DNA of 64,000 nucleotides from Candidatus Amesbacteria bacterium (GTDB lineage: Bacteria > Patescibacteriota > Microgenomatia > CAZETR01 > Amesbacteraceae): contig CAVTQH010000002.1 in NCBI GenBank assembly GCA_963736875.1, forward strand, positions 334,663 through 398,662, in the 5' to 3' direction. The notes below the pieces were generated by a model. It did not search any database. It was not told the DNA's origin and saw nothing but the letters and a program-made list of their open reading frames with translations. Within the stretch, counting starts at the first letter, position 1. Every line of letters begins with the position of its first letter. A program made the position numbers and the translations under genes. Positions 1-64,000 of the stretch are shown one piece after another.

Positions 1-248
1 TCCTGGTCGATATGTATCTTGGCGACCGGCTTCCGGATTTTGTCTATGATATCAAGTTTCTTAAAAAACTGCGTCAGTTAGGGAAATTAATAATTTTCAA
101 TCATCTTTTTTACGATGATGATAAACGTCGCAAAGCCGGAGAACTTGTAACCGGACTAAAAGATATTTTTCTTTCGGTGAATCTGATGCGTAAACTCACA
201 AATTTACTAATAATTTGCAGTTAAAACAGGTATAATATTCGCTGGTTT

Positions 249-3038
249 ATGTTCAAATTCTTAAATAAATTTCTCGATTTCAATCAGAAAGAAGTTAACC
301 GCCTGTATCTTAAAGTAAACGAGGTTAATACTCTTACCGAAAAATTCTCCAAGTTAAAAAAACCGGAGGATTTTGCAGCTGTTACCGCCGAGCTCAAAAA
401 GCGTCTTTCAGACGGCGCTTTGTTAAACGATTTGCTCCCGCCGGCATTTGCTGTTGTCCGCGAAGCTTCTGATCGGGCAATCGGATTAAGACCTTATGAC
501 GTCCAGTTGATGGCGGGAATCTGCTTTCATGAAGGCAAGGTTGCCGAACAAAAAACCGGTGAAGGCAAAACTTTATCAGCGGTTCCCGCCCTCTACCTCA
601 ATGCCCTATCAGGTCAGGGGACACATCTGGTTACAGTCAACGACTATCTGGCCCGTCGTGACGCCGGCTGGAATGGTCCCACTTTCCATTTATTGGGTTT
701 GTCGGTGGGCGTTATCATGCATGAACAGTCATTTTTATACGACCCGACTTACTTTGATCCGGCTCACGGTGATGACCGGCTGGCTCATCTGCGTCCCTGC
801 ACCCGTCAGGAAGCGTATGAAGCGGATGTTACTTATGGCACCAACAATGAATTCGGTTTTGATTACCTGCGGGATAACATGGTAGGGGAATTGTCGGAAA
901 TGTCCCAGCGCGGGCATCACTTTGCCATTGTTGATGAGGTGGATTCGATTCTTATCGATGAAGCCCGTACTCCTTTGATTATTTCCATGCCTGATACCGA
1001 ACCCACCCAGAAATACTACGAATTTGCCAAACTGGTCGATCGTCTGTCGGGGGACACCGATTATGTAATTGATGAAAAACATAGGACCGCCAATCTCACG
1101 GAACACGGCGTTAAAAAAGTGGAAAAAATGCTCGGTGTGGACAATCTTTACGAAAAAGATTTTGAAACAGTCCATCACATGGAAAATGCTCTCAAAGCCC
1201 GGACTCTGTTTCTCAAAGACAAGGATTACATTATTAAAGATGACGAAATCATCATCGTCGATGAATTTACCGGCCGGCTGATGCCCGGCCGCCGCTGGTC
1301 GGAAGGCATTCATCAGGCGGTGGAAGCCAAGGAAAATGTCCGTATCCAGCAGGAGTCAAAGACCATGGCCACCATTTCTTTCCAGAATTACTTCCGGATG
1401 TACGAAAAACTGGCCGGTATGACCGGAACTGCAGCCACCGAAGCCGAAGAACTGCAAAAAATCTACAAGCTGGAAGTGGTAATCGTTCCTACCAACAAAC
1501 CCATGGTCAGGCAGGATTTGCCCGATATTGTGTACAAAACCACGCGGGCAAAATATACGGCGTTAGCCAATCAAATAGCGGAACTGCATACCAAAGGTCA
1601 GCCGGTACTGGTGGGAACCACCTCGATCGAAAAAAACGAAATGGTCTCGGAACTTTTACACCGCAAAAAAATCCCCCACCAGCTTTTAAATGCCAAAAAC
1701 CACGAGCGTGAAGCTCAGATTATTTCCGAAGCCGGCAGGGTAGGTGCTGTAACCATAGCTACCAATATTGCCGGCCGGGGAGTGGATATTGTTCTGGGCG
1801 GGACTCCGCCCCCCAATCCCAAGTTCGTTCTGGGCCAGGACCGTTTGACCGATGCCCAATACAAAAAAGAGATGGATAAATGGCAAAAAGCCCACGACGA
1901 AGTGGTGGCTGCCGGCGGTTTGTGTGTTATCGGCACCGAACGGCATGAATCCCGCCGGATCGATAATCAGCTGCGCGGCCGCTCCGGCCGTCAGGGTGAT
2001 CCCGGCGCCACCCGTTTTTTCCTGGCTCTGGATGACGATATCATGCGGATTTTCGGCGGTGAGCAGGTAGCCAAAATTATGGGTTTTCTCAAAATCCCTG
2101 AGGATGAACCGATTGAACACGGCATGGTTTCCAAAGCTATCGAGCAGGCCCAGGTCAAAGTCGAAGGTTTTAATTTTGACGCCCGTAAAAGCGTGGTTGA
2201 TTACGACGATGTGATGAATAAACAGCGGGAAATTATTTACGGTCTGCGCCACCGGGTTTTAAACAATGAAATCAAGGACGAAGAAATTTTAACCAAACTT
2301 ACTTCCCAGATCAGAAATGTTATCAATATTTATGCTCCTCACGGAGTTGTTGAATCGGAAGTTTTACCTATTACCACAGCTCTGGTGGAAATAGTTCCCT
2401 TTGATGACAATTCCCAGACCGCCCTTTCAGCTCAATTTAAACAGCTGAGTGTAGCAGACGAAATTTCCAAATTAACGGACCAGATTATTACCGAGGCCTT
2501 CCAGAAGCGCCGCTCCCAGGTAGGGGATGATGTCTGGAAGCTGATTGTGAAGTTTTCATACCTTTCCGCCATCGACCATCTTTGGGTTGATCATCTCGAC
2601 GCTGTTGATGATTTGCGATCCGGCATCGGTCTTCGCGGTTACGGTCAGCGTGACCCCCTGGTTGAATACAAAGGAGAAGCTTTTTCCATGTTTGAAAGAT
2701 TGATCACTCAGGTGGAATCCGAGTTTTCCAAGCGTCTTTTCCGGATCCAAATTGGCTCCCCTCAGGAAGAGAGGCGGCAGGTCAGTCCCCAAATGATTGA
2801 GATCAAGCCGGATATGTCTGCAGTTACCGCCGCCCAAACTGATAGTGAGGTTCTGCCGGCCGGAAAACACGGCGGAAAAAAAGTCTCCGCTGACTTTATG
2901 GCAGCCATGCAGGGACTGCAAAAAGGCGGCGCCGAAAATCCCCACAAAAATATCGGCCGCAACGATCCCTGCTGGTGCGGCAAGAAGAAACCGGATGGCA
3001 CTCCTGTTAAATACAAACACTGTCATTACCCAAACTAG
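249..3038 (+). CDS. secA: preprotein translocase ATPase SecA
   Basis: 929 aa. DEAD-like motor motifs are present. The C-terminal zinc-finger tail CWCGKKKPDGTPVKYKHCH is typical of SecA. Confidence 0.95.
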   Translation: MFKFLNKFLDFNQKEVNRLYLKVNEVNTLTEKFSKLKKPEDFAAVTAELKKRLSDGALLNDLLPPAFAVVREASDRAIGLRPYDVQLMAGICFHEGKVAEQKTGEGKTLSAVPALYLNALSGQGTHLVTVNDYLARRDAGWNGPTFHLLGLSVGVIMHEQSFLYDPTYFDPAHGDDRLAHLRPCTRQEAYEADVTYGTNNEFGFDYLRDNMVGELSEMSQRGHHFAIVDEVDSILIDEARTPLIISMPDTEPTQKYYEFAKLVDRLSGDTDYVIDEKHRTANLTEHGVKKVEKMLGVDNLYEKDFETVHHMENALKARTLFLKDKDYIIKDDEIIIVDEFTGRLMPGRRWSEGIHQAVEAKENVRIQQESKTMATISFQNYFRMYEKLAGMTGTAATEAEELQKIYKLEVVIVPTNKPMVRQDLPDIVYKTTRAKYTALANQIAELHTKGQPVLVGTTSIEKNEMVSELLHRKKIPHQLLNAKNHEREAQIISEAGRVGAVTIATNIAGRGVDIVLGGTPPPNPKFVLGQDRLTDAQYKKEMDKWQKAHDEVVAAGGLCVIGTERHESRRIDNQLRGRSGRQGDPGATRFFLALDDDIMRIFGGEQVAKIMGFLKIPEDEPIEHGMVSKAIEQAQVKVEGFNFDARKSVVDYDDVMNKQREIIYGLRHRVLNNEIKDEEILTKLTSQIRNVINIYAPHGVVESEVLPITTALVEIVPFDDNSQTALSAQFKQLSVADEISKLTDQIITEAFQKRRSQVGDDVWKLIVKFSYLSAIDHLWVDHLDAVDDLRSGIGLRGYGQRDPLVEYKGEAFSMFERLITQVESEFSKRLFRIQIGSPQEERRQVSPQMIEIKPDMSAVTAAQTDSEVLPAGKHGGKKVSADFMAAMQGLQKGGAENPHKNIGRNDPCWCGKKKPDGTPVKYKHCHYPN

Positions 3039-3637
3039 AAATTTAAATCGGAGTAAAGATCTTTTATGAATGGAAAGAGCTTTGTTTTAATATCACTTCG
3101 TGAATGAATTTCAACTAGTTTTCTGGTAACTACAGAGTGGCAAGTAGGGCAAAGTATTATCCAATCCTTTGGGTCTTTCGATCCAGGTACTAAATGGTGC
3201 CATTCACACATTTTTATTCCACAGCATTCACATGTTTTTCCATACAATTCCAATGCCTTTTTTCGAAATGTGGACTTAGCCGTTCCTTTTCTATTTTTCC
3301 ACAATTTATAGTTCATGCGATAGTAACGTATAACCGTATAACTTACACCTAGGATTTTGGCAATTTCCTTATCGGTCTTCTTTTTCCAGTTGGAATTAAT
3401 AAACATTTTTTCTTTAAATACCAATTGGTTTGTATGTGGTCTTATCCCGGCCAGCTTAAGAGCATCAGACCACTTACCAAATCTTCTTACTATTGTTCTT
3501 GGTGAAGGTCCAGGTATTTTAACAATATCCCTAAAGGTGGGTGCTTTTTTAATTAGTTTATTTACTCCTTTTAAATAGGTAATAATATCGTTATTTGAAT
3601 AATCACGTTTAAATCTTTTATTTAAAGCTTTGTTCAT
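3035..3637 (-). CDS. free-standing HNH homing-endonuclease-like protein (NUMOD-type HTH + HNH)
   Basis: HNH motif CECCG...EWHHLVPGSKDPKDWIILCPTCH. IAKILGVSYTVIRYY resembles a NUMOD1 helix-turn-helix. The gene body is clearly more AT-rich than its flanks and sits convergent with secA, overlapping it by 4 nt. Confidence 0.7.
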   Translation of the reverse strand: MNKALNKRFKRDYSNNDIITYLKGVNKLIKKAPTFRDIVKIPGPSPRTIVRRFGKWSDALKLAGIRPHTNQLVFKEKMFINSNWKKKTDKEIAKILGVSYTVIRYYRMNYKLWKNRKGTAKSTFRKKALELYGKTCECCGIKMCEWHHLVPGSKDPKDWIILCPTCHSVVTRKLVEIHSRSDIKTKLFPFIKDLYSDLNF

Positions 3638-3733
3638 GATATTAATTTATATAAAAGTACGATAAATGTCAAAAAAGTACAAAATATGCCACTTTCCTAA
3701 TTAGATCCTAAGTGATCTAGTTCCTGATAACCA

Positions 3734-4441
3734 TTGGTAACCACATGGTATCCAGTGCTACACTTATTATTAATGGAGGAACAAATAGAACCGGGGCTAC
3801 CAACCAAGATCTCCTCAAAAGCATTTCCTAAATATTTTGCTACGGTTACCCCACTTTCAAAATTTCTTGCTGCAATAATATTTATAATTCTTCCGTTTTT
3901 TGGGTTTTATCTGGGAATAAAATACGGTGTATTAATCTCATCTGGCAAATCTGCTGCAAAACCTGTATTTATTAATAAGATTGTGGTTGCTACTCTAACT
4001 CCCCGCCCAAGCCTGCCTGCACCAACCGAAAAACCGGGGAAATGCGAATCTAACCCCTGTGTTGTAAATGGTATAGTTTATTATTCTGATGAACTGGGCG
4101 TAAAAAAAATAGTTGCCCAATCTGACTATAAAGAGACCCCTACCGCCGTAAGTGGTTATACTTATAAGTTCGCCCAATTATCCCCAAACAATAAGTTCAT
4201 ATCCCTTGGGAGTATAGGTCACGAATCAGTATCTTTTGAAGTTTATGATATTTCATCAGCAAAAACCCACTTAGTAAATGCTACCGGATTCGATTTTGGA
4301 TACTGGTTAAACGATAATAGGTTACTGGTCGTAGCAGAAGGTGGCATGGGTATAAGTAACGGGATCTTTATATCAAAAAACGGTACAGAGCCATGGATTA
4401 TGGAAAAAATCGGTGATGCACCAATTGATCTTAGATGGTAG
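3734..4441 (+). CDS. hypothetical membrane-anchored secreted protein
   Basis: N-terminal hydrophobic helix followed by a Pro-rich linker. No recognisable catalytic motifs. Confidence 0.45.
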   Translation: MVTTWYPVLHLLLMEEQIEPGLPTKISSKAFPKYFATVTPLSKFLAAIIFIILPFFGFYLGIKYGVLISSGKSAAKPVFINKIVVATLTPRPSLPAPTEKPGKCESNPCVVNGIVYYSDELGVKKIVAQSDYKETPTAVSGYTYKFAQLSPNNKFISLGSIGHESVSFEVYDISSAKTHLVNATGFDFGYWLNDNRLLVVAEGGMGISNGIFISKNGTEPWIMEKIGDAPIDLRW

Positions 4442-4573
4442 TTATTTTACGTGGTACCATGTTTTTCTGACACTTCAAAAAATGTCATTATCCCAACTGA
4501 ATCATTAAAATTTCAGGCCTGGGAGATCAATGAGTTTGACTTGATGTGATACAAAAGAGCTATATTAGTATCA

Positions 4574-5095
4574 ATGCCGGAGATAGATGCGGATATAAAC
4601 CCTGAAACAGTTTCCCCGACGGGTTTTAAAGTTAAAAAAACTGCTGTTTTAGCTCTTTTCTTAACATTATTACTGCTGATTTCTGGATTTATGATATGGC
4701 GCATCAGGAATCCGGGTATTTCAACAGTACAGACTCCAAAGTTAGCCGTCGGTTTTCCTGAAATTCCCGTTTATCCCAAAGCCAACCTGATCAGTTCCGT
4801 TTCAAAACCGGATACTGATGGGACTTTTTATCAAAGTATCTGGGAAGTAAGTGCAAGTGTTCCTGATATCTCGGGTTGGTATTTGAAATCACTGCCGGAC
4901 TCCGGGTGGGTTATTGATGTCAAACCTGCAGATATAAATGTCCCCGACATCCAAAATATCATTTCCTTTAAAGAAGATAAGACTTTAAACCTGGGAATTA
5001 TTAAAGAAGCGGACGGAAATAACGTAAAGATAACGGCGGAGTTTTTTCCCCCGGTCAAAGATGAAGAATTTAGTGTAGAAACTGAAGGGCCATAA
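4574..5095 (+). CDS. hypothetical membrane-anchored protein
   Basis: Single N-terminal TM segment (AVLALFLTLLLLISGFMIW). Immediately upstream of the giant surface protein. Confidence 0.45.
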   Translation: MPEIDADINPETVSPTGFKVKKTAVLALFLTLLLLISGFMIWRIRNPGISTVQTPKLAVGFPEIPVYPKANLISSVSKPDTDGTFYQSIWEVSASVPDISGWYLKSLPDSGWVIDVKPADINVPDIQNIISFKEDKTLNLGIIKEADGNNVKITAEFFPPVKDEEFSVETEGP

Positions 5096-5100
5096 TTCAA

Positions 5101-8100
5101 ATGAACAGTGTACTTCAAAGATTGTCAGCATTTTTTGTATTTATTATTTCCTTACTGGTTTTTTGTACTTTTCCCGCTGAGGCTGCCTTCCGTTTTGTTT
5201 CCCTCGGCGATGCCCAGAATGAATCCGGAAGATTGGGAACTACGGCAAATCAGGCTAATTCAGTAAATCCTATCATTGCCATTTTTAACGGCGATCTGGA
5301 AAACGATGGGGTCACATCTGCCGGATTTTCCACAATGACTTCAGCCATGGGTAATTTATTCCCCAAGACTTTTCTGGTGCGGGGAAACCATGACAATCAC
5401 TTAGCAGGCAGCGCCAGCCTGTGGTCATCTTTACAAAACAACGCCGCCAAAGCCCAGGCTTTAGGAGCCAGAAATTATTCCGAATTAAATTCCAATCTGA
5501 CATTTTCCTTTGATTATGAAAATGTCCGCTTTATAGGTGCGGACGTTCCGGGTGGTACCACCCTGCTGTCATCTGCCCAGATCGCATGGATAGGTCAAAG
5601 GTTAACTGACGCTGAAATTAACCACCCAGAGTTACAGCATGCCTTTCTTTACTGGCACGGCCCGGTTTACTGCGTGGCAAGCAACCATTGCGGTTGCTCG
5701 GCAGCCAATAATTACAGCTGTACCCCCTCGTCGATTATTTCTCTGATCAACCAACACCCGATTGTCTCTGCCACCTTTCACGGTCACGAGCATATTCTGG
5801 GCTGGACCCATATCAGTTCCGCCCGCCTCAGTGCAATTACCCATGAATATGAACAATTTATTACCAGTCCCGCGGGAGGCTGGACTTATAACAGCTATCT
5901 GTATCCTGCCCGTGTGGATTATTTCTATCCGGATATGAGTGGTGGCGGATCGGGGTTTGCGGCAGTTGATGTCAACGGACTTTCCTTTACCTATAATATA
6001 TATAAGGTCGGGACAAATTCTCCCGTTTGGTCCAGAACATTTACCAAAGGTTCTATCGGGCCGACTCCGACCCCCGGAGGTCCTACGCCCACACGTATTC
6101 CTACTCCTACTCCGACCAGGACTCCCACCCCCACCCCGATCAGGACACCGACTCCGACCGGATCTCCTGTCCCCACCACCCCCCCCGTGGGATCGTATTA
6201 CGTCTCACCCGGCGGCAGCGGAACCACCTGTTCCTATTCCAGCCCCTGTACTCTGAATACCGGTTTGGGCAAGTTGTCGGCCGGATACGCTTTATATCTT
6301 CGCGGCGGAACATATAATCAGACAGTCAGCATTTCCAAAAGTGGCACATCCGCAGCCCCGATTACTATTGATAACTATCCGAACGAGACAGCTGTAATCG
6401 ACGGCAATTACACCATACCTACAGGCAGCAACTGGGCACCGCTGGTAACAATTTCCGGATCCTATGTCATCTTCCGGGATATTGAAGTCGCCCGGTCAAA
6501 CGGTGAGGGAATTTCAGTAAACGGAACTTTTAGTCGGGTAGTTAATATTTACTCGCATCACAATCATGAAGCCGGAGTGATTTTGAACGGTGATGATACG
6601 GTTGCCGATGGCTGCAGGATTTACTATAACTCAATGCATAACGAGTTCGGCGTACAGCTGCCTAACGGACTAGGTTGGGGTACCGGTATCAGTGCCGCCC
6701 GGCATCCCTCACGGGCAATCATCAGGAATACCGTCAGTTGGAATAATTGGGGTGAGGGAATTTCTACTTTCGGTGCTGACCATACTATTTTAGAAGACAA
6801 CGTTTCTTACGATAACTGGTCCGTGAACATGTACATCCAGAATGTGCAGTATGCCGTTGTTCAGCGGAACCTTATTTACCGCACTCCTAATAATATTTTT
6901 TCAGGCATTGCCTATAAAGCCAGTGAAACCGGATTGGTGGAGGACAATGAGGCTGCCGATGCCCAGTACGGAATCAGTTCCAATAATATTTTCGTCAACA
7001 ATATTGTTTACGGAGCCAAGGGTAATTTTGTCCATTGGAGCGGCAGCACGGGGATGGTAAATGCAGTAATTGCCAATAACATATTTGTGAATGCCACAGG
7101 CCGTTCCAACGTCGATATTCAGGGCAGTAATACAAACATTCAATTCCGAAATAACCTTATTCTTCAGGATGATGGTCTGTCGATTGCCAGTATCGGCAGC
7201 GGGGTCACCAAGTCCAATAATCTGTGGTCTCGAACTCCGCCGGCAAATGCGGGCGGGACAAATGATGTCATAGGTGATCCGCTCCTGTCCCGGCAGGGAA
7301 CAATAGGCCCCGGTCAACTGACAGGGAACTGGTTTAAACTGACTTCTTCATCCCCGGCCATCAACAAAGCCGTCAGTTTGGCGCAGGTAGTCAATGATTA
7401 CTTCAAGTCGGCCAGACCTTACGGGGCGCTTCCGGACATCGGAGCGCATGAGTACGGAGGAGTAATGCCGCCTGTGACACCCACACCCACTTACGCGCCA
7501 ACCCCTACGCTCAGACCCACATCCACACCCGGACCGGGAACTCCCACTCCGACTCCTTCAAGCACCACTGCCAGGTTGATCCGGACCGTAAATTTATACC
7601 AGCTTTCCCCGCCTTCACCGGATTCATCCGGTATTACCTATCTCCAAAATTCCGGAAGACTCTTAATTTCCGATTCGGAAGTGGAGGAAATGCCGATATA
7701 TGCAGGTAAAAATCTTTTCGAAATCACCACCGGCGGCAGCCTGGTCAAAACCGCCACCACCACCGGTTATTCAAATGAACCAACGGGATTGACCTACAAT
7801 CCGAATAATAATCATCTGTATATCTCCGATGACAACTATCAGCGGATTTTCGATTTAAATCCGGGAACAGACACACAGTACGGTACCGCGGATGATACAG
7901 TTACATATTTCAGTACATCAGCATTCGGCTGCATTGATCCCGAGGGCGTGGCTTATGGCCAGGGCAATCTTTATATTATCAGCGGCACCCAGAGAATAGT
8001 CTATAAAACAACATTAAGCGGCAGTTTACTGGCAACTTTGGATCTTTCCGGATCAACCTACGGGCTTCAGGATTCGGAAGGGATCGCATATGATCCGGAC

Positions 8101-9591
8101 AGTAACACTCTGTATGTCATCGACGGTGCAAATAAGGCGCTGATAGAAATAACCACCTCCGGTGCACTGCTTCGGAAAATCAATATTTCGGAGGCAAATG
8201 CCGTATTACCCGGTGATGTTGCCATTGCCCCTTCCAGCAGCACCACGGATAATCCGGCGGTAAAAAGTTTATATATTGTCGCCAGAGGTGTGGACAATGA
8301 TGCTGATCCCTCTGAAAACGACGGAAAGATGTACGAAATGTCAGTAGCCTTTGCCAATTCTCCGACGGTTCAGCCGACACCTCCACCGACAGCCACCTCT
8401 GCCCCTCCCACAAGTTTCCCCACACCCCAGCAGGTTCCTGGAGACGCCAACGGGGACAGACAGGTGAATGAAGCCGATTATGCCGTCTGGAAGACTAATT
8501 ATAATCAGAGTGTACCTATAGGGGATTTCGCCCGGGGGGATTTCAGTGACCCGATTGTTCGGGCAGACGGCAAAGTCAACGGTCTGGATTACGCAGTCTG
8601 GTTTAATCACTTCACCGCCTCTTCACCTACCAATACCCCCGTTCCGACCGTTGTTCCCAGTAGTACTCCCAGACCCAGTGTCATACCCACTCCGCCTCCA
8701 AATACCACACCGACACCCACGTCCCCACCTTCAGGCAGGCGGATTACCAAATACTACGGTGTTGACAGGGGTAATCCGATTACCGACGCCAACTACTCGA
8801 TTTTAAGTCAGCACGCTGTTAAAACAGTGGTGGTGAGTACCGGTATTAACAGTTCTTCTGACTGGCAGAATATTGTCAATTTAGCCGCTAAATACAACTT
8901 TAATGTGGTCATCTGGCCGAATCAGGGAGGCGATGTCCCGGGGTGCGGTTGGGAGTCGCCTTATCAGGAACCTCAGAATGGCGATTATATCTGGAGGGTG
9001 AAGCCCATGCTGGACGCTATCGGAGGCAATCCCCGGATTATCGGTATTGTCAGTGCCCATGAACCGTTCTGGAGCTGTATCACCTCAATTGACGTTATGG
9101 CGACAATTAAAACCCAGCTGAAAGACTATGTAAAAACCAAGTTCGGCAGGAATGATTTCAAGGTCTGGAATTATATCGATAATATTGCCGAAAACGGTCT
9201 TCGGGGTGCCGATATCGGCAGGGTAATGGATGTGGCGGTCACCTGGCAGCATTGTTTCGGCGGGGCTGAAGGCAGCTGTCCGGGGGCTCAACAAAAAATC
9301 ATGAATGACCGTGCTGCAATAAACAGCGCCGGCTTGGACGGCACGGTCGACCTGGTGTATCTGTTCCAGACTTTTGCCATGGGCAGCGGTTATCGCATGC
9401 CTACTTACCAGGAAATGTATGACTGGTCCAAGACTTTCCTGGGTACCAATGCTTTGGACGGATTTATGTGGTATACCTGGGGAGCCTGCTGGTACTCCTC
9501 TGACCTATATTGTCCGACAAATACCCATCCCAATCAGAATTTATGGCCGAATATGAATAACGTATACGACCAGTTTGTGATCAAAAGCTGA
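5101..9591 (+). CDS. giant multidomain secreted protein: metallophosphoesterase - beta-helix - beta-propeller (NHL-like) - dockerin-like pair - C-terminal domain
   Basis: 1496 aa with a signal peptide. N-terminal domain has calcineurin-like GD...GNHD...GHEH motifs. A parallel beta-helix region carries N-x-x-N repeats. PT-rich linkers (PTPTPT) separate the domains. LYISD/LYIISG/LYVIDG blade repeats are present. Two dockerin-like Ca-binding repeats read DANGDRQVNEADYAVW and ADGKVNGLDYAVW. Confidence 0.8.
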   Translation: MNSVLQRLSAFFVFIISLLVFCTFPAEAAFRFVSLGDAQNESGRLGTTANQANSVNPIIAIFNGDLENDGVTSAGFSTMTSAMGNLFPKTFLVRGNHDNHLAGSASLWSSLQNNAAKAQALGARNYSELNSNLTFSFDYENVRFIGADVPGGTTLLSSAQIAWIGQRLTDAEINHPELQHAFLYWHGPVYCVASNHCGCSAANNYSCTPSSIISLINQHPIVSATFHGHEHILGWTHISSARLSAITHEYEQFITSPAGGWTYNSYLYPARVDYFYPDMSGGGSGFAAVDVNGLSFTYNIYKVGTNSPVWSRTFTKGSIGPTPTPGGPTPTRIPTPTPTRTPTPTPIRTPTPTGSPVPTTPPVGSYYVSPGGSGTTCSYSSPCTLNTGLGKLSAGYALYLRGGTYNQTVSISKSGTSAAPITIDNYPNETAVIDGNYTIPTGSNWAPLVTISGSYVIFRDIEVARSNGEGISVNGTFSRVVNIYSHHNHEAGVILNGDDTVADGCRIYYNSMHNEFGVQLPNGLGWGTGISAARHPSRAIIRNTVSWNNWGEGISTFGADHTILEDNVSYDNWSVNMYIQNVQYAVVQRNLIYRTPNNIFSGIAYKASETGLVEDNEAADAQYGISSNNIFVNNIVYGAKGNFVHWSGSTGMVNAVIANNIFVNATGRSNVDIQGSNTNIQFRNNLILQDDGLSIASIGSGVTKSNNLWSRTPPANAGGTNDVIGDPLLSRQGTIGPGQLTGNWFKLTSSSPAINKAVSLAQVVNDYFKSARPYGALPDIGAHEYGGVMPPVTPTPTYAPTPTLRPTSTPGPGTPTPTPSSTTARLIRTVNLYQLSPPSPDSSGITYLQNSGRLLISDSEVEEMPIYAGKNLFEITTGGSLVKTATTTGYSNEPTGLTYNPNNNHLYISDDNYQRIFDLNPGTDTQYGTADDTVTYFSTSAFGCIDPEGVAYGQGNLYIISGTQRIVYKTTLSGSLLATLDLSGSTYGLQDSEGIAYDPDSNTLYVIDGANKALIEITTSGALLRKINISEANAVLPGDVAIAPSSSTTDNPAVKSLYIVARGVDNDADPSENDGKMYEMSVAFANSPTVQPTPPPTATSAPPTSFPTPQQVPGDANGDRQVNEADYAVWKTNYNQSVPIGDFARGDFSDPIVRADGKVNGLDYAVWFNHFTASSPTNTPVPTVVPSSTPRPSVIPTPPPNTTPTPTSPPSGRRITKYYGVDRGNPITDANYSILSQHAVKTVVVSTGINSSSDWQNIVNLAAKYNFNVVIWPNQGGDVPGCGWESPYQEPQNGDYIWRVKPMLDAIGGNPRIIGIVSAHEPFWSCITSIDVMATIKTQLKDYVKTKFGRNDFKVWNYIDNIAENGLRGADIGRVMDVAVTWQHCFGGAEGSCPGAQQKIMNDRAAINSAGLDGTVDLVYLFQTFAMGSGYRMPTYQEMYDWSKTFLGTNALDGFMWYTWGACWYSSDLYCPTNTHPNQNLWPNMNNVYDQFVIKS

Positions 9592-9596
9592 TATCT

Positions 9597-11333
9597 ATGT
9601 TTAAACAAAAAATAATCAATATATTGTCAGCCTTGCCGCTGAAATTTAACCGGCTTAAGGTTTTTTGCCGGGAAAATAATTTCAATAAATTAACTATGAC
9701 GGCAGTGCTGGTCGTATTGTTGGGGGTGGGAGTTGTTTTAACCAGGAACATCACCCGGTTATTCACCCGGGCTGTGGGTGAAACCGTGTCAGTTTATTTT
9801 GTACCTTCAAGTGCCACTCTTCCGCCTTCTGCCAGAGTCAGCATGATGCTGGACGCCAAATCCAACAGGATATTATTTACCCGGGTGGTACTGCAGTATG
9901 ATCCCGCCAAAGTGAATATTACGGGCAGTATCACTCCCGGGACGTCTTTGGGTCGGGCAGTTCTGGTAACGGATACGGCTACAGCCAACGCTACCGGCAG
10001 GGCGGTAATCGTCTTGGGGACAGCTCCTTCCGCATCCCCGCCGACGGGAATATTTGAAGTAGCCAGTTTCAGTTTGGTTGCGGTTTCCGGTCTTCCCAAC
10101 GATAGCAGCACCCTGAATTATGTCAGCTCGGAGATGGAAATTACCGAAAAAAGTGAGATTGATTTGCCTATCAGTGTAACGCCGGTTCAACTTGTACTGA
10201 ATCCCGTAAACCCCACCCAGACACCTGTTCCCAGCCTGACTCCCAGACCTACTTCCACTCCCGGACCGACTACAGGACCGGTGCCCACATCAGTGCCGGT
10301 CCCGACAGTTCCGCCTCCCGGAGGTCAGACCCTGATCTTTACACCTACTGACGATGCGGTTATATATGCCAGTAATCCGAATGCCAATGCCGGAAACGGA
10401 ATAGCCGTCAGGATAGACAATTCCCCGGTGGAGCATACCGTGATGAAATTTACCGTTTCCGGAGTCAGCGGCCGGACGGTCACGTCAGCCAAGCTCCGGC
10501 TGTACAACACCCAGGTTTCGGTATTCGGGGGTTCCTTCTACAAAGCTGCCGGTACCTGGACCCAATCCTCGGTCACCTGGAACAACGCTCCCCAGATATC
10601 AAATCTCATCACCTCTTTGGGAGCAGTCGGTTCGGGCAAGTGGTATGAAGTTGATATGACTTCTTACATAATTGCAGACGGCACCTACTCTTTGAGGATT
10701 ACCTCAAATACCGGTGACGGGGCTGACTACTCTTCCAGGGAAGGCAGTAATCCTCCCCAGCTGGTGGTTACCGTTTCCGGACCGACTACAGAACCGGTGC
10801 CCACATCCACACCGATAATATTACCTACAAACTATCCCACATCAGTGCCGGTCCCGACAGTTCCGCCTCCCGGAGGTCAGACCCTGACCTTTACACCTAC
10901 GGACGATGCGGTTATATATGCCAGTAATCCGAATGCCAATGCCGGAAACGGAATAGCCGTCAGGATAGACAATTCCCCGGTGGAGCATACCGTGATGAAA
11001 TTTACCGTTTCCGGAGTCAGCGGCCGGACGGTCACGTCAGCCAAGCTCCGGCTGTACAACACCCAGGTTTCGGTATTCGGGGGTTCCTTCTACAAAGCTG
11101 CCGGTACCTGGACCCAATCCTCGGTCACCTGGAACAACGCTCCCCAGATATCAAATCTCATCACCTCCCTGGGAGCAGTCGGTTCGGGCAAGTGGTATGA
11201 AGTTGATATGACTTCTTACATAATTGCAGACGGCACCTACTCTTTGAGGATTACCTCAAATACCGGTGACGGGGCTGACTACTCTTCCAGGGAAGGCAGT
11301 AATCCCCCTCAGCTGGTGGTCACTTTAGAGTGA
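9597..11333 (+). CDS. secreted protein: cohesin-like N-terminal domain + two tandem CBM/DNRLRE-like modules
   Basis: 578 aa with an N-terminal TM/signal segment. Residues about 60-190 resemble a cohesin (VSVYFVP...RVVLQYDPAKVNITG). A ~165-aa module follows, with motifs IAVRIDNS, VMKFTVSG, AKLRLYN and VTWNNAP. It occurs twice and is nearly identical at the DNA level. Confidence 0.75.
   Translation: MFKQKIINILSALPLKFNRLKVFCRENNFNKLTMTAVLVVLLGVGVVLTRNITRLFTRAVGETVSVYFVPSSATLPPSARVSMMLDAKSNRILFTRVVLQYDPAKVNITGSITPGTSLGRAVLVTDTATANATGRAVIVLGTAPSASPPTGIFEVASFSLVAVSGLPNDSSTLNYVSSEMEITEKSEIDLPISVTPVQLVLNPVNPTQTPVPSLTPRPTSTPGPTTGPVPTSVPVPTVPPPGGQTLIFTPTDDAVIYASNPNANAGNGIAVRIDNSPVEHTVMKFTVSGVSGRTVTSAKLRLYNTQVSVFGGSFYKAAGTWTQSSVTWNNAPQISNLITSLGAVGSGKWYEVDMTSYIIADGTYSLRITSNTGDGADYSSREGSNPPQLVVTVSGPTTEPVPTSTPIILPTNYPTSVPVPTVPPPGGQTLTFTPTDDAVIYASNPNANAGNGIAVRIDNSPVEHTVMKFTVSGVSGRTVTSAKLRLYNTQVSVFGGSFYKAAGTWTQSSVTWNNAPQISNLITSLGAVGSGKWYEVDMTSYIIADGTYSLRITSNTGDGADYSSREGSNPPQLVVTLE
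10261..11331 (+). repeat. tandem direct duplication (2 x ~552 bp, ~99% identical) inside CDS
   Basis: The sequence starting cccacatcagtgccggtcccgacag at 10284 recurs at 10836. Only a handful of substitutions separate the copies. The identical minus-strand ORFs 10325..10510 and 10877..11062 are shadows of this repeat. Confidence 0.9.
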
Positions 11334-11420
11334 TTTCTCTGATGGTAGTGAATTATTTGGGGATTTGATTGCCGAACACAAATAAGCTCAAGACATAGGC
11401 CTTATTTAGTATAATAAGCC

Positions 11421-11765
11421 ATGGCGGTGGAATACCATATTTGTCTTACCATCCGTCCGGACCGGGAAGAGGAACTGGTATCTTTATCCCGTGTCCACTC
11501 CCGGTTCGTTTCCCGCTCCCCAGGCCGAAGCGCTTGGTTATATGACGCTCAAAACAGAACTTTGCATCATACCGTCGGCGGTGAACGGACGTTGTTAACC
11601 CGGATTACCAACAATTATGTATCCGGCAGACTTTTAGACATTGACCAGCTGGGACCGGACTCCCTTAATGTGGCTATTGTCGTTGATAAATCCGAACTGG
11701 AACGTCTTGAATCCGATACCGACCACTTCCTAATAAGCGCTCTTATTTCCTATCCATGTATATGA
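11421..11765 (+). CDS. hypothetical protein
   Basis: 114-aa ORF. TATAAT lies immediately upstream at about 11408. No recognisable motifs. Confidence 0.35.
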   Translation: MAVEYHICLTIRPDREEELVSLSRVHSRFVSRSPGRSAWLYDAQNRTLHHTVGGERTLLTRITNNYVSGRLLDIDQLGPDSLNVAIVVDKSELERLESDTDHFLISALISYPCI

Positions 11766-11786
11766 TATAGTCGCCCGGAAATATTT

Positions 11787-12623
11787 ATGCCGACTGCAGA
11801 AAATGTTCATGGATTTGGTATAGCCGGTTTACCGGTAGCCGAAAGTTATGACACCCGGATTAACGGAAAGTCCATAGCTGCGCATTTTGACCGGTTGGTA
11901 AAGGACACACGGACATCGCCATTCAATGAATATTTTGATGAAACACTCCTGGATCTTTTAAGCAGGTTGGAAATACCTCAGGATTTCACCATGCTTGATA
12001 TAGGCTGCGGAAATGGTAAAACTTTAGCCCGGATCAGCCGCGATTTTACCCCTCGTCCCGGCAAACTTATGGGGTTTGATGTGTCACGGGAGATGGTATC
12101 AATTGCCGGAAGCAATTACCCGTTTCTCGAAATTTCAGGCGGTGACATGAGGAATATATTACCGGAAAGGGATAAGATAGCCGATGTCATTACCAGTGTA
12201 AATACAATTCATTACCTCCCGACACTAAAAGATGTAGCCGAAACTTACGATACAGCATTTCGGTTGCTTAAGCCGGGTGGATGGTACATTCTGGTTACGG
12301 GTGATCAGGCATCAACTTCCCGGTGGCGAGACATGTCGTTGGACCAATTTCATGAATGGATCGCCGATGGTCGTAAACCCATGGATTGGTCAATGCCTGA
12401 TAGCGAGGGCCGGCCGGTTTTTCGTATGCAATTTTATCCGTATCTGAATGAGGAGCATAAGTCTGCCCTGGAGACAGCCGGTTTTAATCCCGTTAAGGAA
12501 TATAGACAGTACCCCCCAAGCCAAAACATTGCCGAACTTAACAAAAATGTATACGAACTTCTCAGTCAGGATCCGATTTTTGTTTTTTTTGTGGCCCAAA
12601 AACCAAGCCGATGGAATGTATAA
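11787..12623 (+). CDS. class I SAM-dependent methyltransferase (small-molecule type) with C-terminal extension
   Basis: Motif I LDIGCGNGK and the acidic motif II that follows. No DNA-methyltransferase motifs (no DPPY or PC). Confidence 0.7.
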   Translation: MPTAENVHGFGIAGLPVAESYDTRINGKSIAAHFDRLVKDTRTSPFNEYFDETLLDLLSRLEIPQDFTMLDIGCGNGKTLARISRDFTPRPGKLMGFDVSREMVSIAGSNYPFLEISGGDMRNILPERDKIADVITSVNTIHYLPTLKDVAETYDTAFRLLKPGGWYILVTGDQASTSRWRDMSLDQFHEWIADGRKPMDWSMPDSEGRPVFRMQFYPYLNEEHKSALETAGFNPVKEYRQYPPSQNIAELNKNVYELLSQDPIFVFFVAQKPSRWNV

Positions 12624-12632
12624 TCAAGATCA

Positions 12633-12902
12633 ATGGCTGACCTGAACGTACTGGAAAAAAGGATTAACGAACTGGAGAAGAGACTGTTCAGGCTTGAGGG
12701 TGACAAAGAGTGGATGGACGGGCTTTACAGGAAAGCCGAAGAGCTGGTTGTTAAAAATAATAAAGCCTCAGTAATATTCCTGCAGAGAAAATTGATGATC
12801 GATCTTGAAAGAGCTGCCGGACTGTTGGACAAGCTTGAATCAAACGGGATAATTGGACCGGCATTGGGGGTAGAACCGAGAAAAGTACTGGCTAAAAAGT
12901 AG
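12633..12902 (+). CDS. stand-alone FtsK gamma (winged-helix, KOPS-reading) domain protein with N-terminal coiled coil
   Basis: ASVIFLQRKLMIDLERAAGLLDKLESNGIIGPALGVEPRKVL closely matches the FtsK gamma consensus (AS...LQR...I...RAA.L.D.LE..GI.GP). The first 30 aa form a heptad coiled coil. Confidence 0.6.
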   Translation: MADLNVLEKRINELEKRLFRLEGDKEWMDGLYRKAEELVVKNNKASVIFLQRKLMIDLERAAGLLDKLESNGIIGPALGVEPRKVLAKK

Positions 12903-14199
12903 GAAGCGAAAATTCTTCCGTATGAATATGTGAATTCTTCACTTTTTTTATATGAAGCTGTTTTTTCATAGCTACCATCAGAGCGGTGGGACCGCATACG
13001 AATATTTCCCGGTCGGAAAAATCCTTAACGTCGCCGGCTATCGTTTCCACAGTCAACCTCCCTTTTTTTGCTGACAGATGCAGGTGGAATTTGAATTCAG
13101 GGTTGATGGCAGCAATTTGCTCAAATATATCCCTGTATACAGCCTCTTCGGTATCTTTCACGCTGTAATAAAAATCCACAGAAAATCCCTCGTGCATTTC
13201 CAGACTTTTTGCCAAAGACACAAACGGAGTTACCCCTATCCCCCCGGCTATCCAAATCTGTTTTTTATACGGGTAAAACTTATAACTGAATCGGCCGAAT
13301 GCACCCTCCACTAACACCGGCACCCCGGGTTTTAAAAGCTTTAATGTTTCCGTAAAGTCGCCTAATGCTTTGACTCCTACAGTGAGCGTTGTTTCACCTT
13401 CGGCACAGGTTAATGAAAACGGATGGGACTGGTGCGCCACTCCGCGGGAACTTGGTAGGATATAAATAAACTGCCCGGCCGCATAGTCTATCCCGCCTCC
13501 CAGTCCCGGGGTGATTGAAATTTCAAGTACATCCCTGGTCAGGTTTTTAATTCCGGTGACGATATATGCTTTTTTCGGTACTAACCACTGATTAAGCAAT
13601 GTCCTGTATGTGTAGCTGACAAGAGCGGCTCCGGCTAACACTAAAAGATAAACTTTTAATGCTGGAGACAGAGCCAGCGTGCTTCCGATCAGAAATACAT
13701 GCAGGCTGGCTAAAATAAACGCCAGTCCCAGGTACTGGTGGGTTTTTTTCCAAAAGTCATATTCCAGCTTTACAAAAAGCGTCAGCACCAACAACAAAAT
13801 CATAAGTAATAGGGCAATAATTCCCAAGTACACAGGTAAATTCTGCACATCCGGCCATAATAAATTTACAGCAGCCGGTAGGGAAATGGACGCATAAGAC
13901 AATGTAATCAGTAGCGGGTGGTAAAGGATGAGCACAAAAGCGGTCGCTCCCGTCAGGTGGTGCCAAATATATGCCCGGGGTAATCCGGCGAAAACCGGTT
14001 CGATTACTTTTAGCCGCGCAGAAATTACAAAATTAAGACAATACAGACAATATCCGATCAAAGCTGTCGCTTGCCCCAGCGCCAGACTTGCTCGTGAAAA
14101 AGTAGAAAAATTTGCATGAGACCACCACCAAAAAAGCGGTATTATGGCCAGTATGCTTAAAATTACCGGCCCGGTTCTCCCGATATATTTTGTCATCAC
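12892..14199 (-). CDS. ferric-reductase-like transmembrane oxidoreductase with FAD/NAD(P)-binding domain (NOX/FRE family)
   Basis: Six TM helices carrying His pairs. FAD motif HPFSL. NAD motif GGIGVTPF. C-terminal CGP motif. Confidence 0.75.
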   Translation of the reverse strand: MMTKYIGRTGPVILSILAIIPLFWWWSHANFSTFSRASLALGQATALIGYCLYCLNFVISARLKVIEPVFAGLPRAYIWHHLTGATAFVLILYHPLLITLSYASISLPAAVNLLWPDVQNLPVYLGIIALLLMILLLVLTLFVKLEYDFWKKTHQYLGLAFILASLHVFLIGSTLALSPALKVYLLVLAGAALVSYTYRTLLNQWLVPKKAYIVTGIKNLTRDVLEISITPGLGGGIDYAAGQFIYILPSSRGVAHQSHPFSLTCAEGETTLTVGVKALGDFTETLKLLKPGVPVLVEGAFGRFSYKFYPYKKQIWIAGGIGVTPFVSLAKSLEMHEGFSVDFYYSVKDTEEAVYRDIFEQIAAINPEFKFHLHLSAKKGRLTVETIAGDVKDFSDREIFVCGPTALMVAMKKQLHIKKVKNSHIHTEEFSLPTF

Positions 14200-14314
14200 C
14201 GGATTATTATATAATGATAACTTCTGTACAGATGAAATCCGTCAAAATCATTACTGCTGTTTCTTTATCCGTCTTCATAGTTACTCAAGCAGGTATATTG
14301 ACGAAACAATACTG

Positions 14315-14890
14315 ATGACTGCCAGAACACATGATATGTTTGCTTTGGCCTCCCTTGTTACGGTGGCTAACTATTTTCCCCCTCCATCGCTCAAGCTCGC
14401 CACCGTGGTTGCTTGTCTGGTTGGTTGTATTGTCGGATCACTTGTTCCGGATATGGATCAGGCAACCAACCGTCTTTGGGATCTCGTTCCCGGAGGGGAT
14501 TTTACCGGAAAAATATTCAAGAAATTCTTATTAAGTCATCGGACCTTATCCCACTCGCTTTTAGGTACCTACCTGTTTTACTTGCTACTTAATTGGTTAA
14601 TCCCTAAAGTATTCAATCCCCAATTTGTAGATCCCCGGATGGTCATATATTCGATAATGATTGGATTTGTTTCTCATTTATTAGCAGATAGTCTGACTAC
14701 TGAAGGTTTACCTTTGTTTTTTCCGCTTGGTTTTAAAATCGGTTTTCCGCCGTTTGCATCCTTACGCATAAAAACCGGCAGCTGGATCGAAAACCTGATC
14801 TTTTTTCCCGGGATAATAATTTATCTTTTTATTTTTGCAGCTGCATATCAAAATCAATTAATTATTTTATTGAAATCCGTTATAAGTTGA
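14315..14890 (+). CDS. membrane-bound metal-dependent hydrolase, DUF457/YdjM-like
   Basis: His/Asp-rich TM helices (HDMFA, PDMDQ, SHSLL, SHLLADS). The start is moved to the internal ATG at 14315 to avoid overlap with the convergent upstream gene. Confidence 0.5.
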   Translation: MTARTHDMFALASLVTVANYFPPPSLKLATVVACLVGCIVGSLVPDMDQATNRLWDLVPGGDFTGKIFKKFLLSHRTLSHSLLGTYLFYLLLNWLIPKVFNPQFVDPRMVIYSIMIGFVSHLLADSLTTEGLPLFFPLGFKIGFPPFASLRIKTGSWIENLIFFPGIIIYLFIFAAAYQNQLIILLKSVIS

Positions 14891-14930
14891 CAAATATTAT
14901 TTATACCTGTGTTAGAATAAATCAGGAAAC

Positions 14931-15431
14931 ATGGACAAAAAGACATTAATTATCTTAATAATCGTTTTGATAGCGTTTGTCGTCGGCGGTGTCTATTTTT
15001 ATAAGCCGTCCAAACCCAATCCCCAACCCCTTCCTTCTCCTGTTCCTACCGAACAACCGATTTTAGGAGGCGATCGTGATGAGCACGGGTGTATCGGTTC
15101 AGCCGGGTACAGCTGGTGTGAAGCTAAAAGTAAATGTATCCGGATTTGGGAGGAGGATTGTAATTCCCGGGAGGCAATACAAAAAGCTCTGGCTGAAAAG
15201 GAAAAACAACCTGTTTCTGAAACTTTCATCAGAGTTAACCATGAGAACGCCGGATACGCTTCGGGCGGGGTCTCTTTCGGAGCCGAAAATGCTCCGGGTG
15301 GGGTGTTTTTGGCAGCCAAAATAAATAATAATTGGCAGATTGTCTTTGCCGGAAACGGCAGCATCAATTGTCCCGAGATCAAAAAGCTTTACGAATTTCC
15401 CCCGGAAATGCTTCAGAATTTCTGCGACTAG
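14931..15431 (+). CDS. hypothetical secreted Cys-containing protein
   Basis: N-terminal TM/signal segment then a PQP linker. Contains 6 Cys. Confidence 0.45.
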   Translation: MDKKTLIILIIVLIAFVVGGVYFYKPSKPNPQPLPSPVPTEQPILGGDRDEHGCIGSAGYSWCEAKSKCIRIWEEDCNSREAIQKALAEKEKQPVSETFIRVNHENAGYASGGVSFGAENAPGGVFLAAKINNNWQIVFAGNGSINCPEIKKLYEFPPEMLQNFCD

Positions 15432-15469
15432 TTCTTGACGCTACCTATAATCATCGGATAATAGAATAA

Positions 15470-17176
15470 GTGGACCCGAACGGAGTCGGAAAATACATTT
15501 CAGACAGCCTGAAGACAGGTAAATCAAAATCAGAAATATCGGGTGCCCTGCGCACCAGCGGCTGGAAAGAAGAAGATATCACTTTGGCTTTTAATCAGGC
15601 AGATAGCCAATTTACCGTTCAAAGTGGGGTAGAATTTGAAGGTAGATTTTTAGGTCCGGTAGAGCTTCTAAAAATATCTTGGAAATTATATACAGACAGA
15701 TTCTGGACTTTGATGGGAATTTGGTTGCTTCCGTTTATGATTTTTACTGCCATAGGTATTTTATTTACTGTTTTTAGATCAGCTTTTTTGTCATCTGCTG
15801 GTGGAATACTTTTTACCTCTTTATCCATTCTGGTTTTTATTTGGGGAATTATTTTTTCACCCTGGCAATCTATGGCTCTGATTTACGCCATAATTGGGGC
15901 TGAAAATAAAGCAGGTATTAAAGATTCTTTTATCAACACCCGTTCTAAAATCTTATCCTACTGGAGGATGTTTATTTTACAGGGGGCAATATTGTGGGGA
16001 ACGTGTTTACTGTTTTTCATCCCCGGTTTGATTTTTGCCGTATGGACCTCGTTTTCCTATTACATTTTGGTAGCCGAGGATCTTAGGGGTATGAACATTT
16101 TGCTCAAAAGCCGCGAATATGTCAGAGGCCATTGGTGGGGGGTGGTCGGAAGAATGCTGGCATTGGGTATATTTATATTCTGTGGTCTTATCCCCGTATT
16201 AATTATTAGGAATGTTTTTACCGGCATCATTGATTCCAAATTACTTGGTACTTTTAATTCCCTTCTGAATTTGATTTTGGCTCCTCTTACTCCTCTGTTT
16301 TTGATTTACTCCTACGAAATCTACAGAAATTTGCGGGAACTGAAAGGTAATGTTGTTTTTGAGCCATCCATAAGCACCCGCAGATGGTGGACAGTATTCG
16401 GTATCCTGGGCATTTTAATAGCACCTTTATCATTATTAGCTACAATTATTTTAATAGGTATTAATCCCGGTAGACAGATGTCCTTATCGCGTGATACCAG
16501 ACGAAAAGCGGATTTATCAGCATTGAAGAACACCGTGGAGATGTACAAGATTGAGAAACACCAATATCCGGCGTCACTTAATGAGTTATCTCCTGATTAT
16601 TTTCAGGAATTGCCATCCGATCCACAAACGCATTTAGCTTATAAATATCAGCTATCAGCTGATGGGCGGAATTTCCTGCTGTGTGCTATCTTTGAGATTG
16701 GCGGAGAAGACTGTCTACAGTCAGATACTATACCCGGTGAAATACGGGACATTTTACCAATTCCCTCTCAAAACTTACCAGCTTCAACATCTCCATTACT
16801 TTCCGCTTCGCCTTATCCAACAGTTTCACCCAAGCCAATTAATCATTTTCAATCAGCCGGTGAACAAATAATCGAAACGGGGATTACTGCCCATATCACC
16901 AGTGCCGAAATTGAAGGGAATAAGATGGTAGTATCGATGATTTATCGGAATACGAGCACCTATCCGCAAAAAGTCGCTTCATTAAGAGTAGCTATGTATA
17001 GCAAATCATATGGTTCTCCCAGTACTCCGTCATATACGGATATTCCTCTATCCCCGGGACAAAGCAGGCAATTTACTTTATCCTTCGAAATCTTTTCAGA
17101 ACTTCCCCCCTACACTTTCCGATATGCCAAGCTGGAAGAGGCTCCGGCAGTGGTTTTAGGCACTTATTCGCCCTGA
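15470..17176 (+). CDS. polytopic membrane protein with internal pseudopilin (GspG-like) domain
   Basis: About 7 TM helices. RDTRRKADLSALKNTVEMYKIEKHQYPASLNEL resembles the GspG/type IV pilin fold motif ARDARRKADL...Y. No prepilin cleavage site is present. Confidence 0.55.
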   Translation: MDPNGVGKYISDSLKTGKSKSEISGALRTSGWKEEDITLAFNQADSQFTVQSGVEFEGRFLGPVELLKISWKLYTDRFWTLMGIWLLPFMIFTAIGILFTVFRSAFLSSAGGILFTSLSILVFIWGIIFSPWQSMALIYAIIGAENKAGIKDSFINTRSKILSYWRMFILQGAILWGTCLLFFIPGLIFAVWTSFSYYILVAEDLRGMNILLKSREYVRGHWWGVVGRMLALGIFIFCGLIPVLIIRNVFTGIIDSKLLGTFNSLLNLILAPLTPLFLIYSYEIYRNLRELKGNVVFEPSISTRRWWTVFGILGILIAPLSLLATIILIGINPGRQMSLSRDTRRKADLSALKNTVEMYKIEKHQYPASLNELSPDYFQELPSDPQTHLAYKYQLSADGRNFLLCAIFEIGGEDCLQSDTIPGEIRDILPIPSQNLPASTSPLLSASPYPTVSPKPINHFQSAGEQIIETGITAHITSAEIEGNKMVVSMIYRNTSTYPQKVASLRVAMYSKSYGSPSTPSYTDIPLSPGQSRQFTLSFEIFSELPPYTFRYAKLEEAPAVVLGTYSP

Positions 17177-17288
17177 AAGGTACTTATTGTACCAAAACCA
17201 ACAGTACCAGAAGTTTCATCGGAATTTCTTCCTGCGTCGACTTATAACATATTCTTCACCGAAATCCTGATAGCTATATAATGTTCTG

Positions 17289-18251
17289 ATGACCACGTGG
17301 CGAAAAATTAAGGAAAATCCGGATTTAATCCCTAAATACCTTATCCGGGAGAAAGTGATTGATACTATCAGGAATTTTTTTAAACAGCAGGGTTTTCATG
17401 AAGTCCAGACTCCGATTCTGGTACCCGTTCCCAGTGCCGAATCCAATCTTGAAGTATTCGAAACTGCCTTAACCACGGCTGCCGGTAAAAGCCGCCGGGC
17501 TTTTCTTATCCTAAGTCCGGAATATGCCCTGAAAAAACTGGTTTCCGCCGGTTTGGGTAATATTTTTGAAATCACCAGAAGCTTCAGAAACCTGGAGGAG
17601 GTGTCCCCCACCCACAATCCTGAATTTACCATGCTGGAATGGTACCGGGTGGGAGCGGATTACAGAAATATTATGGAAGATTTTGAAAATTTATTTTTAA
17701 AAATCATAGGCAAAAACAAAATGATCTATCAGAATGAGGAATACGATTTGAGCTTGCCGTGGCCCAGAATTAGTTTTTCCGAGGCTTTCAAAAAATATGC
17801 CGGAAAAAACCTCAAGGATGTTCCGGATGAAGATTTTTACCAGGTTTTTTTCAACGAAATTGAACCACAGCTTCGGGCCAGCCATAAACCCGCTTTTATT
17901 TATGATTACCCCGTCTCCCAGGCATCCCTTGCCCGAAAAAAATCGTCCGATCCGCGTTTTGCCGAGAGGTGGGAGGTTTTTATTGCCGGGATTGAATTGG
18001 GAAATTGTTTCTCGGAGTTAACCGACTGGAAAGAGCAGTCAGGACGGCTTAAGGCGGATATCAAAAAGCGTAAACGTCTGAAAAAAACAGCCTTTCCCGT
18101 GGATGCTGATTTTATTGACGCTTTGAAGTCCGGAATGCCTGAAACTGCCGGCATTGCCGTCGGAGTCGACAGGCTGGTCATGCTGGCTGCCGATACCGCC
18201 ACTGTTTCAGAAACCTTATTTTTCCCCGGGGACGAACTATTTGACCTCTGA
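17289..18251 (+). CDS. epmA: EF-P lysine-34 beta-lysyltransferase EpmA (PoxA/GenX; LysRS catalytic-core paralog)
   Basis: 320 aa with a class II aaRS core and no anticodon-binding domain. Motif 2 FRNLEE...HNPEFTMLEWY. Motif 3 GIAVGVDRLVML. Lies directly upstream of efp. Confidence 0.8.
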   Translation: MTTWRKIKENPDLIPKYLIREKVIDTIRNFFKQQGFHEVQTPILVPVPSAESNLEVFETALTTAAGKSRRAFLILSPEYALKKLVSAGLGNIFEITRSFRNLEEVSPTHNPEFTMLEWYRVGADYRNIMEDFENLFLKIIGKNKMIYQNEEYDLSLPWPRISFSEAFKKYAGKNLKDVPDEDFYQVFFNEIEPQLRASHKPAFIYDYPVSQASLARKKSSDPRFAERWEVFIAGIELGNCFSELTDWKEQSGRLKADIKKRKRLKKTAFPVDADFIDALKSGMPETAGIAVGVDRLVMLAADTATVSETLFFPGDELFDL

Positions 18252-18279
18252 AGTATTGGAGAATAAAATTAGTCTTCGT

Positions 18280-18858
18280 ATGGCTACAATTAATGCGGGA
18301 AATATTACCAAAGGGACTTATATTATGTATAAGGACGCCCCGCATCTGGTTACCAAAGCCGAATTTATGGCCCCCGGTAAAGGCTCTCCGATTATGCGGG
18401 TAAAACTCAGGCACACCAAAACCGGATCAGCCAGTGAATTTACTTTTAAGACCAATGAGTCGGTGGAAGTGGCCGATGTGAATAAGAAAGAAATGCAGTT
18501 TATTTACCGCGATGGTGATGAAGTGGTCTTTATGGACCCGAAAACTTACGAACAGGCATCCGTCCCCATATCGCTGGTGGGGGATCAATTGGGATATTTG
18601 ATTCCGGACATCAAATGCTGGGTATTGTGGTACGAAGGTGATGCCATCGGCATTGATTTACCCCCGCATGTGGATCTGCTGGTAACCGATGCCCCCGAAG
18701 GCATCGCCGGAAACCGGATTAATGCCCCCAAGCGGTTAGTCAAACTGGAAACAGGTATCGAAGTTCTGGCCCCCCTTTTTATCAAAACAGGTGACAAAAT
18801 TACCATCGATACGGGATCAGGTGAATATCTCTCCCGGGTAACGAATTCTTCTAAATAG
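18280..18858 (+). CDS. efp: elongation factor P
   Basis: KGTYIMYKDAPHLVTKAEFMAPGKGSPIMRVKLRH aligns to the EF-P KOW domain, including the modifiable Lys in PGKG. ATG at 18280 with a GGAG upstream. Confidence 0.9.
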   Translation: MATINAGNITKGTYIMYKDAPHLVTKAEFMAPGKGSPIMRVKLRHTKTGSASEFTFKTNESVEVADVNKKEMQFIYRDGDEVVFMDPKTYEQASVPISLVGDQLGYLIPDIKCWVLWYEGDAIGIDLPPHVDLLVTDAPEGIAGNRINAPKRLVKLETGIEVLAPLFIKTGDKITIDTGSGEYLSRVTNSSK

Positions 18859-19668
18859 ATGGTGAAAAACAACATAATTATTCAGGTTGAACACCTTACC
18901 AAAAATTTTGGTAGTTTAACCGCAGTTAATGATATTTCCTTTGATGTCAAAAAAGGAGAAATTTTTGCCTTTTTGGGCCCCAACGGTGCCGGCAAATCCA
19001 CCACCATAAAAATGCTGACAACCTTACTGAGATCCAATAGCGGAAAAATTCTTATCGACGGACACGATCCTGTAACCGATCAGGATGCTGTCAGACACTC
19101 TTTTGGAATAGTTTTTCAGGATGCGAGTCTGGATGACGAACTAACTGCCCTGGAAAACCTCCAGTTTCACGGAGTTTTGTACAATATCCCGGCAGATACC
19201 AGGCACAGTAGAATAGAAGAACTGCTCCAGTATGTGGAATTGTGGGATCGAAGAAACAATCTGGTCAAGACTTTTTCCGGCGGAATGAAGCGTCGTCTGG
19301 AAATTGCCCGTGGTCTGCTCCATCACCCGAAAATATTTTTTCTGGACGAACCTACGTTAGGACTTGATCCCCAGACCCGGAATCATATCTGGAGCTATAT
19401 CCAAAATTTAAACCGCAGGGAAAACATCACCGTTTTTTTCACTACCCACTACATGGAAGAAGCCGAAAAGGTAGCAGATCAGGTAGCGGTTATTGATCAT
19501 GGAAAAATTATTGCCCGGGGTACCCCCGGGGTTCTTAAGAAAAAAACCAAATCCGCGTCTCTTGAAGATGCTTTTTTAGCTCTGACAGGCCATGAGATCA
19601 GGGAAGAAGAGGCAACAGGCAGAGATCATATGAGAATTGGTCACCGGATGTGGGGAGGCAGGAGGTAG
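18859..19668 (+). CDS. ABC transporter ATP-binding protein (ABC-2 exporter type)
   Basis: Walker A GPNGAGKST. ABC signature SGGMKRRL. Walker B FLDEPT. Confidence 0.9.
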   Translation: MVKNNIIIQVEHLTKNFGSLTAVNDISFDVKKGEIFAFLGPNGAGKSTTIKMLTTLLRSNSGKILIDGHDPVTDQDAVRHSFGIVFQDASLDDELTALENLQFHGVLYNIPADTRHSRIEELLQYVELWDRRNNLVKTFSGGMKRRLEIARGLLHHPKIFFLDEPTLGLDPQTRNHIWSYIQNLNRRENITVFFTTHYMEEAEKVADQVAVIDHGKIIARGTPGVLKKKTKSASLEDAFLALTGHEIREEEATGRDHMRIGHRMWGGRR

Positions 19669-19673
19669 CTGAT

Positions 19674-20423
19674 ATGAATACTATTTATATTCTCTGGTTA
19701 AGACAGCTTAAAAGATATTTCCGGTCCAAATCCCGGATGGTTGGGTCTTTAGGCCAGCCGCTGCTTTTTCTGGTGGCTTTGGGTTTTGGCCTTGGTCCGG
19801 TTTTCCAGCAGGCCGGTGCCGGTAATTATCTGCAATTTTTGGTACCCGGTGTGATTGCCATGAGCATTATTTTTACAGCGCTGTTTTCCGGGGTCGAGGT
19901 TATTTGGGACAAGCAATTCGGTTTCTTAAAGGAGACCCTGGTAGCACCGGTATCCCGGCTGCATATCATGATCGGCCGGACTTTGGGCGGGGCTACTGTA
20001 GCTGTGATTCAGGGATTGATAGTATTAACACTGGCCTCTCTTACCGGATTTAGGCCTGTAAATATAAATTTACTCCCTCTGGCATTCATTTTTATGTTTC
20101 TGATTGCTCTTCTTTTTACCGCCTTGGGAACAGCCATCGCGTCAGTTCTTGAGGACATGCAGGGATTTCAGTTAATCATGAATTTTTTGGTGATGCCGTT
20201 GTTTTTCCTGTCCGGGGCAATTTTTCCTCTGCAGAAAGGTGTTCCTTCACTATTACTTACCATTGCCGGTCTCAACCCGCTTTCTTACGGTGTTGACGGC
20301 CTGAGAGACACTTTATCCGGCATTTCCCGCTTCGGTTTGCATGTCGATTTTCTCGTATTATCATTGATAACCGCACTTCTTTTGGTAATAGGGAGTTATG
20401 TCTTCTCCAAAATCCAGATCTAA
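19674..20423 (+). CDS. ABC-2 family transporter permease
   Basis: Six TM helices. Overlaps or abuts the ATPase gene. Start taken at the internal ATG at 19674. Confidence 0.8.
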   Translation: MNTIYILWLRQLKRYFRSKSRMVGSLGQPLLFLVALGFGLGPVFQQAGAGNYLQFLVPGVIAMSIIFTALFSGVEVIWDKQFGFLKETLVAPVSRLHIMIGRTLGGATVAVIQGLIVLTLASLTGFRPVNINLLPLAFIFMFLIALLFTALGTAIASVLEDMQGFQLIMNFLVMPLFFLSGAIFPLQKGVPSLLLTIAGLNPLSYGVDGLRDTLSGISRFGLHVDFLVLSLITALLLVIGSYVFSKIQI

Positions 20424-20459
20424 GTGTAATATTAAACTTAAATATGCCGGTCACTTCAC

Positions 20460-20711
20460 TTGGCTAAAGAGAGGCCGGACTTAAATATCGTCGGAGTTCT
20501 TCCATCAGGAACCGATACTCCGGGAATGCGGGCTAGCACAGATAATCCTATCGGACTAATTGATCCCCGTGTGATTGCCGATATTGTCATTCAGGCAATA
20601 AATGGAAAATATCCTTCCGGTAGTTTTATTTCAATTATTAACGATCGTTCCCGTGATTGGTGGGAGACTCGAGACCAATATACTAGGGTTTATGACGTTG
20701 ATAAAGCGTGA
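20460..20711 (+). pseudogene. C-terminal remnant of a short-chain dehydrogenase/reductase (SDR)
   Basis: NIVGVLPSGTDTPGM matches the SDR C-terminal segment (RVN.V.PG...T.M). The ORF opens only 18 nt after an in-frame stop with a TTG start, and no N-terminal Rossmann part is present. Confidence 0.35.
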
Positions 20712-20980
20712 TTAAACATGTAAACATCCGGGTGTATGGTCGAGTACAGGGGGTATTTTTCCGCCGGTTTTGTTTACGGGAAGCACAAAAACTGCATCTT
20801 TCGGGCTTTGTCAGAAATGACGCTGATGGTACGGTGTTTATCGAAGCTGAAGGCAAAAAAACTGATCTGGAGACATTTGTTTCCTGGTGCCATCACGGAC
20901 CGTCCACTGCCATAATTGAAAAAGTGCGGGTTACACGGGGAAAACTCAAAAATTATTCCGGCTTTGCCATTACCGGCTGA
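20708..20980 (+). CDS. acyP: acylphosphatase
   Basis: VNIRVYGRVQGVFFR signature, about 90 aa. Confidence 0.85.
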   Translation: MIKHVNIRVYGRVQGVFFRRFCLREAQKLHLSGFVRNDADGTVFIEAEGKKTDLETFVSWCHHGPSTAIIEKVRVTRGKLKNYSGFAITG

Positions 20981-21491
20981 AAATCTTCTTTACTCCCGTA
21001 TACCAGGTGTATACACATATTCCCAACCCCGCCAGTACAAAGACTACTCCCAATAAGTGAACACCTCCTCCGATTAATTTATCCCGGGAAAGCCATCCGA
21101 CTTTACCCAACAGATAATTCCAGTCATGGATTTCTCCGCCGATAACAGGCAGCAGCATGACTCTGGCATCTTTTATATAAATACTCACATTTATCAGATT
21201 ATTGCCCAGCCAAAAGACGGTAAAACCGGAAGAAAATAATTGTTTTTGGTAGGCAAAGTAGGACAAAAATAAAACCGGTGTCAAAACCTGCACGAGCGTC
21301 CCGCCCAGGACGGAAATATATTCCCCGAAACCGGCCAAAAACGTGTGTCCTGCTTCATGAATCAGCAAATTTATATTATCGAGAATTGGTAACCAGGGTT
21401 CGGGTTTGGTTAAAAGCATGACGGTAAATATTCCCATTACCGCCACAATTACGCTCCGGCTGACGATTTCTTTTCCCGGGACAGGCGGCAT
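20970..21491 (-). CDS. putative intramembrane zinc metalloprotease (HExxH in TM helix)
   Basis: LIHEAGH motif inside a hydrophobic segment. 4-5 TM helices. Family uncertain. Confidence 0.4.
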   Translation of the reverse strand: MPPVPGKEIVSRSVIVAVMGIFTVMLLTKPEPWLPILDNINLLIHEAGHTFLAGFGEYISVLGGTLVQVLTPVLFLSYFAYQKQLFSSGFTVFWLGNNLINVSIYIKDARVMLLPVIGGEIHDWNYLLGKVGWLSRDKLIGGGVHLLGVVFVLAGLGICVYTWYTGVKKIFSR

Positions 21492-21493
21492 GC

Positions 21494-22960
21494 TTATTTG
21501 GTTCCCACCAGGGTTTTATAATTTCTTAAATATTTTTCCGCGGACACTTTCCAGGAATAATCCTGGTCCATACAGGTAAGGCGCAGTTTATTCACAATTT
21601 CCTTGTGCTTGAAAACTTCCACCGCTCTGGCCATGGTCAGAAGCAGAGAATTGGCTTTATATTCCTTAAAAGTAAATCCGTTCTCTTCATCCACTACGGT
21701 ATCCGCCAGACCTCCCACTAATCTGACAATCGGAATACAGCCGTAAGCCATGGATTCAATTTGGACTATCCCGCAGGGTTCGAATTTTGAAGGGTGCAGC
21801 ATAAAATCCGCTCCGGCAAATATTTGCCGCGGTAAAATTTCATCAAAATTTAAATTTATACCCACATTTTGCGGATATTTTTTGGAGATGTCCAAAAAGA
21901 ATGTCTTATATTCCGGATCACCGTCACCGTTGACTACAAACTGCGCGTCGAATTCATTTATTACCGTTTCCATTACATCTGTTATCAGGTCCAGGCCTTT
22001 TTGACTGGTCAGCCGGTAGGAAATTCCGAAAACCGGAATATTCACGTCCTTTTTAAGTGAAAATCTTTCCTGCAGAAATAATTTATTCTGCAGCCTGCTT
22101 ACCCACGCCCCTTTCTTGTAGTTCTGGTGGAGGTTAATATCGGTCAGCGGGTCATAATCTTCATAATCCAATCCATTCAGAATCCCGATTAATTTTGCTT
22201 TAACTTCTTTTAAAAGTGAATCCATACCTTCGCCATACTCCGGTGTCAGAATCTCATTGGCATAAGTAGGGGACACGGTAGTAATTAAATCCGAAAACAT
22301 TATTCCGCGACGCATACTGTTAAGTTTTGCCAGTTCCGGGGATAAGATATCGGGAATATCTGCGTGGCCGGCGTCCATGTCCATTTCCGTAACAAACCGG
22401 TGGTCAAAAGGAGCCTGGTATCCCAAATTATGAATCGTAAATACTGTTTTAATATGTTCCAGTTTTTCCAACTTTTTGTAAGTTTGATTAAAATAATTCG
22501 CCGCCAGGCCTGTGTGCCAATCGTGACAATGAACGATATCAGGTATCCATTCCTCGTAATTTCTTAAAAATTCCCACATCCCTTTCTGCAGTAATGCCCA
22601 GCGGATATGATCATCGGAATATTCATAAACGTTTGCTCTTAGTTCGTAATATTCCCTGTTTTCCAAAAAATAAGTCAAAGGTTGATTTGGTTGCTGATGG
22701 GACAATACGTTGCAAATCAGGGTATTTCCTTTATCGCTTTTTCCGGTCGGTACTTTCAGTTGATCGAGAATTTTCCTAAATTTATATTTCTTGGCATCGA
22801 TCATCCCGTATTTGGGAATCATTACCCTGGCATCCACACCTGCTTTAATCAAAGCCTGCGGCAGATAGGACATTACCCGGCTCAAACCTCCGGCGCTGGC
22901 ATAAGGCCACATTTCCGAACCCACAAACAATACTCTCAAAGGACGTTTCTGCAGTTTCAT
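21494..22960 (-). CDS. glgA: glycogen/starch synthase (GT5, ADP-glucose type)
   Basis: N-terminal VLFVGSEMWPYASAGGLSRV (K-x-GGL-type motif region). C-terminal GT-B fold motifs (FEPCG, GGLADTV). Confidence 0.85.
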   Translation of the reverse strand: MKLQKRPLRVLFVGSEMWPYASAGGLSRVMSYLPQALIKAGVDARVMIPKYGMIDAKKYKFRKILDQLKVPTGKSDKGNTLICNVLSHQQPNQPLTYFLENREYYELRANVYEYSDDHIRWALLQKGMWEFLRNYEEWIPDIVHCHDWHTGLAANYFNQTYKKLEKLEHIKTVFTIHNLGYQAPFDHRFVTEMDMDAGHADIPDILSPELAKLNSMRRGIMFSDLITTVSPTYANEILTPEYGEGMDSLLKEVKAKLIGILNGLDYEDYDPLTDINLHQNYKKGAWVSRLQNKLFLQERFSLKKDVNIPVFGISYRLTSQKGLDLITDVMETVINEFDAQFVVNGDGDPEYKTFFLDISKKYPQNVGINLNFDEILPRQIFAGADFMLHPSKFEPCGIVQIESMAYGCIPIVRLVGGLADTVVDEENGFTFKEYKANSLLLTMARAVEVFKHKEIVNKLRLTCMDQDYSWKVSAEKYLRNYKTLVGTK

Positions 22961-23012
22961 ACCTGTTTTATTATAACCCCCTGACCACCAGCTGTGCTAT
23001 CATTTTAGACAG

Positions 23013-25475
23013 ATGGAGTTTCTTTTCTGGCATTACACCGAAGGTCTGAATCTGTACCTGCGCCGTTGGTATTTTCTGATGGCCTGGATTGTTCATTACT
23101 TTTCCCTTCCCATGCTGTTGCCGACGTTATTTTCACCCTGGAAAAGGCTGATCGACACCGAAGAGATAGTCGGCTTCAACATCGAAAAAATATTCCGCCA
23201 ATTCACCTTTAATCTTATTTCCCGGGGAATTGGTGCGATAGTCAGATTATTTCTTTTCTTCTTCGGATTACTGGCATTCTTTCCCACTTTTCTGATCGGT
23301 CTTATCGGCCTCATTTTCTGGGTAGTTTGTCCTTTCATCGGACTTGCTTATTTTTTCACATCCGACAAACACCATCACCGCTTCTTTACCCATTTGATGG
23401 ATAAATTAAAAGCCGATCCGCCACAGGTCATAAATACCCTTTTTAATAACTCTCCCGGCAGGTTTGTCCTCTCAAAAACAGGAATCAGCATCGAAACATT
23501 GTCCGGTTTGGGTGACCCGTCAAAATTGGATCTTTCCGGTCCCGATCCGGTCTGTTTCGAAGACATCGTCTGCAGGTTCATCAAATCCTCTGTATGGCAG
23601 GAGGAAGATCTGCAAAAACAGGATATCAAATTTTCGGATTTGGAATTATCTGCGAGATGGTGGGACTTTGCATACGGATCCAAGACCGAAGCGGATGAGG
23701 ACACTTTGAAACTCAGCCGTCCGGGGTTGGGTTTGGAGTTGCTTTTTGGCTACACCCCGAGATTAAACTCACTTTCAACTGATCTTAGTCTGCCTCTGGA
23801 ATTTTCTCATCACCTGATTGGCCGTGAAGCTCTGGTTAACCGGATAGAACGGGAGCTAACCGGAGGCAACAGCGTGATTTTGGTAGGTCTCCCCGGAGTG
23901 GGTAAAAAAACGGTCGTTCTGGAATTTGCCAAAAGAGCTGTCGAAGGCGAACTGGGATCCAGCATGATTTATAAACGGGTTTTAGATCTCGACTACAATT
24001 TTCTCCTCTCCCAATCTCTGGATGTAAATCAGAAAAAAGCTCAATTGTCATACCTTCTGACCGAAGCCTCACAAGCAGGCAATGTAATTTTGGTAATTAA
24101 AGACATTCACCGTCTAACCCACCCGGATATTGAAGGTCTGGATTTTACCGATTTATTTGATAAACATCTTGAAGGCAGGAAACTGAAAATTATCGCCATC
24201 AGTACCCAGGCTGATTATGAACGGTTTGTTGTTCCCAATACCCGTTTGCGTAAGTTTCTCCAGCCCGTGGAAATTACACCTACTTCCCGGGATGACGCTC
24301 TGTTTATCATTTTTGAGGCAGCTTCCCAGTGGGAAAAAAGTAAAAAAATCACTTTTTCCATTCAATCCCTGGAACAGGTTTTAGACGGCAGTGACAGGTA
24401 TATCACGGACACTCCGTTTCCGGAGAAAGCATTGGAGTTATTGGATCACCTGGTGGTTTATTTGGAAAAAAACGATAAATTACGGGCGGATCCGGACGAC
24501 GTTAACACGGTGCTTTCAGAGCAGACGGGAATTTCCCTGGCGCATCTTACCAAACAGGAAAAGCAGTTACTGGTGGACCTGGAAAGTGTTTTACACCAGA
24601 ATTTAATAGGTCAGGATGCCGCCGTCTCCCTGATCTCAAAAAGTCTGCGGGCTCGGACTATCGGGGTAAAAAATGAAAATCGGCCGGTAGGCTCATTTCT
24701 GTTTTTGGGACCTACCGGGGTGGGGAAGACCCAGACTGCCAAGACATTGGCTGATGTTTATTACGGCTCCGATAAATATTTACTGCGTTTTGATATGGCC
24801 GAATACGCCGGTCAGGAGGGTTTATCCCGTTTAATCGGCTCTGTCAGCCGCAACCAGCCGGGAGCTCTGACTTCCGCAATCAAAAATAAACCTGCCAGCC
24901 TGCTTTTGTTGGATGAGATAGAAAAAGCACCTCCCGAAGTCTACAATTTATTTCTTTCCCTCCTGGATGAAGGCCAGATTACCGATGTTTTCGGCAAAAA
25001 GATTTCCTGCCGTCATTTATTTGTTATTGCCACTTCCAACGCCGGTTCTGAAAAAGTCCGTGAGCTTATAGCAAAAAATATTCCTCCCGACCGGCTCCAA
25101 AAAGAAATTGTTGAACATATTCAAAAAAGCGGGATATTTTCGCCGGAATTTTTAAACCGCTTTGACGGAGTCGTGGTTTTTCATCCCCTGTCATCTCCGG
25201 AACTTGTTCAAATTGCCGGTTTGCTCTTAAAGGATCTGCAAAAAAGTCTTCTGGGAAAAAATATTCACCTGGAAATTACCGATGATTTATGTACCAAAAT
25301 TGCCGGGGAAGGATTTGAACCGGAATTCGGAGCCCGTCCGATGCGCCGGATAGTGGATATCACCATCGGGGATGTATTAGGCAAGGCGATTCTTAAGGAA
25401 GATATCAAAAGCGGTGACCACATCAAAATTATCCCGGATGTCACCCCCGAGACCTATCATGTTCAAAAAGTATGA
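23013..25475 (+). CDS. membrane-anchored double-AAA+ ClpB/ClpC-family ATPase
   Basis: N-terminal ~130 aa has 3-4 TM helices in place of a Clp N-domain. D1 Walker A GLPGVGKKT. D2 GPTGVGKTQTAKTLA with sensor/arginine-finger regions and a ClpB_D2-small-like C-terminus. Confidence 0.8.
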   Translation: MEFLFWHYTEGLNLYLRRWYFLMAWIVHYFSLPMLLPTLFSPWKRLIDTEEIVGFNIEKIFRQFTFNLISRGIGAIVRLFLFFFGLLAFFPTFLIGLIGLIFWVVCPFIGLAYFFTSDKHHHRFFTHLMDKLKADPPQVINTLFNNSPGRFVLSKTGISIETLSGLGDPSKLDLSGPDPVCFEDIVCRFIKSSVWQEEDLQKQDIKFSDLELSARWWDFAYGSKTEADEDTLKLSRPGLGLELLFGYTPRLNSLSTDLSLPLEFSHHLIGREALVNRIERELTGGNSVILVGLPGVGKKTVVLEFAKRAVEGELGSSMIYKRVLDLDYNFLLSQSLDVNQKKAQLSYLLTEASQAGNVILVIKDIHRLTHPDIEGLDFTDLFDKHLEGRKLKIIAISTQADYERFVVPNTRLRKFLQPVEITPTSRDDALFIIFEAASQWEKSKKITFSIQSLEQVLDGSDRYITDTPFPEKALELLDHLVVYLEKNDKLRADPDDVNTVLSEQTGISLAHLTKQEKQLLVDLESVLHQNLIGQDAAVSLISKSLRARTIGVKNENRPVGSFLFLGPTGVGKTQTAKTLADVYYGSDKYLLRFDMAEYAGQEGLSRLIGSVSRNQPGALTSAIKNKPASLLLLDEIEKAPPEVYNLFLSLLDEGQITDVFGKKISCRHLFVIATSNAGSEKVRELIAKNIPPDRLQKEIVEHIQKSGIFSPEFLNRFDGVVVFHPLSSPELVQIAGLLLKDLQKSLLGKNIHLEITDDLCTKIAGEGFEPEFGARPMRRIVDITIGDVLGKAILKEDIKSGDHIKIIPDVTPETYHVQKV

Positions 25476-25523
25476 AATCTCACGGTATTACCCTTAACGG
25501 AAATATAAACTGAAGCTGAGAAT

Positions 25524-26087
25524 ATGTTCACCTTGCCTGATTTACCCTACTCCCCCGACCTGCTGGAGCCTTATATTGATAAGGAAACCATATTGGTCCA
25601 TCATGGTAAACACCACGCCGCATATGTCAAAAATCTTAACGACCTGCTGCCGGAAAAAAATGACTCCGATCTTATTGATATCTTACAAAACCTGGATTCC
25701 TTACCGGAAAATATTCGTACCAAAGTCAGAAATAACGCCGGCGGGGTATTAAACCACACTCTGTATTGGAATTGGATGTCCCCTGCAAAAACTCCCCCTT
25801 CACCGGCACTGGTTAAGATAATTGACGGGACTTTCACAAGTCTGGATACTTTCAGGGAAAAATTTATCGGGGCTGCTCTTTCTCAATTCGGTTCCGGCTG
25901 GGGTTGGCTGGTATCGGCGGATGGTCACTTAGAGATTGTTACCACCCCAAATCAGGATTCGCCGCATTCCTTTCATCAGAAACCGGTATTGGGAGTGGAT
26001 GTTTGGGAACATGCCTATTATCTCAAATACCAGAACCGCCGCGATGGATTATCTGGATGCCTGGTGGAATGTAATCAACTGGCCTGA
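25524..26087 (+). CDS. Fe/Mn superoxide dismutase
   Basis: LPDLPYSPDLLEPYIDKETILVHHGKHHAAYVKNLN. C-terminal DVWEHAYYL motif. Confidence 0.9.
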   Translation: MFTLPDLPYSPDLLEPYIDKETILVHHGKHHAAYVKNLNDLLPEKNDSDLIDILQNLDSLPENIRTKVRNNAGGVLNHTLYWNWMSPAKTPPSPALVKIIDGTFTSLDTFREKFIGAALSQFGSGWGWLVSADGHLEIVTTPNQDSPHSFHQKPVLGVDVWEHAYYLKYQNRRDGLSGCLVECNQLA

Positions 26088-27907
26088 AGTCGGGCGTCTT
26101 TTGACCGTTTGAAACGGACACGGTCCAGTTTGGTTAACAGTTTCTTTCTGATTCTTAAGTTTTTGGGCGTAATTTCCAGAAGTTCGTCATCTTCAATAAA
26201 ATCCAGAGCTTGTTCCAGGCTCATTTTTAAAGGAGGGGACAGGGTGATTTTGGTCTCTTTGTTTGAGGAACGGACATTAGTCAGGTGTTTTCCTTTTATG
26301 ACATTCATATCAATGTCGTTTTCCCGGGTATTTAAACCGATGACCATTCCCTCGTACACTTCATCCCCCGGTTCAATAAAAGTTATTCCTCTTTCCTGGG
26401 TTGTTTCCAAAGCATACGCAGTAGCTTTGCCTGTTTCAAAAGCTACCAATACTCCGTTTCTCAGTTTATCGAGTGTAGGTCCGCAGGTCTGATATCCGGC
26501 AAACAGGGTCGAGATTATTGCCGTACCCCGGGTATCGGTCAGAAGAATATTCCTGGCTCCGATCATATTTCTTTGTGAAATGCTGTAAGAAAGCTTCGTA
26601 TCCCCTTTACCGTCGGATTTCATATCCGTCATTTCCCCTCTCCTTTTTCCCATTTCTCCTGTCACCACCCCGACATACTCATCGGGAACTTCAACTGTGA
26701 CTTCATCAAACGGCTCCGATCCGTTTTTGAAAATTACCTGTGGTTTTGACACCTGCATTTCATATCCTTCACGCCTCATGGTTTCCAAAAGTATCGCCAG
26801 ATGCAGCTCACCTCTTCCGGCCACCTCGTATATTCCGGATCCCATGTCTATCATTCTGAGTCCCAGATTTTTCTCCATTTCCTTTTCCAGCCGTTCGCCG
26901 ATTTGCCTGCTGGTGATATACCTGCCTTCCCGACCCGCAAAAGGCGAAGTATTTGCCCCGATGCTGATTTTCAGGGTAGGTTCCTCTACAAAAATTTCAG
27001 GCAGTGCCTCCGGTTTTGCCGGATCGCATATTGTCTGGCCGATTTCAATTTCCTGATCTCCGGCAATGGCAATAATATCTCCCGATATGGCTTCTTTTAT
27101 TTCCTCCCGGGCGATTCCTTTACTCGTATACATTTTTTCCACATTGTATCCTCCGATAACTTTCTCCCCTCTTAAAACAGTCACTCTTTGTCCCAGTTTC
27201 AAACCACCGCGCCTGATCCGTCCGATTCCCAACTTCCCCAAATGCGGATCATAATCCAGGGTGGAAACCAGCATTTGCAGAGGCTCCTGTGTATTTACCA
27301 CAGCGTTGGGTACTTCCTTCAGAATCAGGTTAAACAGGGGAGTCAGATCACCCTTGTCTGCAGGATTATATTTATCGGGAAATTTCAAAAAAGCTTTGCC
27401 GTCACGGCTGACGGTATAAATTACCGGAAAATCCAGGTGGGTAGCCTTTGTGGCCAGTTTCAGAAACAATTCTTCAGTTTCAGTCAGCACTTCCGCAGGC
27501 CGGGAATTACCTTTGTCGATTTTATTGATAACCAGGATAATTTTTAAATTGGCCTGTAAAGCTTTCTGCAAGACAAACCTGGTTTGGGGTTGCGGGCCTT
27601 CGGCCGCATCCACCACCAATAAGGCGGCATCAGCCATGTTCAGCACCCGTTCCACTTCACCGCCGAAATCCGCATGCCCCGGAGTGTCGATAATATTAAT
27701 TTTTATCCCGTTGTATATAACAGCTGTGTTTTTAGCCAAAATTGTAATCCCTTTTTCCCTTTCCAGGACATTACTGTCAAGAATCGTGGTCTGCTGCATT
27801 TCAGCCTGGTTTTCCCTGAAGGTATGGGTCTGTTTCAGCATCCCGTCCACCAGGGTGGTTTTTCCATGGTCAACATGTGCAATAATTGCTATATTACGTA
27901 TATCCAT
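26075..27907 (-). CDS. typA: translational GTPase TypA/BipA
   Basis: MDIRNIAIIAHVDHGKTTLVD. EF-G-like domains. Length 610 aa. Confidence 0.95.
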   Translation of the reverse strand: MDIRNIAIIAHVDHGKTTLVDGMLKQTHTFRENQAEMQQTTILDSNVLEREKGITILAKNTAVIYNGIKINIIDTPGHADFGGEVERVLNMADAALLVVDAAEGPQPQTRFVLQKALQANLKIILVINKIDKGNSRPAEVLTETEELFLKLATKATHLDFPVIYTVSRDGKAFLKFPDKYNPADKGDLTPLFNLILKEVPNAVVNTQEPLQMLVSTLDYDPHLGKLGIGRIRRGGLKLGQRVTVLRGEKVIGGYNVEKMYTSKGIAREEIKEAISGDIIAIAGDQEIEIGQTICDPAKPEALPEIFVEEPTLKISIGANTSPFAGREGRYITSRQIGERLEKEMEKNLGLRMIDMGSGIYEVAGRGELHLAILLETMRREGYEMQVSKPQVIFKNGSEPFDEVTVEVPDEYVGVVTGEMGKRRGEMTDMKSDGKGDTKLSYSISQRNMIGARNILLTDTRGTAIISTLFAGYQTCGPTLDKLRNGVLVAFETGKATAYALETTQERGITFIEPGDEVYEGMVIGLNTRENDIDMNVIKGKHLTNVRSSNKETKITLSPPLKMSLEQALDFIEDDELLEITPKNLRIRKKLLTKLDRVRFKRSKDARLQAS

Positions 27908-27945
27908 ATAAAAAGCGCTTTATTAAAAGCGCAGCTAATTTTAAC

Positions 27946-28464
27946 ATGATTCAGTTCCTGTACCAAAAATTTTCCCGTCCGGTGCTTAAGTTTCTGCTTA
28001 AAAGAAACGGCGGAGATTTGGAGGCTGCCGAGCAGGTGCTTCAGGACACTTTTGTAGCCGCCTTCAAATCTTTTCACGCTTTTCATCACAAATCCGGCTA
28101 TTTTACCTGGTTATGTAAAATTGCTTTGAATAAATTATCCGATTATTATCGTCATCAGGTACACTACAGGTCGAAAATAATCATCCCTTCAATTAATCAA
28201 ATTAATTCTCTTATAGACCCCGCCTTATCGGTAGAAGAAAAATACAGTCTGGATGAACTGCGGTATTCGGTTAATAAGTGCCTGGATCTGATACCGGGGG
28301 AGTACCGCCGGTTATTGCACTTAAAATATTATTTAAAATTATCAGGCCGGGAAATTTGTCTGATTTTGAAGCTTTCCCCCCGCCAGCTGGAAGGCCGTTT
28401 ACACCGCGCCCGTCATGCTCTGGCTAAAGTGATAACCTCCTTTCACCCCGAAATAAAACCATGA
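27946..28464 (+). CDS. RNA polymerase sigma-70 factor, ECF-like
   Basis: Region 2 (FVAAFKSFHAFHHKSGYFTWLCKIALNKLSDYYR) and region 4 HTH (LSGREICLILKLSPRQLEGRLHRAR). Start moved to the ATG at 27946 to avoid divergent overlap with typA. Confidence 0.75.
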   Translation: MIQFLYQKFSRPVLKFLLKRNGGDLEAAEQVLQDTFVAAFKSFHAFHHKSGYFTWLCKIALNKLSDYYRHQVHYRSKIIIPSINQINSLIDPALSVEEKYSLDELRYSVNKCLDLIPGEYRRLLHLKYYLKLSGREICLILKLSPRQLEGRLHRARHALAKVITSFHPEIKP

Positions 28465-29484
28465 CGGATTTGGTCAAACAAATTGCCCCCGGGATATTTT
28501 CTGAAATAAAACAGGCTAAAAACATTCTATTGCATTGCCACCCCAGTCCTGACCCGGACAGTTACGGTTCAGTTCTGGCCATGTACCATTACCTTTCAGG
28601 TATTGGAAAAAAAGTTACTGTGATTGCCGGTGATTCGGATATTCCGCGAATGGCAAAATGCCTGCCCGGAATAGAGAAGATAATTCCTAAAAATTATTTC
28701 GAAATAAATCCCGGGGATTTTGATCTGTTTCTTATTCTGGACTCATCCAGTCTCAGCCAGATATCCAATCTCAAAGAAATCAAATTCCCGCCGAAATTAA
28801 GGACTGTGGTAATCGATCACCATTCTACAAATGATATTTTTTCTGATATCAATTTGGTTGATGCTTCTTACCCTGCCACAGGTCAAATAATTTTCGATCT
28901 TTTTAGGCTTTGGGGTGTAAACATCACCGGGGGTATAGCTATTTGTCTTTTACTGGCAATATATACCGATACCGGCGGACTGAAGTTCGAAAAAACCGCA
29001 TCCGGACACATTTTTAGCAGTTGCAGAACTGGTAAAAATCACTCCCGATTATTGGAAATATATTTTTGAATTTGAAAACCAAAATGATCCCGAAAATATC
29101 TATTATGAAGCTCTTGCTCTTTCCTCAATTAAACTGTTTTTCAACCACAGGGTGGCAATTGCAGTCATTCCTTACAAAGAGTTGCACAAGCGGGGTATCA
29201 GAAAAGTCCATACCGAAAAAACCAAAATTGCCAACCGGCTCAAATCAGTAACCGGATGGGAAATCGGGATTTGTTTTGTGGAAAGAGAAGCAGGAGTGAC
29301 TTTTGCCAGTTTCAGAACCAGAGATTCCTCCAGGTTTGATGTAGCCAAAATTGCCAAAGCCACCGGCTCCGGAGGAGGTCATGCGGGAGCCGCGGGAGCC
29401 ACCTATAAAATACCGTTTACCCGGGCTTTGACGTCTTTGTTGACCACAATCCGTGAAGTATACCCGGAATTGGGCAATCCGTAG
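28461..29484 (+). pseudogene. DHH/DHHA1 phosphoesterase (NrnA-like nanoRNase/pAp phosphatase), frame-shifted
   Basis: The DHH domain (HCHPSPDPDSYGS, DHH) lies in the ORF 28461..29069. The DHHA1 domain (GGGH..AAG) lies in ORF 29152..29484 in another frame. The linker reads through in the second frame from about 29020. The shift lies next to T5/A6 runs. Confidence 0.6.
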
Positions 29485-29489
29485 ACGGA

Positions 29490-29855
29490 TTGGGTATACT
29501 AAATCTAGTGCTGGGATTATTAGTCAAAATAGTATTTCTCGCGGCTGCTGCCGGAGCTTTGGGGGTCGGATATACAAAACTCAGAGGGGGACAGGGAATT
29601 AACTTAAGCGTGGATTCGGTTCTGTCCTCGGTGAAATCCGCAGACATCAGTAGTTTAAGCGGAAAATTAAGCCAGGGCTTGGATGCGCTGGTTACCCACC
29701 CCGGCCGTTCTCCGGTGGTTATGGGTATCGAGATCACCGGTGATAGTCTGAAAACCATTGCTGATACCCTTTCAGGTCTTCCTCCTGACCAGCTGGAACA
29801 AATTAAACAGTATATTTGCCAGCCGGCTACGGAATCTCAAAAGCTAAGAGAGTAA
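29490..29855 (+). CDS. hypothetical protein (N-terminal TM)
   Basis: 121-aa ORF with an N-terminal hydrophobic helix. Confidence 0.4.
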   Translation: MGILNLVLGLLVKIVFLAAAAGALGVGYTKLRGGQGINLSVDSVLSSVKSADISSLSGKLSQGLDALVTHPGRSPVVMGIEITGDSLKTIADTLSGLPPDQLEQIKQYICQPATESQKLRE

Positions 29856-29876
29856 ATACAGGTATAATTGGTACGT

Positions 29877-30953
29877 ATGTCTGATACTAAACAACAGTTG
29901 GTTGACCTTAAACTTCGACTTTCTCAAATCCGGACGAAAATCAATCCCGATCTGCTTGACAGAAAAATCAGGGAGCTGGAGGCTGAGAGCACCCACCCGG
30001 AGTTCTGGTCAGATCCCCAATCAGCCCAATCCGTCATGAAGCGATTGTCCGGTCTCCGGGAAGATAAAAACCAAATTGAAAGTTTGGCCAAAGAGCTGGA
30101 AGAAGCCGGCGGGTTGTCTGACCTGATGGGAGAATCCAAAGAACTGACCATGCACGTCAACAAACTTTCCAAAGTGATCGATAAACTTGAGTTGGGAACT
30201 TTTTTAAACAAACCGTATGACGGCAAGAACGCCATTTTATCAATTCATGCCGGACAGGGCGGGGTCGAAGCCATGGATTGGGTGTCAATGCTGTTACGGA
30301 TGTATATCAAATATTGTGACAGCAGGGGTTGGTCGGTCGAGATCGTTGATGAAATGCCCGGGGAGGAAGCCGGACTCAAATCCGCAACTCTCACCGTCAC
30401 CGGACCTTATGCCTACGGATATTTGATCGGGGAAAAAGGTACCCACCGGCTGGTTCGCAAATCCCCTTTTAACGCCGACAACCTCCGCCAGACATCATTT
30501 GCCCTGGTGGAAGTATTACCTGAATTAGAGGAATTGGATGATCAGATTGATATCAAACCCGATGATATTGAATTTGAGGCTTTTCGGGCGACCGGTCACG
30601 GAGGCCAGAATGTCAATAAAGTTTCAACCGCGGTCCGTTTAACCCACAAACCGACCGGAATTTCCGTAGCCTGCCAGACCCAGCGCTTTCAGGAACAAAA
30701 TCGCAAAATTGCCCTCACATTATTAAAAGCCAAACTATGGCAGCTTCAGCAGGAAACCCGCCAATCGGAGGAGAAAAAACTTAAGGGTAGTTACAAAGCC
30801 GCTTCCTGGGGTAATCAGATCCGTTCATACGTTCTTCATCCGTACAGGTTGGTTAAGGATTTGCGGACCGGTATGGAGACCTCTCAGGCCGAGGCTGTTT
30901 TGGACGGTAATCTGGACCTGTTCATCGAGGCCGAAGTCCGTATGCTATACTGA
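29877..30953 (+). CDS. prfB: peptide chain release factor 2
   Basis: SPF tripeptide (RKSPFNA) and GGQ ([12 protein letters not shown]). Single uninterrupted frame. Start taken at ATG 29877. Confidence 0.9.
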
Positions 30954-30958
30954 AACTT

Positions 30959-31426
30959 ATGGAAGAAAAACCATTAGTCACCCCGATAAATCCCCAAACT
31001 CTGACACCGCAAAAGCCTTCAGTGGCAACTCCAAATGTTCATTCTAAAACACCAATGCTGTTATTTATTGCGTTAATTTTAGCGGGCATTGTCACGGGAT
31101 ATTTTCTCTCCCAAAAAACCGGCAGTTCTTCCGGTACCACTGCCTCCGGTAAGGATATTGTCAATACCAAGACCGAAATTGGATCCACAGACACTGTCAC
31201 CTTTCGGGATACCGCCCAGGGGACATTGGAAGCCGGAGGGTTAAACGGCGAAGGGACTCACAAGTTAATCCGTGACGGCGGCCCGAGCAAGACTGTTTAT
31301 CTTGTTTCCTCCATTATCGATCTGGATGCTTATGTGGGTAAAAAGATCGAGGTGTGGGGTGAGACTCTCAGAGCCCAGAAAGTTGGCTGGCTTATGGACG
31401 TCGGGCGCCTGAAAATACTAGAATAG
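30959..31426 (+). CDS. hypothetical membrane-anchored protein
   Basis: One TM helix followed by a Ser/Thr-rich segment. Confidence 0.4.
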   Translation: MEEKPLVTPINPQTLTPQKPSVATPNVHSKTPMLLFIALILAGIVTGYFLSQKTGSSSGTTASGKDIVNTKTEIGSTDTVTFRDTAQGTLEAGGLNGEGTHKLIRDGGPSKTVYLVSSIIDLDAYVGKKIEVWGETLRAQKVGWLMDVGRLKILE

Positions 31427-31433
31427 ACCTGTC

Positions 31434-32111
31434 ATGGTTGTAGCAGAGGATCTTACAAAAAAATTCGGCAGTCTGGTTGCCCTGGACAAGGTTAATGTGA
31501 CCATTGATACCGGTGAATTTGTATTTTTAACCGGGCCTTCCGGTTCGGGTAAAACCACGTTTTTAAGATTAATCATCAGGGATTTGAAACCGGATGAAGG
31601 AAAACTTCGGGTAAATGATCAGGATTTAAACGGACTTCCCTCCAAGAAACTGCCTCTTTTCAGACGGAACATCGGTATGGTTTATCAGGATTTCAAGCTT
31701 TTAAATGACTTAAGCGTCAGGGAAAATGTGGCTTTACCGCTGGAAGTCCGGGGAGTCCGCAGTCCGGACATTATATCGGCGGTAAATATTGCCCTGGAAA
31801 TGGTGGGATTGGATAAAAAAGACACGCTTTTCCCGGCTCAGCTTTCGGGGGGGGAACTTCAGCGGGTGGGTTTGGCCCGGGCGATTGTGGGAAAACCCAA
31901 ACTATTGCTGGCTGACGAACCCACCGGAAACTTGGATCCGAAGACAGCTAAAGCAATAGTCAAACTCATGAAAGAGATTCATACTCATTTACATACCACG
32001 GTAATTATTGCGACCCACAATAGCGAGATTGTTAATCTTTACAATCTCCGGGTAATCGCCCTGGAAAATGGCCGGCTGGTAAAAGATTTATCCGAAGGAA
32101 AATATGACTAA
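31434..32111 (+). CDS. ftsE: cell-division ABC ATPase FtsE
   Basis: GPSGSGKTT, LSGGELQRVGLARA. 225 aa. Followed by ftsX with an overlap. Confidence 0.9.
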   Translation: MVVAEDLTKKFGSLVALDKVNVTIDTGEFVFLTGPSGSGKTTFLRLIIRDLKPDEGKLRVNDQDLNGLPSKKLPLFRRNIGMVYQDFKLLNDLSVRENVALPLEVRGVRSPDIISAVNIALEMVGLDKKDTLFPAQLSGGELQRVGLARAIVGKPKLLLADEPTGNLDPKTAKAIVKLMKEIHTHLHTTVIIATHNSEIVNLYNLRVIALENGRLVKDLSEGKYD

Positions 32112-32982
32112 AGCAATAAATACTGCCTGGCAAAGAATCCGCCGGGCTCCTTATCAGACTTTGGCTGCCGTATCCATTATGACCATGACGCTTTTTTTAG
32201 CCAGCGTTTTCTTTTTAATTGCCGCCGGATCCCAGGCAGTCCTGAAATATTTCGAAACCCGGCCTCAGGTCAATGCCTTCTATCGGCCGGATTATATTCC
32301 CAAAAGCGAGCAAATTGAAGCAATCAAAACCGAGCTGGAGAGTACCGGACTGGTGGAATCGTTTAAATATATATCCAAGGAAGATGCCCTGAAGTTATAT
32401 CAGGATTTAAATAAGTCGGACCCGTTGCTTTTGGAAGCTGTAACAGCCCAAATGCTCCCGGCTTCTTTGGAAATATCGGCTAAAAGTCCCTCAGACCTCA
32501 AAGTCATCAGCCAGGCGGTCCAGCGGATTGAAGGGGTGGACGATGTGCGTTTTGCTGAGGATATCGTCAGCTCCCTGACCCAATGGACCAACTCGGTCAG
32601 AATCATCGGGGGTTCGTTAATCGGTGCTCACATCCTGATTACATTGATCATTATCCTTTTGATAATCGGGATAAAGGTTGCCAACCGGCGGGATGAAATT
32701 CAGATCCTGCAGCTGGTGGGAGCGGCTCCGGGTTTCATCTCCTTCCCCTTTATCTGGGAGGGGATTATATATGGATTGTTCGGGGCGGTTATTGCCTGGG
32801 TCGTTTCCTATCTTCTGCTTCTGTCCTCCATGAACTTTTTAAACACCTTCTTATCCGGTATTCCGATACTGCCGGTTTCAGTCTGGTTTATGCTCAAGCT
32901 TTTAGGGGCCGAGCTGGGTATCGGAGCATTGGTCGGAGGTTTGGGAGGGGTAATCGCCTCCCGGCGTTTTCTCAAAGCATGA
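32104..32982 (+). CDS. ftsX: cell-division permease-like protein FtsX
   Basis: TM1, a large extracytoplasmic loop, and 3 C-terminal TM helices. Overlaps ftsE. Confidence 0.85.
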   Translation: MTKAINTAWQRIRRAPYQTLAAVSIMTMTLFLASVFFLIAAGSQAVLKYFETRPQVNAFYRPDYIPKSEQIEAIKTELESTGLVESFKYISKEDALKLYQDLNKSDPLLLEAVTAQMLPASLEISAKSPSDLKVISQAVQRIEGVDDVRFAEDIVSSLTQWTNSVRIIGGSLIGAHILITLIIILLIIGIKVANRRDEIQILQLVGAAPGFISFPFIWEGIIYGLFGAVIAWVVSYLLLLSSMNFLNTFLSGIPILPVSVWFMLKLLGAELGIGALVGGLGGVIASRRFLKA

Positions 32983-34055
32983 GCAGGCGGGTAATTATAT
33001 TTATTCTTCTTCTGGGATTTATCACCCCCGTTTTTTTGGCAAAAGCATCAACTTTGGAGGATAAACAAAAACAAATCGAAGAATTGGAAAAAAAAGTGTC
33101 TGATTTAAAGAACCAGGCCAATACTTTAGCCGGTCAGATCTTATACTACGATAATCAAATATCACTAAACCAGCTGAAAATTTCCCAAACTGAGGACTTA
33201 ATATCTTCAATATCAGGCAAAATTGATCTTCTGGAAAGAAAATTGCAGTCCCGGGCAATTCTTTTGGAAAAGCAAATTGTGGTCACTTATAAACAGGGCA
33301 AGCTTGATCCTCTGCAGCTGGTATTCTCTTCCGATGATTTTTCACAGATAATTTCACGGATCAAATATGCCCAGCTGGTTCAGAGTAACAGCCGCCGTCT
33401 ACTGTATGACGCCCAGGTGCTTCAGACAAATTATTCCCAGCAAAAGGATCTGATCGAGGAGTCAAAAAAAAAGTTGCAGGTTCAAAAAACCACTCTCTCA
33501 AACATCAGGGAGGAGAAGGACAACCTGCTCGTTCAAACCAAAAACAGTGAATCGATTTACAAAAAGCAGCTGGAGCAAGCCCAGTTGGAACTGGCGGCTA
33601 TTCAAAATGCCCTGGCCTCGGCTGTCAGGGAAGGTCCGGTAAAAAAGGGTGATGTGATAGCTCTGGTGGGTAATACAGGATATCCCGACTGTTCCACGGG
33701 CAAACATCTGCATTTCGAAGTCCAAAAAAATGATACCTGGGTTAATGCTGAAACGTATTTAAGAAATATTACCGATAAATGGGGATTAAACATTGGTTCC
33801 GGCAGCTGGGACTGGCCGATTGGCGGAGACATTCAAATTACCCAGCGTTATGGTAAAACCCCTTATTCTTATCGCTACGTCTATAGCGGCGGAATTCATA
33901 CCGGGATTGACATGATCAGCGACAATGACGTTATCAGAGCTACAGCCGACGGGACTTTGTACTCTTCCCTCCAAAAATGCGGCAACTCACCGCTTAAAAT
34001 CAAATACATTGACCACGGCAACGGTCTGAAAACCTTCTTTCTCCACGTCCAATAA
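32979..34055 (+). CDS. M23 peptidase with long coiled coil (EnvC/PcsB-like FtsEX partner)
   Basis: N-terminal signal, about 200 aa of coiled coil, then a C-terminal LytM/M23 domain (HLHFEV, HTGIDM). ATGA overlap with ftsX. Confidence 0.85.
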   Translation: MSRRVIIFILLLGFITPVFLAKASTLEDKQKQIEELEKKVSDLKNQANTLAGQILYYDNQISLNQLKISQTEDLISSISGKIDLLERKLQSRAILLEKQIVVTYKQGKLDPLQLVFSSDDFSQIISRIKYAQLVQSNSRRLLYDAQVLQTNYSQQKDLIEESKKKLQVQKTTLSNIREEKDNLLVQTKNSESIYKKQLEQAQLELAAIQNALASAVREGPVKKGDVIALVGNTGYPDCSTGKHLHFEVQKNDTWVNAETYLRNITDKWGLNIGSGSWDWPIGGDIQITQRYGKTPYSYRYVYSGGIHTGIDMISDNDVIRATADGTLYSSLQKCGNSPLKIKYIDHGNGLKTFFLHVQ

Positions 34056-34072
34056 TCTGTTATATTATTTTT

Positions 34073-34813
34073 ATGCTCAAATCTGCCCATTGGGTAGGTC
34101 TGTTGTTTGTTTTATTCTCGATTTTTCCTGCCCCGGCTTCAGCTCTTACACTGACTTTTTCATCTCCCCCCGATCCGGTCATTGCAGATGAAGAAATTCT
34201 TCTCACTGTTTCATTAACGTGTTCCGGTTGCGGGCAATCTTACCTTCGCGGTGTATTTTTTCCTTCAGGCAGTAATTATTTCGGCTTAACCCAAAATAAT
34301 TCGAATGATTGGATAGGGACTGCTTCGGATAAAACTCTTTACTTTCATATTGCCCCCGAAGAAATTATCAGCAGTTCCTGGAGCGGACAAATTAAATTCA
34401 AGGCCAATTCGGACTCCTCTTTTTTTACGGGACCAGGCCAGTATTTTTTCAAAATCGGGCGCTACACCTCGGCCAGCAGTAGTGCTACCTGGTCCGACCA
34501 GGTAGCGGTTAATTTGGCTTACCCGACTCCCACTCCCGAACCTACAATCAAACCGACTCCGGAACCTACCCCCGAACCTACACCGACCCCTATCCCCGAG
34601 CCAACTCCCACTTCCGAACCCCCTTCAACTCCCACCCCTCCTTCCACTCCTCCACCTGAGCCGTCAATAACCCCTCTGCCCACCTGCACTCCCATGCCTG
34701 CCCCAAAGCTTTTTCCCTTACGTTTTTCAAAATTTATTAACTTCTTCAACAGGTCTGGGTACCAACACTTACTGTCACGTATTTCCCTGATTTTTTCATC
34801 ACTGCGCCCCTAG
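34073..34813 (+). CDS. secreted protein, paralog A (CSGC domain + PT-rich linker)
   Basis: Signal peptide. Domain LTVSLTCSGCGQSYLRGVFFPSGSNYFG...SWSGQ...TGPGQYFFKIGRYT shared with the next gene. (PTPE)n linker. Confidence 0.5.
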   Translation: MLKSAHWVGLLFVLFSIFPAPASALTLTFSSPPDPVIADEEILLTVSLTCSGCGQSYLRGVFFPSGSNYFGLTQNNSNDWIGTASDKTLYFHIAPEEIISSSWSGQIKFKANSDSSFFTGPGQYFFKIGRYTSASSSATWSDQVAVNLAYPTPTPEPTIKPTPEPTPEPTPTPIPEPTPTSEPPSTPTPPSTPPPEPSITPLPTCTPMPAPKLFPLRFSKFINFFNRSGYQHLLSRISLIFSSLRP

Positions 34814-34814
34814 C

Positions 34815-35570
34815 ATGAGATGGAAGCTGATACCTGCTTCGGCTTTAGCTATGGTGATATCCTTAAACGGCTTTCCGCTTTCGGTTAATTTTGACCAGGA
34901 AATTCCCGTTACGGTTTCCCTTTCCTGTTCCGGATGCAGTGATTCCTATTTACGGGTGGTCTTTTTCCCAACAGGCACTAATTATTTTGGTTTTACCAAA
35001 AATAATACCGGAAATTGGATTTCCACCACCGCCGACAAAACCCAATACTTTCGTGTTTCTGCTGACGAAACCAAAGCCGGTACCTGGAGCGGAACTCTGA
35101 ATTCAAAATTGGATTCGGAGGACTCGGCTTATTCCGGTCCCGGGAGTTACTTTTTAAAAGTTATCCGGTATACCGCCGGAGGCAGTAAGTCCGGAGAAAC
35201 AGAAACAGTGGAAATCAGTGTCACCGGACCGTCTCCAACTTTGACACCGGTTCCTACCCCGCTTCCTACGCCCACCCCGACCTATAAAAAAGCCGTATTT
35301 ACCCCCACGGCTACCATTTATAATACCAAGACACCTGAACGCGCAGGGGAGACAATAAATACTCCGATTCCGTCAATTTTCACACCTTCATTCACACCCT
35401 TACCCACCATCGATAACGAGCCTCATCAGGTCCTCTCATCATCCGATTCGTCTGATGTATCAGATCCGGGTTCATCATGGATGGGTAAGTCATTGGTTAT
35501 CGCCGGTTTGGGTGTTTTCTTATGTTCTTTCCTTTATCTTCTAAAATCAGGTAAAATTTCCTTTCCATGA
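34815..35570 (+). CDS. secreted protein, paralog B (CSGC domain + PT linker + C-terminal TM)
   Basis: Same domain as 34073..34813 (VTVSLSCSGCSDSYLRVVFFPTGTNYFG...). C-terminal hydrophobic anchor plus a basic tail. Confidence 0.5.
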   Translation: MRWKLIPASALAMVISLNGFPLSVNFDQEIPVTVSLSCSGCSDSYLRVVFFPTGTNYFGFTKNNTGNWISTTADKTQYFRVSADETKAGTWSGTLNSKLDSEDSAYSGPGSYFLKVIRYTAGGSKSGETETVEISVTGPSPTLTPVPTPLPTPTPTYKKAVFTPTATIYNTKTPERAGETINTPIPSIFTPSFTPLPTIDNEPHQVLSSSDSSDVSDPGSSWMGKSLVIAGLGVFLCSFLYLLKSGKISFP

Positions 35571-35944
35571 TTAATAATCGGTTTCCCAAATGGGTATATT
35601 GGACCCCGACAATTATCTGGATGCTGGTAATTTTCGGTTTTTCCGCCCGTCCTGTTTTCCATGCCTCTGTTATTGATTGGCAGGACTTTTTTATCAAAAA
35701 AACAGCTCACTTTGTTGAATATTTCACTCTGGCACTACTGATGTATTTTTCATTCAGGCAGACAACCTCACTTACCCGCTCATTCTGCTTACTATATACC
35801 ATTATTATTACCATCATGTATGCTGTAACCGATGAATTTCACCAGACTTTTGTGCCTGGCAGGGAAGGCCGGATGAGAGACATATTAATAGACAGCAGTG
35901 GTGTTTTTATGTTTGTTCTGCTTCAGCGTTTCAAACCCTCTTGA
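35567..35944 (+). CDS. VanZ-family membrane protein
   Basis: DEFHQTFVPGR motif typical of VanZ-like proteins. 4 TM helices. Confidence 0.7.
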   Translation: MINNRFPKWVYWTPTIIWMLVIFGFSARPVFHASVIDWQDFFIKKTAHFVEYFTLALLMYFSFRQTTSLTRSFCLLYTIIITIMYAVTDEFHQTFVPGREGRMRDILIDSSGVFMFVLLQRFKPS

Positions 35945-36000
35945 CAAGAATAATTATAGGTCTATAATGCACTTACTCCTGCTCTTCCGGCCCGCAGAAT

Positions 36001-36657
36001 ATGAAGAATTTTCGCAAGAATATTATACTGACCGCTATTCTGTTGTTCCTTATAGCGATTAATGTCTCAGTGGCTTTTGCCTGTGAGCCTACACCCACAC
36101 CTAAACCTCCCTGTCCGACCGAAACTCCCTCTCCTACACCCACCACCACTCCGGAACCTACTCCTACTGTTACACCGCCTCCGGAAACCACACCCTTTCC
36201 ACAGCCCTGTAATGGCTGCGGCGGATGGCCGTCTGCTCCTACCTGCGGTGCTACCAAACCCAGTACCCCCCAGCTTATCTCTGCTGTCCGTCATGGTACA
36301 ACCGCTGTTTTAACCTGGACCGCTTCCGCTCCCGTCACCCACTATTCCATTTCATACGGTGTTAAACCGGGTGAATATATCTACGGTGCTGCAAATGTCG
36401 GCAATGTGACTACGTATACAGTAGGCAGCCTGGATCCGGGTACCCAATATTATTTCTCGGTTCGCGGTGTCAATGACTGTATGCCCTCAGATCCTTCCAC
36501 TTCCGGCCAGGTTCTGGGACTTGCTGTCGGCGGTGCCCAGGTTAAAGGTTTGGCCTCTACCGGGAATTTACCTCTGATATACTCACTGGTCTTTACCGGC
36601 TGTTCATTTTTAACTCTTTCCCTTTCTTCCAGCCGTCTCAAAAACTATCTTTCCTAA
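36001..36657 (+). CDS. secreted FN3-domain protein with C-terminal LASTG sorting signal
   Basis: Signal peptide, PT-rich linker, CNGCGGW Cys cluster, FN3-like domain. The C-terminus is LASTG + hydrophobic stretch + RLK tail. Confidence 0.7.
   Translation: MKNFRKNIILTAILLFLIAINVSVAFACEPTPTPKPPCPTETPSPTPTTTPEPTPTVTPPPETTPFPQPCNGCGGWPSAPTCGATKPSTPQLISAVRHGTTAVLTWTASAPVTHYSISYGVKPGEYIYGAANVGNVTTYTVGSLDPGTQYYFSVRGVNDCMPSDPSTSGQVLGLAVGGAQVKGLASTGNLPLIYSLVFTGCSFLTLSLSSSRLKNYLS
36195..36545 (+). repeat. inter-gene near-identical segment (copy 1) shared with 37313..37675
   Basis: accgctgttttaacctggaccgcttccgctcccgtcacccactattcc occurs at 36301 and again at 37431. About 93-100% identical over about 350 bp. 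Confidence 0.8.
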
Positions 36658-36658
36658 T

Positions 36659-37777
36659 ATGAAGTCTTTTCGTAAAAATCTCATCCTGACAACTGTTCTG
36701 TCATTTCTCGTCGCTGTAAATTTTTCGGTAGTTTTCGCCTCCGATGATAAAAAAGTAGATCTTTGTCATTGTGAGAGAGCTGTCCAGGGGGATGTATTTC
36801 AATGCCAGACTTTGAATATCAATGAAAATGCATTAAGCGCACACATAGGAATCCACCAGAGTGATTATCTGGGACCATGTAATATTCCACTTCCCACACC
36901 CGATCCTACCCACAGTCCCTGTCCGACTCCCACTCCCATCACCACCCCCGAACCTACCCCTACCAGCTGCCCTGAACCCACCCCACAAGCCCCGTCTTTC
37001 CCGGTTTGTGAGAATCAGACTGAAAACGGAGATGTTCACTATGCCACCGGGTCACATGAAATCGCCGGTGATGAAATAGGACGACTGGAAGGCAGGGACG
37101 ATGTATATAACTTAGGCGGCTGGTATTACACCCAATGTTTCTGTTCCCCCGAAGGACGGGGAATCCAGACCAACTGGACTCCGGTGAGTGAAGGATCCGA
37201 GTGGGGACCTGATTGGGGTCTGAACAGAACTCACTACAATTACCAGAATAGGGAATATAACTGCGGCAACCCCACTCCCACTCCCACGGTTTCCCCGGAG
37301 CCTACCCCCACCGGATTTCCTCAGCCCTGTAATGGCTGCGGCGGATGGCCTTCAGCTCCTTCCTGCGGTGCCACCAAACCCAGTTGCCCCGTACTTTTAT
37401 CCGAAGTCCGCCATGGTACAACCGCTGTTTTAACCTGGACCGCTTCCGCTCCCGTCACCCACTATTCCGTTTCATACGGTGTTAAACCGGGTGAATATAT
37501 TTACGGCGCTGCCAACGTCGGCAATGTGACTACCTATACCGTAGGCAGCCTGGATCCTGGTACCAAGTATTATTTTGAAGTTCGGGGCGTCAATGACTGT
37601 ATGCCCTCCGATCCTTCCACTTCCTGCCAGGTTTTGGGATTGGCTATTGGCGGCGGTGAAGTCAAAGGTTTGGCTTTCACCGGGAATTCGTCCCTGATAT
37701 ACTTACTGATGTTTACCGGCTGTGCATTCCTTACCTTATCCCTGGCTTCGAACCGTTTTAAAGGCAATATTGCCTAA
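36659..37777 (+). CDS. secreted FN3-domain protein with C-terminal LAFTG sorting signal (paralog)
   Basis: Same architecture with an extra N-terminal Cys-rich domain. The C-terminus is LAFTG + hydrophobic stretch + NRFK tail. Confidence 0.7.
   Translation: MKSFRKNLILTTVLSFLVAVNFSVVFASDDKKVDLCHCERAVQGDVFQCQTLNINENALSAHIGIHQSDYLGPCNIPLPTPDPTHSPCPTPTPITTPEPTPTSCPEPTPQAPSFPVCENQTENGDVHYATGSHEIAGDEIGRLEGRDDVYNLGGWYYTQCFCSPEGRGIQTNWTPVSEGSEWGPDWGLNRTHYNYQNREYNCGNPTPTPTVSPEPTPTGFPQPCNGCGGWPSAPSCGATKPSCPVLLSEVRHGTTAVLTWTASAPVTHYSVSYGVKPGEYIYGAANVGNVTTYTVGSLDPGTKYYFEVRGVNDCMPSDPSTSCQVLGLAIGGGEVKGLAFTGNSSLIYLLMFTGCAFLTLSLASNRFKGNIA
37313..37675 (+). repeat. inter-gene near-identical segment (copy 2)
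   Basis: See copy 1. Encodes the shared FN3 module. Confidence 0.8.
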
Positions 37778-38315
37778 GCTTCCCCGGATATTTCTTATTC
37801 TTTCCGCTGTATGTTTTGTCGTGGCAGGTTACCTTGTCTGGCAGCGGTATTTCAACCCTTTTCCCCTGGATTTCTCATCTGCCCCTCCTCCCGCTGTTTC
37901 AAAAATCACTTTTTTACCCACCCGGATACAAATCCCCGATCTGCAGGTTGATCTGCCGGTAATCCCGGCGCAGATAGTCAACGGTCATTGGCAAACCACC
38001 CCCACGGGCGTATCCTATCTGACCACTTCCGCCCGTCCGGGACAGCCGGGTAACAGCATCTTCTACGGTCACAACTGGCCCCGGCTTTTAGGCGGACTAA
38101 AAAAGATTAAACCCGGCGCTGTTTTAATTGTTAATACTTCAGCCGATCATTTCCCGGTGGTTTTCCGGGTTTCCCAGGTAAAAACGGTTTCTCCTACCGA
38201 TATCAGTATTCTTGCTTCCACCATCCGTCCCCAACTGACTCTTTACACCTGCACCGGCTTCTCGGATTCACTGCGTCTGGTGGTTATTGCCTACCCGCAG
38301 GTGGCGGCAAAATAA
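37770..38315 (+). CDS. sortase (class E-like, LAxTG-type)
   Basis: N-terminal TM anchor. Conserved His in YGHNW. Catalytic TLxTC motif LTLYTCTG. C-terminal Arg. Sits directly downstream of two LAxTG proteins. Start set at the TTG at 37770. Confidence 0.75.
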   Translation: MPKLPRIFLILSAVCFVVAGYLVWQRYFNPFPLDFSSAPPPAVSKITFLPTRIQIPDLQVDLPVIPAQIVNGHWQTTPTGVSYLTTSARPGQPGNSIFYGHNWPRLLGGLKKIKPGAVLIVNTSADHFPVVFRVSQVKTVSPTDISILASTIRPQLTLYTCTGFSDSLRLVVIAYPQVAAK

Positions 38316-38417
38316 TCAATCGGCCAGCGGACCCATCCCAGATAGTTCATAATCATTAATGCCGAGAACACGCCCGTACCCGCCGTCAGCGCCATAAATC
38401 CCCAGTTAAAAGTCTCC

Positions 38418-39005
38418 TTAAGAAAGTTTCCGGATTTTCTTATCCGCATAGGCCCGATTTAGCTTATCATCCACCCGGTTGGCAAAAAGCACCGTGGATG
38501 TCAGAAGTAACATTACAAATATCCAGATATCCTGCTTCCGGTCGGTGCACCAGGGGCCTCTGGTATTTGCTCCCAGTACCTCACCCGTCGGTAAATTCTC
38601 CGCTTGATCAACCGGTGTCACGTATCTTGCCCTGACGTCAAATCTTGTGATTGCATCCCCTGAAGTAATTTGGTTTCCGTTGGGAGCTGCACCCGTTACA
38701 TAAGCGATCGTTTTATATCCTCCTCCACCGGCTCCCTCCGGAACTTTAAGTCCGAAACCTAGACGTCCGGCCTTTCCGGCTTCGATTGTACCCAGATCAA
38801 AGAGCATACTTCCCAAATAATTATCGGATTGGTCATACAATTTTTGGATCAGTTGAGCGTTCTTTACGGGAACCTCACCGGTGTTTTTCACTTTCATTTC
38901 AAAAGTCACTACGTCACCCGGATAAACAAAACCGTTGACATTATTTGTGGCGGTCAAATCCAGACGCGGGTTGCCGCTGATCAATTTGTCCCGGTAGTTT
39001 TTCAT
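38418..39005 (-). CDS. DUF11 (conserved repeat domain) secreted protein, possibly the C-terminal continuation of the upstream giant gene
   Basis: LDLTATNNVNGFVYPGDVVTFEMKVKNTGEVPV is a DUF11/TIGR01451-type strand pattern. Its ATG lies 1 nt out of frame with the end of gene 38941..41274, inside a GAAAAAC run. Confidence 0.45.
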   Translation of the reverse strand: MKNYRDKLISGNPRLDLTATNNVNGFVYPGDVVTFEMKVKNTGEVPVKNAQLIQKLYDQSDNYLGSMLFDLGTIEAGKAGRLGFGLKVPEGAGGGGYKTIAYVTGAAPNGNQITSGDAITRFDVRARYVTPVDQAENLPTGEVLGANTRGPWCTDRKQDIWIFVMLLLTSTVLFANRVDDKLNRAYADKKIRKLS

Positions 39006-41274
39006 AAACCACAGCCTCTACAAAGAAATTGTTATTGGCAAGATTCGGATCCGGATCCGTCATGGCCACTGAGACATCAAAAGCCACTTCCCGGCTCTTT
39101 CTTTCATCACCGGCCCGGGCTGAAGGAATCAGTCCGGACAAGAAAGCCTGTTTCTGGTCAAATGAAATATCGTCTTTAACTTTTAAGCTGATTGCGAAAT
39201 CTCCCCCGTGCCGGGGAAGAATATTCCCCACTTCCCAGCTGCAGAATGTCTGCTGGCATCCGCCGGTTAACCTTCCGTCATCAGAAACAAAACTCATTCC
39301 GTCAGGCAAATCCATAGTGACTCTGACTCCCTTGGCAATGTCATAACCCGTGTTGTCGTAAGAAAGGGTATAGTCAATAATGTCTCCCGGCTCAACCATC
39401 GTTCTGTTGGCAGAAACTGAGACTCCCACATCCGGGTAGGCAAAAATTGCATCCCCTGACCAGTTGCCCAGAATGTTTATGGTACTCATAAACCATCTCG
39501 ATCCCATGATATTGGTATTTATCAGGTTAAAGAGATTGGCCAGTGCGAAGGCATTTCCGGTTCTGATTTCCGCCCCTCCGGAATTATTGGAAGCCAAATT
39601 TCCTCCGGTATTGGCGCTGACGTTGACATTATTGATAACTTCCGCATAGTTGTTGTTGGCAAAAGTTACCGGCAGTCCGTCGACCGGATCACCGGTATAA
39701 TCCGCCGGAGCCGCGGACGGATCCAGTCCCAATTGCAGGATATTTGTCCCGAGATTCGGTTTCTCAATACTGCCGGGAAGGGACCAGTTCACGATATTTC
39801 CCGTCCACCCTCCCGCGTTATTCAGAATCAGGAAAAACCAGCGGTTACCGATGATATTTAAATTTGCCAGGGTGGTGGAATTGGCTACTGCCACGGCATT
39901 CCCGGTGGTGATCGAACTTTGTCCGTTATCCGCAGAGACATTCTCTCCGGTATTTGCATTTGCACCGACATCATTTTGCACATCGGCCAGATTTTGATTG
40001 GCGTAGGTTACGGGAATCCTGAAAATCAGAGCGGAAGAATCAGGGTCAAAATATTCCGGCCGGGGTAATATCAGGTTGAATTTCTGGCTGGATAAAATAT
40101 TGATAATTCCTATAAAAATCTTGGACCCGAGGATATTGGTATTGACAATATTTGTGACATTGGCTGCCGCCGCTGCATCCCCGGTATTAATCGTTGCGGA
40201 AGCGCTGTCCAAAACGGTGTTGTTTCCGGTATCTGCAGTCGCGTTAATATCATTTGTCAGTGTTGCCTGATTGCTGTTGGTGACGGTAATTTTAATATTC
40301 GGAGTTTGGGGAAAGTTCTCATTAAGATATACATTTCCGTTTTCATCGACGATCAAAAGCTGACTCCAAATCGCATTCAGGTCGATATCTTCGTTTTCCG
40401 TACAGGTCAGATCCAGTGTCAGCACCGAGACTTCAGAGCCGACAATATTGGTATTGATCACATTCAGAACATTAACCAGCGCCTCTGCGTCTCCCGTATC
40501 AATTGCCGATGATCCGGAATTTCCCGTCGCGGCATTGTCTCCGGTAATTGCCGTTACATCGGCATTATCAGCCACATCTGCAATATTGGTATTGCTTACG
40601 TTTAATTCCTGCTCATCGGCCGGAGGAGTCGGATCCGTAACTGTTTCCTCGGGAATTTGGGTCGACATACACGGCAGATCGTCAGAGCACTCCTCAGTCG
40701 GTGAGGGTGTAGCGGTAACAGCAGGTGTAGGAGTTTCCTCGGATGACAAAATCACCGCGTTGGTATTTACTTCGGTATCCGCCAGACCGGTTGCGGCAGC
40801 GTCCCCGGTAGTAATTTCCGCCGATCCGGTAGCATCTGTAATGGTATTCGTTCCGGTTTCCGCATCCGCTTCCAAATCCGCGGATACTATGGCGGCATTA
40901 TCATTAGTGATGTTAATATCTCCCTCGCACGGAGTTTCCCCCTGGGGGGCGCAATCACCGGTTCCCTGGCTGATTTCCCCGGGAATTTCATTGACATTGG
41001 TATTAACCGTGGTATCGGTTTCAGCTGCTGCTCCCGCGTCTCCGGTATCTATCACATTTGTAACCTCCGGTGTCGGTTCCGCTGTGGGAGCGGGAGTTTC
41101 AGTTACTTGAGTCTCTGAAGGCGGGGGAGTCGATTCCGGAGCGCTCGTCGGGGCGGGGGTATCTGTCGGGGTGGCATCTTCCGCCCACGCCACGGGACTC
41201 AGCATGCTCACCGTCATCCACATGACAAGTGTGGCTGTTGAGGCCTTTTTCAAAAATCTGTGACTTACCGCCAT
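38941..41274 (-). CDS. large repetitive secreted surface protein (degenerate N/T/G-rich repeats + C-terminal DUF11 domain)
   Basis: 777 aa with a signal peptide. An acidic PT-rich N-terminus is followed by at least 5 repeats of the pattern A.ANTG.N.A...S...I.TG.A.A.AN..N..NTNI.GS. A DUF11-like domain (VEPGDIIDYTLSYDNTG) is also present. Confidence 0.7.
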   Translation of the reverse strand: MAVSHRFLKKASTATLVMWMTVSMLSPVAWAEDATPTDTPAPTSAPESTPPPSETQVTETPAPTAEPTPEVTNVIDTGDAGAAAETDTTVNTNVNEIPGEISQGTGDCAPQGETPCEGDINITNDNAAIVSADLEADAETGTNTITDATGSAEITTGDAAATGLADTEVNTNAVILSSEETPTPAVTATPSPTEECSDDLPCMSTQIPEETVTDPTPPADEQELNVSNTNIADVADNADVTAITGDNAATGNSGSSAIDTGDAEALVNVLNVINTNIVGSEVSVLTLDLTCTENEDIDLNAIWSQLLIVDENGNVYLNENFPQTPNIKITVTNSNQATLTNDINATADTGNNTVLDSASATINTGDAAAAANVTNIVNTNILGSKIFIGIINILSSQKFNLILPRPEYFDPDSSALIFRIPVTYANQNLADVQNDVGANANTGENVSADNGQSSITTGNAVAVANSTTLANLNIIGNRWFFLILNNAGGWTGNIVNWSLPGSIEKPNLGTNILQLGLDPSAAPADYTGDPVDGLPVTFANNNYAEVINNVNVSANTGGNLASNNSGGAEIRTGNAFALANLFNLINTNIMGSRWFMSTINILGNWSGDAIFAYPDVGVSVSANRTMVEPGDIIDYTLSYDNTGYDIAKGVRVTMDLPDGMSFVSDDGRLTGGCQQTFCSWEVGNILPRHGGDFAISLKVKDDISFDQKQAFLSGLIPSARAGDERKSREVAFDVSVAMTDPDPNLANNNFFVEAVVYEKLPGQIDQRQPASGFDRHK

Positions 41275-41343
41275 TTTTTGTTTATTTTGTAAATAATTTT
41301 AATTTTCCTTGGGAAGGGAGTTGAATTCTCCCTCCCCGTCGAA

Positions 41344-41357
41344 AGTGTGATCACACT
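41344..41357. promoter_or_regulatory. perfect 14-bp palindrome AGTGTGATCACACT upstream of the giant repeat-protein gene
   Basis: Seen directly in the intergenic region 41275..41464. TGTGA/TCACA half-sites are present but with no spacer, unlike the N6 spacing of a CRP site. Confidence 0.25.
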
Positions 41358-41464
41358 CTCTGTCCACTAAAAATTAGAAGGACAGATTTGTGTTCACTAC
41401 GGTCCAAGCATTAGCTGTAGATCCGGCATCTCCGGTAATAGCCCAATTGCTACCACGGAAACAT

Positions 41465-41836
41465 CTACCAACTGCTGCCACCTGGAGATTGTCCTCCGGT
41501 GTCAGATTTTGCAATAGACGTATTGTCGATTAAGGCCATGTTATTTACATCACCAGTTGAACGACAAGTTCTGCAATTGACAACATTGGTATTAGCAACG
41601 ACTACTGCAGTTGAATCAGAAACAGCGATTCCAGTTATTAAATAATTAGAACCACCTGTTTGCCAATTGGCTCCGGTTGAGCTTTTTGCTACAGCAGTAT
41701 TATCTACGATGGCGAAATTGTTTGTATCACTGCTGGGCATATAGAATGAACCATATGCAAAAGCTGGGGTGACTGCAGACAGTAACATTGCCCCTGCACC
41801 TGCGATTGCGATTAATCTTTTCATTATTCTATTCAC
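41465..41836 (-). CDS. small secreted protein built from the same repeat motif family
   Basis: Signal peptide MKRLIAIAGAGAMLLSAVTPAFA. The repeats AIVDNTAVAKSSTG...NTNVVN and ALIDNTSIAKSDTG resemble the repeats of 38941..41274. Confidence 0.5.
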   Translation of the reverse strand: MNRIMKRLIAIAGAGAMLLSAVTPAFAYGSFYMPSSDTNNFAIVDNTAVAKSSTGANWQTGGSNYLITGIAVSDSTAVVVANTNVVNCRTCRSTGDVNNMALIDNTSIAKSDTGGQSPGGSSW

Positions 41837-41880
41837 CTCCCTTCAATTAATTTTATTCAAAATAAAATACAGATCAAAAA

Positions 41881-41900
41881 ATCCCCGCTAAAACGGGGAT
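41881..41900 (-). terminator. GC hairpin followed by T5 on minus strand (intrinsic-terminator-like), in leader of 41465..41836
   Basis: atccccg-ctaaaa-cggggat forms a perfect 7-bp stem. On the minus strand it is followed by TTTTTGATC. On the plus strand it is preceded by A5 and followed by AATTTT. Confidence 0.3.
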
Positions 41901-42059
41901 AATTTTGATCATCAACCAAACCTGATGCCGATTTTTATTCTGTCCCATGGAATGTCCTCATTCTGGACAAGTCGCAGTGAAAATTCAGTAATCTGGATTA
42001 CAGTTGCGGCTTTGGAGTATAATTCCGTATCCTGCCCTATCCAACTATTTTAAAAAAGC

Positions 42060-42716
42060 ATGGAAATACAAAAACGGATAGGGACATTTTTTTCCCGTTT
42101 TCCTCCTTCCCGGTTTCCCAAGGGGAGGGTGATTGTTACCGATTCGGGAATTACCAATCAGGTTTATTATGTTGAATCCGGTTTTGTAATCGAGTATCAC
42201 ATTTCTCAATCCGGAGAACTGCTGATTGCTCATCTCTATCAGCCGGGATCGTTTTTCCCCTTAAGTACTTTTTGTGAAGTTTCGTTTGAGTCCGGTTACT
42301 TTGAAGCTCTCAGTCCGACCGTAATCCGGACAGCTCCTGCAAAATCTTTTACCGAGTTTTTCCTTTCTGACCGTGAACTCCTGGTCGATTTTACCAACAG
42401 TCTTTCGCATAACATTTATAATCTGACCAGGCGCCTGGGTATGATAATCAGCGGTACCGCGTATCAAAAAACCGCATCCGCCCTGGTTTATCTGGCCGAG
42501 AATCTGGGCAGAAGAATCGACGGTAATGGTACCGTGATTATTGATTACGATCTGACCCACAAGGAAATTGCCGCCTGGATCGGATCTGCCCGGGAAACCA
42601 CCAGCGTTCAAATGAAACTGCTGCAAAGAAAGGGACTGGTAACTTACAACCGCCGCCAGATTGTCATCAATGATCTTCAGCGTCTGATTTCGGAAACCGG
42701 ACAGGAATACGCTTGA
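42060..42716 (+). CDS. Crp/Fnr-family transcriptional regulator
   Basis: cNMP-binding-like beta-barrel plus a C-terminal HTH (HKEIAAWIGSARETTSVQMKLLQRKGLV). Confidence 0.8.
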   Translation: MEIQKRIGTFFSRFPPSRFPKGRVIVTDSGITNQVYYVESGFVIEYHISQSGELLIAHLYQPGSFFPLSTFCEVSFESGYFEALSPTVIRTAPAKSFTEFFLSDRELLVDFTNSLSHNIYNLTRRLGMIISGTAYQKTASALVYLAENLGRRIDGNGTVIIDYDLTHKEIAAWIGSARETTSVQMKLLQRKGLVTYNRRQIVINDLQRLISETGQEYA

Positions 42717-42740
42717 CATAAATGTGCTACAATATTTTCA

Positions 42741-43493
42741 GTGATCGCGATTCCGTTACTCTTTTTCCTTCTGATTCCGGTAATTTATATCATTTTTTCC
42801 GGGATCAGGATCATTGATCAGTACGAACGGGGAGTAGTCCTGACACTCGGAGCTTACAGCTACACACTTGACCCGGGTCTGAAAATAATTATCCCCATCG
42901 TCCAGCGGATTATCAAAGTTGACATCAGGATTACCACTTCCGAGATTCCCCAGCAGGAAGTGATCACCAAGGATAATGTTCCGGTGGGAATCAACGCCGT
43001 GGTCTATTTTCAGGTTACCAAGGCTGAAGACGCTGTATTAAAAGTCCAAAATTATACTTACGCCATTACCCAATATGCCCAGACTGCTTTAAGAGATGTC
43101 ATCGGCGGAGTCGAGCTGGACACGCTTCTGGCCGAACGGCAGAAAGTCGCTGATGAAATTAAGACTCTGGTTGACCGGGAAATCGTCGGTTGGGGATTGG
43201 ACGTGGTTTCCATAAAAATTCAGGACATCGAACTGCCGGCGGATATGAAGCGGGTGATGGCTCTCCAGGCCCAGGCGGAACGGGAACGCCGGGCGGCAAT
43301 TATCCGGGCCCAGGGGGAACTGACCGCCTCCGAAAATCTGAATAAAGCCATGACCCAGCTGGCCCAATCCGGCGCCATTTCCCTGCGTACTCTTCAGACA
43401 ATCGAGGCCACCACCGCCAATCCCGCCAATACCATCGTCTTTGCCCTGCCCATCGAGATCATGGAAGGCCTGAAGCGCATTACCGGAAAATAA
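42741..43493 (+). CDS. SPFH/band-7 (stomatin/prohibitin-like) membrane protein
   Basis: N-terminal TM, an SPFH domain, and a coiled-coil region (ALQAQAERERRAAIIRAQGE). Confidence 0.85.
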   Translation: MIAIPLLFFLLIPVIYIIFSGIRIIDQYERGVVLTLGAYSYTLDPGLKIIIPIVQRIIKVDIRITTSEIPQQEVITKDNVPVGINAVVYFQVTKAEDAVLKVQNYTYAITQYAQTALRDVIGGVELDTLLAERQKVADEIKTLVDREIVGWGLDVVSIKIQDIELPADMKRVMALQAQAERERRAAIIRAQGELTASENLNKAMTQLAQSGAISLRTLQTIEATTANPANTIVFALPIEIMEGLKRITGK

Positions 43494-43496
43494 CTC

Positions 43497-43895
43497 ATGG
43501 ATTTAGCCGCTGACCGTTCTTCAGAGCAGTCACAGGTTATTAAGATTTTGGATTATTCTCTGCGATTAATTAATTTTGGACTGGTCTTTTATCTAATCTG
43601 GAAAAGACTTATATCTCCGGCATCAATTGTAATGACTGAATTTCTGGTAATCCGGAATCTTTTATACACTGTCTATGCAATAATTTCCGGTTTATTCGGT
43701 GTTTTTGTTTTAAGTCGTTACCGTGATAACCCGTCACTTATCAAAAAACCCTCTCCTCTGAGTAGTATATTGCCTATGATTGTAATTTCAATCATATTAA
43801 CCACTTTTTCCTATGCAATCGCAGAATTGATTCTTGACGTGATAAATTTCCTTACCCAACTCGTTTCAAGACCTCAGGTTACTTTACCGCTTTAA
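43497..43895 (+). CDS. hypothetical small membrane protein (downstream of SPFH gene)
   Basis: 3 predicted TM helices. Separated from the SPFH gene by a 4-nt gap. Confidence 0.4.
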   Translation: MDLAADRSSEQSQVIKILDYSLRLINFGLVFYLIWKRLISPASIVMTEFLVIRNLLYTVYAIISGLFGVFVLSRYRDNPSLIKKPSPLSSILPMIVISIILTTFSYAIAELILDVINFLTQLVSRPQVTLPL

Positions 43896-44526
43896 GAAAT
43901 TCCTCTGCCAAATTTGCCGTCTGATTCGTCGGATGGTAAAACTCCTTCCACACCAATACTATATTCGCCCCGTTAAACATTGCCCTTTGCACCTCCCGGA
44001 TGGTATCCCCCCCGCCTATGGAAATCATCACATCATAACTGCTTTTGATTTTATTAATTTGTATATATGGAATGGGTTTGTCTTTGTTAAATGTCTCCTC
44101 ATCTACACCCCGGTGCAGGATGACCACCGTAGGCAGTTTTTTCAGTTTTCTCAGAATTTTAATCGGCTGATCGACGTTCATCATATCCACCATGCTGTCA
44201 ATTTCCATTTTTTCACAGGAAGAAATAAATGAGTTCAATGTTTCTATTGGTGCCTGGCCCAGAGCAATTGCTCCCGACGCCCCGGCCTGGCGGGCCAGCA
44301 TTGCTTCGGTATCACCCCGGTCCATGGTTTTCAGATCTGCTACCACGTATCCGCCCCACCAGGAGACAATATTTTGGATTCCCTGCCAGCCGTAAGTTTT
44401 GATCAGGGGTGTTCCGGCTTCCACCAAAATTCTTTCGCTTCTGGGTAACTGTCTGATAATCGACCTCGCTTCATCCATTCCGCTGTTTAATGCCACTTGC
44501 AAGTATTTGATTTTTCTGTTAATCAT
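43879..44526 (-). CDS. 3-hexulose-6-phosphate synthase (HPS/HxlA-like, OMP-decarboxylase fold)
   Basis: LQVALN, EAGTPLIK, ADLKTMD, VILHRGVD and IGGGD match the HPS motifs LQLALD, EIGTPVIK, ADMKTMD, HAGYD and AGGI. Confidence 0.7.
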   Translation of the reverse strand: MINRKIKYLQVALNSGMDEARSIIRQLPRSERILVEAGTPLIKTYGWQGIQNIVSWWGGYVVADLKTMDRGDTEAMLARQAGASGAIALGQAPIETLNSFISSCEKMEIDSMVDMMNVDQPIKILRKLKKLPTVVILHRGVDEETFNKDKPIPYIQINKIKSSYDVMISIGGGDTIREVQRAMFNGANIVLVWKEFYHPTNQTANLAEEFLKAVK

Positions 44527-44582
44527 TTCCCAAGTTTAAGCGAATTGACAACCAACTGCAATTATTCACATAATGGACTGAC

Positions 44583-45515
44583 ATGTCGCTCTTTCATCAT
44601 CTTTTTTTACCTCATCACACCAATAATCAGCGGGCAAAAATTCTTCATCCTTCTGCTTTAAGCATCATTATCGGCTGTTTTGCTGTGTTTCAAGTCTTAA
44701 TCGGGCAGGTAATTACCCGTTTCCCGGATATTCTGGGTTATGCTTCACAGATTCCCGCCGGTGAAATTGTCCAGTTAACCAACAGTGAACGCCAAACCCG
44801 GGGTTTATCCCAGCTTAGACTGGATCCCGGCCTCTCGGCTGCAGCACTGCAGAAAGCCTCGGATATGTTTGCCAGAAATTATTGGGCTCATGTTTCCCCG
44901 AGCGGTGTTCAGCCCTGGTTTTTTATCACCCAGGCAGGATACACTTATCGCTATGCCGGTGAAAATCTTGCCCGGGATTTTTCCGATCCCAAATCCATTG
45001 TCCAGGCCTGGTTAAATTCCCCGACACACAGGGATAATTTACTCAATTCCCGCTATGAAGATATCGGAGTGGCAGTGGTTGACGGGACTTTGGAAGGGAA
45101 AGATACAACCCTGGTGGTGCAGATGTTCGGCACCAAATTGGCCAGCGCGCCGGCAGTGGGGGGAAGGTCGGCCTCTGTAGTTGCCAAAGCCCAGGAGCCG
45201 CCCCAACCTACAATTGTCCCGACCCCTATACCTACCACAGCGGTTGCCGCACAGCCAGGACTTCCGGCAGCAGCAGCCTACCTCACTTCAATCGAGGAAA
45301 CCCCGAAGAATTTCTTGGGCATTTCTCCGTTTGAAATAACCAAATACACTTCCCTGGCTTTACTAGGGCTGTTTGCGGTTGTCCTGTTAATCGATGTTAT
45401 TGTGGTCAACCGCCGCAAGATTACCCGCTGGACCAGCAAGAGTTTTGCTCATTTAGTGTTTATAATTATCTTAATTATTGCCGCCGGCACAATTCTGCGC
45501 GGCCGGATTTTATAA
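44583..45515 (+). CDS. CAP/SCP (PR-1-like, YkwD-type) domain protein, membrane-anchored
   Basis: NSERQTRGLSQLRLDPGL...YAGENLA...WLNSPTHRDNLLNSRYEDIGVAVV. N-terminal and C-terminal TM segments. Confidence 0.7.
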   Translation: MSLFHHLFLPHHTNNQRAKILHPSALSIIIGCFAVFQVLIGQVITRFPDILGYASQIPAGEIVQLTNSERQTRGLSQLRLDPGLSAAALQKASDMFARNYWAHVSPSGVQPWFFITQAGYTYRYAGENLARDFSDPKSIVQAWLNSPTHRDNLLNSRYEDIGVAVVDGTLEGKDTTLVVQMFGTKLASAPAVGGRSASVVAKAQEPPQPTIVPTPIPTTAVAAQPGLPAAAAYLTSIEETPKNFLGISPFEITKYTSLALLGLFAVVLLIDVIVVNRRKITRWTSKSFAHLVFIIILIIAAGTILRGRIL

Positions 45516-45516
45516 T

Positions 45517-45795
45517 ATGTCCGAAATTGTTTTCGAAAAAGATTTTTCCCGGCATCCGCTGCACTATTTTACCCTTCTTTGTGTCCTGCTGGTCGGATTA
45601 TGGGGTCTTTTTTGGTTTAGTTACCATCCCGGAATGCAGTTATCCATCGTCATCAGTATGGCAGTATCCTATGTTGTCTGGGGGATTGTGCATCACCGCG
45701 AACATCATTCCCTGCACCCCAAAATTGTTCTGGAATACCTGCTGATTGCCGTATTTGCCGTATTATTGTTCGGGTCTATACTGCTTCGCACTTGA
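45517..45795 (+). CDS. small membrane protein (3 TM)
   Basis: Hydrophobic ORF with no recognisable motifs. Confidence 0.4.
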   Translation: MSEIVFEKDFSRHPLHYFTLLCVLLVGLWGLFWFSYHPGMQLSIVISMAVSYVVWGIVHHREHHSLHPKIVLEYLLIAVFAVLLFGSILLRT

Positions 45796-46358
45796 AACAC
45801 CGACTTTTTTTGGCTATCGAGATTTCTGACGACCTGCGTCGGGAGATTGGGGATCTCCAATCCCGGATGGAAAAGCTGAAGCTGCCTATCAGATGGGAAG
45901 AACCGCAAAAACTGCATCTGACTCTCAATTTCCTGGGCCGGATTGAGGAATCACTGGAGCCGGAAATTCACCGGGTGGTATCCGGAGTTTGCAGTCAATT
46001 TTCCCAATTTGATTTGACTCCCGTATTTCTCGAGACGATGTACAAAAAGCACGAACCTTCATTTTTGTACCTGGGAATTTCCGGGGAACTTCCGACCTTG
46101 CTCAAACTGCAAAAAAGTCTGCGTGAAGAACTTTTATATCTCAAAGTACCCCTGCCGGAAAAATTCTTTGCCCATATAACTATCGGCCGGGTCAATAAAG
46201 CGGATCCGGAAACTACCAAATCCGTTTTAAACCGCTTTCAGGATTTTGAATTTTCTCCCCTGCCCGATTTCACCACTGTGGCAGTCAGCCTTTTTGAGAG
46301 TCTGATCTCCGATAAAGGCAGTCATTACCGCCTTATTAGACGCTTCATGCTACAATAG
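45792..46358 (+). CDS. thpR: RNA 2',3'-cyclic phosphodiesterase / 2'-5' RNA ligase (LigT/ThpR, 2H family)
   Basis: Two H-x-T-x motifs (HLTLNFLG and HITIGR). About 188 aa. Confidence 0.8.
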   Translation: MKHRLFLAIEISDDLRREIGDLQSRMEKLKLPIRWEEPQKLHLTLNFLGRIEESLEPEIHRVVSGVCSQFSQFDLTPVFLETMYKKHEPSFLYLGISGELPTLLKLQKSLREELLYLKVPLPEKFFAHITIGRVNKADPETTKSVLNRFQDFEFSPLPDFTTVAVSLFESLISDKGSHYRLIRRFMLQ

Positions 46359-46389
46359 TTCCCCAATATAAAGACGACTATTTAAAAAC

Positions 46390-47328
46390 ATGAGCAAAGA
46401 AGTGGAACAGATAGCTGGGACTGAGAGTATATTTAAAATTGGACGACCGATACACTCCGACGGAAGAGGATTTTTCAGGGAACTACTTAGATTAAAGGAG
46501 CTGCCTTATCCCTGGAAAATTAATTCTCTGACCCATCATCAGGTATTACCAGGACGGGAATTTAAAATTCAATCAACATCCGACAATCAGTTAGTCTATC
46601 CGATTTCCGGAGAAGCTGAAATAAATATTCCGCAATCGGAAGAAAATATAAGAATTGATGACAGCATACGTATCGGCATTTTTATTCCCAAGGGACAGAC
46701 ACTGACAGTTCGGGCTCAAGAAATACGGGAAACTAATGTACTGGTTTTTTCCGACACCCGTATTAAAAATCAGAATTTTGAAATGGAACAGAAAACGCAT
46801 GGTTTGACCGCAATCCGAAGCCAGGCATCAGAAACTGAATTCGGCAGTTCCCGTCCTGTTTATGATATCGAATATACCAATGACACTCTGGGTACCCATT
46901 TTAAACCGGTACAAATCAATCACTCCCGGTCACTTCCGGGAGTCATACGGGGTTTGCACGCCGAAGCCTGGGATAAATTTATCTATCCGGTAACCGGAAA
47001 TATGGTGGCAGGATTGGTCTGGATTGGGTCAAAAGATGGATTCGGGGATAGACAGACGATAAATTTTTCGGATACTTCACGACCGGCAGTTTTTATACCA
47101 GAAGGATGGGCTAATTCCATCTGTGTCTTAAATAATAATACCGATAATATCCCGGTAGATTATATCTACTCAGTCGGAGCATACTGGACTCCCGATTCTG
47201 TCAGAAGTGTTCACTGGAACTCTGCGGGAATACAATGGCCGGTGTCTGAACCGATTATTTCTCAGAAAGATCAGGAAACCCCTGCTTTAGATGAATATTT
47301 CAAACAGCATTTCTCGTCAACTTCTTAA
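46390..47328 (+). CDS. dTDP-4-dehydrorhamnose 3,5-epimerase-like cupin protein with N-terminal extension
   Basis: The C-terminal half (RGLHAEAW...GLVWIGSKDGFGD...FIPEGWAN) resembles RmlC. The N-terminal 150 aa is a second cupin-like beta region. Confidence 0.55.
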   Translation: MSKEVEQIAGTESIFKIGRPIHSDGRGFFRELLRLKELPYPWKINSLTHHQVLPGREFKIQSTSDNQLVYPISGEAEINIPQSEENIRIDDSIRIGIFIPKGQTLTVRAQEIRETNVLVFSDTRIKNQNFEMEQKTHGLTAIRSQASETEFGSSRPVYDIEYTNDTLGTHFKPVQINHSRSLPGVIRGLHAEAWDKFIYPVTGNMVAGLVWIGSKDGFGDRQTINFSDTSRPAVFIPEGWANSICVLNNNTDNIPVDYIYSVGAYWTPDSVRSVHWNSAGIQWPVSEPIISQKDQETPALDEYFKQHFSSTS

Positions 47329-48022
47329 CCTTTTTCCACTCCTTTATCTCTCTATGATTTCCGGACAACAACACACCCGGGACTTTCCATCCCTTATATT
47401 CTTCCGGCCTGGTATATTGGGGATATTCAATATTATTACTGATTTGAGAAAACGACTCTTCCTTCAGAGATTCAGGGTTTCCCAATACTTCCGGCATAAG
47501 TCTGACCACCGAATCGATAATCACCATTGCCGGAATTTCTCCCCCTGACAATACATAATCACCTATGGAAATTATTTCATCGGCCAGATATTCATGTACC
47601 CGGTGATCCACCCCCTCATAATGGCCGCAAATAATCAGTAAATTTTCTTCCCGTGATAATTCTTCAGCTTTTTTCTGGCTGAATTTTTCCCCTCCTGCAT
47701 CCAGCAATATCACTTTTAAATTTTGGCTTGATAATTGCGATTTGATATCCGCAATTGCTTTATCAATAATATCCACTCTCATAATCATCCCCGCTCCTCC
47801 TCCGTAAGGCCTGTCATCCACCGATTTGTATTTATCCACAGCCCAATCACGCAAATTGTGAATATTTATTTTTACAACTGACTTATCCTGCGCCCGCTGC
47901 ACAATAGACGCATCCAAAGGCCCTTTAAACATTTCCGGGAAAAGCGTCAGAATATCGATACGCATATCCCAATTATAGCTAAAATACGCTAATATAACCT
48001 GTATGAAGGCAGTCATCATCAT
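47300..48022 (-). CDS. trmD: tRNA (guanine37-N1)-methyltransferase
   Basis: MRIDILTLFPEMF...PYGGGAGMIM. SPOUT-family knot motifs. Confidence 0.9.
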   Translation of the reverse strand: MMMTAFIQVILAYFSYNWDMRIDILTLFPEMFKGPLDASIVQRAQDKSVVKINIHNLRDWAVDKYKSVDDRPYGGGAGMIMRVDIIDKAIADIKSQLSSQNLKVILLDAGGEKFSQKKAEELSREENLLIICGHYEGVDHRVHEYLADEIISIGDYVLSGGEIPAMVIIDSVVRLMPEVLGNPESLKEESFSQISNNIEYPQYTRPEEYKGWKVPGVLLSGNHREIKEWKKVKKLTRNAV

Positions 48023-49181
48023 TCCTACCTACAACGAAGCCGGATCAATAGGTGCGATGCTGGATTATCTGATTAATAAAACTTTTCCCCAAATCAAATC
48101 CAAAGAAGGCGGCTTAACCAAAGATTGGGAAATGGAAATATTGGTCGTGGATGATAGTTCTCCCGATGGGACAGGCAAAATCGTCGAAACCAAATCCAAG
48201 ACATCCCCCTCTATCCATTTATTGGAAAGATCAGCCAAGACCGGGATAGGTTCAGCGTATTTGGATGGTTTTAAATATGCCATGGACAAATTACATGCGG
48301 ATTATGCGTTCGAAATGGACGGAGATTTCCAGCATCCGCCTGAAACGATTCCCCTTGCACTTAAGGCACTGGAAGATGGTTACGAGTATGTGATTGGATC
48401 CCGAAAAATTTCTGGAGGAAGTAATCCCAAAGGCTGGGGTTTCAAAAGACTGTTCTTTAGTGAAGTAGGCGGTCTGACGGCCAGATTAATAATGTTTTTT
48501 CCCTTTAAACATTTTTTTGACGTTACCGATCCTACCACCGGTTTTAAAGTCACCAAAGTCAGGGGAATACTGGATAAACTTGATTTAAATGGTTCTCACT
48601 TATATTCAAAAAGCTTTGGTTATAAGTTACAGCTACTTTACGAGACACTGGCTCTGGGTGCCAAGTATAAAGAGGTTCCCTTGGAGTTTAGAGTTCGTAA
48701 TGCCGGCGAATCCAAAATCGAAGCGCAAACTGCCAGGGAAATATTATTGGTGACTATTAAACTCCGCTGGCATGATGCCTTCACCCGGAAATTTCTCAAA
48801 TTCGGGACAGTCGGTTTTATCGGTTATTTGGTTAATGCCTCAACTCTGTATTTATTTACCCGGATGGGATTTCCGGGTTGGTTTGCCTGGGGCGGTTCCA
48901 CGGAACTGGCGATAATTTCCAACTTTACCTGGAATAACATCTGGACTTTTAAAGACCAGAAAATTTCGGGTATTTCCAAATTAGCTTCAAAATTTCTGCA
49001 GTTTAATTTTACTTCCGCCGGAGCCCTCCTTATTCAGGTCGTAGTCGGTTTGATCACGGACAGGATTATCGGCAGCGGATACCGGCAAATAGTCCTGCCC
49101 TTCACTATCCTGTTTTTAATCCTGCCCTACAACTATCTGATGTACACCCTGGTTATCTGGAAAACGAAGAAACACAAGTAA
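48003..49181 (+). CDS. GT2 polyprenol-phosphate glycosyltransferase (Dpm1-like) fused to C-terminal GtrA-like 4-TM domain
   Basis: IIIPTYNEAGSI, VVDDSSPDGT and DGDFQHPPE are GT2 motifs. The C-terminal KFLKFGTVGFIGYLVN segment is GtrA-like. Confidence 0.8.
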   Translation: MKAVIIIPTYNEAGSIGAMLDYLINKTFPQIKSKEGGLTKDWEMEILVVDDSSPDGTGKIVETKSKTSPSIHLLERSAKTGIGSAYLDGFKYAMDKLHADYAFEMDGDFQHPPETIPLALKALEDGYEYVIGSRKISGGSNPKGWGFKRLFFSEVGGLTARLIMFFPFKHFFDVTDPTTGFKVTKVRGILDKLDLNGSHLYSKSFGYKLQLLYETLALGAKYKEVPLEFRVRNAGESKIEAQTAREILLVTIKLRWHDAFTRKFLKFGTVGFIGYLVNASTLYLFTRMGFPGWFAWGGSTELAIISNFTWNNIWTFKDQKISGISKLASKFLQFNFTSAGALLIQVVVGLITDRIIGSGYRQIVLPFTILFLILPYNYLMYTLVIWKTKKHK

Positions 49182-49184
49182 GGA

Positions 49185-50258
49185 TCAGAGAAGGGGACCC
49201 CAGTCGGAAATTGCCACTGCGTTATGCAGGACAAAGTTAATAGTGTAGAAGAACAGTGGGATAATTAAAAGTCCCAAAGCCCACTTGACCTCTTTTCGGG
49301 AAAATATTTCCGCAAATCCCAGAAGTACCACCGGGACCAGAGGCAGGCTGTATCTGGCAATGTCTCTGTGAGACACAAAAAGAATTAATACGTAAAACAC
49401 CGCTCCGAATATTCCCCAGACCAGATCTTTTTTCAGCGCCCTGTATATCCCGATTCCGGCCAAAAGATATATCCAGATAATTTCTTCGAGCCAGATACTT
49501 CCCACCCAACCCTGATTAGCATCAAAGATTTTAAAAGGTAATAACTGTAAATGAATATTGTCTCCGGTATGAAAGTAAGCCCAAAAATCCCCGGTTTTGA
49601 GAAAGAAAAAGTAAGACAATGCCAGAAAAGTTAGTCCGATAATTCCCACCGGCCAGATTTTGAAATCAATTTTTTTAGTTTTTAAATAATTAATAACGGG
49701 CAGTAAACAGTAAGCCACCAGAAGAATTATTCCGGGAGACTTGGTCAGTACCGCCAGACCTCCGGTGATCCCCGAAAGCCAGTATTTCTTTTTGCCGAAA
49801 AAATAAAGCGAGGACACAACGGCTAATATAAATAGTGTCTCGGGACTGCCGACGGAGCGGACAGCCCACATCCGCGGCCACCAGAAAAGCCAGGCCAGAG
49901 TGATCCAGAACGGATCTCCCCATTTGTGCTCCTCGGCAATTTTATAGATGACATAAGTGCAGGCGACTGTTGCCAGAAGATTCACCATTACCATTGCCTG
50001 CAGATGATTCAGGCCGAGCAGGTTAACCAGGTTGATTAATAAAGGATACAGAGGAAAATGTGCCGGATAGTATTCCAAAGGCAAAGCAAATGAAAACATA
50101 TTCCGTATGATCTCCTTGTTGTACCAGGCTTTTGCCACCACGATATAATACGGACCGTCAAAATTCTGATAGATTGTTTTAGTGCCTACCGCTGCCCACA
50201 CCGCCAGCGTGCTTGCCACACAAATTATTGCCAGTTTTGAAACGTTGCTTAATTTCAT
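49185..50258 (-). CDS. polytopic membrane protein, probable GT-C-type glycosyltransferase
   Basis: About 10 TM helices. No soluble domain. Embedded in the glycosylation island. Confidence 0.45.
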   Translation of the reverse strand: MKLSNVSKLAIICVASTLAVWAAVGTKTIYQNFDGPYYIVVAKAWYNKEIIRNMFSFALPLEYYPAHFPLYPLLINLVNLLGLNHLQAMVMVNLLATVACTYVIYKIAEEHKWGDPFWITLAWLFWWPRMWAVRSVGSPETLFILAVVSSLYFFGKKKYWLSGITGGLAVLTKSPGIILLVAYCLLPVINYLKTKKIDFKIWPVGIIGLTFLALSYFFFLKTGDFWAYFHTGDNIHLQLLPFKIFDANQGWVGSIWLEEIIWIYLLAGIGIYRALKKDLVWGIFGAVFYVLILFVSHRDIARYSLPLVPVVLLGFAEIFSRKEVKWALGLLIIPLFFYTINFVLHNAVAISDWGPLL

Positions 50259-51913
50259 ACTTTTTGATATCGGTACTTTGATCTTACCACCGGCCAGGTG
50301 ATCGACACCAATACCATTGTTAACGAAATTATGCTGATCAGATTTGCCATGCGGTTTAAAGGCGGCTCCGTCAGTCTGGTTTCCACAATATGTTTTCCTG
50401 CAGGTATTTCCATGGTCAGCAATCCGTGGCTGTAAGGATTTTCAGGATCAAATAATTTTACTTCTTTCCCGTCCACATATGCCTTCCACCCCGGCCAGTA
50501 ATGGGTTTTATTACTTAAAATCCCGCCTTGGGGGGTTTCCGTATCCAGTTTGTGATAATTTGTTTTCCAGATAAGCGATTTAACCGTAAAATCTCCCTTT
50601 TCCGTTTTTGAAGCTTCGTACTTATGTAGTTGGTTAAATTCGTCAAAAGGAGAATGCCATACCGGTGTTTCTTCCAAAAGCAGGGTATATGTTCCCCTGT
50701 AACCCAGACTGTCTTGGGCCGGATCGGTCCAAGGTAGATATTGTTGAACTTTTGCATAGTCTTTGGTTGTCAAAACCAGTATTACCCACCCCGCCAAAAG
50801 AATGATCACCTTTTTTTTGTTAGAAATCATTAATTTTGACAAAAAGTAAGTTCCGCAAAAAACCGCCGCAGTGGTTGATACAAATAGCAATCGCCAGGGA
50901 AATTGCACTGCCCTGAGGGGAGTTAGAATTTTCCAAAACGGTAGACTTGATTGCGTCATCATAAATATCGCAATGGCAAACACCGCAAAAAAGTAGATGC
51001 TGAGTTTAAATGCCGCTTCTTTAGCAAATTTTCTTTGTCTGAAAAACCAGATACCCAACCAGCCCAGAAATATTACCAACACCCCGGCTCCCAGCTGAAC
51101 GGACATATTTACCCGACCGGTGGATCCGATTCCCTCATAACTCCACGGCGAATAAATCAGCTGTTTAATCGTCACAAAACCGTTTTTCTCCAGAAAGTAA
51201 TTTTCAATCCGGTCAAGATATGTCAGGTTTTTATACAAAATTGCCGGGAGAATATAAAAAGCTGCATTCAAATATCCCCAGGCTATGGCAGTGATTCTTT
51301 TAATATCAAACCCCGTATATCCGATCCAAATCACCCCGAAAATCAGACCGTAAAAAGGGTGGGCCAAATATCACCAGCGTAATCATCAGAGCTGCTATTG
51401 CGATCGATTTCCAGCTTTTCCGCGGTTTTATCAATCGCCCAGAAGGATAGAGGTAGAATCGTGGCAGCCACCGTTTCTCCGAGTGCCCCCCGGACATAGA
51501 CATTTGCCAGATGATAGGGCAGGTATGCATAAGTAAGTCCACCCAAAAAACTTGGCCATGAACCGAAATGCCGCTTAAGCCAGAGATAGGCAAAAAAAGC
51601 ACTGAACGGAAAGGACATGGCCAGAACCAGTTTAAATGCCGTAACCGGGTCGACTCCCGAAAGCATTACAGCCGAAGTCAGATAATAAGGTAGGGTATAG
51701 GAAAAGGTAAAAGTGGGCTGTCCCAGACCGTAATTCAGTCTTTTTGCCCACCGGGGAGGGAAATTACCGTCTTTTAATGCGTTGAAAAATTCCTACCGAT
51801 TTAAATACGGTTGCTTCCCCGTCGTGTCCGGAAATCATTCCCGGATGCCTCAGGGCTTTATAAGCCGGAAAGGTTAATCCCAAAAAAAGCAAAAAGATCA
51901 GAAGATTTTTCAC
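50255..51913 (-). pseudogene. membrane protein of the PTPS-related/YfhO-like family, interrupted by two 1-nt frame changes
   Basis: The N-terminus (GTG at 51913, VKNLLIFLLFLGLTFPAYKALRHPGMISGHDGE), the middle (ORF 51343..51666, YAYLPYHLANVYVRGALGE) and the C-terminal part (50255..51367) lie in three frames. The junctions sit at T5/A5 runs. Paralog of 59317..61009. Confidence 0.5.
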
Positions 51914-51947
51914 CTTCTAAATTATACTCAACCGGGGTGATTTTGGT

Positions 51948-52661
51948 ATGATTAGCCAAATGATAGGGGAGCTTTCAGTCTTTTTTCCCTGCTACAACGA
52001 GCAGGATAATATCGAACAAACGGTAAAAAAAGCCAAACCCGTTTGTAAAAAATATTTCAAAAACTGGGAAATGCTTTTGGTCAACGACGGCTCCAAAGAC
52101 AAAACAGGGGAGATAATTGATAGTCTGGCAAAAAGTGACCGAAATGTAAAACCTATTCATCATCATCCCAACCGGGGTTACGGCGCGGCTTTAAAAAGCG
52201 GATTTTATTCCGCCAAATATCCCTGGGTGGCATTTACGGATGCCGACGGCCAGTTTGATTTTAAGGAGATTTCGGAGTTTATTGCCACTCAGGAAAAGAC
52301 CAAAGCCGATCTGGTAATCGGGTATTACCGTCACCGGCAGGTACCTTTTTCCCGGAAACTGAATTCTTTCATGTGGCAGGTGGTGGTATTTCTGCTTTTC
52401 GGTCTCAGAGTCCGCGATATCGATTGCGGTTTCAAGCTTATTTCCACCAGGGTTTTTAATACCATTCCCAAACTGGAATCGGAAAGAGGAGCCTTTATCA
52501 GCAGTGAATTATTAATCAAAGCCAGAAAGGCCGGATTTAAGATTGTGGAAATTCCCGTCACCCACTATCCGAGAGTTGTCGGTCACGGCACGGGTGCGGA
52601 TTTAAACGTCATTATTAAAAGTTTTCTGGATCTTTTCCGTTTATGGTTCAAACTGCATTAA
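51948..52661 (+). CDS. GT2 glycosyltransferase (polyprenol-phosphate sugar transferase type)
   Basis: FFPCYNEQDNI, LVNDGSKD, DADGQFD. Confidence 0.8.
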   Translation: MISQMIGELSVFFPCYNEQDNIEQTVKKAKPVCKKYFKNWEMLLVNDGSKDKTGEIIDSLAKSDRNVKPIHHHPNRGYGAALKSGFYSAKYPWVAFTDADGQFDFKEISEFIATQEKTKADLVIGYYRHRQVPFSRKLNSFMWQVVVFLLFGLRVRDIDCGFKLISTRVFNTIPKLESERGAFISSELLIKARKAGFKIVEIPVTHYPRVVGHGTGADLNVIIKSFLDLFRLWFKLH

Positions 52662-52739
52662 AACGCCGGGAAATAATCTGCCTGGCAGTTATTCTGTTGG
52701 TCTGCAGCGTTTCTGCGCCTTTACAAAATCCCGGATTAC

Positions 52740-54107
52740 ATGACTTTTCTGGGAGATGAAGGACGGGATGCGCTGGTGATGCGAAATATTGTTTTGGGAA
52801 GGCATTTTCCCCTGATCGGCCCCGGCACCTCCATCGGCAATATGTATCTGGGTCCTCTCTATTATTATCTGGTTGCCCCGTCGCTTCTTATTTCCGGCTT
52901 TTCTCCTCTCGGCCCGGCAGTTGAAGTGGCTGTCATCGGGATTCTGACGGTCGGTCTGCTGTGGTGGATAGGCAGGCAATGGTTCGGACCATTCGGAGCT
53001 CTTTTAATATCGGCTCTTTATGCAGTTTCCCCGGTGGTGATCACTTATTCCCGCTCTTCATGGAATCCGAATATCATGCCGTTTTTTGCCTTGCTTACAA
53101 TCTACAGTCTGTGGCAGGTATGGCGCAATCACCGCTGGCCCTGGCTGATCGTCTCAGCCGTCGCTTTCGCTTTTGTTCTTAACTCTCATTATTTAGGTCT
53201 GTTACTCGCTCCCACAATTGGAATATTTTGGCTGATTACCGCTAAAAAATCTTTAAAGACCTCAATCGTGTCCTTCCTATTACTATTACTACTACTATCC
53301 CCCCTGCTTATTTTTGACATGCGCCACAATTGGACAAATTTTAATGCCCTTAAAGCTTTTCTTACGGACCGCCAGCAGACTGTAAATTTCAAAGCCTACA
53401 AAGCCATACCCAATCTTTGGCCTATATGGGCGGATATCAACACCACTCTGCTTGCCGCCGGAAATATTCAGTTGGGATTTATCACGTCCGCGTTGCTGGT
53501 TCTATTACCGGTTCTGATACTGGTTAAACAATTAAAGTCGAAAAATATCTCACCTGAGTTAATGTTGGTTATGGTTTGGATAGGGTTTGGTCTTTTAGGA
53601 CTCGGCCTTTACAAGCAGCATATTTATGCCCATTACTACGGTTTTATTTTTCCCGCCCCCTTTCTGCTTTTAGGTTCTATTTTTAAATATTCCCATCGTC
53701 TTCTAAAATATCTTTTAGCCGGATTTATACTTTTCCTTCTGCTGTTTAATTTAATAAACAACCCCTTTCGCTCCTCGCCCAATCTGCAGCTGGAGCGGAC
53801 TTCGCAAATAGCCTTAGTAATAAACCAACAGGCTCTGGGGCAACCTTTTAATCTGGCCCTGATTGCCAAAACCAATTATGATGCCGGATACCGCTATGCC
53901 CTGCAATTATTGGATAGTCCTTACTTTACTATCCATGACCAACTGGCTGAACAGTTATTTGTCATCTGCGAAATTGACTGTGAACCGATAAATAATCCGC
54001 TGTGGGAAGTCGCCGCTTTCGGGTGGGCAAAAATTGATAAGATTTGGGAATTCCCCTGGGGGGGAGTCAAGCTTTATCGGTTAATTCATAATCCGTCCGG
54101 ATCATGA
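52740..54107 (+). CDS. GT-C membrane glycosyltransferase (ArnT/PMT-like), tandem paralog 1
   Basis: N-terminal motif GDEGRDALV...LIGPGTSIGNMYLGPLYYYLVAP, shared with the next two genes. About 12 TM helices. Confidence 0.6.
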   Translation: MTFLGDEGRDALVMRNIVLGRHFPLIGPGTSIGNMYLGPLYYYLVAPSLLISGFSPLGPAVEVAVIGILTVGLLWWIGRQWFGPFGALLISALYAVSPVVITYSRSSWNPNIMPFFALLTIYSLWQVWRNHRWPWLIVSAVAFAFVLNSHYLGLLLAPTIGIFWLITAKKSLKTSIVSFLLLLLLLSPLLIFDMRHNWTNFNALKAFLTDRQQTVNFKAYKAIPNLWPIWADINTTLLAAGNIQLGFITSALLVLLPVLILVKQLKSKNISPELMLVMVWIGFGLLGLGLYKQHIYAHYYGFIFPAPFLLLGSIFKYSHRLLKYLLAGFILFLLLFNLINNPFRSSPNLQLERTSQIALVINQQALGQPFNLALIAKTNYDAGYRYALQLLDSPYFTIHDQLAEQLFVICEIDCEPINNPLWEVAAFGWAKIDKIWEFPWGGVKLYRLIHNPSGS

Positions 54108-55579
54108 AAAAAACATTTATCATAACCATTATTTTGGCCCTGGCCTTGTTTTTACGTACATATCGGGCTTCCGTCCTGACCGGCTTTTATTTTGACCAGG
54201 GAAGGGATGCCAAAATAATTTGGGATTTATGGCATTCGCACAAATTTTTCCTCATCGGTCCCACTACCGGAATAGAAGGCATTTTTCTCGGCCCCTTTTA
54301 TTATTATCTGATTGCGCCTTTCTATCTTTTGGGAAACGGGAATCCGGTCGCCGCGGCAGTCGGCCTGGCCTTAATCTGCACGATCGGGATTATTGTCATC
54401 TATGAAATCGGCCGGAAGTACTTTAATCCGGTTGCCGGTTTTATTACCGCAATACTGGCGGCCTGTTCTCTGAGTATGGTCCAGTCTCACCGCTGGCTGT
54501 CCAACCCCACTCCTTTATATTTGTCTTCCGCCCTGGCCCTGCTGCTGCTTCTCAAAATTGTCTTCGGTTCCAAATCCGGATGGGTCTGGTTTCTCTTTGG
54601 TTTAATGCTGGGGGTCAGCCTTCATTTCGAAGCGGCTTCTGCCGTATTTTTCCTGCCCGCCACCCTTCTGATTTTTTTGTGGTTCAGAAAAGACATAGTC
54701 TGGCAATTTAAAAACCTGATTCATCTGGCTTTTGCATTCCTGATCACTCTGCTTCCCCAGATAATTTTTGATCTCAGGCACGACCATATCCTGGCTTTGG
54801 CCTTCGGGAAGTTTCTGATAACGGAGAAAAGTTTCACCCCGTCCGGAAGCGGATTTATTTTGGATCGCCTGAACTTTTATTATCAGTCATTTTCGAGTCT
54901 TATCACCCTGGATAAAACCCCGGCAATTGTGATTTCCTTATTATTACTGCTGTTAACTGTTATTGTTTGGCGCTTTATACCCAAAAAACCGCTGACGGTC
55001 GTCCTCATTTGGCTTCTTACTCCCATGTTCTTTTTGCTGCTGTACCGGGGGAATTACGGTTATGTCTGGAGCTATTACTTTACCGGAGTATATTTGGTTT
55101 TTATGCTTTTAACCGGTGTGGTTTTATCCTATGCATATACCTGTCCCCGGATTCCTTTCCGTAAAGGTTTGGTGGGTGTTTTAGTCTCTTATTTTCTTGT
55201 CTGGAATGGTTTTCATCTTTATCATTACCTGCGCGCCAATCCGGACGGACCGGAAGCCATAATGCTGGGTTCGTCTTTACCGGCTGTTGACTGGGTTTTT
55301 AAGGATGCCGGCGACCGGTCTTTCAATGTTGACGTTTATGTTCCTCCGGTGATATCCCATGCCTATGATTACCTGTTTCTCTGGCGGGGTGATACCCGTT
55401 ACCGCCGTCAGCCGTCTTCCGACCTTCAGCCGCTGCTTTACACTCTTTATGAAGTCGATCCTCCACATCCCGAGCGTTTGGAAGCCTGGCTGACGCGTCA
55501 GGCCGGTATAGCCGTTCCCAAAACCAGTATTAAATTCGGCGGGGTTACGGTAGACCGGCGTCAGCGGATCAATAAATGA
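54104..55579 (+). CDS. GT-C membrane glycosyltransferase (ArnT/PMT-like), tandem paralog 2
   Basis: FDQGRDAKI...LIGPTTGIEGIFLGPFYYYLIAP. Overlaps its neighbours (ATGA). Confidence 0.6.
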   Translation: MKKTFIITIILALALFLRTYRASVLTGFYFDQGRDAKIIWDLWHSHKFFLIGPTTGIEGIFLGPFYYYLIAPFYLLGNGNPVAAAVGLALICTIGIIVIYEIGRKYFNPVAGFITAILAACSLSMVQSHRWLSNPTPLYLSSALALLLLLKIVFGSKSGWVWFLFGLMLGVSLHFEAASAVFFLPATLLIFLWFRKDIVWQFKNLIHLAFAFLITLLPQIIFDLRHDHILALAFGKFLITEKSFTPSGSGFILDRLNFYYQSFSSLITLDKTPAIVISLLLLLLTVIVWRFIPKKPLTVVLIWLLTPMFFLLLYRGNYGYVWSYYFTGVYLVFMLLTGVVLSYAYTCPRIPFRKGLVGVLVSYFLVWNGFHLYHYLRANPDGPEAIMLGSSLPAVDWVFKDAGDRSFNVDVYVPPVISHAYDYLFLWRGDTRYRRQPSSDLQPLLYTLYEVDPPHPERLEAWLTRQAGIAVPKTSIKFGGVTVDRRQRINK

Positions 55580-57088
55580 AAAATATTCTAATTCCGGTAC
55601 TTCTCATAGCCCTGATTCTCGGTCTGATACTTCGCGGCTATCAGTTTAAAGAGAGATTTTTGTATGCACATGACAACGATCTGGCCGGCTGGATTGTTAA
55701 AGATATTGTCATCGATCACCATCCTGCGTCTAATCGGTCAGGAAACTTCTGCCAAAGGGATTTTTATCGGCCCTCTCTTTTATTATTCGCTGATTCCGTT
55801 TTACCTGATTACCGGCATGGATCCGATTGGATCACGGATATATTCCCTGATTATCGGTTTGACTGCCATCTGCAGTCTGTATTTTGTCGTCAACAGGCTT
55901 TATGGCCGCCGCCCGGCCGGCATTGCCTCTCTCATTTATGCGGTTTCGTTTCTAATTTCCCAGACTGAACGGGAAGTCGTCCCCACCACTACCGTCATGT
56001 TGTGGTCAATCTGGTTTTATTATTCAGTCAATCTTATTTTCCGGGCAAAAAAGTCCGGTCTGCTTTTAGCTTCCTTTTTACTGGGTTTGGTCTGGCATAT
56101 CAATTTAGCCCTGATTCTGCTTTCTCCTCTGGTAATCCTGGGTGTATTCCTAAATCACAAAAAATATCTTCTCAGAGATTTTTTCAAACCGGTCATCATT
56201 CTGTTAATTATGTCACTGCCACTGTTTATTTTTGAAATCCGTCATAACTTTTTACAGACCAGATCGCTTTTTGGTACAGTTTTTGAAAATTCCGCCGTTT
56301 CAGGCATCCCTGCGGTCTCTTTTTCGGACAAAGTTTCACACGTGGTAAGTTTTGCTTTCAAAAACGCCACCCGGATATTTTTTATTCCGGAATTTGTTTT
56401 TCCTGAAAATATTATTCCCGTATTTCTCACAATCATGCTGCTGGTACTGGTGATCACCCGCAGGATCCCCGGATATACAGGAACAATTTTTATTTTATGG
56501 ATGGGTCTGTATATTCTTTTCTTTACTCTTCACCCCATAAATCTTTCCGAATATTACTTAAACGGGATGAATATATTTTGGCTGATTATTGCCGCTGTCA
56601 CTATGGGCAGAATCCTGCCCAAATTTATATCCGCCGCAGTTCTTTGTTTTCTTATTTTTTACAACCTGAATATGTTTCTTTCTTCCCCGATAAACGCCAG
56701 CGGATATTTACCGAAGAAGGCATTGATGGAATTTATCTATACTGATGCCGCAGCGCACGATTATCCCTGCGTCGCCTTTTCCTACATCACCAACCCCGGT
56801 TATCAGTTCGGATACCGTTATTTTATTTATCTGAAGGGTTTGAAAACCGCTCCGCCTTCATCCGGAGCCCCGGTTTATTCGGTGGTCTTTCCGCATTCCT
56901 TGGTTGACCGGATAGATAAATCTTTCGGAGCCATAGGGCTGGTTTTACCCAGATATTCCCGCTATGATCAGGAGGCGGTACAAGTCAGTTGTTCGGGTGA
57001 AAACTCGAATCTGACCGATCCCATGTTCGGCTTTACGATACCAAGTAAATATGTCCGTGTATCTTTCAGTTATCGTTACCAACTATAA
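55576..57088 (+). pseudogene. GT-C membrane glycosyltransferase, tandem paralog 3, N-terminus frame-shifted
   Basis: The N-terminal 50 aa (ORF 55576.., FLYAHDNDLAGWIVKDIVIDHHP) matches the paralog motif. The remainder (ORF 55664..57088, LIGQETSAKGIFIGPLFYYSLIPF) is in the +1 frame. The junction lies near 55727-55738. Confidence 0.5.
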
Positions 57089-57797
57089 CGAAGAGGAAAA
57101 CCTCAAAAAAGGGGCATTGGATGAGATTTATGATTATTTGAAATCCCAGGACTATTCCTTCGAAATGGTACTGGTCAATGACGGTTCCGCGGATTCAACT
57201 CTGACTTTGTTAAACGCTTTCTCCAAAAACCACCCGGAAGCAAGGGTGATCAATAATCCTCATATGGGTAAGGCTGCCGGAGTCATCACCGGAGCCCTGG
57301 CGGGGATCGGGGAGATTATTCTTTTTACCGATACCGATCAATCCACTCCCATTTCAGAATTTGCCAAGTTCATTCCGTTATTTGAGCAGGGTAAGGCCAT
57401 AGTTATCGGGTCCCGGCCCAGCCGTCCCGGAGCTCCGCTGTTCCGCCAGATATTGGCCTTGGGTATGGTTGTCCTGCGGACTCTGGTTTTACAGCTTCCG
57501 TACCGGGATACCCAGTGCGGATTCAAGGCTCTGACTGCAGAATCTGCCCAAAAAATATTTTCCGCCATGAAACGGATTCATCCGCTCAAAGCCATCGGCT
57601 ACCCGACCACCAATCCGGGTTTTGACCTGGAAATTTTATACCTGGCTCGAAAATACGGATATGAGGTGGGAGTTGTACCCGTGCAATGGTCATACCGTGA
57701 AAGCAAGCGGGTCACCTTTTTCAAAGACGCAATTAACGGCATCAAAGAATTATTACTGGTCCGCTGGCGGTCTCTGACCAATGCTTACCGGAATTGA
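57051..57797 (+). CDS. GT2 glycosyltransferase (dolichyl/undecaprenyl-phosphate sugar transferase-like)
   Basis: LSVIVTNYNEEENL, LVNDGSADST, FTDTDQS. Confidence 0.8.
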   Translation: MSVYLSVIVTNYNEEENLKKGALDEIYDYLKSQDYSFEMVLVNDGSADSTLTLLNAFSKNHPEARVINNPHMGKAAGVITGALAGIGEIILFTDTDQSTPISEFAKFIPLFEQGKAIVIGSRPSRPGAPLFRQILALGMVVLRTLVLQLPYRDTQCGFKALTAESAQKIFSAMKRIHPLKAIGYPTTNPGFDLEILYLARKYGYEVGVVPVQWSYRESKRVTFFKDAINGIKELLLVRWRSLTNAYRN

Positions 57798-59320
57798 ATA
57801 TGCCAACAAAATCCCGGCTTAATCCCAGATACCGGATTGTTCTGTTAATCACAGCCGGAATTCTCGTACTTGCTGCCGTCATCCGTTTTACTCATCTGAC
57901 TCTGCTGCCGGTTTTTGCCGATGAATCGATTTACCTTCGCTGGGCTCAGGTCATGCGGGCGGAATCCACTTTGAGATTTTTACCTCTTTCGGACGGTAAA
58001 CAGCCTTTATTTATGTGGGCGGTGATTCCGTTTATGAAATTTATATCCGACCCCTTATTGGCCGGCAGGGTATTTTCCGCGCTTTGCGGTTTGTTTACCA
58101 CAATTGGAATCGGGGTGGCGGGTTATATCCTTTTTTCCAACTTCAGGCTGGCTTTATCCGCATCTCTTTTATGGGCGGTTATTCCCTATGCCGTATTTTT
58201 TGACCGGATGGCTTTGGCCGATGGACTCCTCGCCATGTTTATGGTCTGGACTTTCGTATTTTCCGTCCTGTCACTTCGGTATCTGCGGTGGGATTTGTCC
58301 ATGCTTGCGGGATTTACTTTGGGCTTCGCCTGGCTGACCAAATCTCCGGCCATATTTGCTATGGTTTTGATCCCGGCGGGTTTATTGCTGGTGGAGTGGA
58401 AACATCTCAGGGGGATCAGAAAGGTTGTTCCTCTGATTCTGATCGGTACCACTTTTATTATCGGATTTGCCATGTATAACATTCTGCGTTTGGGACCCGA
58501 GTTTCATCAGATAGCTTTAAGAAACCGGGATTATGTTTTTCCGTTATCTGAGGTTATCTCCCACCCCACTGATCCGTTGATACCCCATTTACGCGATGCA
58601 ATCGGTTTTTACCTGTATCTTGTCACTCCGCTGGGCTTGGGTTTTGCTCTTTTGGGAATAGCCGAGGGAGGTTTGCGCCATTGGCGTCAGCGGTTGATTT
58701 TACTGCTGTGGTGGCTGGTACCGGTTATTTCCCAGTCATTTGTAGCCAAAGCGTTTACTGCCCGGTATCTGCTGTTTACGGTTCCGTTTTCGCTGATACT
58801 GGCTTCCCATGGATTATGGCATTTCGGTGACCGGACTCAAAAACACTTCCTTTCCCTGACAGGTTTGATATTAGTCGTCTGTTTAAGTTTGGGATATGAC
58901 TATTTGCTTTTAACTGATCCTCAAAAAGCTCCGTTGCCGCGGATTGAACGTTCGGGATATATGGAGGAGTGGACGGCAGGTTACGGCCTGAAAGAGGCAG
59001 CCGGTCAAATCAGAAGCAGTGCGGCTTCAGGGCCGGTAGTTATCGGTTCCGAAGGTTACTTCGGGACTCCTTTCAGTGCCATGCAAATGTACTTAAATGA
59101 TGTTTCAAACGTCCGGATAGTCGGATTAGGAACGGTTTTAGGTTATCCCGATCCCAAGCTTACTTCAGCCCGGGCGGAAAATCAGATTTTTGTAGTATTC
59201 AATTCCACCCGCATTCCCCGCGATCCGGCAGACTTGGGTTACGAAATTCTGGGTTCCTACCCCAAAGCCGTCCGTCCGGACGGCTCCCGTGAATATCTGC
59301 TTCTGATGAAATTGAAATGA
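57794..59320 (+). CDS. ArnT/PMT-family GT-C glycosyltransferase (COG1807-like)
   Basis: The first-loop motif FADESIYLRWAQ (a DE motif) follows TM1. About 11 TM helices plus a C-terminal soluble domain. Confidence 0.7.
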   Translation: MNMPTKSRLNPRYRIVLLITAGILVLAAVIRFTHLTLLPVFADESIYLRWAQVMRAESTLRFLPLSDGKQPLFMWAVIPFMKFISDPLLAGRVFSALCGLFTTIGIGVAGYILFSNFRLALSASLLWAVIPYAVFFDRMALADGLLAMFMVWTFVFSVLSLRYLRWDLSMLAGFTLGFAWLTKSPAIFAMVLIPAGLLLVEWKHLRGIRKVVPLILIGTTFIIGFAMYNILRLGPEFHQIALRNRDYVFPLSEVISHPTDPLIPHLRDAIGFYLYLVTPLGLGFALLGIAEGGLRHWRQRLILLLWWLVPVISQSFVAKAFTARYLLFTVPFSLILASHGLWHFGDRTQKHFLSLTGLILVVCLSLGYDYLLLTDPQKAPLPRIERSGYMEEWTAGYGLKEAAGQIRSSAASGPVVIGSEGYFGTPFSAMQMYLNDVSNVRIVGLGTVLGYPDPKLTSARAENQIFVVFNSTRIPRDPADLGYEILGSYPKAVRPDGSREYLLLMKLK

Positions 59321-61009
59321 AAAAAGATTTGATATTAATTCTTCTGCTGCTTCTTCCCGCCGTTGCCTGGCTTTTTCAGCCGGGATATCTTTCCATGCAC
59401 GATGATCTTCAGGCTTTCCGGCAGAAAGCTTTAGACGAATGTTTCCGGGACCGGCAGATCCCCTGCCGCTGGGTTTCAGAAATGGGTTATGGTTTCGGAT
59501 ATCCGCTTTTTAATTACTATCCCCCCCTGCCTTATTTAATCGGTCAGCCGTTCCGATTTTTGGGTTTCCAGTATCTTGATGTGGTCAAAATTGTCGGGGT
59601 AATCGGATTCGGTATTTGTGCATTAAGCATGTACTTTTTGGGCAGGCAGTTTTGGGGTAGGGGAGGAGGATTGATTTCTTCCCTGGTCTATACATATGCG
59701 CCTTACCATTCGGTGGATTTTTACGTCCGCGGAGCCATGAACGAATTTTGGGCCATGGCCATTTTTCCCGCCATTTTCTACACTTCTTACCGGCTGATAT
59801 CCGGCCGGAATAATAAATGGATTCCCCTGCTTTCATTATCAGTTGCGGCTTTGATGCTCTCGCACAATCCCATGCTGATGATATTTACCCCGGTATTGCT
59901 TGCCTGGTGCGTGTTTTGGCTTTGGAAATCGCGTTCCTGGAAACGATTTACACGCTCTGGCAGTTTCTGCTTTCTGGTCACTTGGTTTGGCCGCCTTTTT
60001 TACTCTTCCGGTAATTATCGAATCGCGTTTTGCCCATGTGGAGACCCTTACCATCGGCTACTTCAATTTTTTGGCCCATTTTCTTAACTTAAAGCAAATC
60101 TTTTTGCGCATCAATTGGGGTTACGGAGCATCGGTTTTGGGTTCGGGTGATGAAATGAGCTTTGCTTTGGGCTATCTGCAGTGGATCCTGCCGGCTCTGG
60201 TATTAATTTCTGTGTTATTTATCAAAAAACTCCGCGAAAATAAATTATTAATCCTATTACTATTACTGTTTACTGTTACTGCTTTATTCCTGTCCCATTA
60301 CCGCTCAACTCCCATATGGCTCAAATTTAAACCTCTGGAATTTCTCCAGTTTCCCTGGCGTTTTCTTACTTTGGCTGTCTTTTCAGCATCGTTTTTGTCC
60401 GGTGCAGTAATATTTGTAAATAAAAAAATACTTTCCCTGTTACTGTTACTGTTACTGTTACTTAATGCCAACTACTTCCGCCCCCGGGTTTGGTATCCGG
60501 ACATGACCGACGCTTCAAAATTTTCCGGGGACTCTCTCCGTTTGCAGGTTACAGCCAGCATTTTTGACTATCTGCCGATTTATGCACCGCTTCCGCCTCC
60601 CAATCCCGCCGGAGGTGATCTGGGAATAACCGGCGGGGAAGGGACTTTCACCCGGCTGGCCAAACGCTCCAATTTTCAGCAATACGAGGCGGACATCACA
60701 ACTTCAAAAGCAACGATAGAGCTGCAGACATTTTATTTTCCCGGCTGGCGGGTGTGGCTGGACGGAAAAGAAGTAAAAATCGATCCCTCCCGTGACCCGC
60801 TTCTCGGGCGGATGCAGATTGATGTCACTTCCGGCCGTCATTTGGTTACCGCCCGTTTTACCAACACCCCCATCCGAACTTTTGGTAACCTGCTGTCACT
60901 GGTCTCCTGGTTAATCCTCCTTGGCTGTTTGATTCCCAGAAAATCGGTGTACAATGGCAGGTATGTCTTTACCCGAAGTCAGGTGTCATCGAATAACGAT
61001 AAAAGCTGA
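59317..61009 (+). pseudogene. membrane protein of the PTPS-related/YfhO-like family (paralog of 50255..51913), frame-shifted
   Basis: ORF 59317..60087 (YAPYHSVDFYVRGAMNEF) and ORF 59900..61009 (QFPWRFLTL...FYFPGWRVWLDGKEVK) lie in different frames and overlap by 188 nt. Both halves are homologous to the halves of the 50255..51913 gene. Confidence 0.5.
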
Positions 61010-61259
61010 TTTTGATGTTTTTACCGAAAAGTTTGAGGAAATTGCCAGGTCATCCGGGGGCGGGGAATTCAAACTAACTTCACTGGCTTCCCCTGACAGA
61101 GCCAGGGTTAGGTCTCTGATAGGTGTGCACGAAATGTATCACAAAAAATTAAGTAAAAATCCGGAAGATCTGATGTCCGAAGCGGGTGTGATATTGACTA
61201 ATGCGGACTTACCGCCCCAACTTCAGGAAGAACATCCAATTTAAGGCTATAATCAATCC

Positions 61260-62735
61260 ATGGACGCGGAAGTGACGCTGGGGGATGTGGACCTGGCCAC
61301 AGTTAAAGCCAGGTCGGTATCGGGAATTGTGACTTTGATCAGCCGGTCTTTTGTGATTCAGCTGGTATCAACATTAGGATTTTTTCTGCTTTCGGTGTTT
61401 CTGGCCCGCCCGGAAATCGGATTGTTCATCGCCGTCAATGAATTAGTCTCCATTCTGGGATATTTTTCCGACATCGGTCTGGCAGCATCCTTAATCCAGA
61501 AAAAGGATAAAATTACTCTGACCGACCTGCGGACCACTTTCACTCTTCAGCAGATTCTGGTTCTAGTACTATTACTATTTACTATTACCATTTCCCCCTG
61601 GTTATTCAGCTACTATCATGTTTCCGGCGGGGGAGTCTGGCTGTTTTTCAGTCTTTTAACGGCTTTTTTTCTGGCATCTTTAAAAACTATTCCTTCGGTG
61701 GTTCTGGAGCGCCAGCTGCGGTTTGAAATTTTGGCCTTTGTGGAAATTATTGAGACTCTGATTTTTTATCTGGTAGCTGTGACACTCGCCTGGCAGGGGA
61801 GGGGAGTTGCCTCTTACGCCTGGGCTGTTCTTCTCAGGGGTTTTATCGGTACATCCCTGATTTATTTTCTGGCTCCCTGGAAAATCGGTCTGGCCATATC
61901 CAAAACCAGTCTCAGGTCATTATTATCCTTCGGTCTCCCCTATCAGATCAATACTTTAATGGCGGTCGTAAAAGACAGATTCTTAAATATTTTCCTGTGG
62001 AAAATAATCGGCGCTGACGGGGTGGGAATTATCGGTTGGGCCCAGACCTGGTCCCAGAAACCTCTGCGCTTTATCATGGACAATGTCACCAAGGTTACTT
62101 TCCCCGGTTTTGCCAGGCTTGCCGATCATCCGCAGGAACTGAAACAGGGAATAGAAAAAACGCTTTTTTTCATTTCTCTCGTAACTTTCCCCATAGTCGG
62201 CGGTCTGGCGGTACTTGCCCCCTCCCTCGTCGGATTGATTCCCAGATATTCCAAGTGGGAAGTAGCTTTGATACCCTTGGCTTTGTTTTGTTTCAACAGC
62301 GCCTGGGCTGCCGTATCCACTCCCTTAACCAATACTCTGAATGCTTTAGGCCGGGTAAAAATAAATACTTACCTGATGATTATGTGGACGGCACTTGCCT
62401 GGATACTGACCCCTTACATGGCGGTCAGATTTGGTTTTGTAGGTGTGGCTTATGCTTCAGCTTTAATTTCTTTAACCTCGGTTATTCCCGTAATTATTAT
62501 TAAGCGTCTGACTCATTTCAGTTTGTATTTATCATTTATCCGGCCGGCAGTAGCAACTATGGTTATGTTGACCGTGTCTTATCTGTTTACCGTTTCTTTT
62601 ACCGTTACTATTTATAATTTAATTCTGAACGTCATCATATCCGGACTGGTCTACGGTTTAGTTATTTACGGTTTGGTGGGTCCGGCCCTTTTAACAGATG
62701 TCCAAAAACTTTTGGCCGTTTTTAAAAACAAATAG
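61260..62735 (+). CDS. Wzx-like oligosaccharide flippase (MOP superfamily polysaccharide biosynthesis protein)
   Basis: 491 aa with about 14 TM helices. The N-terminal region is typical of polysaccharide biosynthesis (Polysacc_synt) proteins. Confidence 0.7.
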   Translation: MDAEVTLGDVDLATVKARSVSGIVTLISRSFVIQLVSTLGFFLLSVFLARPEIGLFIAVNELVSILGYFSDIGLAASLIQKKDKITLTDLRTTFTLQQILVLVLLLFTITISPWLFSYYHVSGGGVWLFFSLLTAFFLASLKTIPSVVLERQLRFEILAFVEIIETLIFYLVAVTLAWQGRGVASYAWAVLLRGFIGTSLIYFLAPWKIGLAISKTSLRSLLSFGLPYQINTLMAVVKDRFLNIFLWKIIGADGVGIIGWAQTWSQKPLRFIMDNVTKVTFPGFARLADHPQELKQGIEKTLFFISLVTFPIVGGLAVLAPSLVGLIPRYSKWEVALIPLALFCFNSAWAAVSTPLTNTLNALGRVKINTYLMIMWTALAWILTPYMAVRFGFVGVAYASALISLTSVIPVIIIKRLTHFSLYLSFIRPAVATMVMLTVSYLFTVSFTVTIYNLILNVIISGLVYGLVIYGLVGPALLTDVQKLLAVFKNK

Positions 62736-62791
62736 CCACTGGTGGCTGATTATCTTGGGTTCGGTTATTTGGTCTTTGACCATGGTAAAGA

Positions 62792-63903
62792 GTGGGTCTG
62801 ACCTACTCTTACGGAGTAGGTTTTTGGGGTCCCAACGGTCATGACGGCGTCTGGCATTTGTCCTTAATTGAAAGTCTTTCCCGGGGAAGTTTGGAAATGC
62901 CGGTTTTTGCCGGAGAACTGATCAGAAATTATCACATCGGATTTGATCTCTTGCTGGCTTTAATTCATCGGCTTTCTTTTATTCCGGTAAGTGTTTTGTA
63001 TTTTCAGCTGATCCCTCCCCTGCTGGCTTTCGGGATTGGTTTCTCTGTCTGGAAATTTATGCTTTTATGGACCAAAAGCCGTTCGGCTGCCATGTGGGGT
63101 TTGTTTTTTGTTTATTTTGGCGGCAGTTTCGGCTGGCTGGTAAATTTGCTTCGTGGTGCGGGTTTGGGCGGAGAGTCTATGTTCTGGGCTCAGCAAAGCA
63201 TCTCCACACTGATAAATCCCCCGTTTGCCCTGTCACTTTTAATAATATTCTTTGTATTGTATTTAATCCAAAAACCCATTTCCGGAAAAAAATTAATATT
63301 AGTCTCGCTTCTTATCGGTTCCCTGGTCATTGGTCAAAATTTATGCCGCGATTTTGTTTCTGCCGGGATTGGCATTGTCCGCTCTTTACAATCGTAAATT
63401 ACTCAAGCTTTTTACTTTTGTCTTCTCTCTTTTCCCTGCTTTTTTACCTACCGTTTAACCGTCTGGCCTCGTCCCTGATAGTTTTTCAGCCCTTCTGGTT
63501 TATCGAAAACATGCTTGCCCTGTCAGACCGTTTTTTCTGGCCCCGGCTTTACAGCGCGATGATTGTCTACAAAACCACCCGTAACGTGATTAAATTTATT
63601 CCCGCTTACAGTCTGGCGATATTGATTTTTCTGGCAGGTAATCTGGGTGTCCGCATGTTGGGTTTGGTTAAAATCAGAGAGCTGAAAAAAACCGACCCGG
63701 TAAATATTATTTTGTGGGTCATAGCTCTCCTGGGTTTTATTTTCCCCTTATTATTTATCCAGCGGGGAACCCCCTGGAATCCCATCCAGTTTTTCTACTA
63801 TTCGCAATTTGCTCTCGGTCTGTTTGCTGCCCGGATTATATCCAAATTAAACATCAAATACGGGATATTAGTCGTTACTGTTAACCATTCCTACCACTAT
63901 TAA
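62792..63903 (+). pseudogene. polytopic membrane protein (possible polymerase/ligase of the glycan pathway), split over three frames
   Basis: ORF 62792..63397 covers the N-terminal TM helices. A third frame between about 63300 and 63440 reads KIYAAILFLPGLALSALYNRKLLKLFTFVFSLFPA. ORF 63067..63903 carries the C-terminal TM helices, and its first 100 aa are junk. The second junction lies at a T6 run (ctgcttttttacc). Confidence 0.4.
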
Positions 63904-64000
63904 CACTCTCGGGCATTATCTTCCGTCCCGCCCTCCGGCAATGATATCCAAAGAGGAGTTATCAGCCCTGAAATTTCTTTCATCCCGCCCGCAGGGGGTC

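Follow-up and report, generated by a model that had tools for sequence, protein, structure and literature searches.

Outside cellulosomes, cohesin and dockerin modules are known across a wide range of bacteria and archaea (Peer et al. 2009, via PMC9012536), with examples including the cohesin of Archaeoglobus fulgidus (PDB 2xdh) and ANME archaea (PMC9012536). In the cellulolytic Firmicute Cellulosilyticum lentocellum, the neighbouring single-cohesin and dockerin genes of the ClcC/ClcD system (Clole_2599/Clole_2598) encode partners that form a heterodimer (PMC13487519). The locus described here is like ClcC/ClcD in placing one cohesin gene beside one dockerin gene, with no large scaffolded complex. 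ClcC/ClcD, however, has cellulase activity and experimentally demonstrated binding, whereas here the cargo consists of phosphoesterase, beta-helix and propeller domains, CBM96 modules and an N-terminal hydrophobic helix accompany the cohesin, whose sequence has diverged beyond the reach of the Pfam model, and the pairing is read from the genes. Compared with the type I cohesin–dockerin complexes of clostridial cellulosomes (6kgc, 4uyp, 1ohz, 2ccl), sequence identity is 9-15%, and the present pair differs in having a single cohesin per protein, no cellulolytic enzymes and an insertion in the second dockerin loop. No paper was found that describes, for Patescibacteria, a conserved bicistronic dockerin-then-cohesin order with a dedicated dockerin subtype.

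The two genes, termed ORF1 and ORF2, lie in a 64-kb stretch of DNA, referred to as the window, side by side and at the coordinates given for them in a first-pass annotation. Their features are as follows.

5101..9591, + strand: ORF1, 1496 aa, multidomain dockerin-bearing cargo protein, predicted to be secreted (ORF list, Pfam, NCBIfam)
ORF1 residues ~1-28: N-terminal hydrophobic, signal-like segment
5191..5796, + strand: calcineurin-like phosphoesterase (Metallophos), ORF1 residues 31-232 (PF00149, E 4.2e-7; 31 bits, cutoff 21.5)
6478..7455, + strand: right-handed beta-helix (Beta_helix/NosD, residues 460-687) and choice-of-anchor Q domain (residues 745-785) of ORF1
7648..8193, + strand: beta-propeller (NHL / SdiA-regulated / phytase-like), ORF1 residues ~850-1031 (PF06977, 34.2 bits; PF01436, 29.3 bits)
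8437..8598, + strand: dockerin module, ORF1 residues 1113-1166 (PF00404, PDB dockerin matches, alignment with seven dockerins)
8743..9588, + strand: C-terminal domain of ORF1, residues 1215-1496, an unannotated family ('KYYGVDRG...HEP...')
9597..11333, + strand: ORF2, 578 aa, cohesin-CBM96-CBM96 (ORF list)
9687..9743, + strand: ORF2 residues ~31-49, a hydrophobic N-terminal helix that follows a basic segment (hydropathy scan)
9759..10211, + strand: cohesin-fold domain, ORF2 residues 55-205
10350..10772, + strand: CBM96 / DNRLRE module 1, ORF2 residues 252-392 (NF033679, E 1.3e-44; PF24517)
10881..11324, + strand: CBM96 / DNRLRE module 2, ORF2 residues 429-576 (PF24517, E 4e-61)

Only 5 nt separate the stop codon of ORF1 from the start of ORF2 on the same strand, no terminator-like site was seen between them, and the two genes are probably co-transcribed. 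Within the window, the only dockerin loop is that of ORF1 and the only cohesin-family member is ORF2. An exact look-up of ORF2 among contigs gave no match, although the ORF2 protein is present in the searched collection.

Dockerins of the PF00404 family (gathering threshold 22.9 bits) comprise two tandem repeats of ~22 residues, each with a 12-residue EF-hand-like Ca loop and then a helix. Two such repeats had been annotated in ORF1, and it was found that the first is near-canonical, whereas the second is atypical. The first Ca loop, DANGDRQVNEAD, matches the Ca-loop pattern except for R in place of G at position 6, and the repeat is otherwise canonical (DANGDRQVNEADYAVW). The second repeat retains ...DGKVNGLDYAVW, and its Ca loop has five residues, DPIVR, inserted between loop positions 3 and 4 (GDFS-DPIVR-ADGKVNGLD); this insertion is missing from all seven related dockerins of cohesin-adjacent genes in the alignment. 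The module is internal in ORF1, not C-terminal. The HMMER comparison with Pfam models that had been proposed for both proteins was borne out in part: Dockerin_1 scored 30.5 bits (E 4e-7) on the isolated 81-aa segment, above the gathering score, but 16.5 bits (E 0.0098) on the whole of ORF1, below it, and Cohesin (PF00963) found no match in ORF2 even at E ≤ 10. Of 39 proteins, namely ORF1 and 38 non-redundant carriers of its dockerin subtype, 28 matched Dockerin_1 at E ≤ 0.001, with ORF1 falling short of this cut-off. The ORF1 segment also matches dockerins in the PDB, and by these profile and sequence matches ORF1 is judged to carry a genuine dockerin module.

The cargo folds first proposed for ORF1, a phosphoesterase, a beta-helix and a propeller, were all recovered with Pfam (Metallophos, Beta_helix/NosD and NHL/SdiA-regulated). 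The beta-helix scored 32.5 bits with PF13229 and weakly with PF05048, and the choice-of-anchor Q domain 25.3 bits with NF041518 from NCBIfam. A stand-alone propeller–dockerin protein encoded at L137 shares 47% identity with ORF1 residues 810-1174, and the Pfam domain types of ORF1 reappear among other carriers of its dockerin subtype. The C-terminal domain has no Pfam match and no PDB match by sequence; a TIM-barrel glycosidase is suspected from its H-E-P motif. Of its 30 homologues, most are secreted, 290-440 aa long and stand alone, and 10 of the 30 contain at least one dockerin-like loop, located C-terminal to the homologous domain.

The N-terminal domain of ORF2, described as cohesin-like in the first-pass annotation, proved to be so by its predicted structure. 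An AlphaFold2 model built from a 70-sequence alignment reached a pLDDT of 97 (from the single sequence it was useless, with a pLDDT of 31), and the nine strands of the model form the flattened beta-sandwich, or jelly-roll, of the cohesin fold. All 50 of the top 50 Foldseek matches in the PDB were cohesins (best E 5e-11, TM 0.75), and on this modelled fold ORF2 is considered to carry a genuine cohesin-fold module. This identity was revealed by fold comparison only, not by sequence searches: besides the Pfam result, a PDB sequence search with the domain and with its family profile returned no match, and a word-indexed homologue search with the domain was likewise empty, so that an exhaustive HMMER search was required to find relatives. 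The family recovered by the exhaustive search has 385 or more cluster representatives, and UniRef names one of them as a cohesin domain protein from Candidatus Woeseibacteriota. With this family, and with the non-cellulosomal modules of other bacteria and archaea cited above, the earlier statement that such a system is unusual outside cellulolytic Firmicutes is overstated. Pfam Cohesin matched 5 of 70 isolated family domains, weakly (best E 0.0027), and 8 of 120 full-length members (best E 7.6e-8), while Dockerin_1 matched 30 of the 120 full-length members. Together with the dockerin-like Ca loops present in 60 of the best 150 members, this ties the family to dockerins and counts in favour of the cargo-plus-anchor reading given below. 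Among the best 150 family members, one cohesin copy per protein was found in 135, two in 13 and three in 2.

Upstream of the cohesin domain lies the hydrophobic helix, which emerged from a hydropathy scan covering ORF2 together with 130 members of its family; it may serve as a signal-anchor in the membrane or be cleaved off as a signal peptide. Downstream of the cohesin domain, the two CBM/DNRLRE modules previously noted both lie above curated profile cutoffs, PF24517 scoring 206 bits on ORF2 in two stretches (cutoff 26) and NF033679 scoring 152 bits (cutoff 34). They are near-identical, the products of a 552-nt tandem duplication with 6 mismatches in 485 nt. The founding member of CBM96, from the alginate lyase Dp0100, binds alginate (PMC9971899). 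Among the best 120 relatives of ORF2, CBM96 is fused to Metallophos in ~54 and to Beta_helix/NosD in 3. These fusions link domain types of ORF1 to CBM96 and lend 'Rosetta stone' support to the pair. CBM96 is, in most relatives, covalently joined to catalytic domains such as Metallophos, whereas in ORF2 it sits on a cohesin protein and would meet catalytic domains solely via the putative docking.

To describe recurrence, a pair was defined as a gene that ends in or contains a dockerin of the PGDANGDG...GLDYVIW.NNYG type and is followed directly, on the same strand, by one encoding an N-terminal hydrophobic helix and a cohesin of this family. Such pairs occur in the window, with the 5-nt gap, and at four further independent loci, where the same dockerin subtype terminates the gene directly 5' of a family cohesin gene. 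At L081, the cohesin gene is immediately preceded by a run of three dockerin genes; at L082, a dockerin gene whose product, judged by eye, resembles a pectate lyase shares 4 nt with the start of a cohesin-CBM96 gene; at L083, a dockerin ORF directly precedes the cohesin gene; and at L084/L085, the order is dockerin, cohesin, dockerin, cohesin in tandem, on contigs encoding the protein placed by UniRef in Candidatus Woeseibacteriota. The two closest homologues with usable context, P0009 (51% identity) and P0011 (44-45%), follow the same pattern. When metagenomes were scanned with a DNA pattern of this dockerin subtype, 53 loci were found, which gave 38 non-redundant dockerin genes followed by 700 nt or more of sequence. 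A family cohesin domain starts 111-272 nt past the stop codon in 9 of these 38, lies further downstream on the same strand in 7 and is found within the same ORF in 1, and in 21 (55%) the stored flank lacks a cohesin. Together with L086, a cohesin-CBM96 locus without an adjacent dockerin, the last figure shows that adjacency is frequent, not obligatory. Around the dockerin matches, 32 cohesin-family matches were found in 0.40 Mb, compared with 0 in 1.40 Mb of unrelated loci; the adjacency is strongly non-random and directional, and it involves one specific dockerin subtype. This recurrence of the dockerin-then-cohesin order in related loci supports a functional docking pair. Across the loci, the alignment shows a variable first and a conserved second dockerin repeat, which hints at a single rather than a dual binding mode.

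The explanation that we favour, with moderate confidence, is that ORF1 and ORF2 together make up a 'cargo plus anchor' cassette of two genes, belonging to a non-cellulosomal cohesin–dockerin system in Microgenomates-type Patescibacteria (CPR), and possibly beyond. The host is probably an ultra-small bacterium of this kind, a placement based on SecA, whose best relatives are 55% identical over the full length (Candidatus Collierbacteria) and 58% over a partial match, and on the one named homologue, from Candidatus Woeseibacteriota. Module identities, fold, gene adjacency and recurrent gene order are observed, and the following route is a proposal. ORF1 would be exported as a composite of phosphoesterase, beta-helix, beta-propeller, dockerin and unannotated domain, of which the propeller and the C-terminal domain also occur as separate dockerin-tagged proteins in related sequences. 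ORF2 would be exported via its N-terminal hydrophobic helix and then either held in the membrane by this helix or released and bound to polysaccharide through its two CBM96 modules. The single ORF1 dockerin may then bind the single ORF2 cohesin, presumably with calcium, and docking would couple the catalytic modules non-covalently to CBM96, and to the cell if ORF2 is anchored. The probable role of the pairing is to keep enzymes at the cell or on a polysaccharide; as the target, an acidic polysaccharide is more probable than cellulose. Weighing against this explanation are the lack of a Pfam Cohesin match in ORF2, the sub-threshold dockerin score in the whole of ORF1, the five inserted residues in the second Ca loop, the internal position of the dockerin, and the subtype genes and the L086 locus at which no pair is seen.

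The best surviving alternative, although we regard it as unlikely, accepts the modules as real and denies that ORF1 and ORF2 are partners: the locus would be part of a co-regulated island of secreted surface proteins, each with its binding partner encoded elsewhere. The ORF2 cohesin, for example, might bind the classical C-terminal dockerins of other cohesin-family proteins, and specificity for a partner could reside in parts of the genome beyond the 64-kb window. Dockerin-like Ca loops are indeed present in 60 of the best 150 members of the family (at least 385 in all), and they are of the DLNxDGKVN type, unlike the dockerin of ORF1, which implies other cohesin–dockerin pairings in these organisms; the subtype genes with no cohesin in their flank and the disrupted second Ca loop of ORF1 point the same way. 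Against this stand the directional, non-random adjacency seen independently at several loci, with tandem copies of the pair among them, and the domain fusions that tie ORF1 domain types to CBM96. Less probable again is that there is no interaction pair at all, the cohesin fold being a generic beta-sandwich adhesin or stalk and the dockerin-like segment a Ca-binding, EF-hand-like stabilising linker; we give this little credence. A true (mini-)cellulosome degrading plant cell-wall cellulose is highly improbable, and a classical cellulosome was rejected on domain content along with the 'cellulosome-type' label of the first-pass annotation: cohesin, dockerin and CBM do occur together, and the cargo of related subtype carriers includes proteins resembling polysaccharide-degrading enzymes (Pel9A-like beta-helix, Polysacc_lyase, DUF5060), but it also includes propellers, phosphoesterases and RHS proteins, Pfam finds no cellulase or hemicellulase family in ORF1, there is one cohesin and no multi-cohesin scaffoldin, the CBM is CBM96, with the alginate-binding founding member noted above, and not a cellulose-binding CBM2 or CBM3, and Pfam and NCBIfam find neither SLH repeats nor a sortase anchor, leaving the N-terminal hydrophobic helix of ORF2 as the sole candidate anchor.

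Taken alone, this locus is a sound annotation and no surprise, namely a minimal non-cellulosomal cohesin–dockerin pair. A life attached to other cells is assumed for CPR/Patescibacteria, whose surface biology is, to our knowledge, little understood. Extending the cargo-plus-anchor reading, we tentatively raise the possibility of a system widespread in Microgenomates/CPR, in which secreted cargo tagged with the dockerin subtype would be held on ultra-small, probably episymbiotic cells by single-cohesin anchors encoded immediately downstream. The cargo would then span polysaccharide-lyase-like beta-helices, glycosidase-like domains, beta-propellers, phosphoesterases and RHS/YD-shell toxin-like proteins, and the whole would act as a modular 'plug-in' display for attack on, or attachment to, host envelopes or extracellular polysaccharide, evolved apart from cellulosomes and largely unseen by Pfam Cohesin. 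If this is true, CPR would have a recurrent, compact means of mounting exchangeable enzymes, perhaps also toxins, on an anchor protein, and there would be a concrete handle on their polysaccharide processing or host interaction. Cohesin–dockerin biology would also extend to a large lineage whose cohesin domain escapes the standard profile, with the result that current censuses probably undercount cohesins.

As the first-pass annotation had observed, a dockerin gene and a cohesin gene are adjacent on the forward strand. The spacer between the stop codon of the first (ORF1) and the ATG of the second (ORF2) is 5 nt (TATCT), and a search of it found no terminator-like site. The following features were assigned.

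ORF1, 5101..9591, + strand: dockerin-bearing multidomain protein, 1496 aa
ORF1 residues 31-232: Metallophos (Pfam/NCBIfam scan)
ORF1 residues 460-687: Beta_helix/NosD (Pfam/NCBIfam scan)
ORF1 residues 745-785: choice-of-anchor-Q domain (Pfam/NCBIfam scan)
ORF1 residues ~850-1031: NHL/SdiA-regulated/phytase-like propeller (Pfam/NCBIfam scan)
ORF1 residues 1113-1166: Dockerin_1 match (Pfam)
ORF1 residues 1215-1496 (window 8743-9588): C-terminal 282-aa domain, a conserved family without Pfam annotation
ORF2, 9597..11333, + strand: cohesin-CBM96-CBM96 protein, 578 aa
ORF2 residues 55-205: cohesin-fold domain (AlphaFold2 model and Foldseek)
ORF2 residues 252-392: CBM96/DNRLRE module (E 1e-44)
ORF2 residues 429-576: CBM96/DNRLRE module (E 4e-61)

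Two small predicted membrane proteins, both without Pfam matches, are encoded just 5' of ORF1 on the same strand (window 3734-4441 and 4574-5095); because the second gene stops only 5 nt before the ORF1 start, it may belong to one operon with ORF1. On the minus strand, window 3035-3637 encodes a protein of 200 aa that carries a homing-endonuclease-associated HNH repeat (PF18780), convergent with secA (249-3038) and overlapping its 3' end by 4 nt, and 12892-14199 encodes a ferric-reductase-like membrane flavoprotein (Ferric_reduct, FAD_binding_8, and NAD_binding_1), which seems unusual for an apparently reduced patescibacterial genome. SecA matches a Candidatus Collierbacteria MAG best, at 55% identity, and the DNA probably comes from a patescibacterium of the Microgenomates type.

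The proposal that the N-terminal domain of ORF2 is cohesin-like was upheld by structure prediction and not by HMMER, in which the Pfam Cohesin model gave no match to residues 55-205 even at E ≤ 10. A PDB sequence search and a word-indexed homologue search with the domain also returned nothing; an exhaustive HMMER search recovered 385 cluster representatives at E ≤ 1e-3 (170 at E ≤ 1e-10). The AlphaFold2 model from a 70-sequence alignment (pLDDT 97, pTM 0.89) is an all-beta sandwich, and its top 50 Foldseek matches in the PDB are cohesins only, the best being 6kgc_A (E 5e-11, TM 0.75) and the non-cellulosomal Archaeoglobus cohesin 2xdh being among them. Cohesin is the commonest Pfam match of isolated family domains, yet is found in only 5 of 70 (best E 0.0027) and in 8 of 120 full-length members (best E 7.6e-8); UniRef names the homologue P0023 "Cohesin domain-containing protein" and assigns it to Candidatus Woeseibacteriota (Microgenomates group, Patescibacteria). 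The modelled fold is that of cohesins, and the Pfam model does not recognize the ORF2 domain; the family is a divergent cohesin subfamily.

Among the top 150 family members, 135 carry one copy of the domain, 13 carry two, and 2 carry three, and 60 have dockerin-type Ca loops, usually C-terminal; a Pfam scan of 120 members found Dockerin_1 in 30 and CBM96 in 12. The domain mostly starts 30-60 residues from the N terminus, after a basic stretch and a ~19-residue hydrophobic helix, and a small-x-Ala motif conserved a few residues past this helix is compatible with cleavage as a signal peptide as well as with a signal anchor. Within the family, conservation is highest at the motif ANxTG (ORF2 residues 130-134), which lies in a short inter-strand helix of the model (model residues 73-80) and is a candidate functional surface element.

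Two dockerin-type repeats had been read in ORF1. The first stands, its Ca loop (DANGDRQVNEAD) departing from the canonical pattern only by R at position 6, whereas the second is interrupted by a 5-residue insertion (GDFS-DPIVR-ADGKVNGLD) relative to seven aligned dockerins from genes beside family cohesin genes; the helix that follows, GLDYAVWFNHF, retains the subtype consensus GLDYVIWLNNY. Dockerin_1 scores 30.5 bits (E 4e-7) on the isolated 81-aa segment but 16.5 bits (E 0.0098) in full-length ORF1, below the gathering score of 22.9 bits, and phmmer against PDB sequences ranks the dockerin-bearing 2yik, 5nrm, and 5nrk first (E 0.001-0.004). The subtype consensus is PGDANGDGxVDxxDYxIWxxHY...GDFNxxxxVDGxDYxIWxNNYG. 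In the alignment, repeat 1 varies at the usual recognition positions and repeat 2 is almost invariant, a hint of a single dominant binding face. By fold, the ORF1 and ORF2 modules are type-I-like, and they are very probably a true dockerin and cohesin.

A screen of JGI metagenome contigs for DNA that could encode DG[LV]DY[VT]IWxNNYG, by means of a degenerate pattern, yielded 53 loci with 61 ORFs; clustering at 90% identity left 43 groups. For 38 non-redundant dockerin genes, each with at least 700 nt downstream, the next gene was a family cohesin in 9 (domain start 111-272 nt past the dockerin stop codon); a same-strand family cohesin lay 1.6-7.2 kb downstream in 7, within arrays of several dockerin genes; both domains shared one ORF in 1; and no family cohesin was found in the stored flank for 21. 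The family HMM matched 32 ORFs in 0.40 Mb around dockerin loci versus 0 in unrelated bacterial loci totalling 1.40 Mb. From this count and background comparison, adjacency is frequent and directional, not obligatory.

Similar gene orders were seen on contigs of ORF2 cohesin homologues with usable gene context. At L081 (homologue P0009, 51% identical), three successive subtype-dockerin genes, encoding a PQQ-type propeller, an unannotated protein, and a DUF5060 protein, have the cohesin gene directly 3'; a second, far more divergent family member (11320-12426; E 7e-8, family HMM) follows it. At L082 (P0011, a cohesin-CBM96 protein), the gene before the cohesin gene encodes a product that looks pectate lyase-like by eye and ends in a subtype dockerin; the two genes overlap by 4 nt at the cohesin start. 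A dockerin ORF is immediately 5' of the cohesin gene at L083, and none was seen adjacent to the cohesin-CBM96 gene of L086. The P0023 contigs (L084/L085) alternate dockerin protein, cohesin, dockerin protein, cohesin, the first dockerin protein matching RHS/YD-shell and the second having no Pfam match; this RHS/YD-shell protein within tandem cassettes suggests that the docking system also carries toxin-like cargo. The cassettes (3314-10413) are followed by more YD-shell genes and an AbiEii gene, and both dockerins there are internal, ~115 aa before the C terminus.

A Pfam census of 39 cargo proteins (the 38 subtype carriers plus ORF1) found Dockerin_1 at E ≤ 0.001 in 28 (best 1.9e-13), a cutoff that full-length ORF1 misses. 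With ORF1 counted in, Beta_helix occurs in 8 (Pel9A-like in 3, DUF1565 in 4), DUF5060 in 4, RHS in 2, Metallophos in 2, and Polysacc_lyase and DUF4832/DUF4874 in 1 each; PQQ, NHL, and phytase-like propellers are present, and no classical cellulase family was found.

The ORF1 dockerin is likewise internal, followed by a Pro/Thr linker and the 282-aa domain, which has no Pfam relative or PDB sequence match. Its family (signature KYYGVDRG...AHEPFW...VTWQHCFGGAEG; invariant H-E-P, D, W, C, E, and Q) comprises 30 homologues, most of them secreted as stand-alone proteins 290-440 aa long; 10 of the 30 have at least one dockerin-like loop C-terminal to the domain, and the invariant H-E-P motif may point to a clan GH-A-like glycosidase. 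A stand-alone propeller-dockerin protein at L137 (47% identity to ORF1 residues 810-1174) terminates right behind its dockerin, in which the loop insertion is absent. Because both propeller and C-terminal domain have stand-alone relatives, ORF1 looks like a fusion of separate cargo modules.

The two CBM/DNRLRE-like modules noted in ORF2 were recovered as CBM96 matches. They form a 552-nt tandem duplication (window 10284-10768 / 10836-11320; 6 mismatches in 485 nt), reflecting either very recent duplication or assembly collapse/expansion of a repeat.

The cellulosome reading fails every criterion examined, with no multi-cohesin scaffoldin, cellulases, cellulose-binding CBM, or SLH/sortase anchor. 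What survives of the self-contained system first proposed is a docking pair, plausible and supported by comparative genomics. Nor is such a pair rare outside cellulolytic Firmicutes, as had been supposed: it belongs to a broader non-cellulosomal class, spread over bacteria and archaea according to the part of PMC9012536 citing Peer et al. 2009. Its closest functional analogue is ClcC/ClcD of Cellulosilyticum lentocellum, likewise an adjacent single cohesin and single dockerin, which form a heterodimer (PMC13487519). Full-text literature searches on cohesin and dockerin with Candidate Phyla Radiation, Patescibacteria, or Microgenomates turned up no description of the gene pair, an absence that does not prove it novel.

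Docking of ORF1 on ORF2 is rather probable. ORF1 would be exported via its N-terminal signal-like segment, and ORF2 inserted or exported via its hydrophobic helix; the dockerin would bind the cohesin in a Ca-dependent manner, and the two CBM96 modules would guide the complex to a glycan, the founding CBM96 being an alginate binder (PMC9971899). Among the 120 best full-length ORF2 relatives, ~54 are CBM96-Metallophos fusions, often named "acid phosphatase type 7" in source databases, and 3 are CBM96-Beta_helix/NosD fusions. As ORF1 brings the Metallophos and Beta_helix types and ORF2 the CBM96, the pair fits the idea that docking here may stand in for covalent fusion elsewhere.

Follow-up and report, generated by a model that had tools for sequence, protein, structure and literature searches.

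Frame disruptions in nine genes

Several genes in this part of a Candidatus Amesbacteria genome are split between reading frames, and the question is whether the splits belong to the organism or to the deposited sequence. The window, by which we mean the whole 64-kb stretch of DNA analyzed, was compared by blastx and frameshift-aware alignment with ORFs from 45 related Microgenomates/Amesbacteria loci, which revealed 14 frame slips in nine genes. A sequence-only reading had named five genes whose halves are homologous but lie in different frames, and a possible sixth. The same alignments bore out each of the five, and every case it counted was real, but its total of five to six genes was too low; it had missed a superoxide dismutase (SOD) outside its range, a small secreted repeat protein, and the N terminus of a glycosyltransferase (GT-C1). 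A single extra base accounts for 13 of the 14 slips, and the remaining event (51414-25) is a 2-base contraction of an A run or one more extra base. A +1 shift is needed in all 14 (two-sided p ~1.2e-4). Frameshift-aware alignment permitting both directions found no -1 event, and neither a single-base deletion nor a large deletion occurs among the 14. The clustering of events exceeds chance, with none in positions 1-25500, where 9.3 are expected (P ~9e-5), and 10 of the 14 in a glycosylation cluster at 51.3-64 kb (P ~4e-5). The first 25 kb carries ten housekeeping genes with full-length Pfam matches.

Comparison with orthologs, which the sequence-only reading had proposed as a check, showed that intact orthologs cross every junction, in dozens of relatives; in the genome and metagenome contigs of relatives that were examined, a single ORF runs across the junctions. 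Repair of each event, by removal of one base (two A's were instead restored at 51415 in the dN/dS run), gave an ORF of ortholog length with no internal stop in all nine genes. Repaired and relative lengths are 195 and 195 amino acids for SOD, 340 and 338 to 341 for NrnA, 951 and 953 for the surface protein, 552 and 552 for the PTPS_related membrane protein paralog 1 (PTPS1), and 487 and 486 for GT-C1. Neither nonsense codons nor deletions were found in the ~4,170 repaired codons. The relatives used for DNA-level placement are 84 to 87% identical and show the form of the intact gene rather than the sequence of this strain; eight events were placed at the protein level only, and their exact positions are ambiguous. 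Fragments were called as genes by the source (P0016, P0123, P0127, and P0130-P0132).

Genes outside the glycosylation cluster

In the Fe/Mn SOD gene (25524..26112, plus strand), the sequence CGCGATGGAT at 26041-26047 contains one base too many, and a three-frame view places the C-terminal 25 residues (DYLDAWWNVINWPEVGRLLTV) in the +1 frame. The source gene call is a truncated 187-aa product (P0123), while the repaired protein has the 195-aa length of its closest relatives, P0139 (82% identity) and P0140. Exact look-ups of five variants of the repaired SOD found none in the protein collection, where the closest intact SOD is 82% identical and no near-identical one is present. The NrnA-like DHH/DHHA1 phosphoesterase gene (28461..29484, plus strand) has one extra base within 28990-29005, and Pfam places DHH and DHHA1 in different frames. 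The shift is seen in frameshift-aware alignments to 8 relatives. Its interval includes an A6 run at 28990-95, and the CCG/CAT positions score equally well or better. Homologs are mostly 338 to 341 aa long, and the closest intact homolog in the protein collection is 68% identical, with no near-identical one present.

The CLIPPER/DUF11 surface protein gene (38418..41274, minus strand), which encodes an N-terminal signal peptide and a C-terminal membrane anchor, is split into ORFs of 777 and 195 aa. Homologs of 914 to 1004 aa align end to end with one +1 shift. This is the possible sixth case that the sequence-only reading had put near 39003: one real shift does span both ORFs, but it is not at an A5 run. 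The A5 run at 39000 was rejected as the junction, the best placement lying 30 nt downstream, and two intact relatives give 38963-38970 (coding strand GCG[T]CTG). Alignment to L100 (intact, 953 aa) and L101 shows one extra base specific to the window, all other indels in this gene being multiples of 3. In the small secreted repeat protein gene (41374..41824, minus strand), one extra base at 41493-41495 (coding strand GGA[G]GAC) leaves the last 40 residues out of frame in the alignment to L100; after repair, the 149-aa protein ends in ...AWTVVNTNLSF versus ...AWTTVNTNWSY in the relative.

Three other apparent disruptions were rejected. A frame switch at 45.5-45.8 kb arose from out-of-frame translation of the stop-to-stop ORFs of relatives, and the LigT-like gene has a proper start at 45792. 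The same-frame ORF triplet at 42054-43895 is not one gene, since two of the three are an unrelated Crp-like regulator and an SPFH protein. From the triplet at 11418-12902, the one ORF scanned matched nothing in Pfam, and the translations of its two partners look unrelated.

Genes in the glycosylation cluster

Three events fall in PTPS1 (50255..51913, minus strand), for which JGI contig L048, carrying the intact 552-aa ortholog P0129, served as the reference for DNA alignment. At 51792-94, an extra A at 51794 gives GT[A]GGA; the position of about 51740 in the earlier reading needed correction. At 51414-25 the window has A4 and the relative A6, which reflects loss of 2 bases or, alternatively, one added base together with natural loss of a codon. 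At 51366-69 the window has TTT and the relative TT. A two-shift model outscores a one-event model. GT-C1, a GT-C (PMT_2/ArnT-like) glycosyltransferase (paralog 1; 52643..54107, plus strand), has an extra C at 52701-02 (GGT[C]TGC) that puts its first ~20 residues (MVQTALKRREIICLAVILLV) out of frame with the rest, which delays the start of the called ORF to 52740. The repaired protein aligns with the 486-aa ortholog on L048. GT-C paralog 3 (55576..57088, plus strand) has an extra C at 55722-24 (CAT[C]CTG); alignments to ~20 relatives change frame at 55722-55727, and in DNA comparison with L050, which has an intact 488-aa ortholog, the window is longer by just one base.

In the second PTPS_related membrane protein (paralog 2; 59317..61009, plus strand), the surplus base lies at 59952-54, within TTTACACGCTCTG, and the junction contains no homopolymer. 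More than 50 relatives show a switch from frame 1 to frame 2, located by position scan, and the repaired ORF is 563 aa. The terminal polytopic membrane protein gene (62698..64000, plus strand), which runs off the window, has four extra bases, at 62794-98 (GTGGGTC), 63326-35 (CTGGTCATTGG), 63408-19 (a T5/T4 region), and 63873-78 (GTCGTTACT). The interval given by the earlier reading, 63300-63440, needed correction. The blastx frames switch in the order 1, 2, (3), 1, 2, and in position scans a two-insertion model of the two middle events was better than a model with one base missing. Residues 1 to 433 of the repaired protein are matched continuously by 49 metagenome relatives of at most 67% identity, which gives protein-level confirmation at a distance too great for placement in DNA. 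An aligner also suggested a frameshift at ~62740; this was rejected, the N terminus MSKNFWPF...TMVKSG being continuous in one frame.

Homopolymer context of the junctions

The sequence-only reading had placed most junctions at A5-6 or T5-6 runs, the error profile of homopolymer-sensitive sequencing. This did not hold. Only 2 of the 14 intervals, in NrnA (A6) and in the third terminal-gene event (T5), overlap a run of at least 5, against 1.3 expected from random intervals (P=0.38), and enrichment was likewise absent at thresholds of 3, 4, and 6. Among the insertions verified in DNA, the extra bases are an A between T and G (51794), a C between two T's (52702), a T between G and C (38964), a G between A and G, a C turned to CC, and a TT turned to TTT. 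The first three are in no run, and five of the six DNA-placed insertions lie outside any run or within a run of 2 or 3 bases.

Frameshifts in nanopore assemblies classically stem from homopolymer indels (PMC9262707), and some features here would fit such miscalls: the runs inside the NrnA and terminal-gene intervals, the A4 at 51415 where the intact relative has A6, and three DNA-verified insertions that lengthen a run of 1 or 2 bases (T2 to T3, C to CC, and G to GG). Homopolymer error would, however, place indels inside runs, typically of at least 5, with contractions common, and neither pattern was found; the window has 548 runs of at least 5, yet the expected -1 contractions are missing, and 51415 is the sole event that resembles a homopolymer length error or contraction. 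We therefore consider homopolymer-length miscalls unlikely as the main cause.

Consensus error versus gene decay

Whether the genes are nonetheless decaying can be judged from the selection acting on them. Repaired PTPS1, despite its three events, has a dN/dS of 0.096 and GT-C1 one of 0.107 (dS ~0.65), both within the 0.04 to 0.19 of intact neighbors, which argues against pseudogenes. In true pseudogenes, dN/dS would approach 1 and stops or deletions would accumulate; neither is seen here. Natural bacterial gene decay is expected to have a deletion-biased mutation spectrum, the opposite of that in the window. The split genes resemble frameshift pseudogenes of genome reduction in being broken by frameshifts and, in several cases, surface related, but in the window selection is not relaxed, the direction is uniform, and several events fall in one gene without other decay.

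Very recent genuine frameshifts, yielding nine true pseudogenes or frameshifted alleles of the dominant strain, would agree with the deposited sequence and with the source gene calls, which are the fragments. Gene loss occurs in small-genome symbionts, and genes for surface glycosylation often vary or can be dispensed with. Recent frameshifts, however, sit poorly with genes that carry three and four events and still keep exact ortholog length, with the clean repaired codons, with disruption of SOD and NrnA as well, and with the intact state of all the relatives. All events run in one direction (p ~1e-4), which is unnatural for real mutations, and mutation has no reason to favor synonymous third positions. 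We regard this explanation as improbable.

Purifying selection, exact restoration of ortholog length, the lack of nonsense codons or larger deletions, and the uniform shift direction indirectly favor artefact over gene decay, and to that extent the preference of the sequence-only reading for artefactual indels over true pseudogenes is the best-supported reading. Judged from the sequence, the disruptions are probably errors in the deposited consensus of this metagenome-assembled genome (MAG), and the nine genes are most likely intact in the organism. The source contig, from an Amesbacteria-like Patescibacteria bacterium, is 441,639 bp long. In all nine, an edit of 1 or 2 bases restores the full-length ortholog with no other defect. 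Small consensus indels that split genes are documented in long-read assemblies (PMC9262707; preprint 10.1101/2021.08.23.457338). The likeness, judged from the deposited consensus sequence alone, extends to single-base indels splitting conserved genes (IDEEL-type truncation; proovframe), to repair of length guided by homologs, and to fragments called separately by annotators. The long-read indels lie at homopolymers, whereas here there is no such enrichment, essentially all events are insertions, and they are clustered in ~60% of the window. Homopolymer deletions also dominate nanopore consensus errors (PMC9262707), and the insertion-only profile of the window counts against the artefact reading in this respect.

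Recoding and related explanations

One mechanism could in principle serve all 14 +1 events if the genes were functional as written, through programmed +1 ribosomal frameshifting or quadruplet decoding. Programmed +1 frameshifting is known from the CUU-UGA-C site of prfB, and +1 sites are widespread in Euplotes; as in those systems, shifting by +1 would put every gene here back in frame. Yet no motif, shifty stop or slippery, is common to the 14 sites, and the frameshifts are conserved in no relative. Six sites are placed exactly, and at these, re-pairing of the P-site codon in the +1 frame is impossible (GCG to CGT, GGA to GAG, ATA to TAT, GTA to TAG, GTC to TCT, and CAT to ATC). Neither a stop nor an evident pausing codon comes next, and the 0-frame stays open for 10 to 70 codons. 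The RF2 gene in the window is a single uninterrupted ORF without the classic +1 site, and scans of the window found no tRNA (ARAGORN) and no RNA element (Rfam). An altered genetic code was rejected as well: the presence of RF2, with its SPF motif, makes UGA a stop. Such recoding is highly improbable. So, to the same degree, are transcriptional slippage and phase variation at repeats, since the repeats are too short. Phase variation uses long simple repeats or homopolymers, usually of at least 7 units, whereas no junction run exceeds A6, which itself belongs to an ambiguous case, runs at most junctions are 1 to 3 bases long, and only two intervals touch a run of more than 4. Real extra bases read through by a site-independent +1 system, such as quadruplet decoding of XYZ+N at particular codons, would leave the uniform direction and the preserved purifying selection as their traces; this too we find barely credible.

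A candidate origin of the extra bases

Within the preferred reading of consensus error, the inserted bases suggest a specific origin, an idea formed after the data had been seen. All six DNA-placed insertions have the form XY[Z1][Z2] at a third codon position, the two alternatives being synonymous codons (GCG/GCT, GGA/GGG, ATA/ATT, GTA/GTG, GTC/GTT, and CAT/CAC); against a null of 0.417 per event, this post hoc test gives p ~0.005. Co-assembled strains may differ by a synonymous third-position SNP at each affected site, and a consensus or polishing step may then write both alleles in series instead of one. Such merging would explain why the errors are insertions, why they are indifferent to homopolymers, why they fall at third codon positions, and why they concentrate in the cell-surface glycosylation cluster, plausibly the region of greatest divergence between strains. 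The 51415 event (A4 versus A6) is a poor fit.

An independent assembly of run ERR12040022 is of the same organism (99.7 to 99.8% identity) and differs by SNPs without indels. Of its 12 SNPs, nine alter a third codon position synonymously, which shows that strains do vary in exactly this way. The regions matched by its Logan contigs L001 and L002, 31.9-35.6 kb and 47.9-49.9 kb, contain no junction, and there the contigs agree with the window without indels. Exact look-ups of eight proteins (window ORFs at 54104, 28461, 59317, 51948, and 61260, P0016, TypA, and others) found no independent contig covering a junction, and JGI contig L049 (53.9-58.1 kb) was unusable as a reference, with 155 gap openings and many deletions.

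Consequences for the deposited genome

The frame disruptions are most likely an assembly or consensus artefact rather than a real biological feature, and as such of low biological interest. The genes for SOD, NrnA, the surface proteins, and glycosylation are most likely whole in the organism, and the deposited genome under-reports them as fragments or late starts. An error signature of this kind, in which insertions alone occur, without regard to homopolymers, at synonymous third positions and grouped where strains vary, is useful to know in MAG curation; polishing or quality filters directed at homopolymers would miss such errors. If both SNP alleles were truly merged, consensus building on mixed strains would have a specific kind of failure that can be checked for. 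The fragment proteins are already in public protein collections as separate clusters.

Frame slips in the window

The nearest genome relatives of one glycosyltransferase (GT-C) protein from the window are 58% identical to it and all belong to the Candidatus Amesbacteria group (Microgenomates); the source is a bacterium of the Candidate Phyla Radiation, near this group. Stop-to-stop ORFs were collected from 45 related loci, the whole window was compared with them by blastx, and frameshift-aware protein-to-DNA alignment, with skips of one or two bases permitted, was then applied. In all, 14 events, each a single frame slip, were identified in nine genes. The sequence-only reading had named five genes with halves in different frames, and all of these switch frame relative to many intact homologues. 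One event lies in the NrnA-like gene (28990-29005), three in PTPS_related paralog 1 on the minus strand (51792-94, 51414-25, and 51366-69), one in GT-C paralog 3 (55722-24), one in PTPS_related paralog 2 (59952-54), and four in the terminal membrane gene (62794-98, 63326-35, 63408-19, and 63873-78). At closely spaced pairs, removing two single bases outscores models in which one base is missing or two bases are removed together, by margins of 134 to 256 across 5 to 6 references.

The possible sixth case of the earlier reading, a CLIPPER/DUF11 surface protein (38418-41274, minus strand), is real, but its optimum falls at 38963-70 rather than at the A5 run at 39000. Homologues of 914 to 1004 amino acids span its 777- and 195-residue ORFs end to end with one +1 shift, and a library-wide search matched the shorter ORF to their C termini. 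Three further genes had been missed. The superoxide dismutase gene at 25524, outside the range first considered, has an event at 26041-47, where its conserved C terminus (DYLDAWWNVINW...) falls into the +1 frame. GT-C paralog 1 has an extra base at 52701-02 that places its first ~20 residues in another frame, and a small secreted repeat protein (41374-41824, minus strand) shifts at 41493-95. In the public protein collection, several window proteins are found on a single NCBI/ENA contig of 441,639 bp and nowhere else, and its listed products include frameshifted fragments (P0016, P0123, P0127, and P0130-P0132); the annotation of the deposited metagenome-assembled genome therefore already splits these genes.

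Placement against intact relatives

Through protein clusters, close relatives with intact genes were located in metagenomes from JGI and ENA, at 84 to 87% nucleotide identity. Contig L048 carries intact PTPS_related paralog 1 (552 amino acids) and GT-C paralog 1 (486 amino acids), L050 an intact GT-C paralog 3 (488 amino acids), and L100 and L101 the 953-residue surface protein and the small secreted protein. In the well-aligned genes, the frame-changing differences are those at the junctions, and all remaining coding indels are multiples of three; for the small secreted protein, the DNA alignment was gappy and the junction was set by protein comparison. On the coding strand, the insertions read GT[A]GGA at 51794, ATA[T]TTG at 51367, GT[C]TGC at 52702, CAT[C]CTG at 55723, GCG[T]CTG at 38964, and GGA[G]GAC at 41494. 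The event at 51415, A4 in the window versus A6 in the relative, instead fits a conventional homopolymer contraction.

Homopolymer runs and non-random patterns

Most junctions had been thought to coincide with A5-6 or T5-6 runs, the profile of homopolymer-sensitive sequencing. For each event, we recorded the longest run touching the interval of top-scoring placements. Only the intervals of the NrnA-like gene (A6) and of the term-d event in the terminal gene (T5) touched runs of five or more, 2 of 14, whereas the mean for random intervals of the same sizes was 1.3 (P = 0.38); with the threshold set at 3, 4, or 6, the junction intervals likewise showed no enrichment. In the NrnA-like gene, placements outside the run score equally well or better. 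The proposed error profile is therefore not evident in the sequence, and homopolymer miscalling as the main cause does not pass this enrichment test. Within GT-C paralog 1, a 7-base G/C run at 54054-54060, versus 4 in L048, adds one Gly codon in frame; no longer G/C run lies near the cluster, and this one may be a length error that happens to preserve the frame.

The events are nonetheless far from random. A +1 correction is needed at every one of the 14 (two-sided p about 1.2e-4), and no -1 events were found, although the aligner permitted them. No event was detected at positions 1-25,500, against 9.3 expected from the density elsewhere in the window (P about 9e-5); long ORFs there are uninterrupted, and ten housekeeping genes have full-length Pfam matches. 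Ten of the 14 fall within the glycosylation cluster at 51.3-64 kb (P about 4e-5). Furthermore, all six DNA-placed insertions have the form XY[Z1][Z2] on the third codon position, with Z1 differing from Z2 and the two codons synonymous (GCG/GCT, GGA/GGG, ATA/ATT, GTA/GTG, GTC/GTT, and CAT/CAC). When insertions were simulated at random in intact genes of the window, 41.7% showed this pattern, which gives p about 0.005 for six of six; the test was devised after the pattern had been seen, and the result is suggestive only.

Decay, recoding, or artefact

Genuine recent pseudogenisation, which the earlier reading had offered as the alternative to assembly indels, is disfavoured. After repair, PTPS_related paralog 1 has 552 residues, as in its relative, and GT-C paralog 1 has 487 versus 486. 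Purifying selection is retained, with dN/dS (dS about 0.65) of 0.096 and 0.107, respectively, and 0.04 to 0.19 in intact neighbours. Across the nine genes after repair, about 4,170 codons in total, there are no stop codons and no larger deletions. Because single genes have taken three or four independent hits with no other decay, in one direction and on synonymous positions, the disruptions are most probably an assembly artefact, of the kind that a systematic consensus error yields, rather than mutation and drift. That part of the original proposal is the best supported; its homopolymer mechanism is not supported.

Programmed +1 frameshifting that decodes the genes is attractive only for the uniform direction of the events. 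The sites share no common motif and are conserved in no relative, P-site re-pairing is impossible at the six exact sites, and no 0-frame stop lies nearby. Many bacteria have a programmed +1 frameshift site near codon 26 of the release factor 2 gene, but here that gene (29877-30953, plus strand; PCRF and RF-1 domains, SPF motif) consists of one continuous ORF without the classic site. Its presence also points to UGA being read as a stop in this organism. No tRNA or Rfam elements were found in the window. The chance that the extra bases are real is small.

As to the source of an artefact, two short Logan contigs from an independent assembly of run ERR12040022 represent the same organism (99.7 to 99.8% identity); over 5.7 kb they differ from the window by 12 SNPs and by no indel. 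Nine of these SNPs are synonymous third-position changes, and thus at least one of the samples sequenced contains close strains that differ at such sites. We infer that, at some strain-SNP sites, a consensus or polishing step may have retained both alleles in tandem, which would explain why the events are insertions, why homopolymers are not favoured, and why third codon positions are hit. The clustering would also follow if strain divergence were higher in the surface-glycosylation cluster. Adjacent double substitutions relative to Logan contig L002 at 32466-32467 (TT>CC) and 34615-34616 (CG>AA) may be multi-nucleotide variants between strains.

Small consensus indels that fragment genes are well documented in long-read assemblies and usually blamed on homopolymers (PMC9262707; proovframe preprint 10.1101/2021.08.23.457338), and indels and frameshifts occur in strain-mixed nanopore assemblies (PMC8302730). 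The frame slips described here fall in the same general class as the long-read cases but lack their usual homopolymer signature. The main value is a lesson for curation; biological interest is otherwise low.

Other features of the locus

The large surface-glycosylation cluster (47300-64000) is largely syntenic with relatives. Three or more GT-C (PMT_2-like) paralogues lie in it, along with another large membrane gene (57794-59320), a pair of PTPS_related membrane proteins, two GT2 genes, one GT2-GtrA fusion, and an uncharacterised 491-residue polytopic membrane protein (61260-62735). NrnA lies immediately upstream of the GT-C genes in several relatives, though not in the window. GT-C paralog 3 is short of 19 nt at its 3' end (57039-57088) compared with the intact L050 orthologue; with them the relative's stop codon and spacer are lost, so that the ORF overlaps the following GT2 gene, which starts at 57051, by 38 nt. 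Contig L049 (JGI 3300043305, Ga0484316_00023020), the same locus matching 53904-58078, has 155 gap openings, nearly all missing bases, and gene calls that are fragments of 29 to 164 residues; these truncated products share a 90% protein cluster with the window's intact GT-C paralog 2. The contig resembles long-read data that received essentially no correction.

Elsewhere, a 578-residue surface protein (9597-11333, plus strand) contains two near-identical segments of ~170 residues (...PVPTVPPPGGQTL.FTPTDDAVIYASNPNANAGNGIAVRIDNSPVEH...SREGSNPPQLVVT), which reflect either a tandem duplication of very recent origin or a repeat artefact of the assembly. For two adjacent fn3-domain genes, the 3' part of each (36196-36657 and 37318-37773) matches the other's counterpart in relatives at ~80% identity, which points to tandem paralogues. 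A sortase gene (37722-38315) directly adjoins the CLIPPER/DUF11 surface protein.

Follow-up and report, generated by a model that had tools for sequence, protein, structure and literature searches.

Multi-component transmembrane glycosylation has been described in Gram-positive bacteria, with CsbB/GtcA/YfhO, GtlA/GtlB, GacI/J/K/L, CsdAB/CD/EF and GtsABC as examples (PMC8035078). In such systems a GT2 enzyme makes a lipid-phosphate sugar, a GtrA or Wzx protein flips it, and a GT-C enzyme carries out the sugar transfer on the outer side of the cell; the definition covers Wzx-type flippases (GacK) and soluble GT2 enzymes that need a membrane partner (GacI/GacJ) (PMC8035078). In streptococci, GtrB/PgtC2 and PgfS/PgfM1/PgfE/PgfM2 O-glycosylate Ser/Thr-rich disordered regions (PMC12041528, PMC5856776).

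We analysed a window of 64,000 nucleotides from a Candidatus Amesbacteria genome, in which ORFs and Pfam matches confirm a cluster of 13 glycosylation genes. From position 48003 to beyond 64000, the products include three GT2 polyprenyl-phosphate-sugar synthases, eight membrane glycosyltransferases of the GT-C type and a flippase of the Wzx/MOP type. The locus is a known type of machinery, not new in kind, and at a probability of about 0.8 (0.78-0.8) its sequences identify it as a large multi-component transmembrane glycosylation system working as proposed below. As in the Gram-positive systems, a GT2 synthase lies beside a GT-C of the PMT_2/YfhO type, a GtrA-type or Wzx-type flippase is present, and the host is monoderm, as are Patescibacteria in general (PMC11665869). 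Unlike the single pairs of Gram-positive bacteria, however, three synthases and eight GT-Cs share one conserved locus, one GT-C family is without any Pfam model, and the proteins are remote: no cluster protein scored above the cut-off of an NCBIfam model, and four GT-C families (profiles A2-A5) had no PDB sequence match below E = 0.1.

Conservation and gene content

The gene order, which begins beside trmD, recurs in 82 related loci (L001, L003 and 80 GTDB loci) from Amesbacteria, Woesebacteria, Blackburnbacteria and Shapirobacteria; on this synteny, the locus is a conserved operon set of Microgenomates (CPR/Patescibacteria), which are ultrasmall bacteria. An earlier note on this DNA had called it an island with tandemly expanded paralogs, and both terms are misleading. 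We reject a horizontally acquired island because the GC content (0.43-0.48) equals that found elsewhere in the window and the order is syntenic in the 82 loci, and a recent expansion because the tandem paralogs share 24-29% identity among themselves versus 64-71% with their own orthologs, which makes them ancient. Absence of the cluster from relatives, an outcome that the note had also considered, is the opposite of what we found.

The components that the note had listed (GT2s, GT-Cs, flippase and a terminal gene) are all in place according to ORFs and Pfam, but it missed an eighth, GT-C-like gene at 49185-50258 (- strand). The eight comprise three PMT_2 proteins, one PMT/ArnT-like, two PTPS_related/YfhO-clan, one small GT87-like and one STT3-like terminal protein. 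Fold supports the assignment for two families and Pfam membership for four more genes; profile-profile comparison (hhalign) links GT-C families to each other, and an Asp just after TM1 is invariant in each of the eight. Seven + strand genes from 51948 to 61009 overlap or abut, which gives this part its operon-like look.

The first synthase (48003-49181, +) is a GT2-GtrA fusion, predicted to be a DPMS-type polyprenyl-phosphate hexose synthase (Pfam GT2 2e-23, GtrA_DPMS_TM 9e-14), which carries its own GtrA/DPMS membrane domain of 4 TM segments and the DxD motifs VVDDSS and MDGD. Its homology to the Dol-P-Man synthase of P. furiosus (5MLZ, E 1e-43) extends along the whole protein (residues 1-352), and it has orthologs in 65 of the 82 loci. 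The two other synthase-like proteins are GT2a (51948-52661, +; Pfam GT2 2e-30), whose closest solved relatives are ArnC (2e-17) and GtrB (5e-13), and GT2b (57051-57797, +; Pfam GT2 1e-19), closest to DPMS 5MLZ (9e-12) and GtrB (6e-10) and with orthologs in 79 loci. For all three, the solved relatives ranking first are thus polyprenyl-P-sugar synthases (DPMS, ArnC, GtrB). No hydrophobic segment was found in GT2a, which is therefore predicted to be soluble, with no TM segment. Since it forms one polypeptide with the adjacent GT-C, paralog 1, in 17 related loci, GT2a probably docks on that protein, a fusion that recalls the soluble GT2 and membrane partner of GacI/GacJ.

Homology to DPMS, GtrB and ArnC suggests that each of the three GT2s would act at the cytoplasmic face, using a nucleotide sugar to charge polyprenyl phosphate with one sugar. 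The lipid-P-sugars would then reach the outer face, for which the GtrA-type domain of the fusion protein and the MOP protein of the Wzx type are the candidates, and each of the eight GT-Cs would pass a sugar to an extracytoplasmic acceptor. In proposing a dedicated extracytoplasmic system for cell-surface glycosylation from lipid-linked donors and GT-C transferases, the earlier note agrees well with the GT2 relatives and the GT-C folds.

The GT-C transferases and their fold relatives

Paralog 1 (52643-54107, ORF 52740-54107), paralog 2 (54104-55579) and paralog 3 (55576-57088, ORF 55664-57088), all on the + strand, match Pfam PMT_2 at 2e-14, 9e-13 and 5e-8, respectively. Paralog 1 is 64.5% identical to its L001 ortholog; orthologs of the intact paralog 2 occur in at least 152 species genomes, and those of paralog 3 in 42 of the 82 loci. 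The motif D..(G)RD...LIGP.T......GP.YYYL.AP, which had been attributed to all three, can be read clearly in paralogs 1 and 2, and paralog 3 has a degenerate form of it. In loop 1 of paralog 2, D31 and D35 are invariant.

By its AF2 model (pLDDT 91), paralog 2 has a GT-C fold, with ArnT 5F15 as the top Foldseek match (5e-9), followed by ALG12 (TM 0.63), ALG9, AglB, STT3, PglB and Pmt4. That match, the first rank of ArnC among the sequence matches of GT2a and the general logic of a lipid-P-sugar donor with a GT-C, shared with ArnC/ArnT (GT83), would fit the attachment of aminoarabinose to lipid A or to some other lipid, as JGI product names such as 'ArnT-like' suggest; the earlier note had itself considered lipid A/arabinose transferases. 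We disfavour this reading as highly improbable: the identity to ArnT is 13%, the NCBIfam ArnT model is unmatched and the ArnC model, whose cut-off is 529 bits, gives 37-67, the locus is without arnA, arnB, arnD, arnE and arnF, and the host belongs to a monoderm phylum (PMC11665869) and is without lipid A.

The ArnT/PMT-like GT-C at 57794-59320 (+) is intact and the only one of the eight to pass PF02366 (PMT, 31.5 bits; cut-off 22.7), with 32.6 bits for PMT_2. Its DE motif, reported earlier, holds: FADE lies in loop 1, with D43 and E44 invariant in 30 orthologs. The family aligns with that of paralog 2 in hhalign (92.9% over 341 columns).

The small protein at 49185-50258 ('GTC358', 357 aa), whose gene is convergent with the GT2-GtrA gene, is a probable GT-C by its sequence: matches to GT87 (5.8e-5) and PMT_2 (2e-4) fall just below threshold, hhalign links it to the ArnT-like family (46%), and N32, D34 and G35 are invariant after TM1. 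It has orthologs in 66 of the 82 loci. The first PTPS_related (YfhO-clan) copy (50255 to about 51900, -) matches Pfam by its N-terminal fragment, and the intact L003 ortholog does so at 4.6e-13; because only five of the 82 loci have orthologs, this copy is lineage-specific. The second copy (59317-61009, +; PTPS_related 2e-9), with H27 and D28 invariant, is 64-73% identical to L001 over its pieces, and some relatives carry three copies of the gene.

The Wzx-type MOP flippase (61260-62735, +; Polysacc_synt_3 5e-42, Polysacc_synt 6e-11) is 79% identical to its L001 ortholog, and in the 55 of 82 loci that have an ortholog the terminal GT-C always follows it. That last gene (62725-64000, +), recovered in tblastn pieces, runs past the window end and belongs to a family of at least 1439 members that is annotated 'hypothetical' throughout and was compared with solved structures by fold only. 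What had been described as a polytopic protein is a GT-C, judging by its L001 ortholog as modelled by AF2 (pLDDT 85): Foldseek ranks STT3 (2e-7), DPY19 and PglB first, then ArnT and AftA, a ranking in which TM scores are about 0.5 and identity is 10%, and the C-terminal domain partially matches that of AglB.

Such matches raise the question of an assembly line like that of the ER lumen or mycobacteria, in which Wzx would flip a lipid-linked glycan, ALG-like GT-Cs would extend it with polyprenyl-P-sugars on the outer side of the membrane and the STT3-like enzyme would transfer it to protein en bloc. Paralog 2 fits ALG12 and ALG9 as well as ArnT, the flippase and the terminal GT-C are constant neighbours, and the GT-Cs are about as numerous as in the ER pathway. 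Mycobacterial PimE/AftA-D/Emb and the ER enzymes ALG3/9/12/6/8/10 with OST likewise combine many GT-Cs, polyprenyl-P-sugars made by GT2s and a MOP-family flippase. We nevertheless consider the en bloc scheme improbable. The WWDYG motif is absent from all 32 terminal-GT-C sequences, no priming phosphoglycosyltransferase was found in the neighbourhoods examined, similarity of GT-C folds is generic, and Wzx-type proteins such as GacK also flip polyprenyl-P-monosaccharides (PMC8035078). Moreover, the present genes form one operon-like cluster with no sequence-level similarity to those pathways, and nothing in it indicates a lipid-PP-oligosaccharide.

Frameshifts in the assembled locus

At least nine single-base frameshifts split five of the eight GT-C genes, and for this reason the ORFs of the earlier note were fragments. 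The first PTPS_related copy has two, near 51400 and near 51800 (tblastn frames -1, -2, -1). In paralog 1, a +1 shift near 52697 cuts TM1 off from the remainder, and the N-terminus can be reconstructed across two frames. In paralog 3 a single base is inserted at 55723, with frame 1 ending at 55722 and frame 2 beginning at 55724, and the L001 ortholog continues here without a break. The second PTPS_related copy has a +1 shift at 59944-59947 (frame 1, then 2), and the terminal GT-C at least four +1 shifts (frames 1, 2, 3, 1, 2).

Of 11 frameshifts found in the window, at least nine fall within this locus of 16 kb (binomial P about 1e-4), long ORFs in other parts of the window are unbroken, and the sites are neither long homopolymers nor tied to a methylation motif, as would be expected if the shifts were real and the locus were decaying in this strain, with five GT-C pseudogenes. 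Decay would be independent of how the intact system works, and we regard it as unlikely; the frameshifts are probably assembly errors. Ten of the 11 are +1 shifts, a bias that resembles error, and two housekeeping genes, sodA and an nrnA-like DHH gene, are shifted too. In-frame stops are absent, the shifted genes have not diverged further than intact ones (identities of 64-76% and 51-79%, respectively), and nearly all relatives have intact orthologs. Still, with five GT-C genes affected, this strain may not have a fully working system.

Candidate acceptors of the sugars

For the acceptor, we lean slightly, at somewhat less than even odds, towards a glycopolymer or lipoglycan of the cell envelope, which may contain rhamnose. 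This lean is based on rmlA, rmlB, rmlC and rmlD, which directly precede the cluster in 13-21 related loci, much as rml genes accompany the Gac and Rgp loci, on further cytoplasmic GT2s that flank it in relatives, on an RmlC-like gene in the window, and on the weak match of the small GT-C to the NCBIfam family AZOBR_p60025, 'cell surface glycopolymer formation' (51 bits, below cut-off). The RmlC-like gene (46390-47328, +; dTDP_sugar_isom 2e-22), just upstream of trmD, encodes a tandem cupin resembling dTDP-sugar epimerases, both halves of which match RmlC of relatives; it is a possible accessory gene. The rmlABCD genes fit a polysaccharide at least as well as a protein acceptor, and we found no pointer specific to mannose or to protein acceptors. 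Neither an LCP ligase nor a teichoic-acid gene was seen in the neighbourhoods examined. To our knowledge, LTA, WTA and rhamnan, the polymers of the Gram-positive systems, are not known in CPR bacteria.

A surface protein ranks next, as a possible but less favoured acceptor. The earlier note had proposed that the GT-Cs O-mannosylate PT-rich linkers, a plausible reading of the sequence, in which secreted, sortase-anchored, S-layer or pilus proteins would be modified by a mechanism like that of actinobacterial Ppm1/Pmt or streptococcal GtrB/PgtC2 and PgfS/PgfM1. PT-rich secreted proteins are indeed abundant: six window ORFs have segments with at least 65% P+T, several of them with signal/TM N-termini and sortase-like C-termini, and a sortase is encoded in the window. 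Such proteins are the classical targets of Ppm1/Pmt O-mannosylation (GT39), with which the locus shares a DPMS-type GT2 and a GT-C with a Pfam PMT match and an invariant DE in loop 1; the other seven GT-Cs, however, have no counterpart there. The top fold matches of the terminal GT-C (STT3, DPY19, PglB) also modify proteins, subject to the low TM scores and identity given above.

The streptococcal systems, which likewise combine a GT2 lipid-sugar synthase with YfhO-clan or other GT-Cs, offer an experimental precedent, since a GT2 and a YfhO-clan GT-C glycosylate Ser/Thr-rich extracytoplasmic disordered regions (PMC12041528). Their targets are low-complexity linkers, including those of wall-anchored adhesins, but these are poly-Ser/Thr whereas the linkers here are Pro/Thr-rich. 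The present GT-Cs match PTPS_related and not the YfhO Pfam model, no PgfE-like epimerase is present, and PgfS, although the nearest NCBIfam model for two GT2s, scores 53-66 bits, far under its cut-off of 500. Eight GT-Cs with three donors also far exceed the known bacterial O-glycosylation systems. PMT_2/YfhO-type enzymes act on wall polymers in some monoderms (PMC8035078) and on Ser/Thr-rich protein linkers in others (PMC12041528), with LTA, WTA and rhamnan at least as frequent as proteins; the PMT_2 GT-Cs that Firmicutes pair with a GT2 have LTA, WTA or rhamnose polysaccharides as their acceptors in most cases (PMC8035078), so a PMT_2 match is no evidence of a protein target.

Decoration of the cell surface from outside the membrane is the most likely role of the locus, and, given its eight transferases, glycopolymer and protein acceptors may be served together.

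Components of the glycosylation locus

The locus beginning at position 48003 contains all of the components listed in the earlier note, as recovered by ORF listing combined with Pfam. A plus-strand GT2 gene fused to a GtrA/DPMS membrane domain (48003-49181) is followed on the minus strand by a gene for a small polytopic protein (49185-50258; hereafter small GT-C) and a first PTPS_related gene (PTPS1, 50255-~51900). The plus strand then carries a separate GT2 gene (GT2a, 51948-52661), three PMT_2 genes in tandem (paralogs 1-3, 52643-57088), a further GT2 gene (GT2b, 57051-57797), an ArnT-like GT-C with FADE that matches Pfam PMT and PMT_2 (57794-59320), a second PTPS_related gene (PTPS2, 59317-61009), a Wzx/MOP flippase (61260-62735) and a terminal polytopic gene that runs from ~62725 to past 64000, beyond the window. 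Because the seven plus-strand genes between 51948 and 61009 overlap one another by 4-38 nt, they resemble one operon. Scanning the locus for promoters and terminators was uninformative, since the counts matched those of shuffled sequence (29 vs 28.5 and 31 vs 24.2). Paralogs 1 and 2 clearly show the motif described in the earlier note as shared by the three PMT_2 paralogs; in paralog 3 it is degenerate.

Judging from their best solved relatives, all three GT2 proteins are nearest to enzymes that put sugar on polyprenyl phosphate. The GT2-GtrA protein is a full-length homolog of Dol-P-Man synthase from Pyrococcus (5MLZ, E 1e-43); the nearest solved relatives of GT2a are ArnC (2e-17) and GtrB, those of GT2b DPMS (9e-12) and GtrB. 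With DxD motifs also present, the three are predicted from sequence to be polyprenyl-phosphate sugar synthases of the DPMS/GtrB/ArnC type. NCBIfam gave names of the same kind for them (PgfS, AglJ, ArnC, PpgS, Dol-P-hexose transferase), none at its cut-off, and no model reached its cut-off with any protein of the locus. Only one of the three synthases bears a GtrA domain; hydrophobic-segment analysis found no membrane anchor in GT2a and GT2b. The flippase belongs to its family by Pfam (Polysacc_synt_3, 5e-42) and by several hydrophobic segments.

Sequence-profile searches of the PDB with four of the GT-C families (A2-A5) returned nothing at E < 0.1, and fold comparison was used for that reason. 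The AlphaFold2 model of paralog 2 (pLDDT 91, from a 30-sequence alignment) matched ArnT (5e-9, TM 0.59), ALG12 (TM 0.63), ALG9, AglB, STT3, PglB and Pmt4 with Foldseek probability 1.00, and further AftB and PimE, at identities of 11-17%. As modelled, paralog 2 is a generic GT-C, whose fold says nothing on the acceptor. Its exact sequence had no identical entry in the collection searched. Membership of the GT-C superfamily is indicated by fold for paralog 2 and for an ortholog of the terminal protein, and by Pfam as follows: the ArnT-like protein and paralogs 1 and 3 pass PMT_2 or PMT, and the PTPS genes pass PTPS_related. The latter match this model rather than YfhO (PF09586), which reached only 12.6 of the required 28.5 bits, over a C-terminal part of the ortholog from the related contig L003. 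The small GT-C falls slightly below threshold for both GT87 (23.4 bits, cut-off 25) and PMT_2 (21.9 bits, cut-off 26.1), and reaches 46% with the ArnT-like family in hhalign. An invariant Asp stands shortly after TM1 in each family, in keeping with the acidic residues that GT-Cs conserve in their first extracytoplasmic loop. The invariant residues are D31/D35 (paralog 2), D43/E44 (ArnT-like protein), H27/D28 (PTPS), D34 (small GT-C) and H39/D40 (terminal GT-C). In profile-profile comparison the ArnT-like family paired with paralog 2 at 92.9% (341 columns) and with PTPS at 73.7% (spanning the loop-1 region); the small and terminal GT-Cs were linked only weakly to the other families.

The terminal GT-C belongs to a family of at least 1439 members, every one annotated as 'hypothetical', for which Pfam has no model. 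The predicted structure of its ortholog on L001, a contig with a close copy of the cluster (pLDDT 85), matched STT3, DPY19 and PglB best in Foldseek, and then ArnT and AftA. Despite the STT3 top match, we reject a true oligosaccharyltransferase of the STT3/PglB/AglB type, as the WWDYG motif (WWD or W[WYF]D[YWF]G) occurs in none of 32 terminal GT-C sequences.

Modification of lipid A by an ArnT-type (GT83) Ara4N transferase is very unlikely. No ArnT model of NCBIfam was matched, identity of paralog 2 to ArnT 5F15 is 13%, the locus has no arn genes, and Patescibacteria are monoderm (PMC11665869). A classification of the GT-Cs as lipid A or arabinose transferases, which the earlier note had named as refuting its proposal, is not supported.

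In its architecture the locus corresponds to the multi-component transmembrane glycosylation systems, in which a GT-A enzyme makes a C55-P-sugar, a GtrA- or Wzx-type flippase is present and a GT-C transfers the sugar extracellularly (Rismondo, Gillis, Gründling; PMC8035078). All three kinds of protein are encoded together here, in an arrangement kept in 82 loci, which supports the dedicated cell-surface glycosylation system first proposed from the sequence. Going by domain content, folds, synteny and fusion, the GT2s would load sugar onto polyprenyl phosphate, the Wzx-type protein could plausibly flip the lipid-P-sugars of the two synthases that have no GtrA domain, as proposed for GacK, and a GT-C would then hand the sugar to an extracytoplasmic acceptor. 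The likeness to the Gac system extends further. In 17 relatives, for the most part Amesbacteria, GT2a is fused to paralog 1 in one chain of ~715-743 aa (L003:7824-10004 and, among 16 other loci, L008, L009, L011 and L013-L017), and this joining of an unanchored GT2a to paralog 1 parallels the soluble GacI, which requires the membrane partner GacJ. The natural fusion unites a cytoplasmic lipid-sugar synthase with an extracytoplasmic transferase.

Conservation and age of the cluster

More than 1400 homologs of paralog 2 were found, all in Microgenomates-type CPR bacteria, named GT39 or 'ArnT-like' and at best 76% identical. On L001 (65-79% amino acid identity) and L003 (40-70%), the entire locus recurs with its gene order unchanged and its genes intact. 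Among GTDB species genomes, an ortholog of paralog 2 was detected in at least 152, and 80 loci were returned, from Amesbacteria, Woesebacteria, Blackburnbacteria, Shapirobacteria and unclassified Microgenomates. Comparative genomics, one of the checks suggested in the earlier note, found the cluster in relatives with its gene order kept across 82 loci. Assigned ORF by ORF, the consensus is trmD< GT2-GtrA> smallGT-C< [PTPS1<] GT2a> Par1> Par2> [Par3>] GT2b> ArnT-like> PTPS2(x1-3)> Wzx> terminalGT-C>, where Par1-3 are paralogs 1-3. With many loci cut by contig ends, Par2 was counted in 82/82, GT2b in 79, Par1 in 77, the ArnT-like gene in 74, PTPS2 in 68, the small GT-C in 66, GT2-GtrA in 65, Wzx in 55, the terminal GT-C in 45, Par3 in 42 and PTPS1 in 5.

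Uniform GC content (0.43-0.48 in the locus, 0.40-0.51 in the rest of the window) and class-wide synteny argue against a horizontally acquired island, and the word 'island' of the earlier note is not retained. Nor is its 'tandem expansion', if a recent event is meant: paralogs 1-3 are only 24-29% identical to one another and 64-71% identical to their own orthologs, and the duplications are therefore older than the split of these lineages.

The cluster varies among relatives. A DHH-family phosphoesterase gene of ~330 aa lies on the same strand between paralogs 1 and 2 in 34 loci of the Woesebacteria type (for example L037:8977-9969); its homolog in the window (38% identity) sits away from the cluster, at 28482-29060. 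In some relatives the PTPS_related GT-C is tandemly triplicated, with an extra GT2 before or after the array, and some other loci have additional PMT_2 genes (one or the other in L027, L031, L046, L050, L055, L056, L059, L063, L071 and L079), so that the GT-C copy number of the cluster differs by lineage. Many of the related MAG records (L005-L084) are titled 'uncultured Gammaproteobacteria bacterium', one 'Clostridia' and one 'Bdellovibrionales'; all the same they carry the Microgenomates-specific cluster, and their titles seem to be placeholders or mis-assignments.

Nearly all 2-kb bins of the window (1-64000) have a negative GC skew (cumulative -1.44). Across the plus-strand membrane-protein genes the AT skew, too, is strongly negative, reaching -0.29. 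An unusual strand composition disparity is mentioned for a complete Microgenomates genome (PMC7143001).

Frameshifts in the assembled locus

Searches by tblastn with intact orthologs placed pieces of single genes in differing frames. As assembled here, five of the eight GT-C-type genes are interrupted, with at least nine shifts in 15.9 kb: PTPS1 passes through frames -1, -2 and -1, changing near 51400 and 51800; paralog 1 changes from frame 2 to 3 near 52697, its N-terminus once joined being an exact match to relatives; paralog 3 has a single additional base at 55723; PTPS2 is shifted at 59944-59947; and the terminal gene runs through frames 1, 2, 3, 1 and 2, with shifts at 62796, 63329, ~63420 and ~63860. 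Two shifts were found in the remaining 48 kb, both +1. One affects the C-terminus of sodA (25524-26140) near 26040, where the next frame continues ...DYLDAWWNVINW, and the other a DHH/NrnA-like gene (28461-29480) near 29000, with ~150 aa more in the next frame. Frameshifts therefore reach beyond the glycosylation locus, at a density ~14 times lower (2 in 48 kb vs at least 9 in 16 kb; binomial probability of the clustering ~1e-4), in a region that holds intact ORFs of 929, 1496, 820, 777 and 610 aa.

Ten of the 11 shifts are +1, no in-frame stops occur in the shifted genes, and these are 64-76% identical to their L001 orthologs, intact genes being 51-79% identical. We consider insertion-type assembly errors the probable origin of the frameshifts, and very recent decay of the genes the less likely one. 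The clustering is not accounted for by homopolymers (runs of at least 5 at 9.5 per kb in the locus vs 8.25 in the rest) or by methylation-type motifs: CCWGG, GATC and other short motifs occur as often within the locus as elsewhere, and CCWGG lies near three of the 11 junctions, which is about chance.

Candidate acceptors and possible meaning for the cell surface

We tentatively favour a glycopolymer or lipoglycan as acceptor, with a probability of about 0.45. In relatives the cluster has rmlA, rmlB, rmlC and rmlD immediately upstream (13-21 loci), and additional cytoplasmic GT2s occur downstream of it or inside it. The small GT-C weakly matches a family of 'cell surface glycopolymer formation', and in the window an RmlC-like tandem cupin stands immediately before trmD. 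To our knowledge, eight transferases with three donors are more than in any bacterial protein O-glycosylation system.

The RmlC-like protein (46390-47328) consists of two cupin halves in tandem, each matching RmlC of relatives. No rmlA, rmlB or rmlD turned up in the window; the full rmlABCD set stands upstream of the cluster in relatives.

Somewhat less likely, still a serious possibility, is that the GT-Cs modify proteins, including the PT-rich linkers that the earlier note had in mind. Six ORFs of the window have strongly PT-rich linkers, several of them being sortase-type surface proteins, and the terminal GT-C is most like protein-modifying GT-Cs. In streptococci, GtrB with the YfhO-family PgtC2, and PgfS/PgfM1, glycosylate Ser/Thr-rich extracytoplasmic linkers (PMC12041528). 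The ArnT-like protein (57794-59320) passes Pfam PMT (PF02366, 31.5 bits, cut-off 22.7) with an invariant DE motif, and is the only one of the GT-Cs here that combines the two. PF02366 also takes in non-protein GT-Cs, so this match leaves a protein acceptor unestablished; the L001 ortholog of paralog 1 passes the same model (29.6 bits). Mixed or other acceptors take up the remaining probability.

An improbable variant is a Microgenomates counterpart of the ER-lumenal glycan assembly line, with PT-rich surface proteins as final acceptor. The Wzx/Rft1-like flippase, DPM1/ALG5-like synthases and ALG-like GT-C series would build a complex glycan outside the membrane, and the STT3-like, WWDYG-less terminal GT-C, of the family that Pfam does not model, would move it to the PT-rich proteins. 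If so, glycosylated PT-rich surface proteins would mediate the episymbiotic lifestyle.

Among the PT-linker proteins of the window, one of 578 aa (9597-11333) contains a ~190-aa module twice, nearly identical in protein sequence (PVPTVPPPGGQTL.FTPTDDAVIYASNP...NPPQLVVT), which points to an internal tandem duplication of very recent date. At 34073-35570 and 36001-38315, paralogous PT-linker surface proteins stand side by side in two pairs; those of the second pair end in GLASTGN or GLAFTGN plus a hydrophobic tail, and a sortase-like gene (37722-38315) comes next. The paired proteins are candidates for wall anchoring and for glycosylation.

In the literature on CPR GT-Cs and glycosylation we found no paper on this cluster. 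The type of machinery is already known, and public annotation names the genes GT2, GT39 or ArnT-like. The novelty lies in the scale, a ~1-Mb genome keeping three synthases and eight GT-Cs together in a single conserved locus, in the natural GT2-GT-C fusion and in the large GT-C family that has no Pfam model. The three donor synthases, this fusion and this uncharacterised family are concrete starting points for the study of CPR surface chemistry. Patescibacteria have genomes of ~1 Mb (two complete Woesebacteria chromosomes with the cluster measure 0.92 and 1.08 Mb), yet devote ~16 kb, or ~1.5% of the genome, to extracytoplasmic glycosylation, and several candidate phyla share the gene order. 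In streamlined epibionts that depend on their surface, conservation of this kind suggests a central part for the glycan in envelope integrity or host contact.
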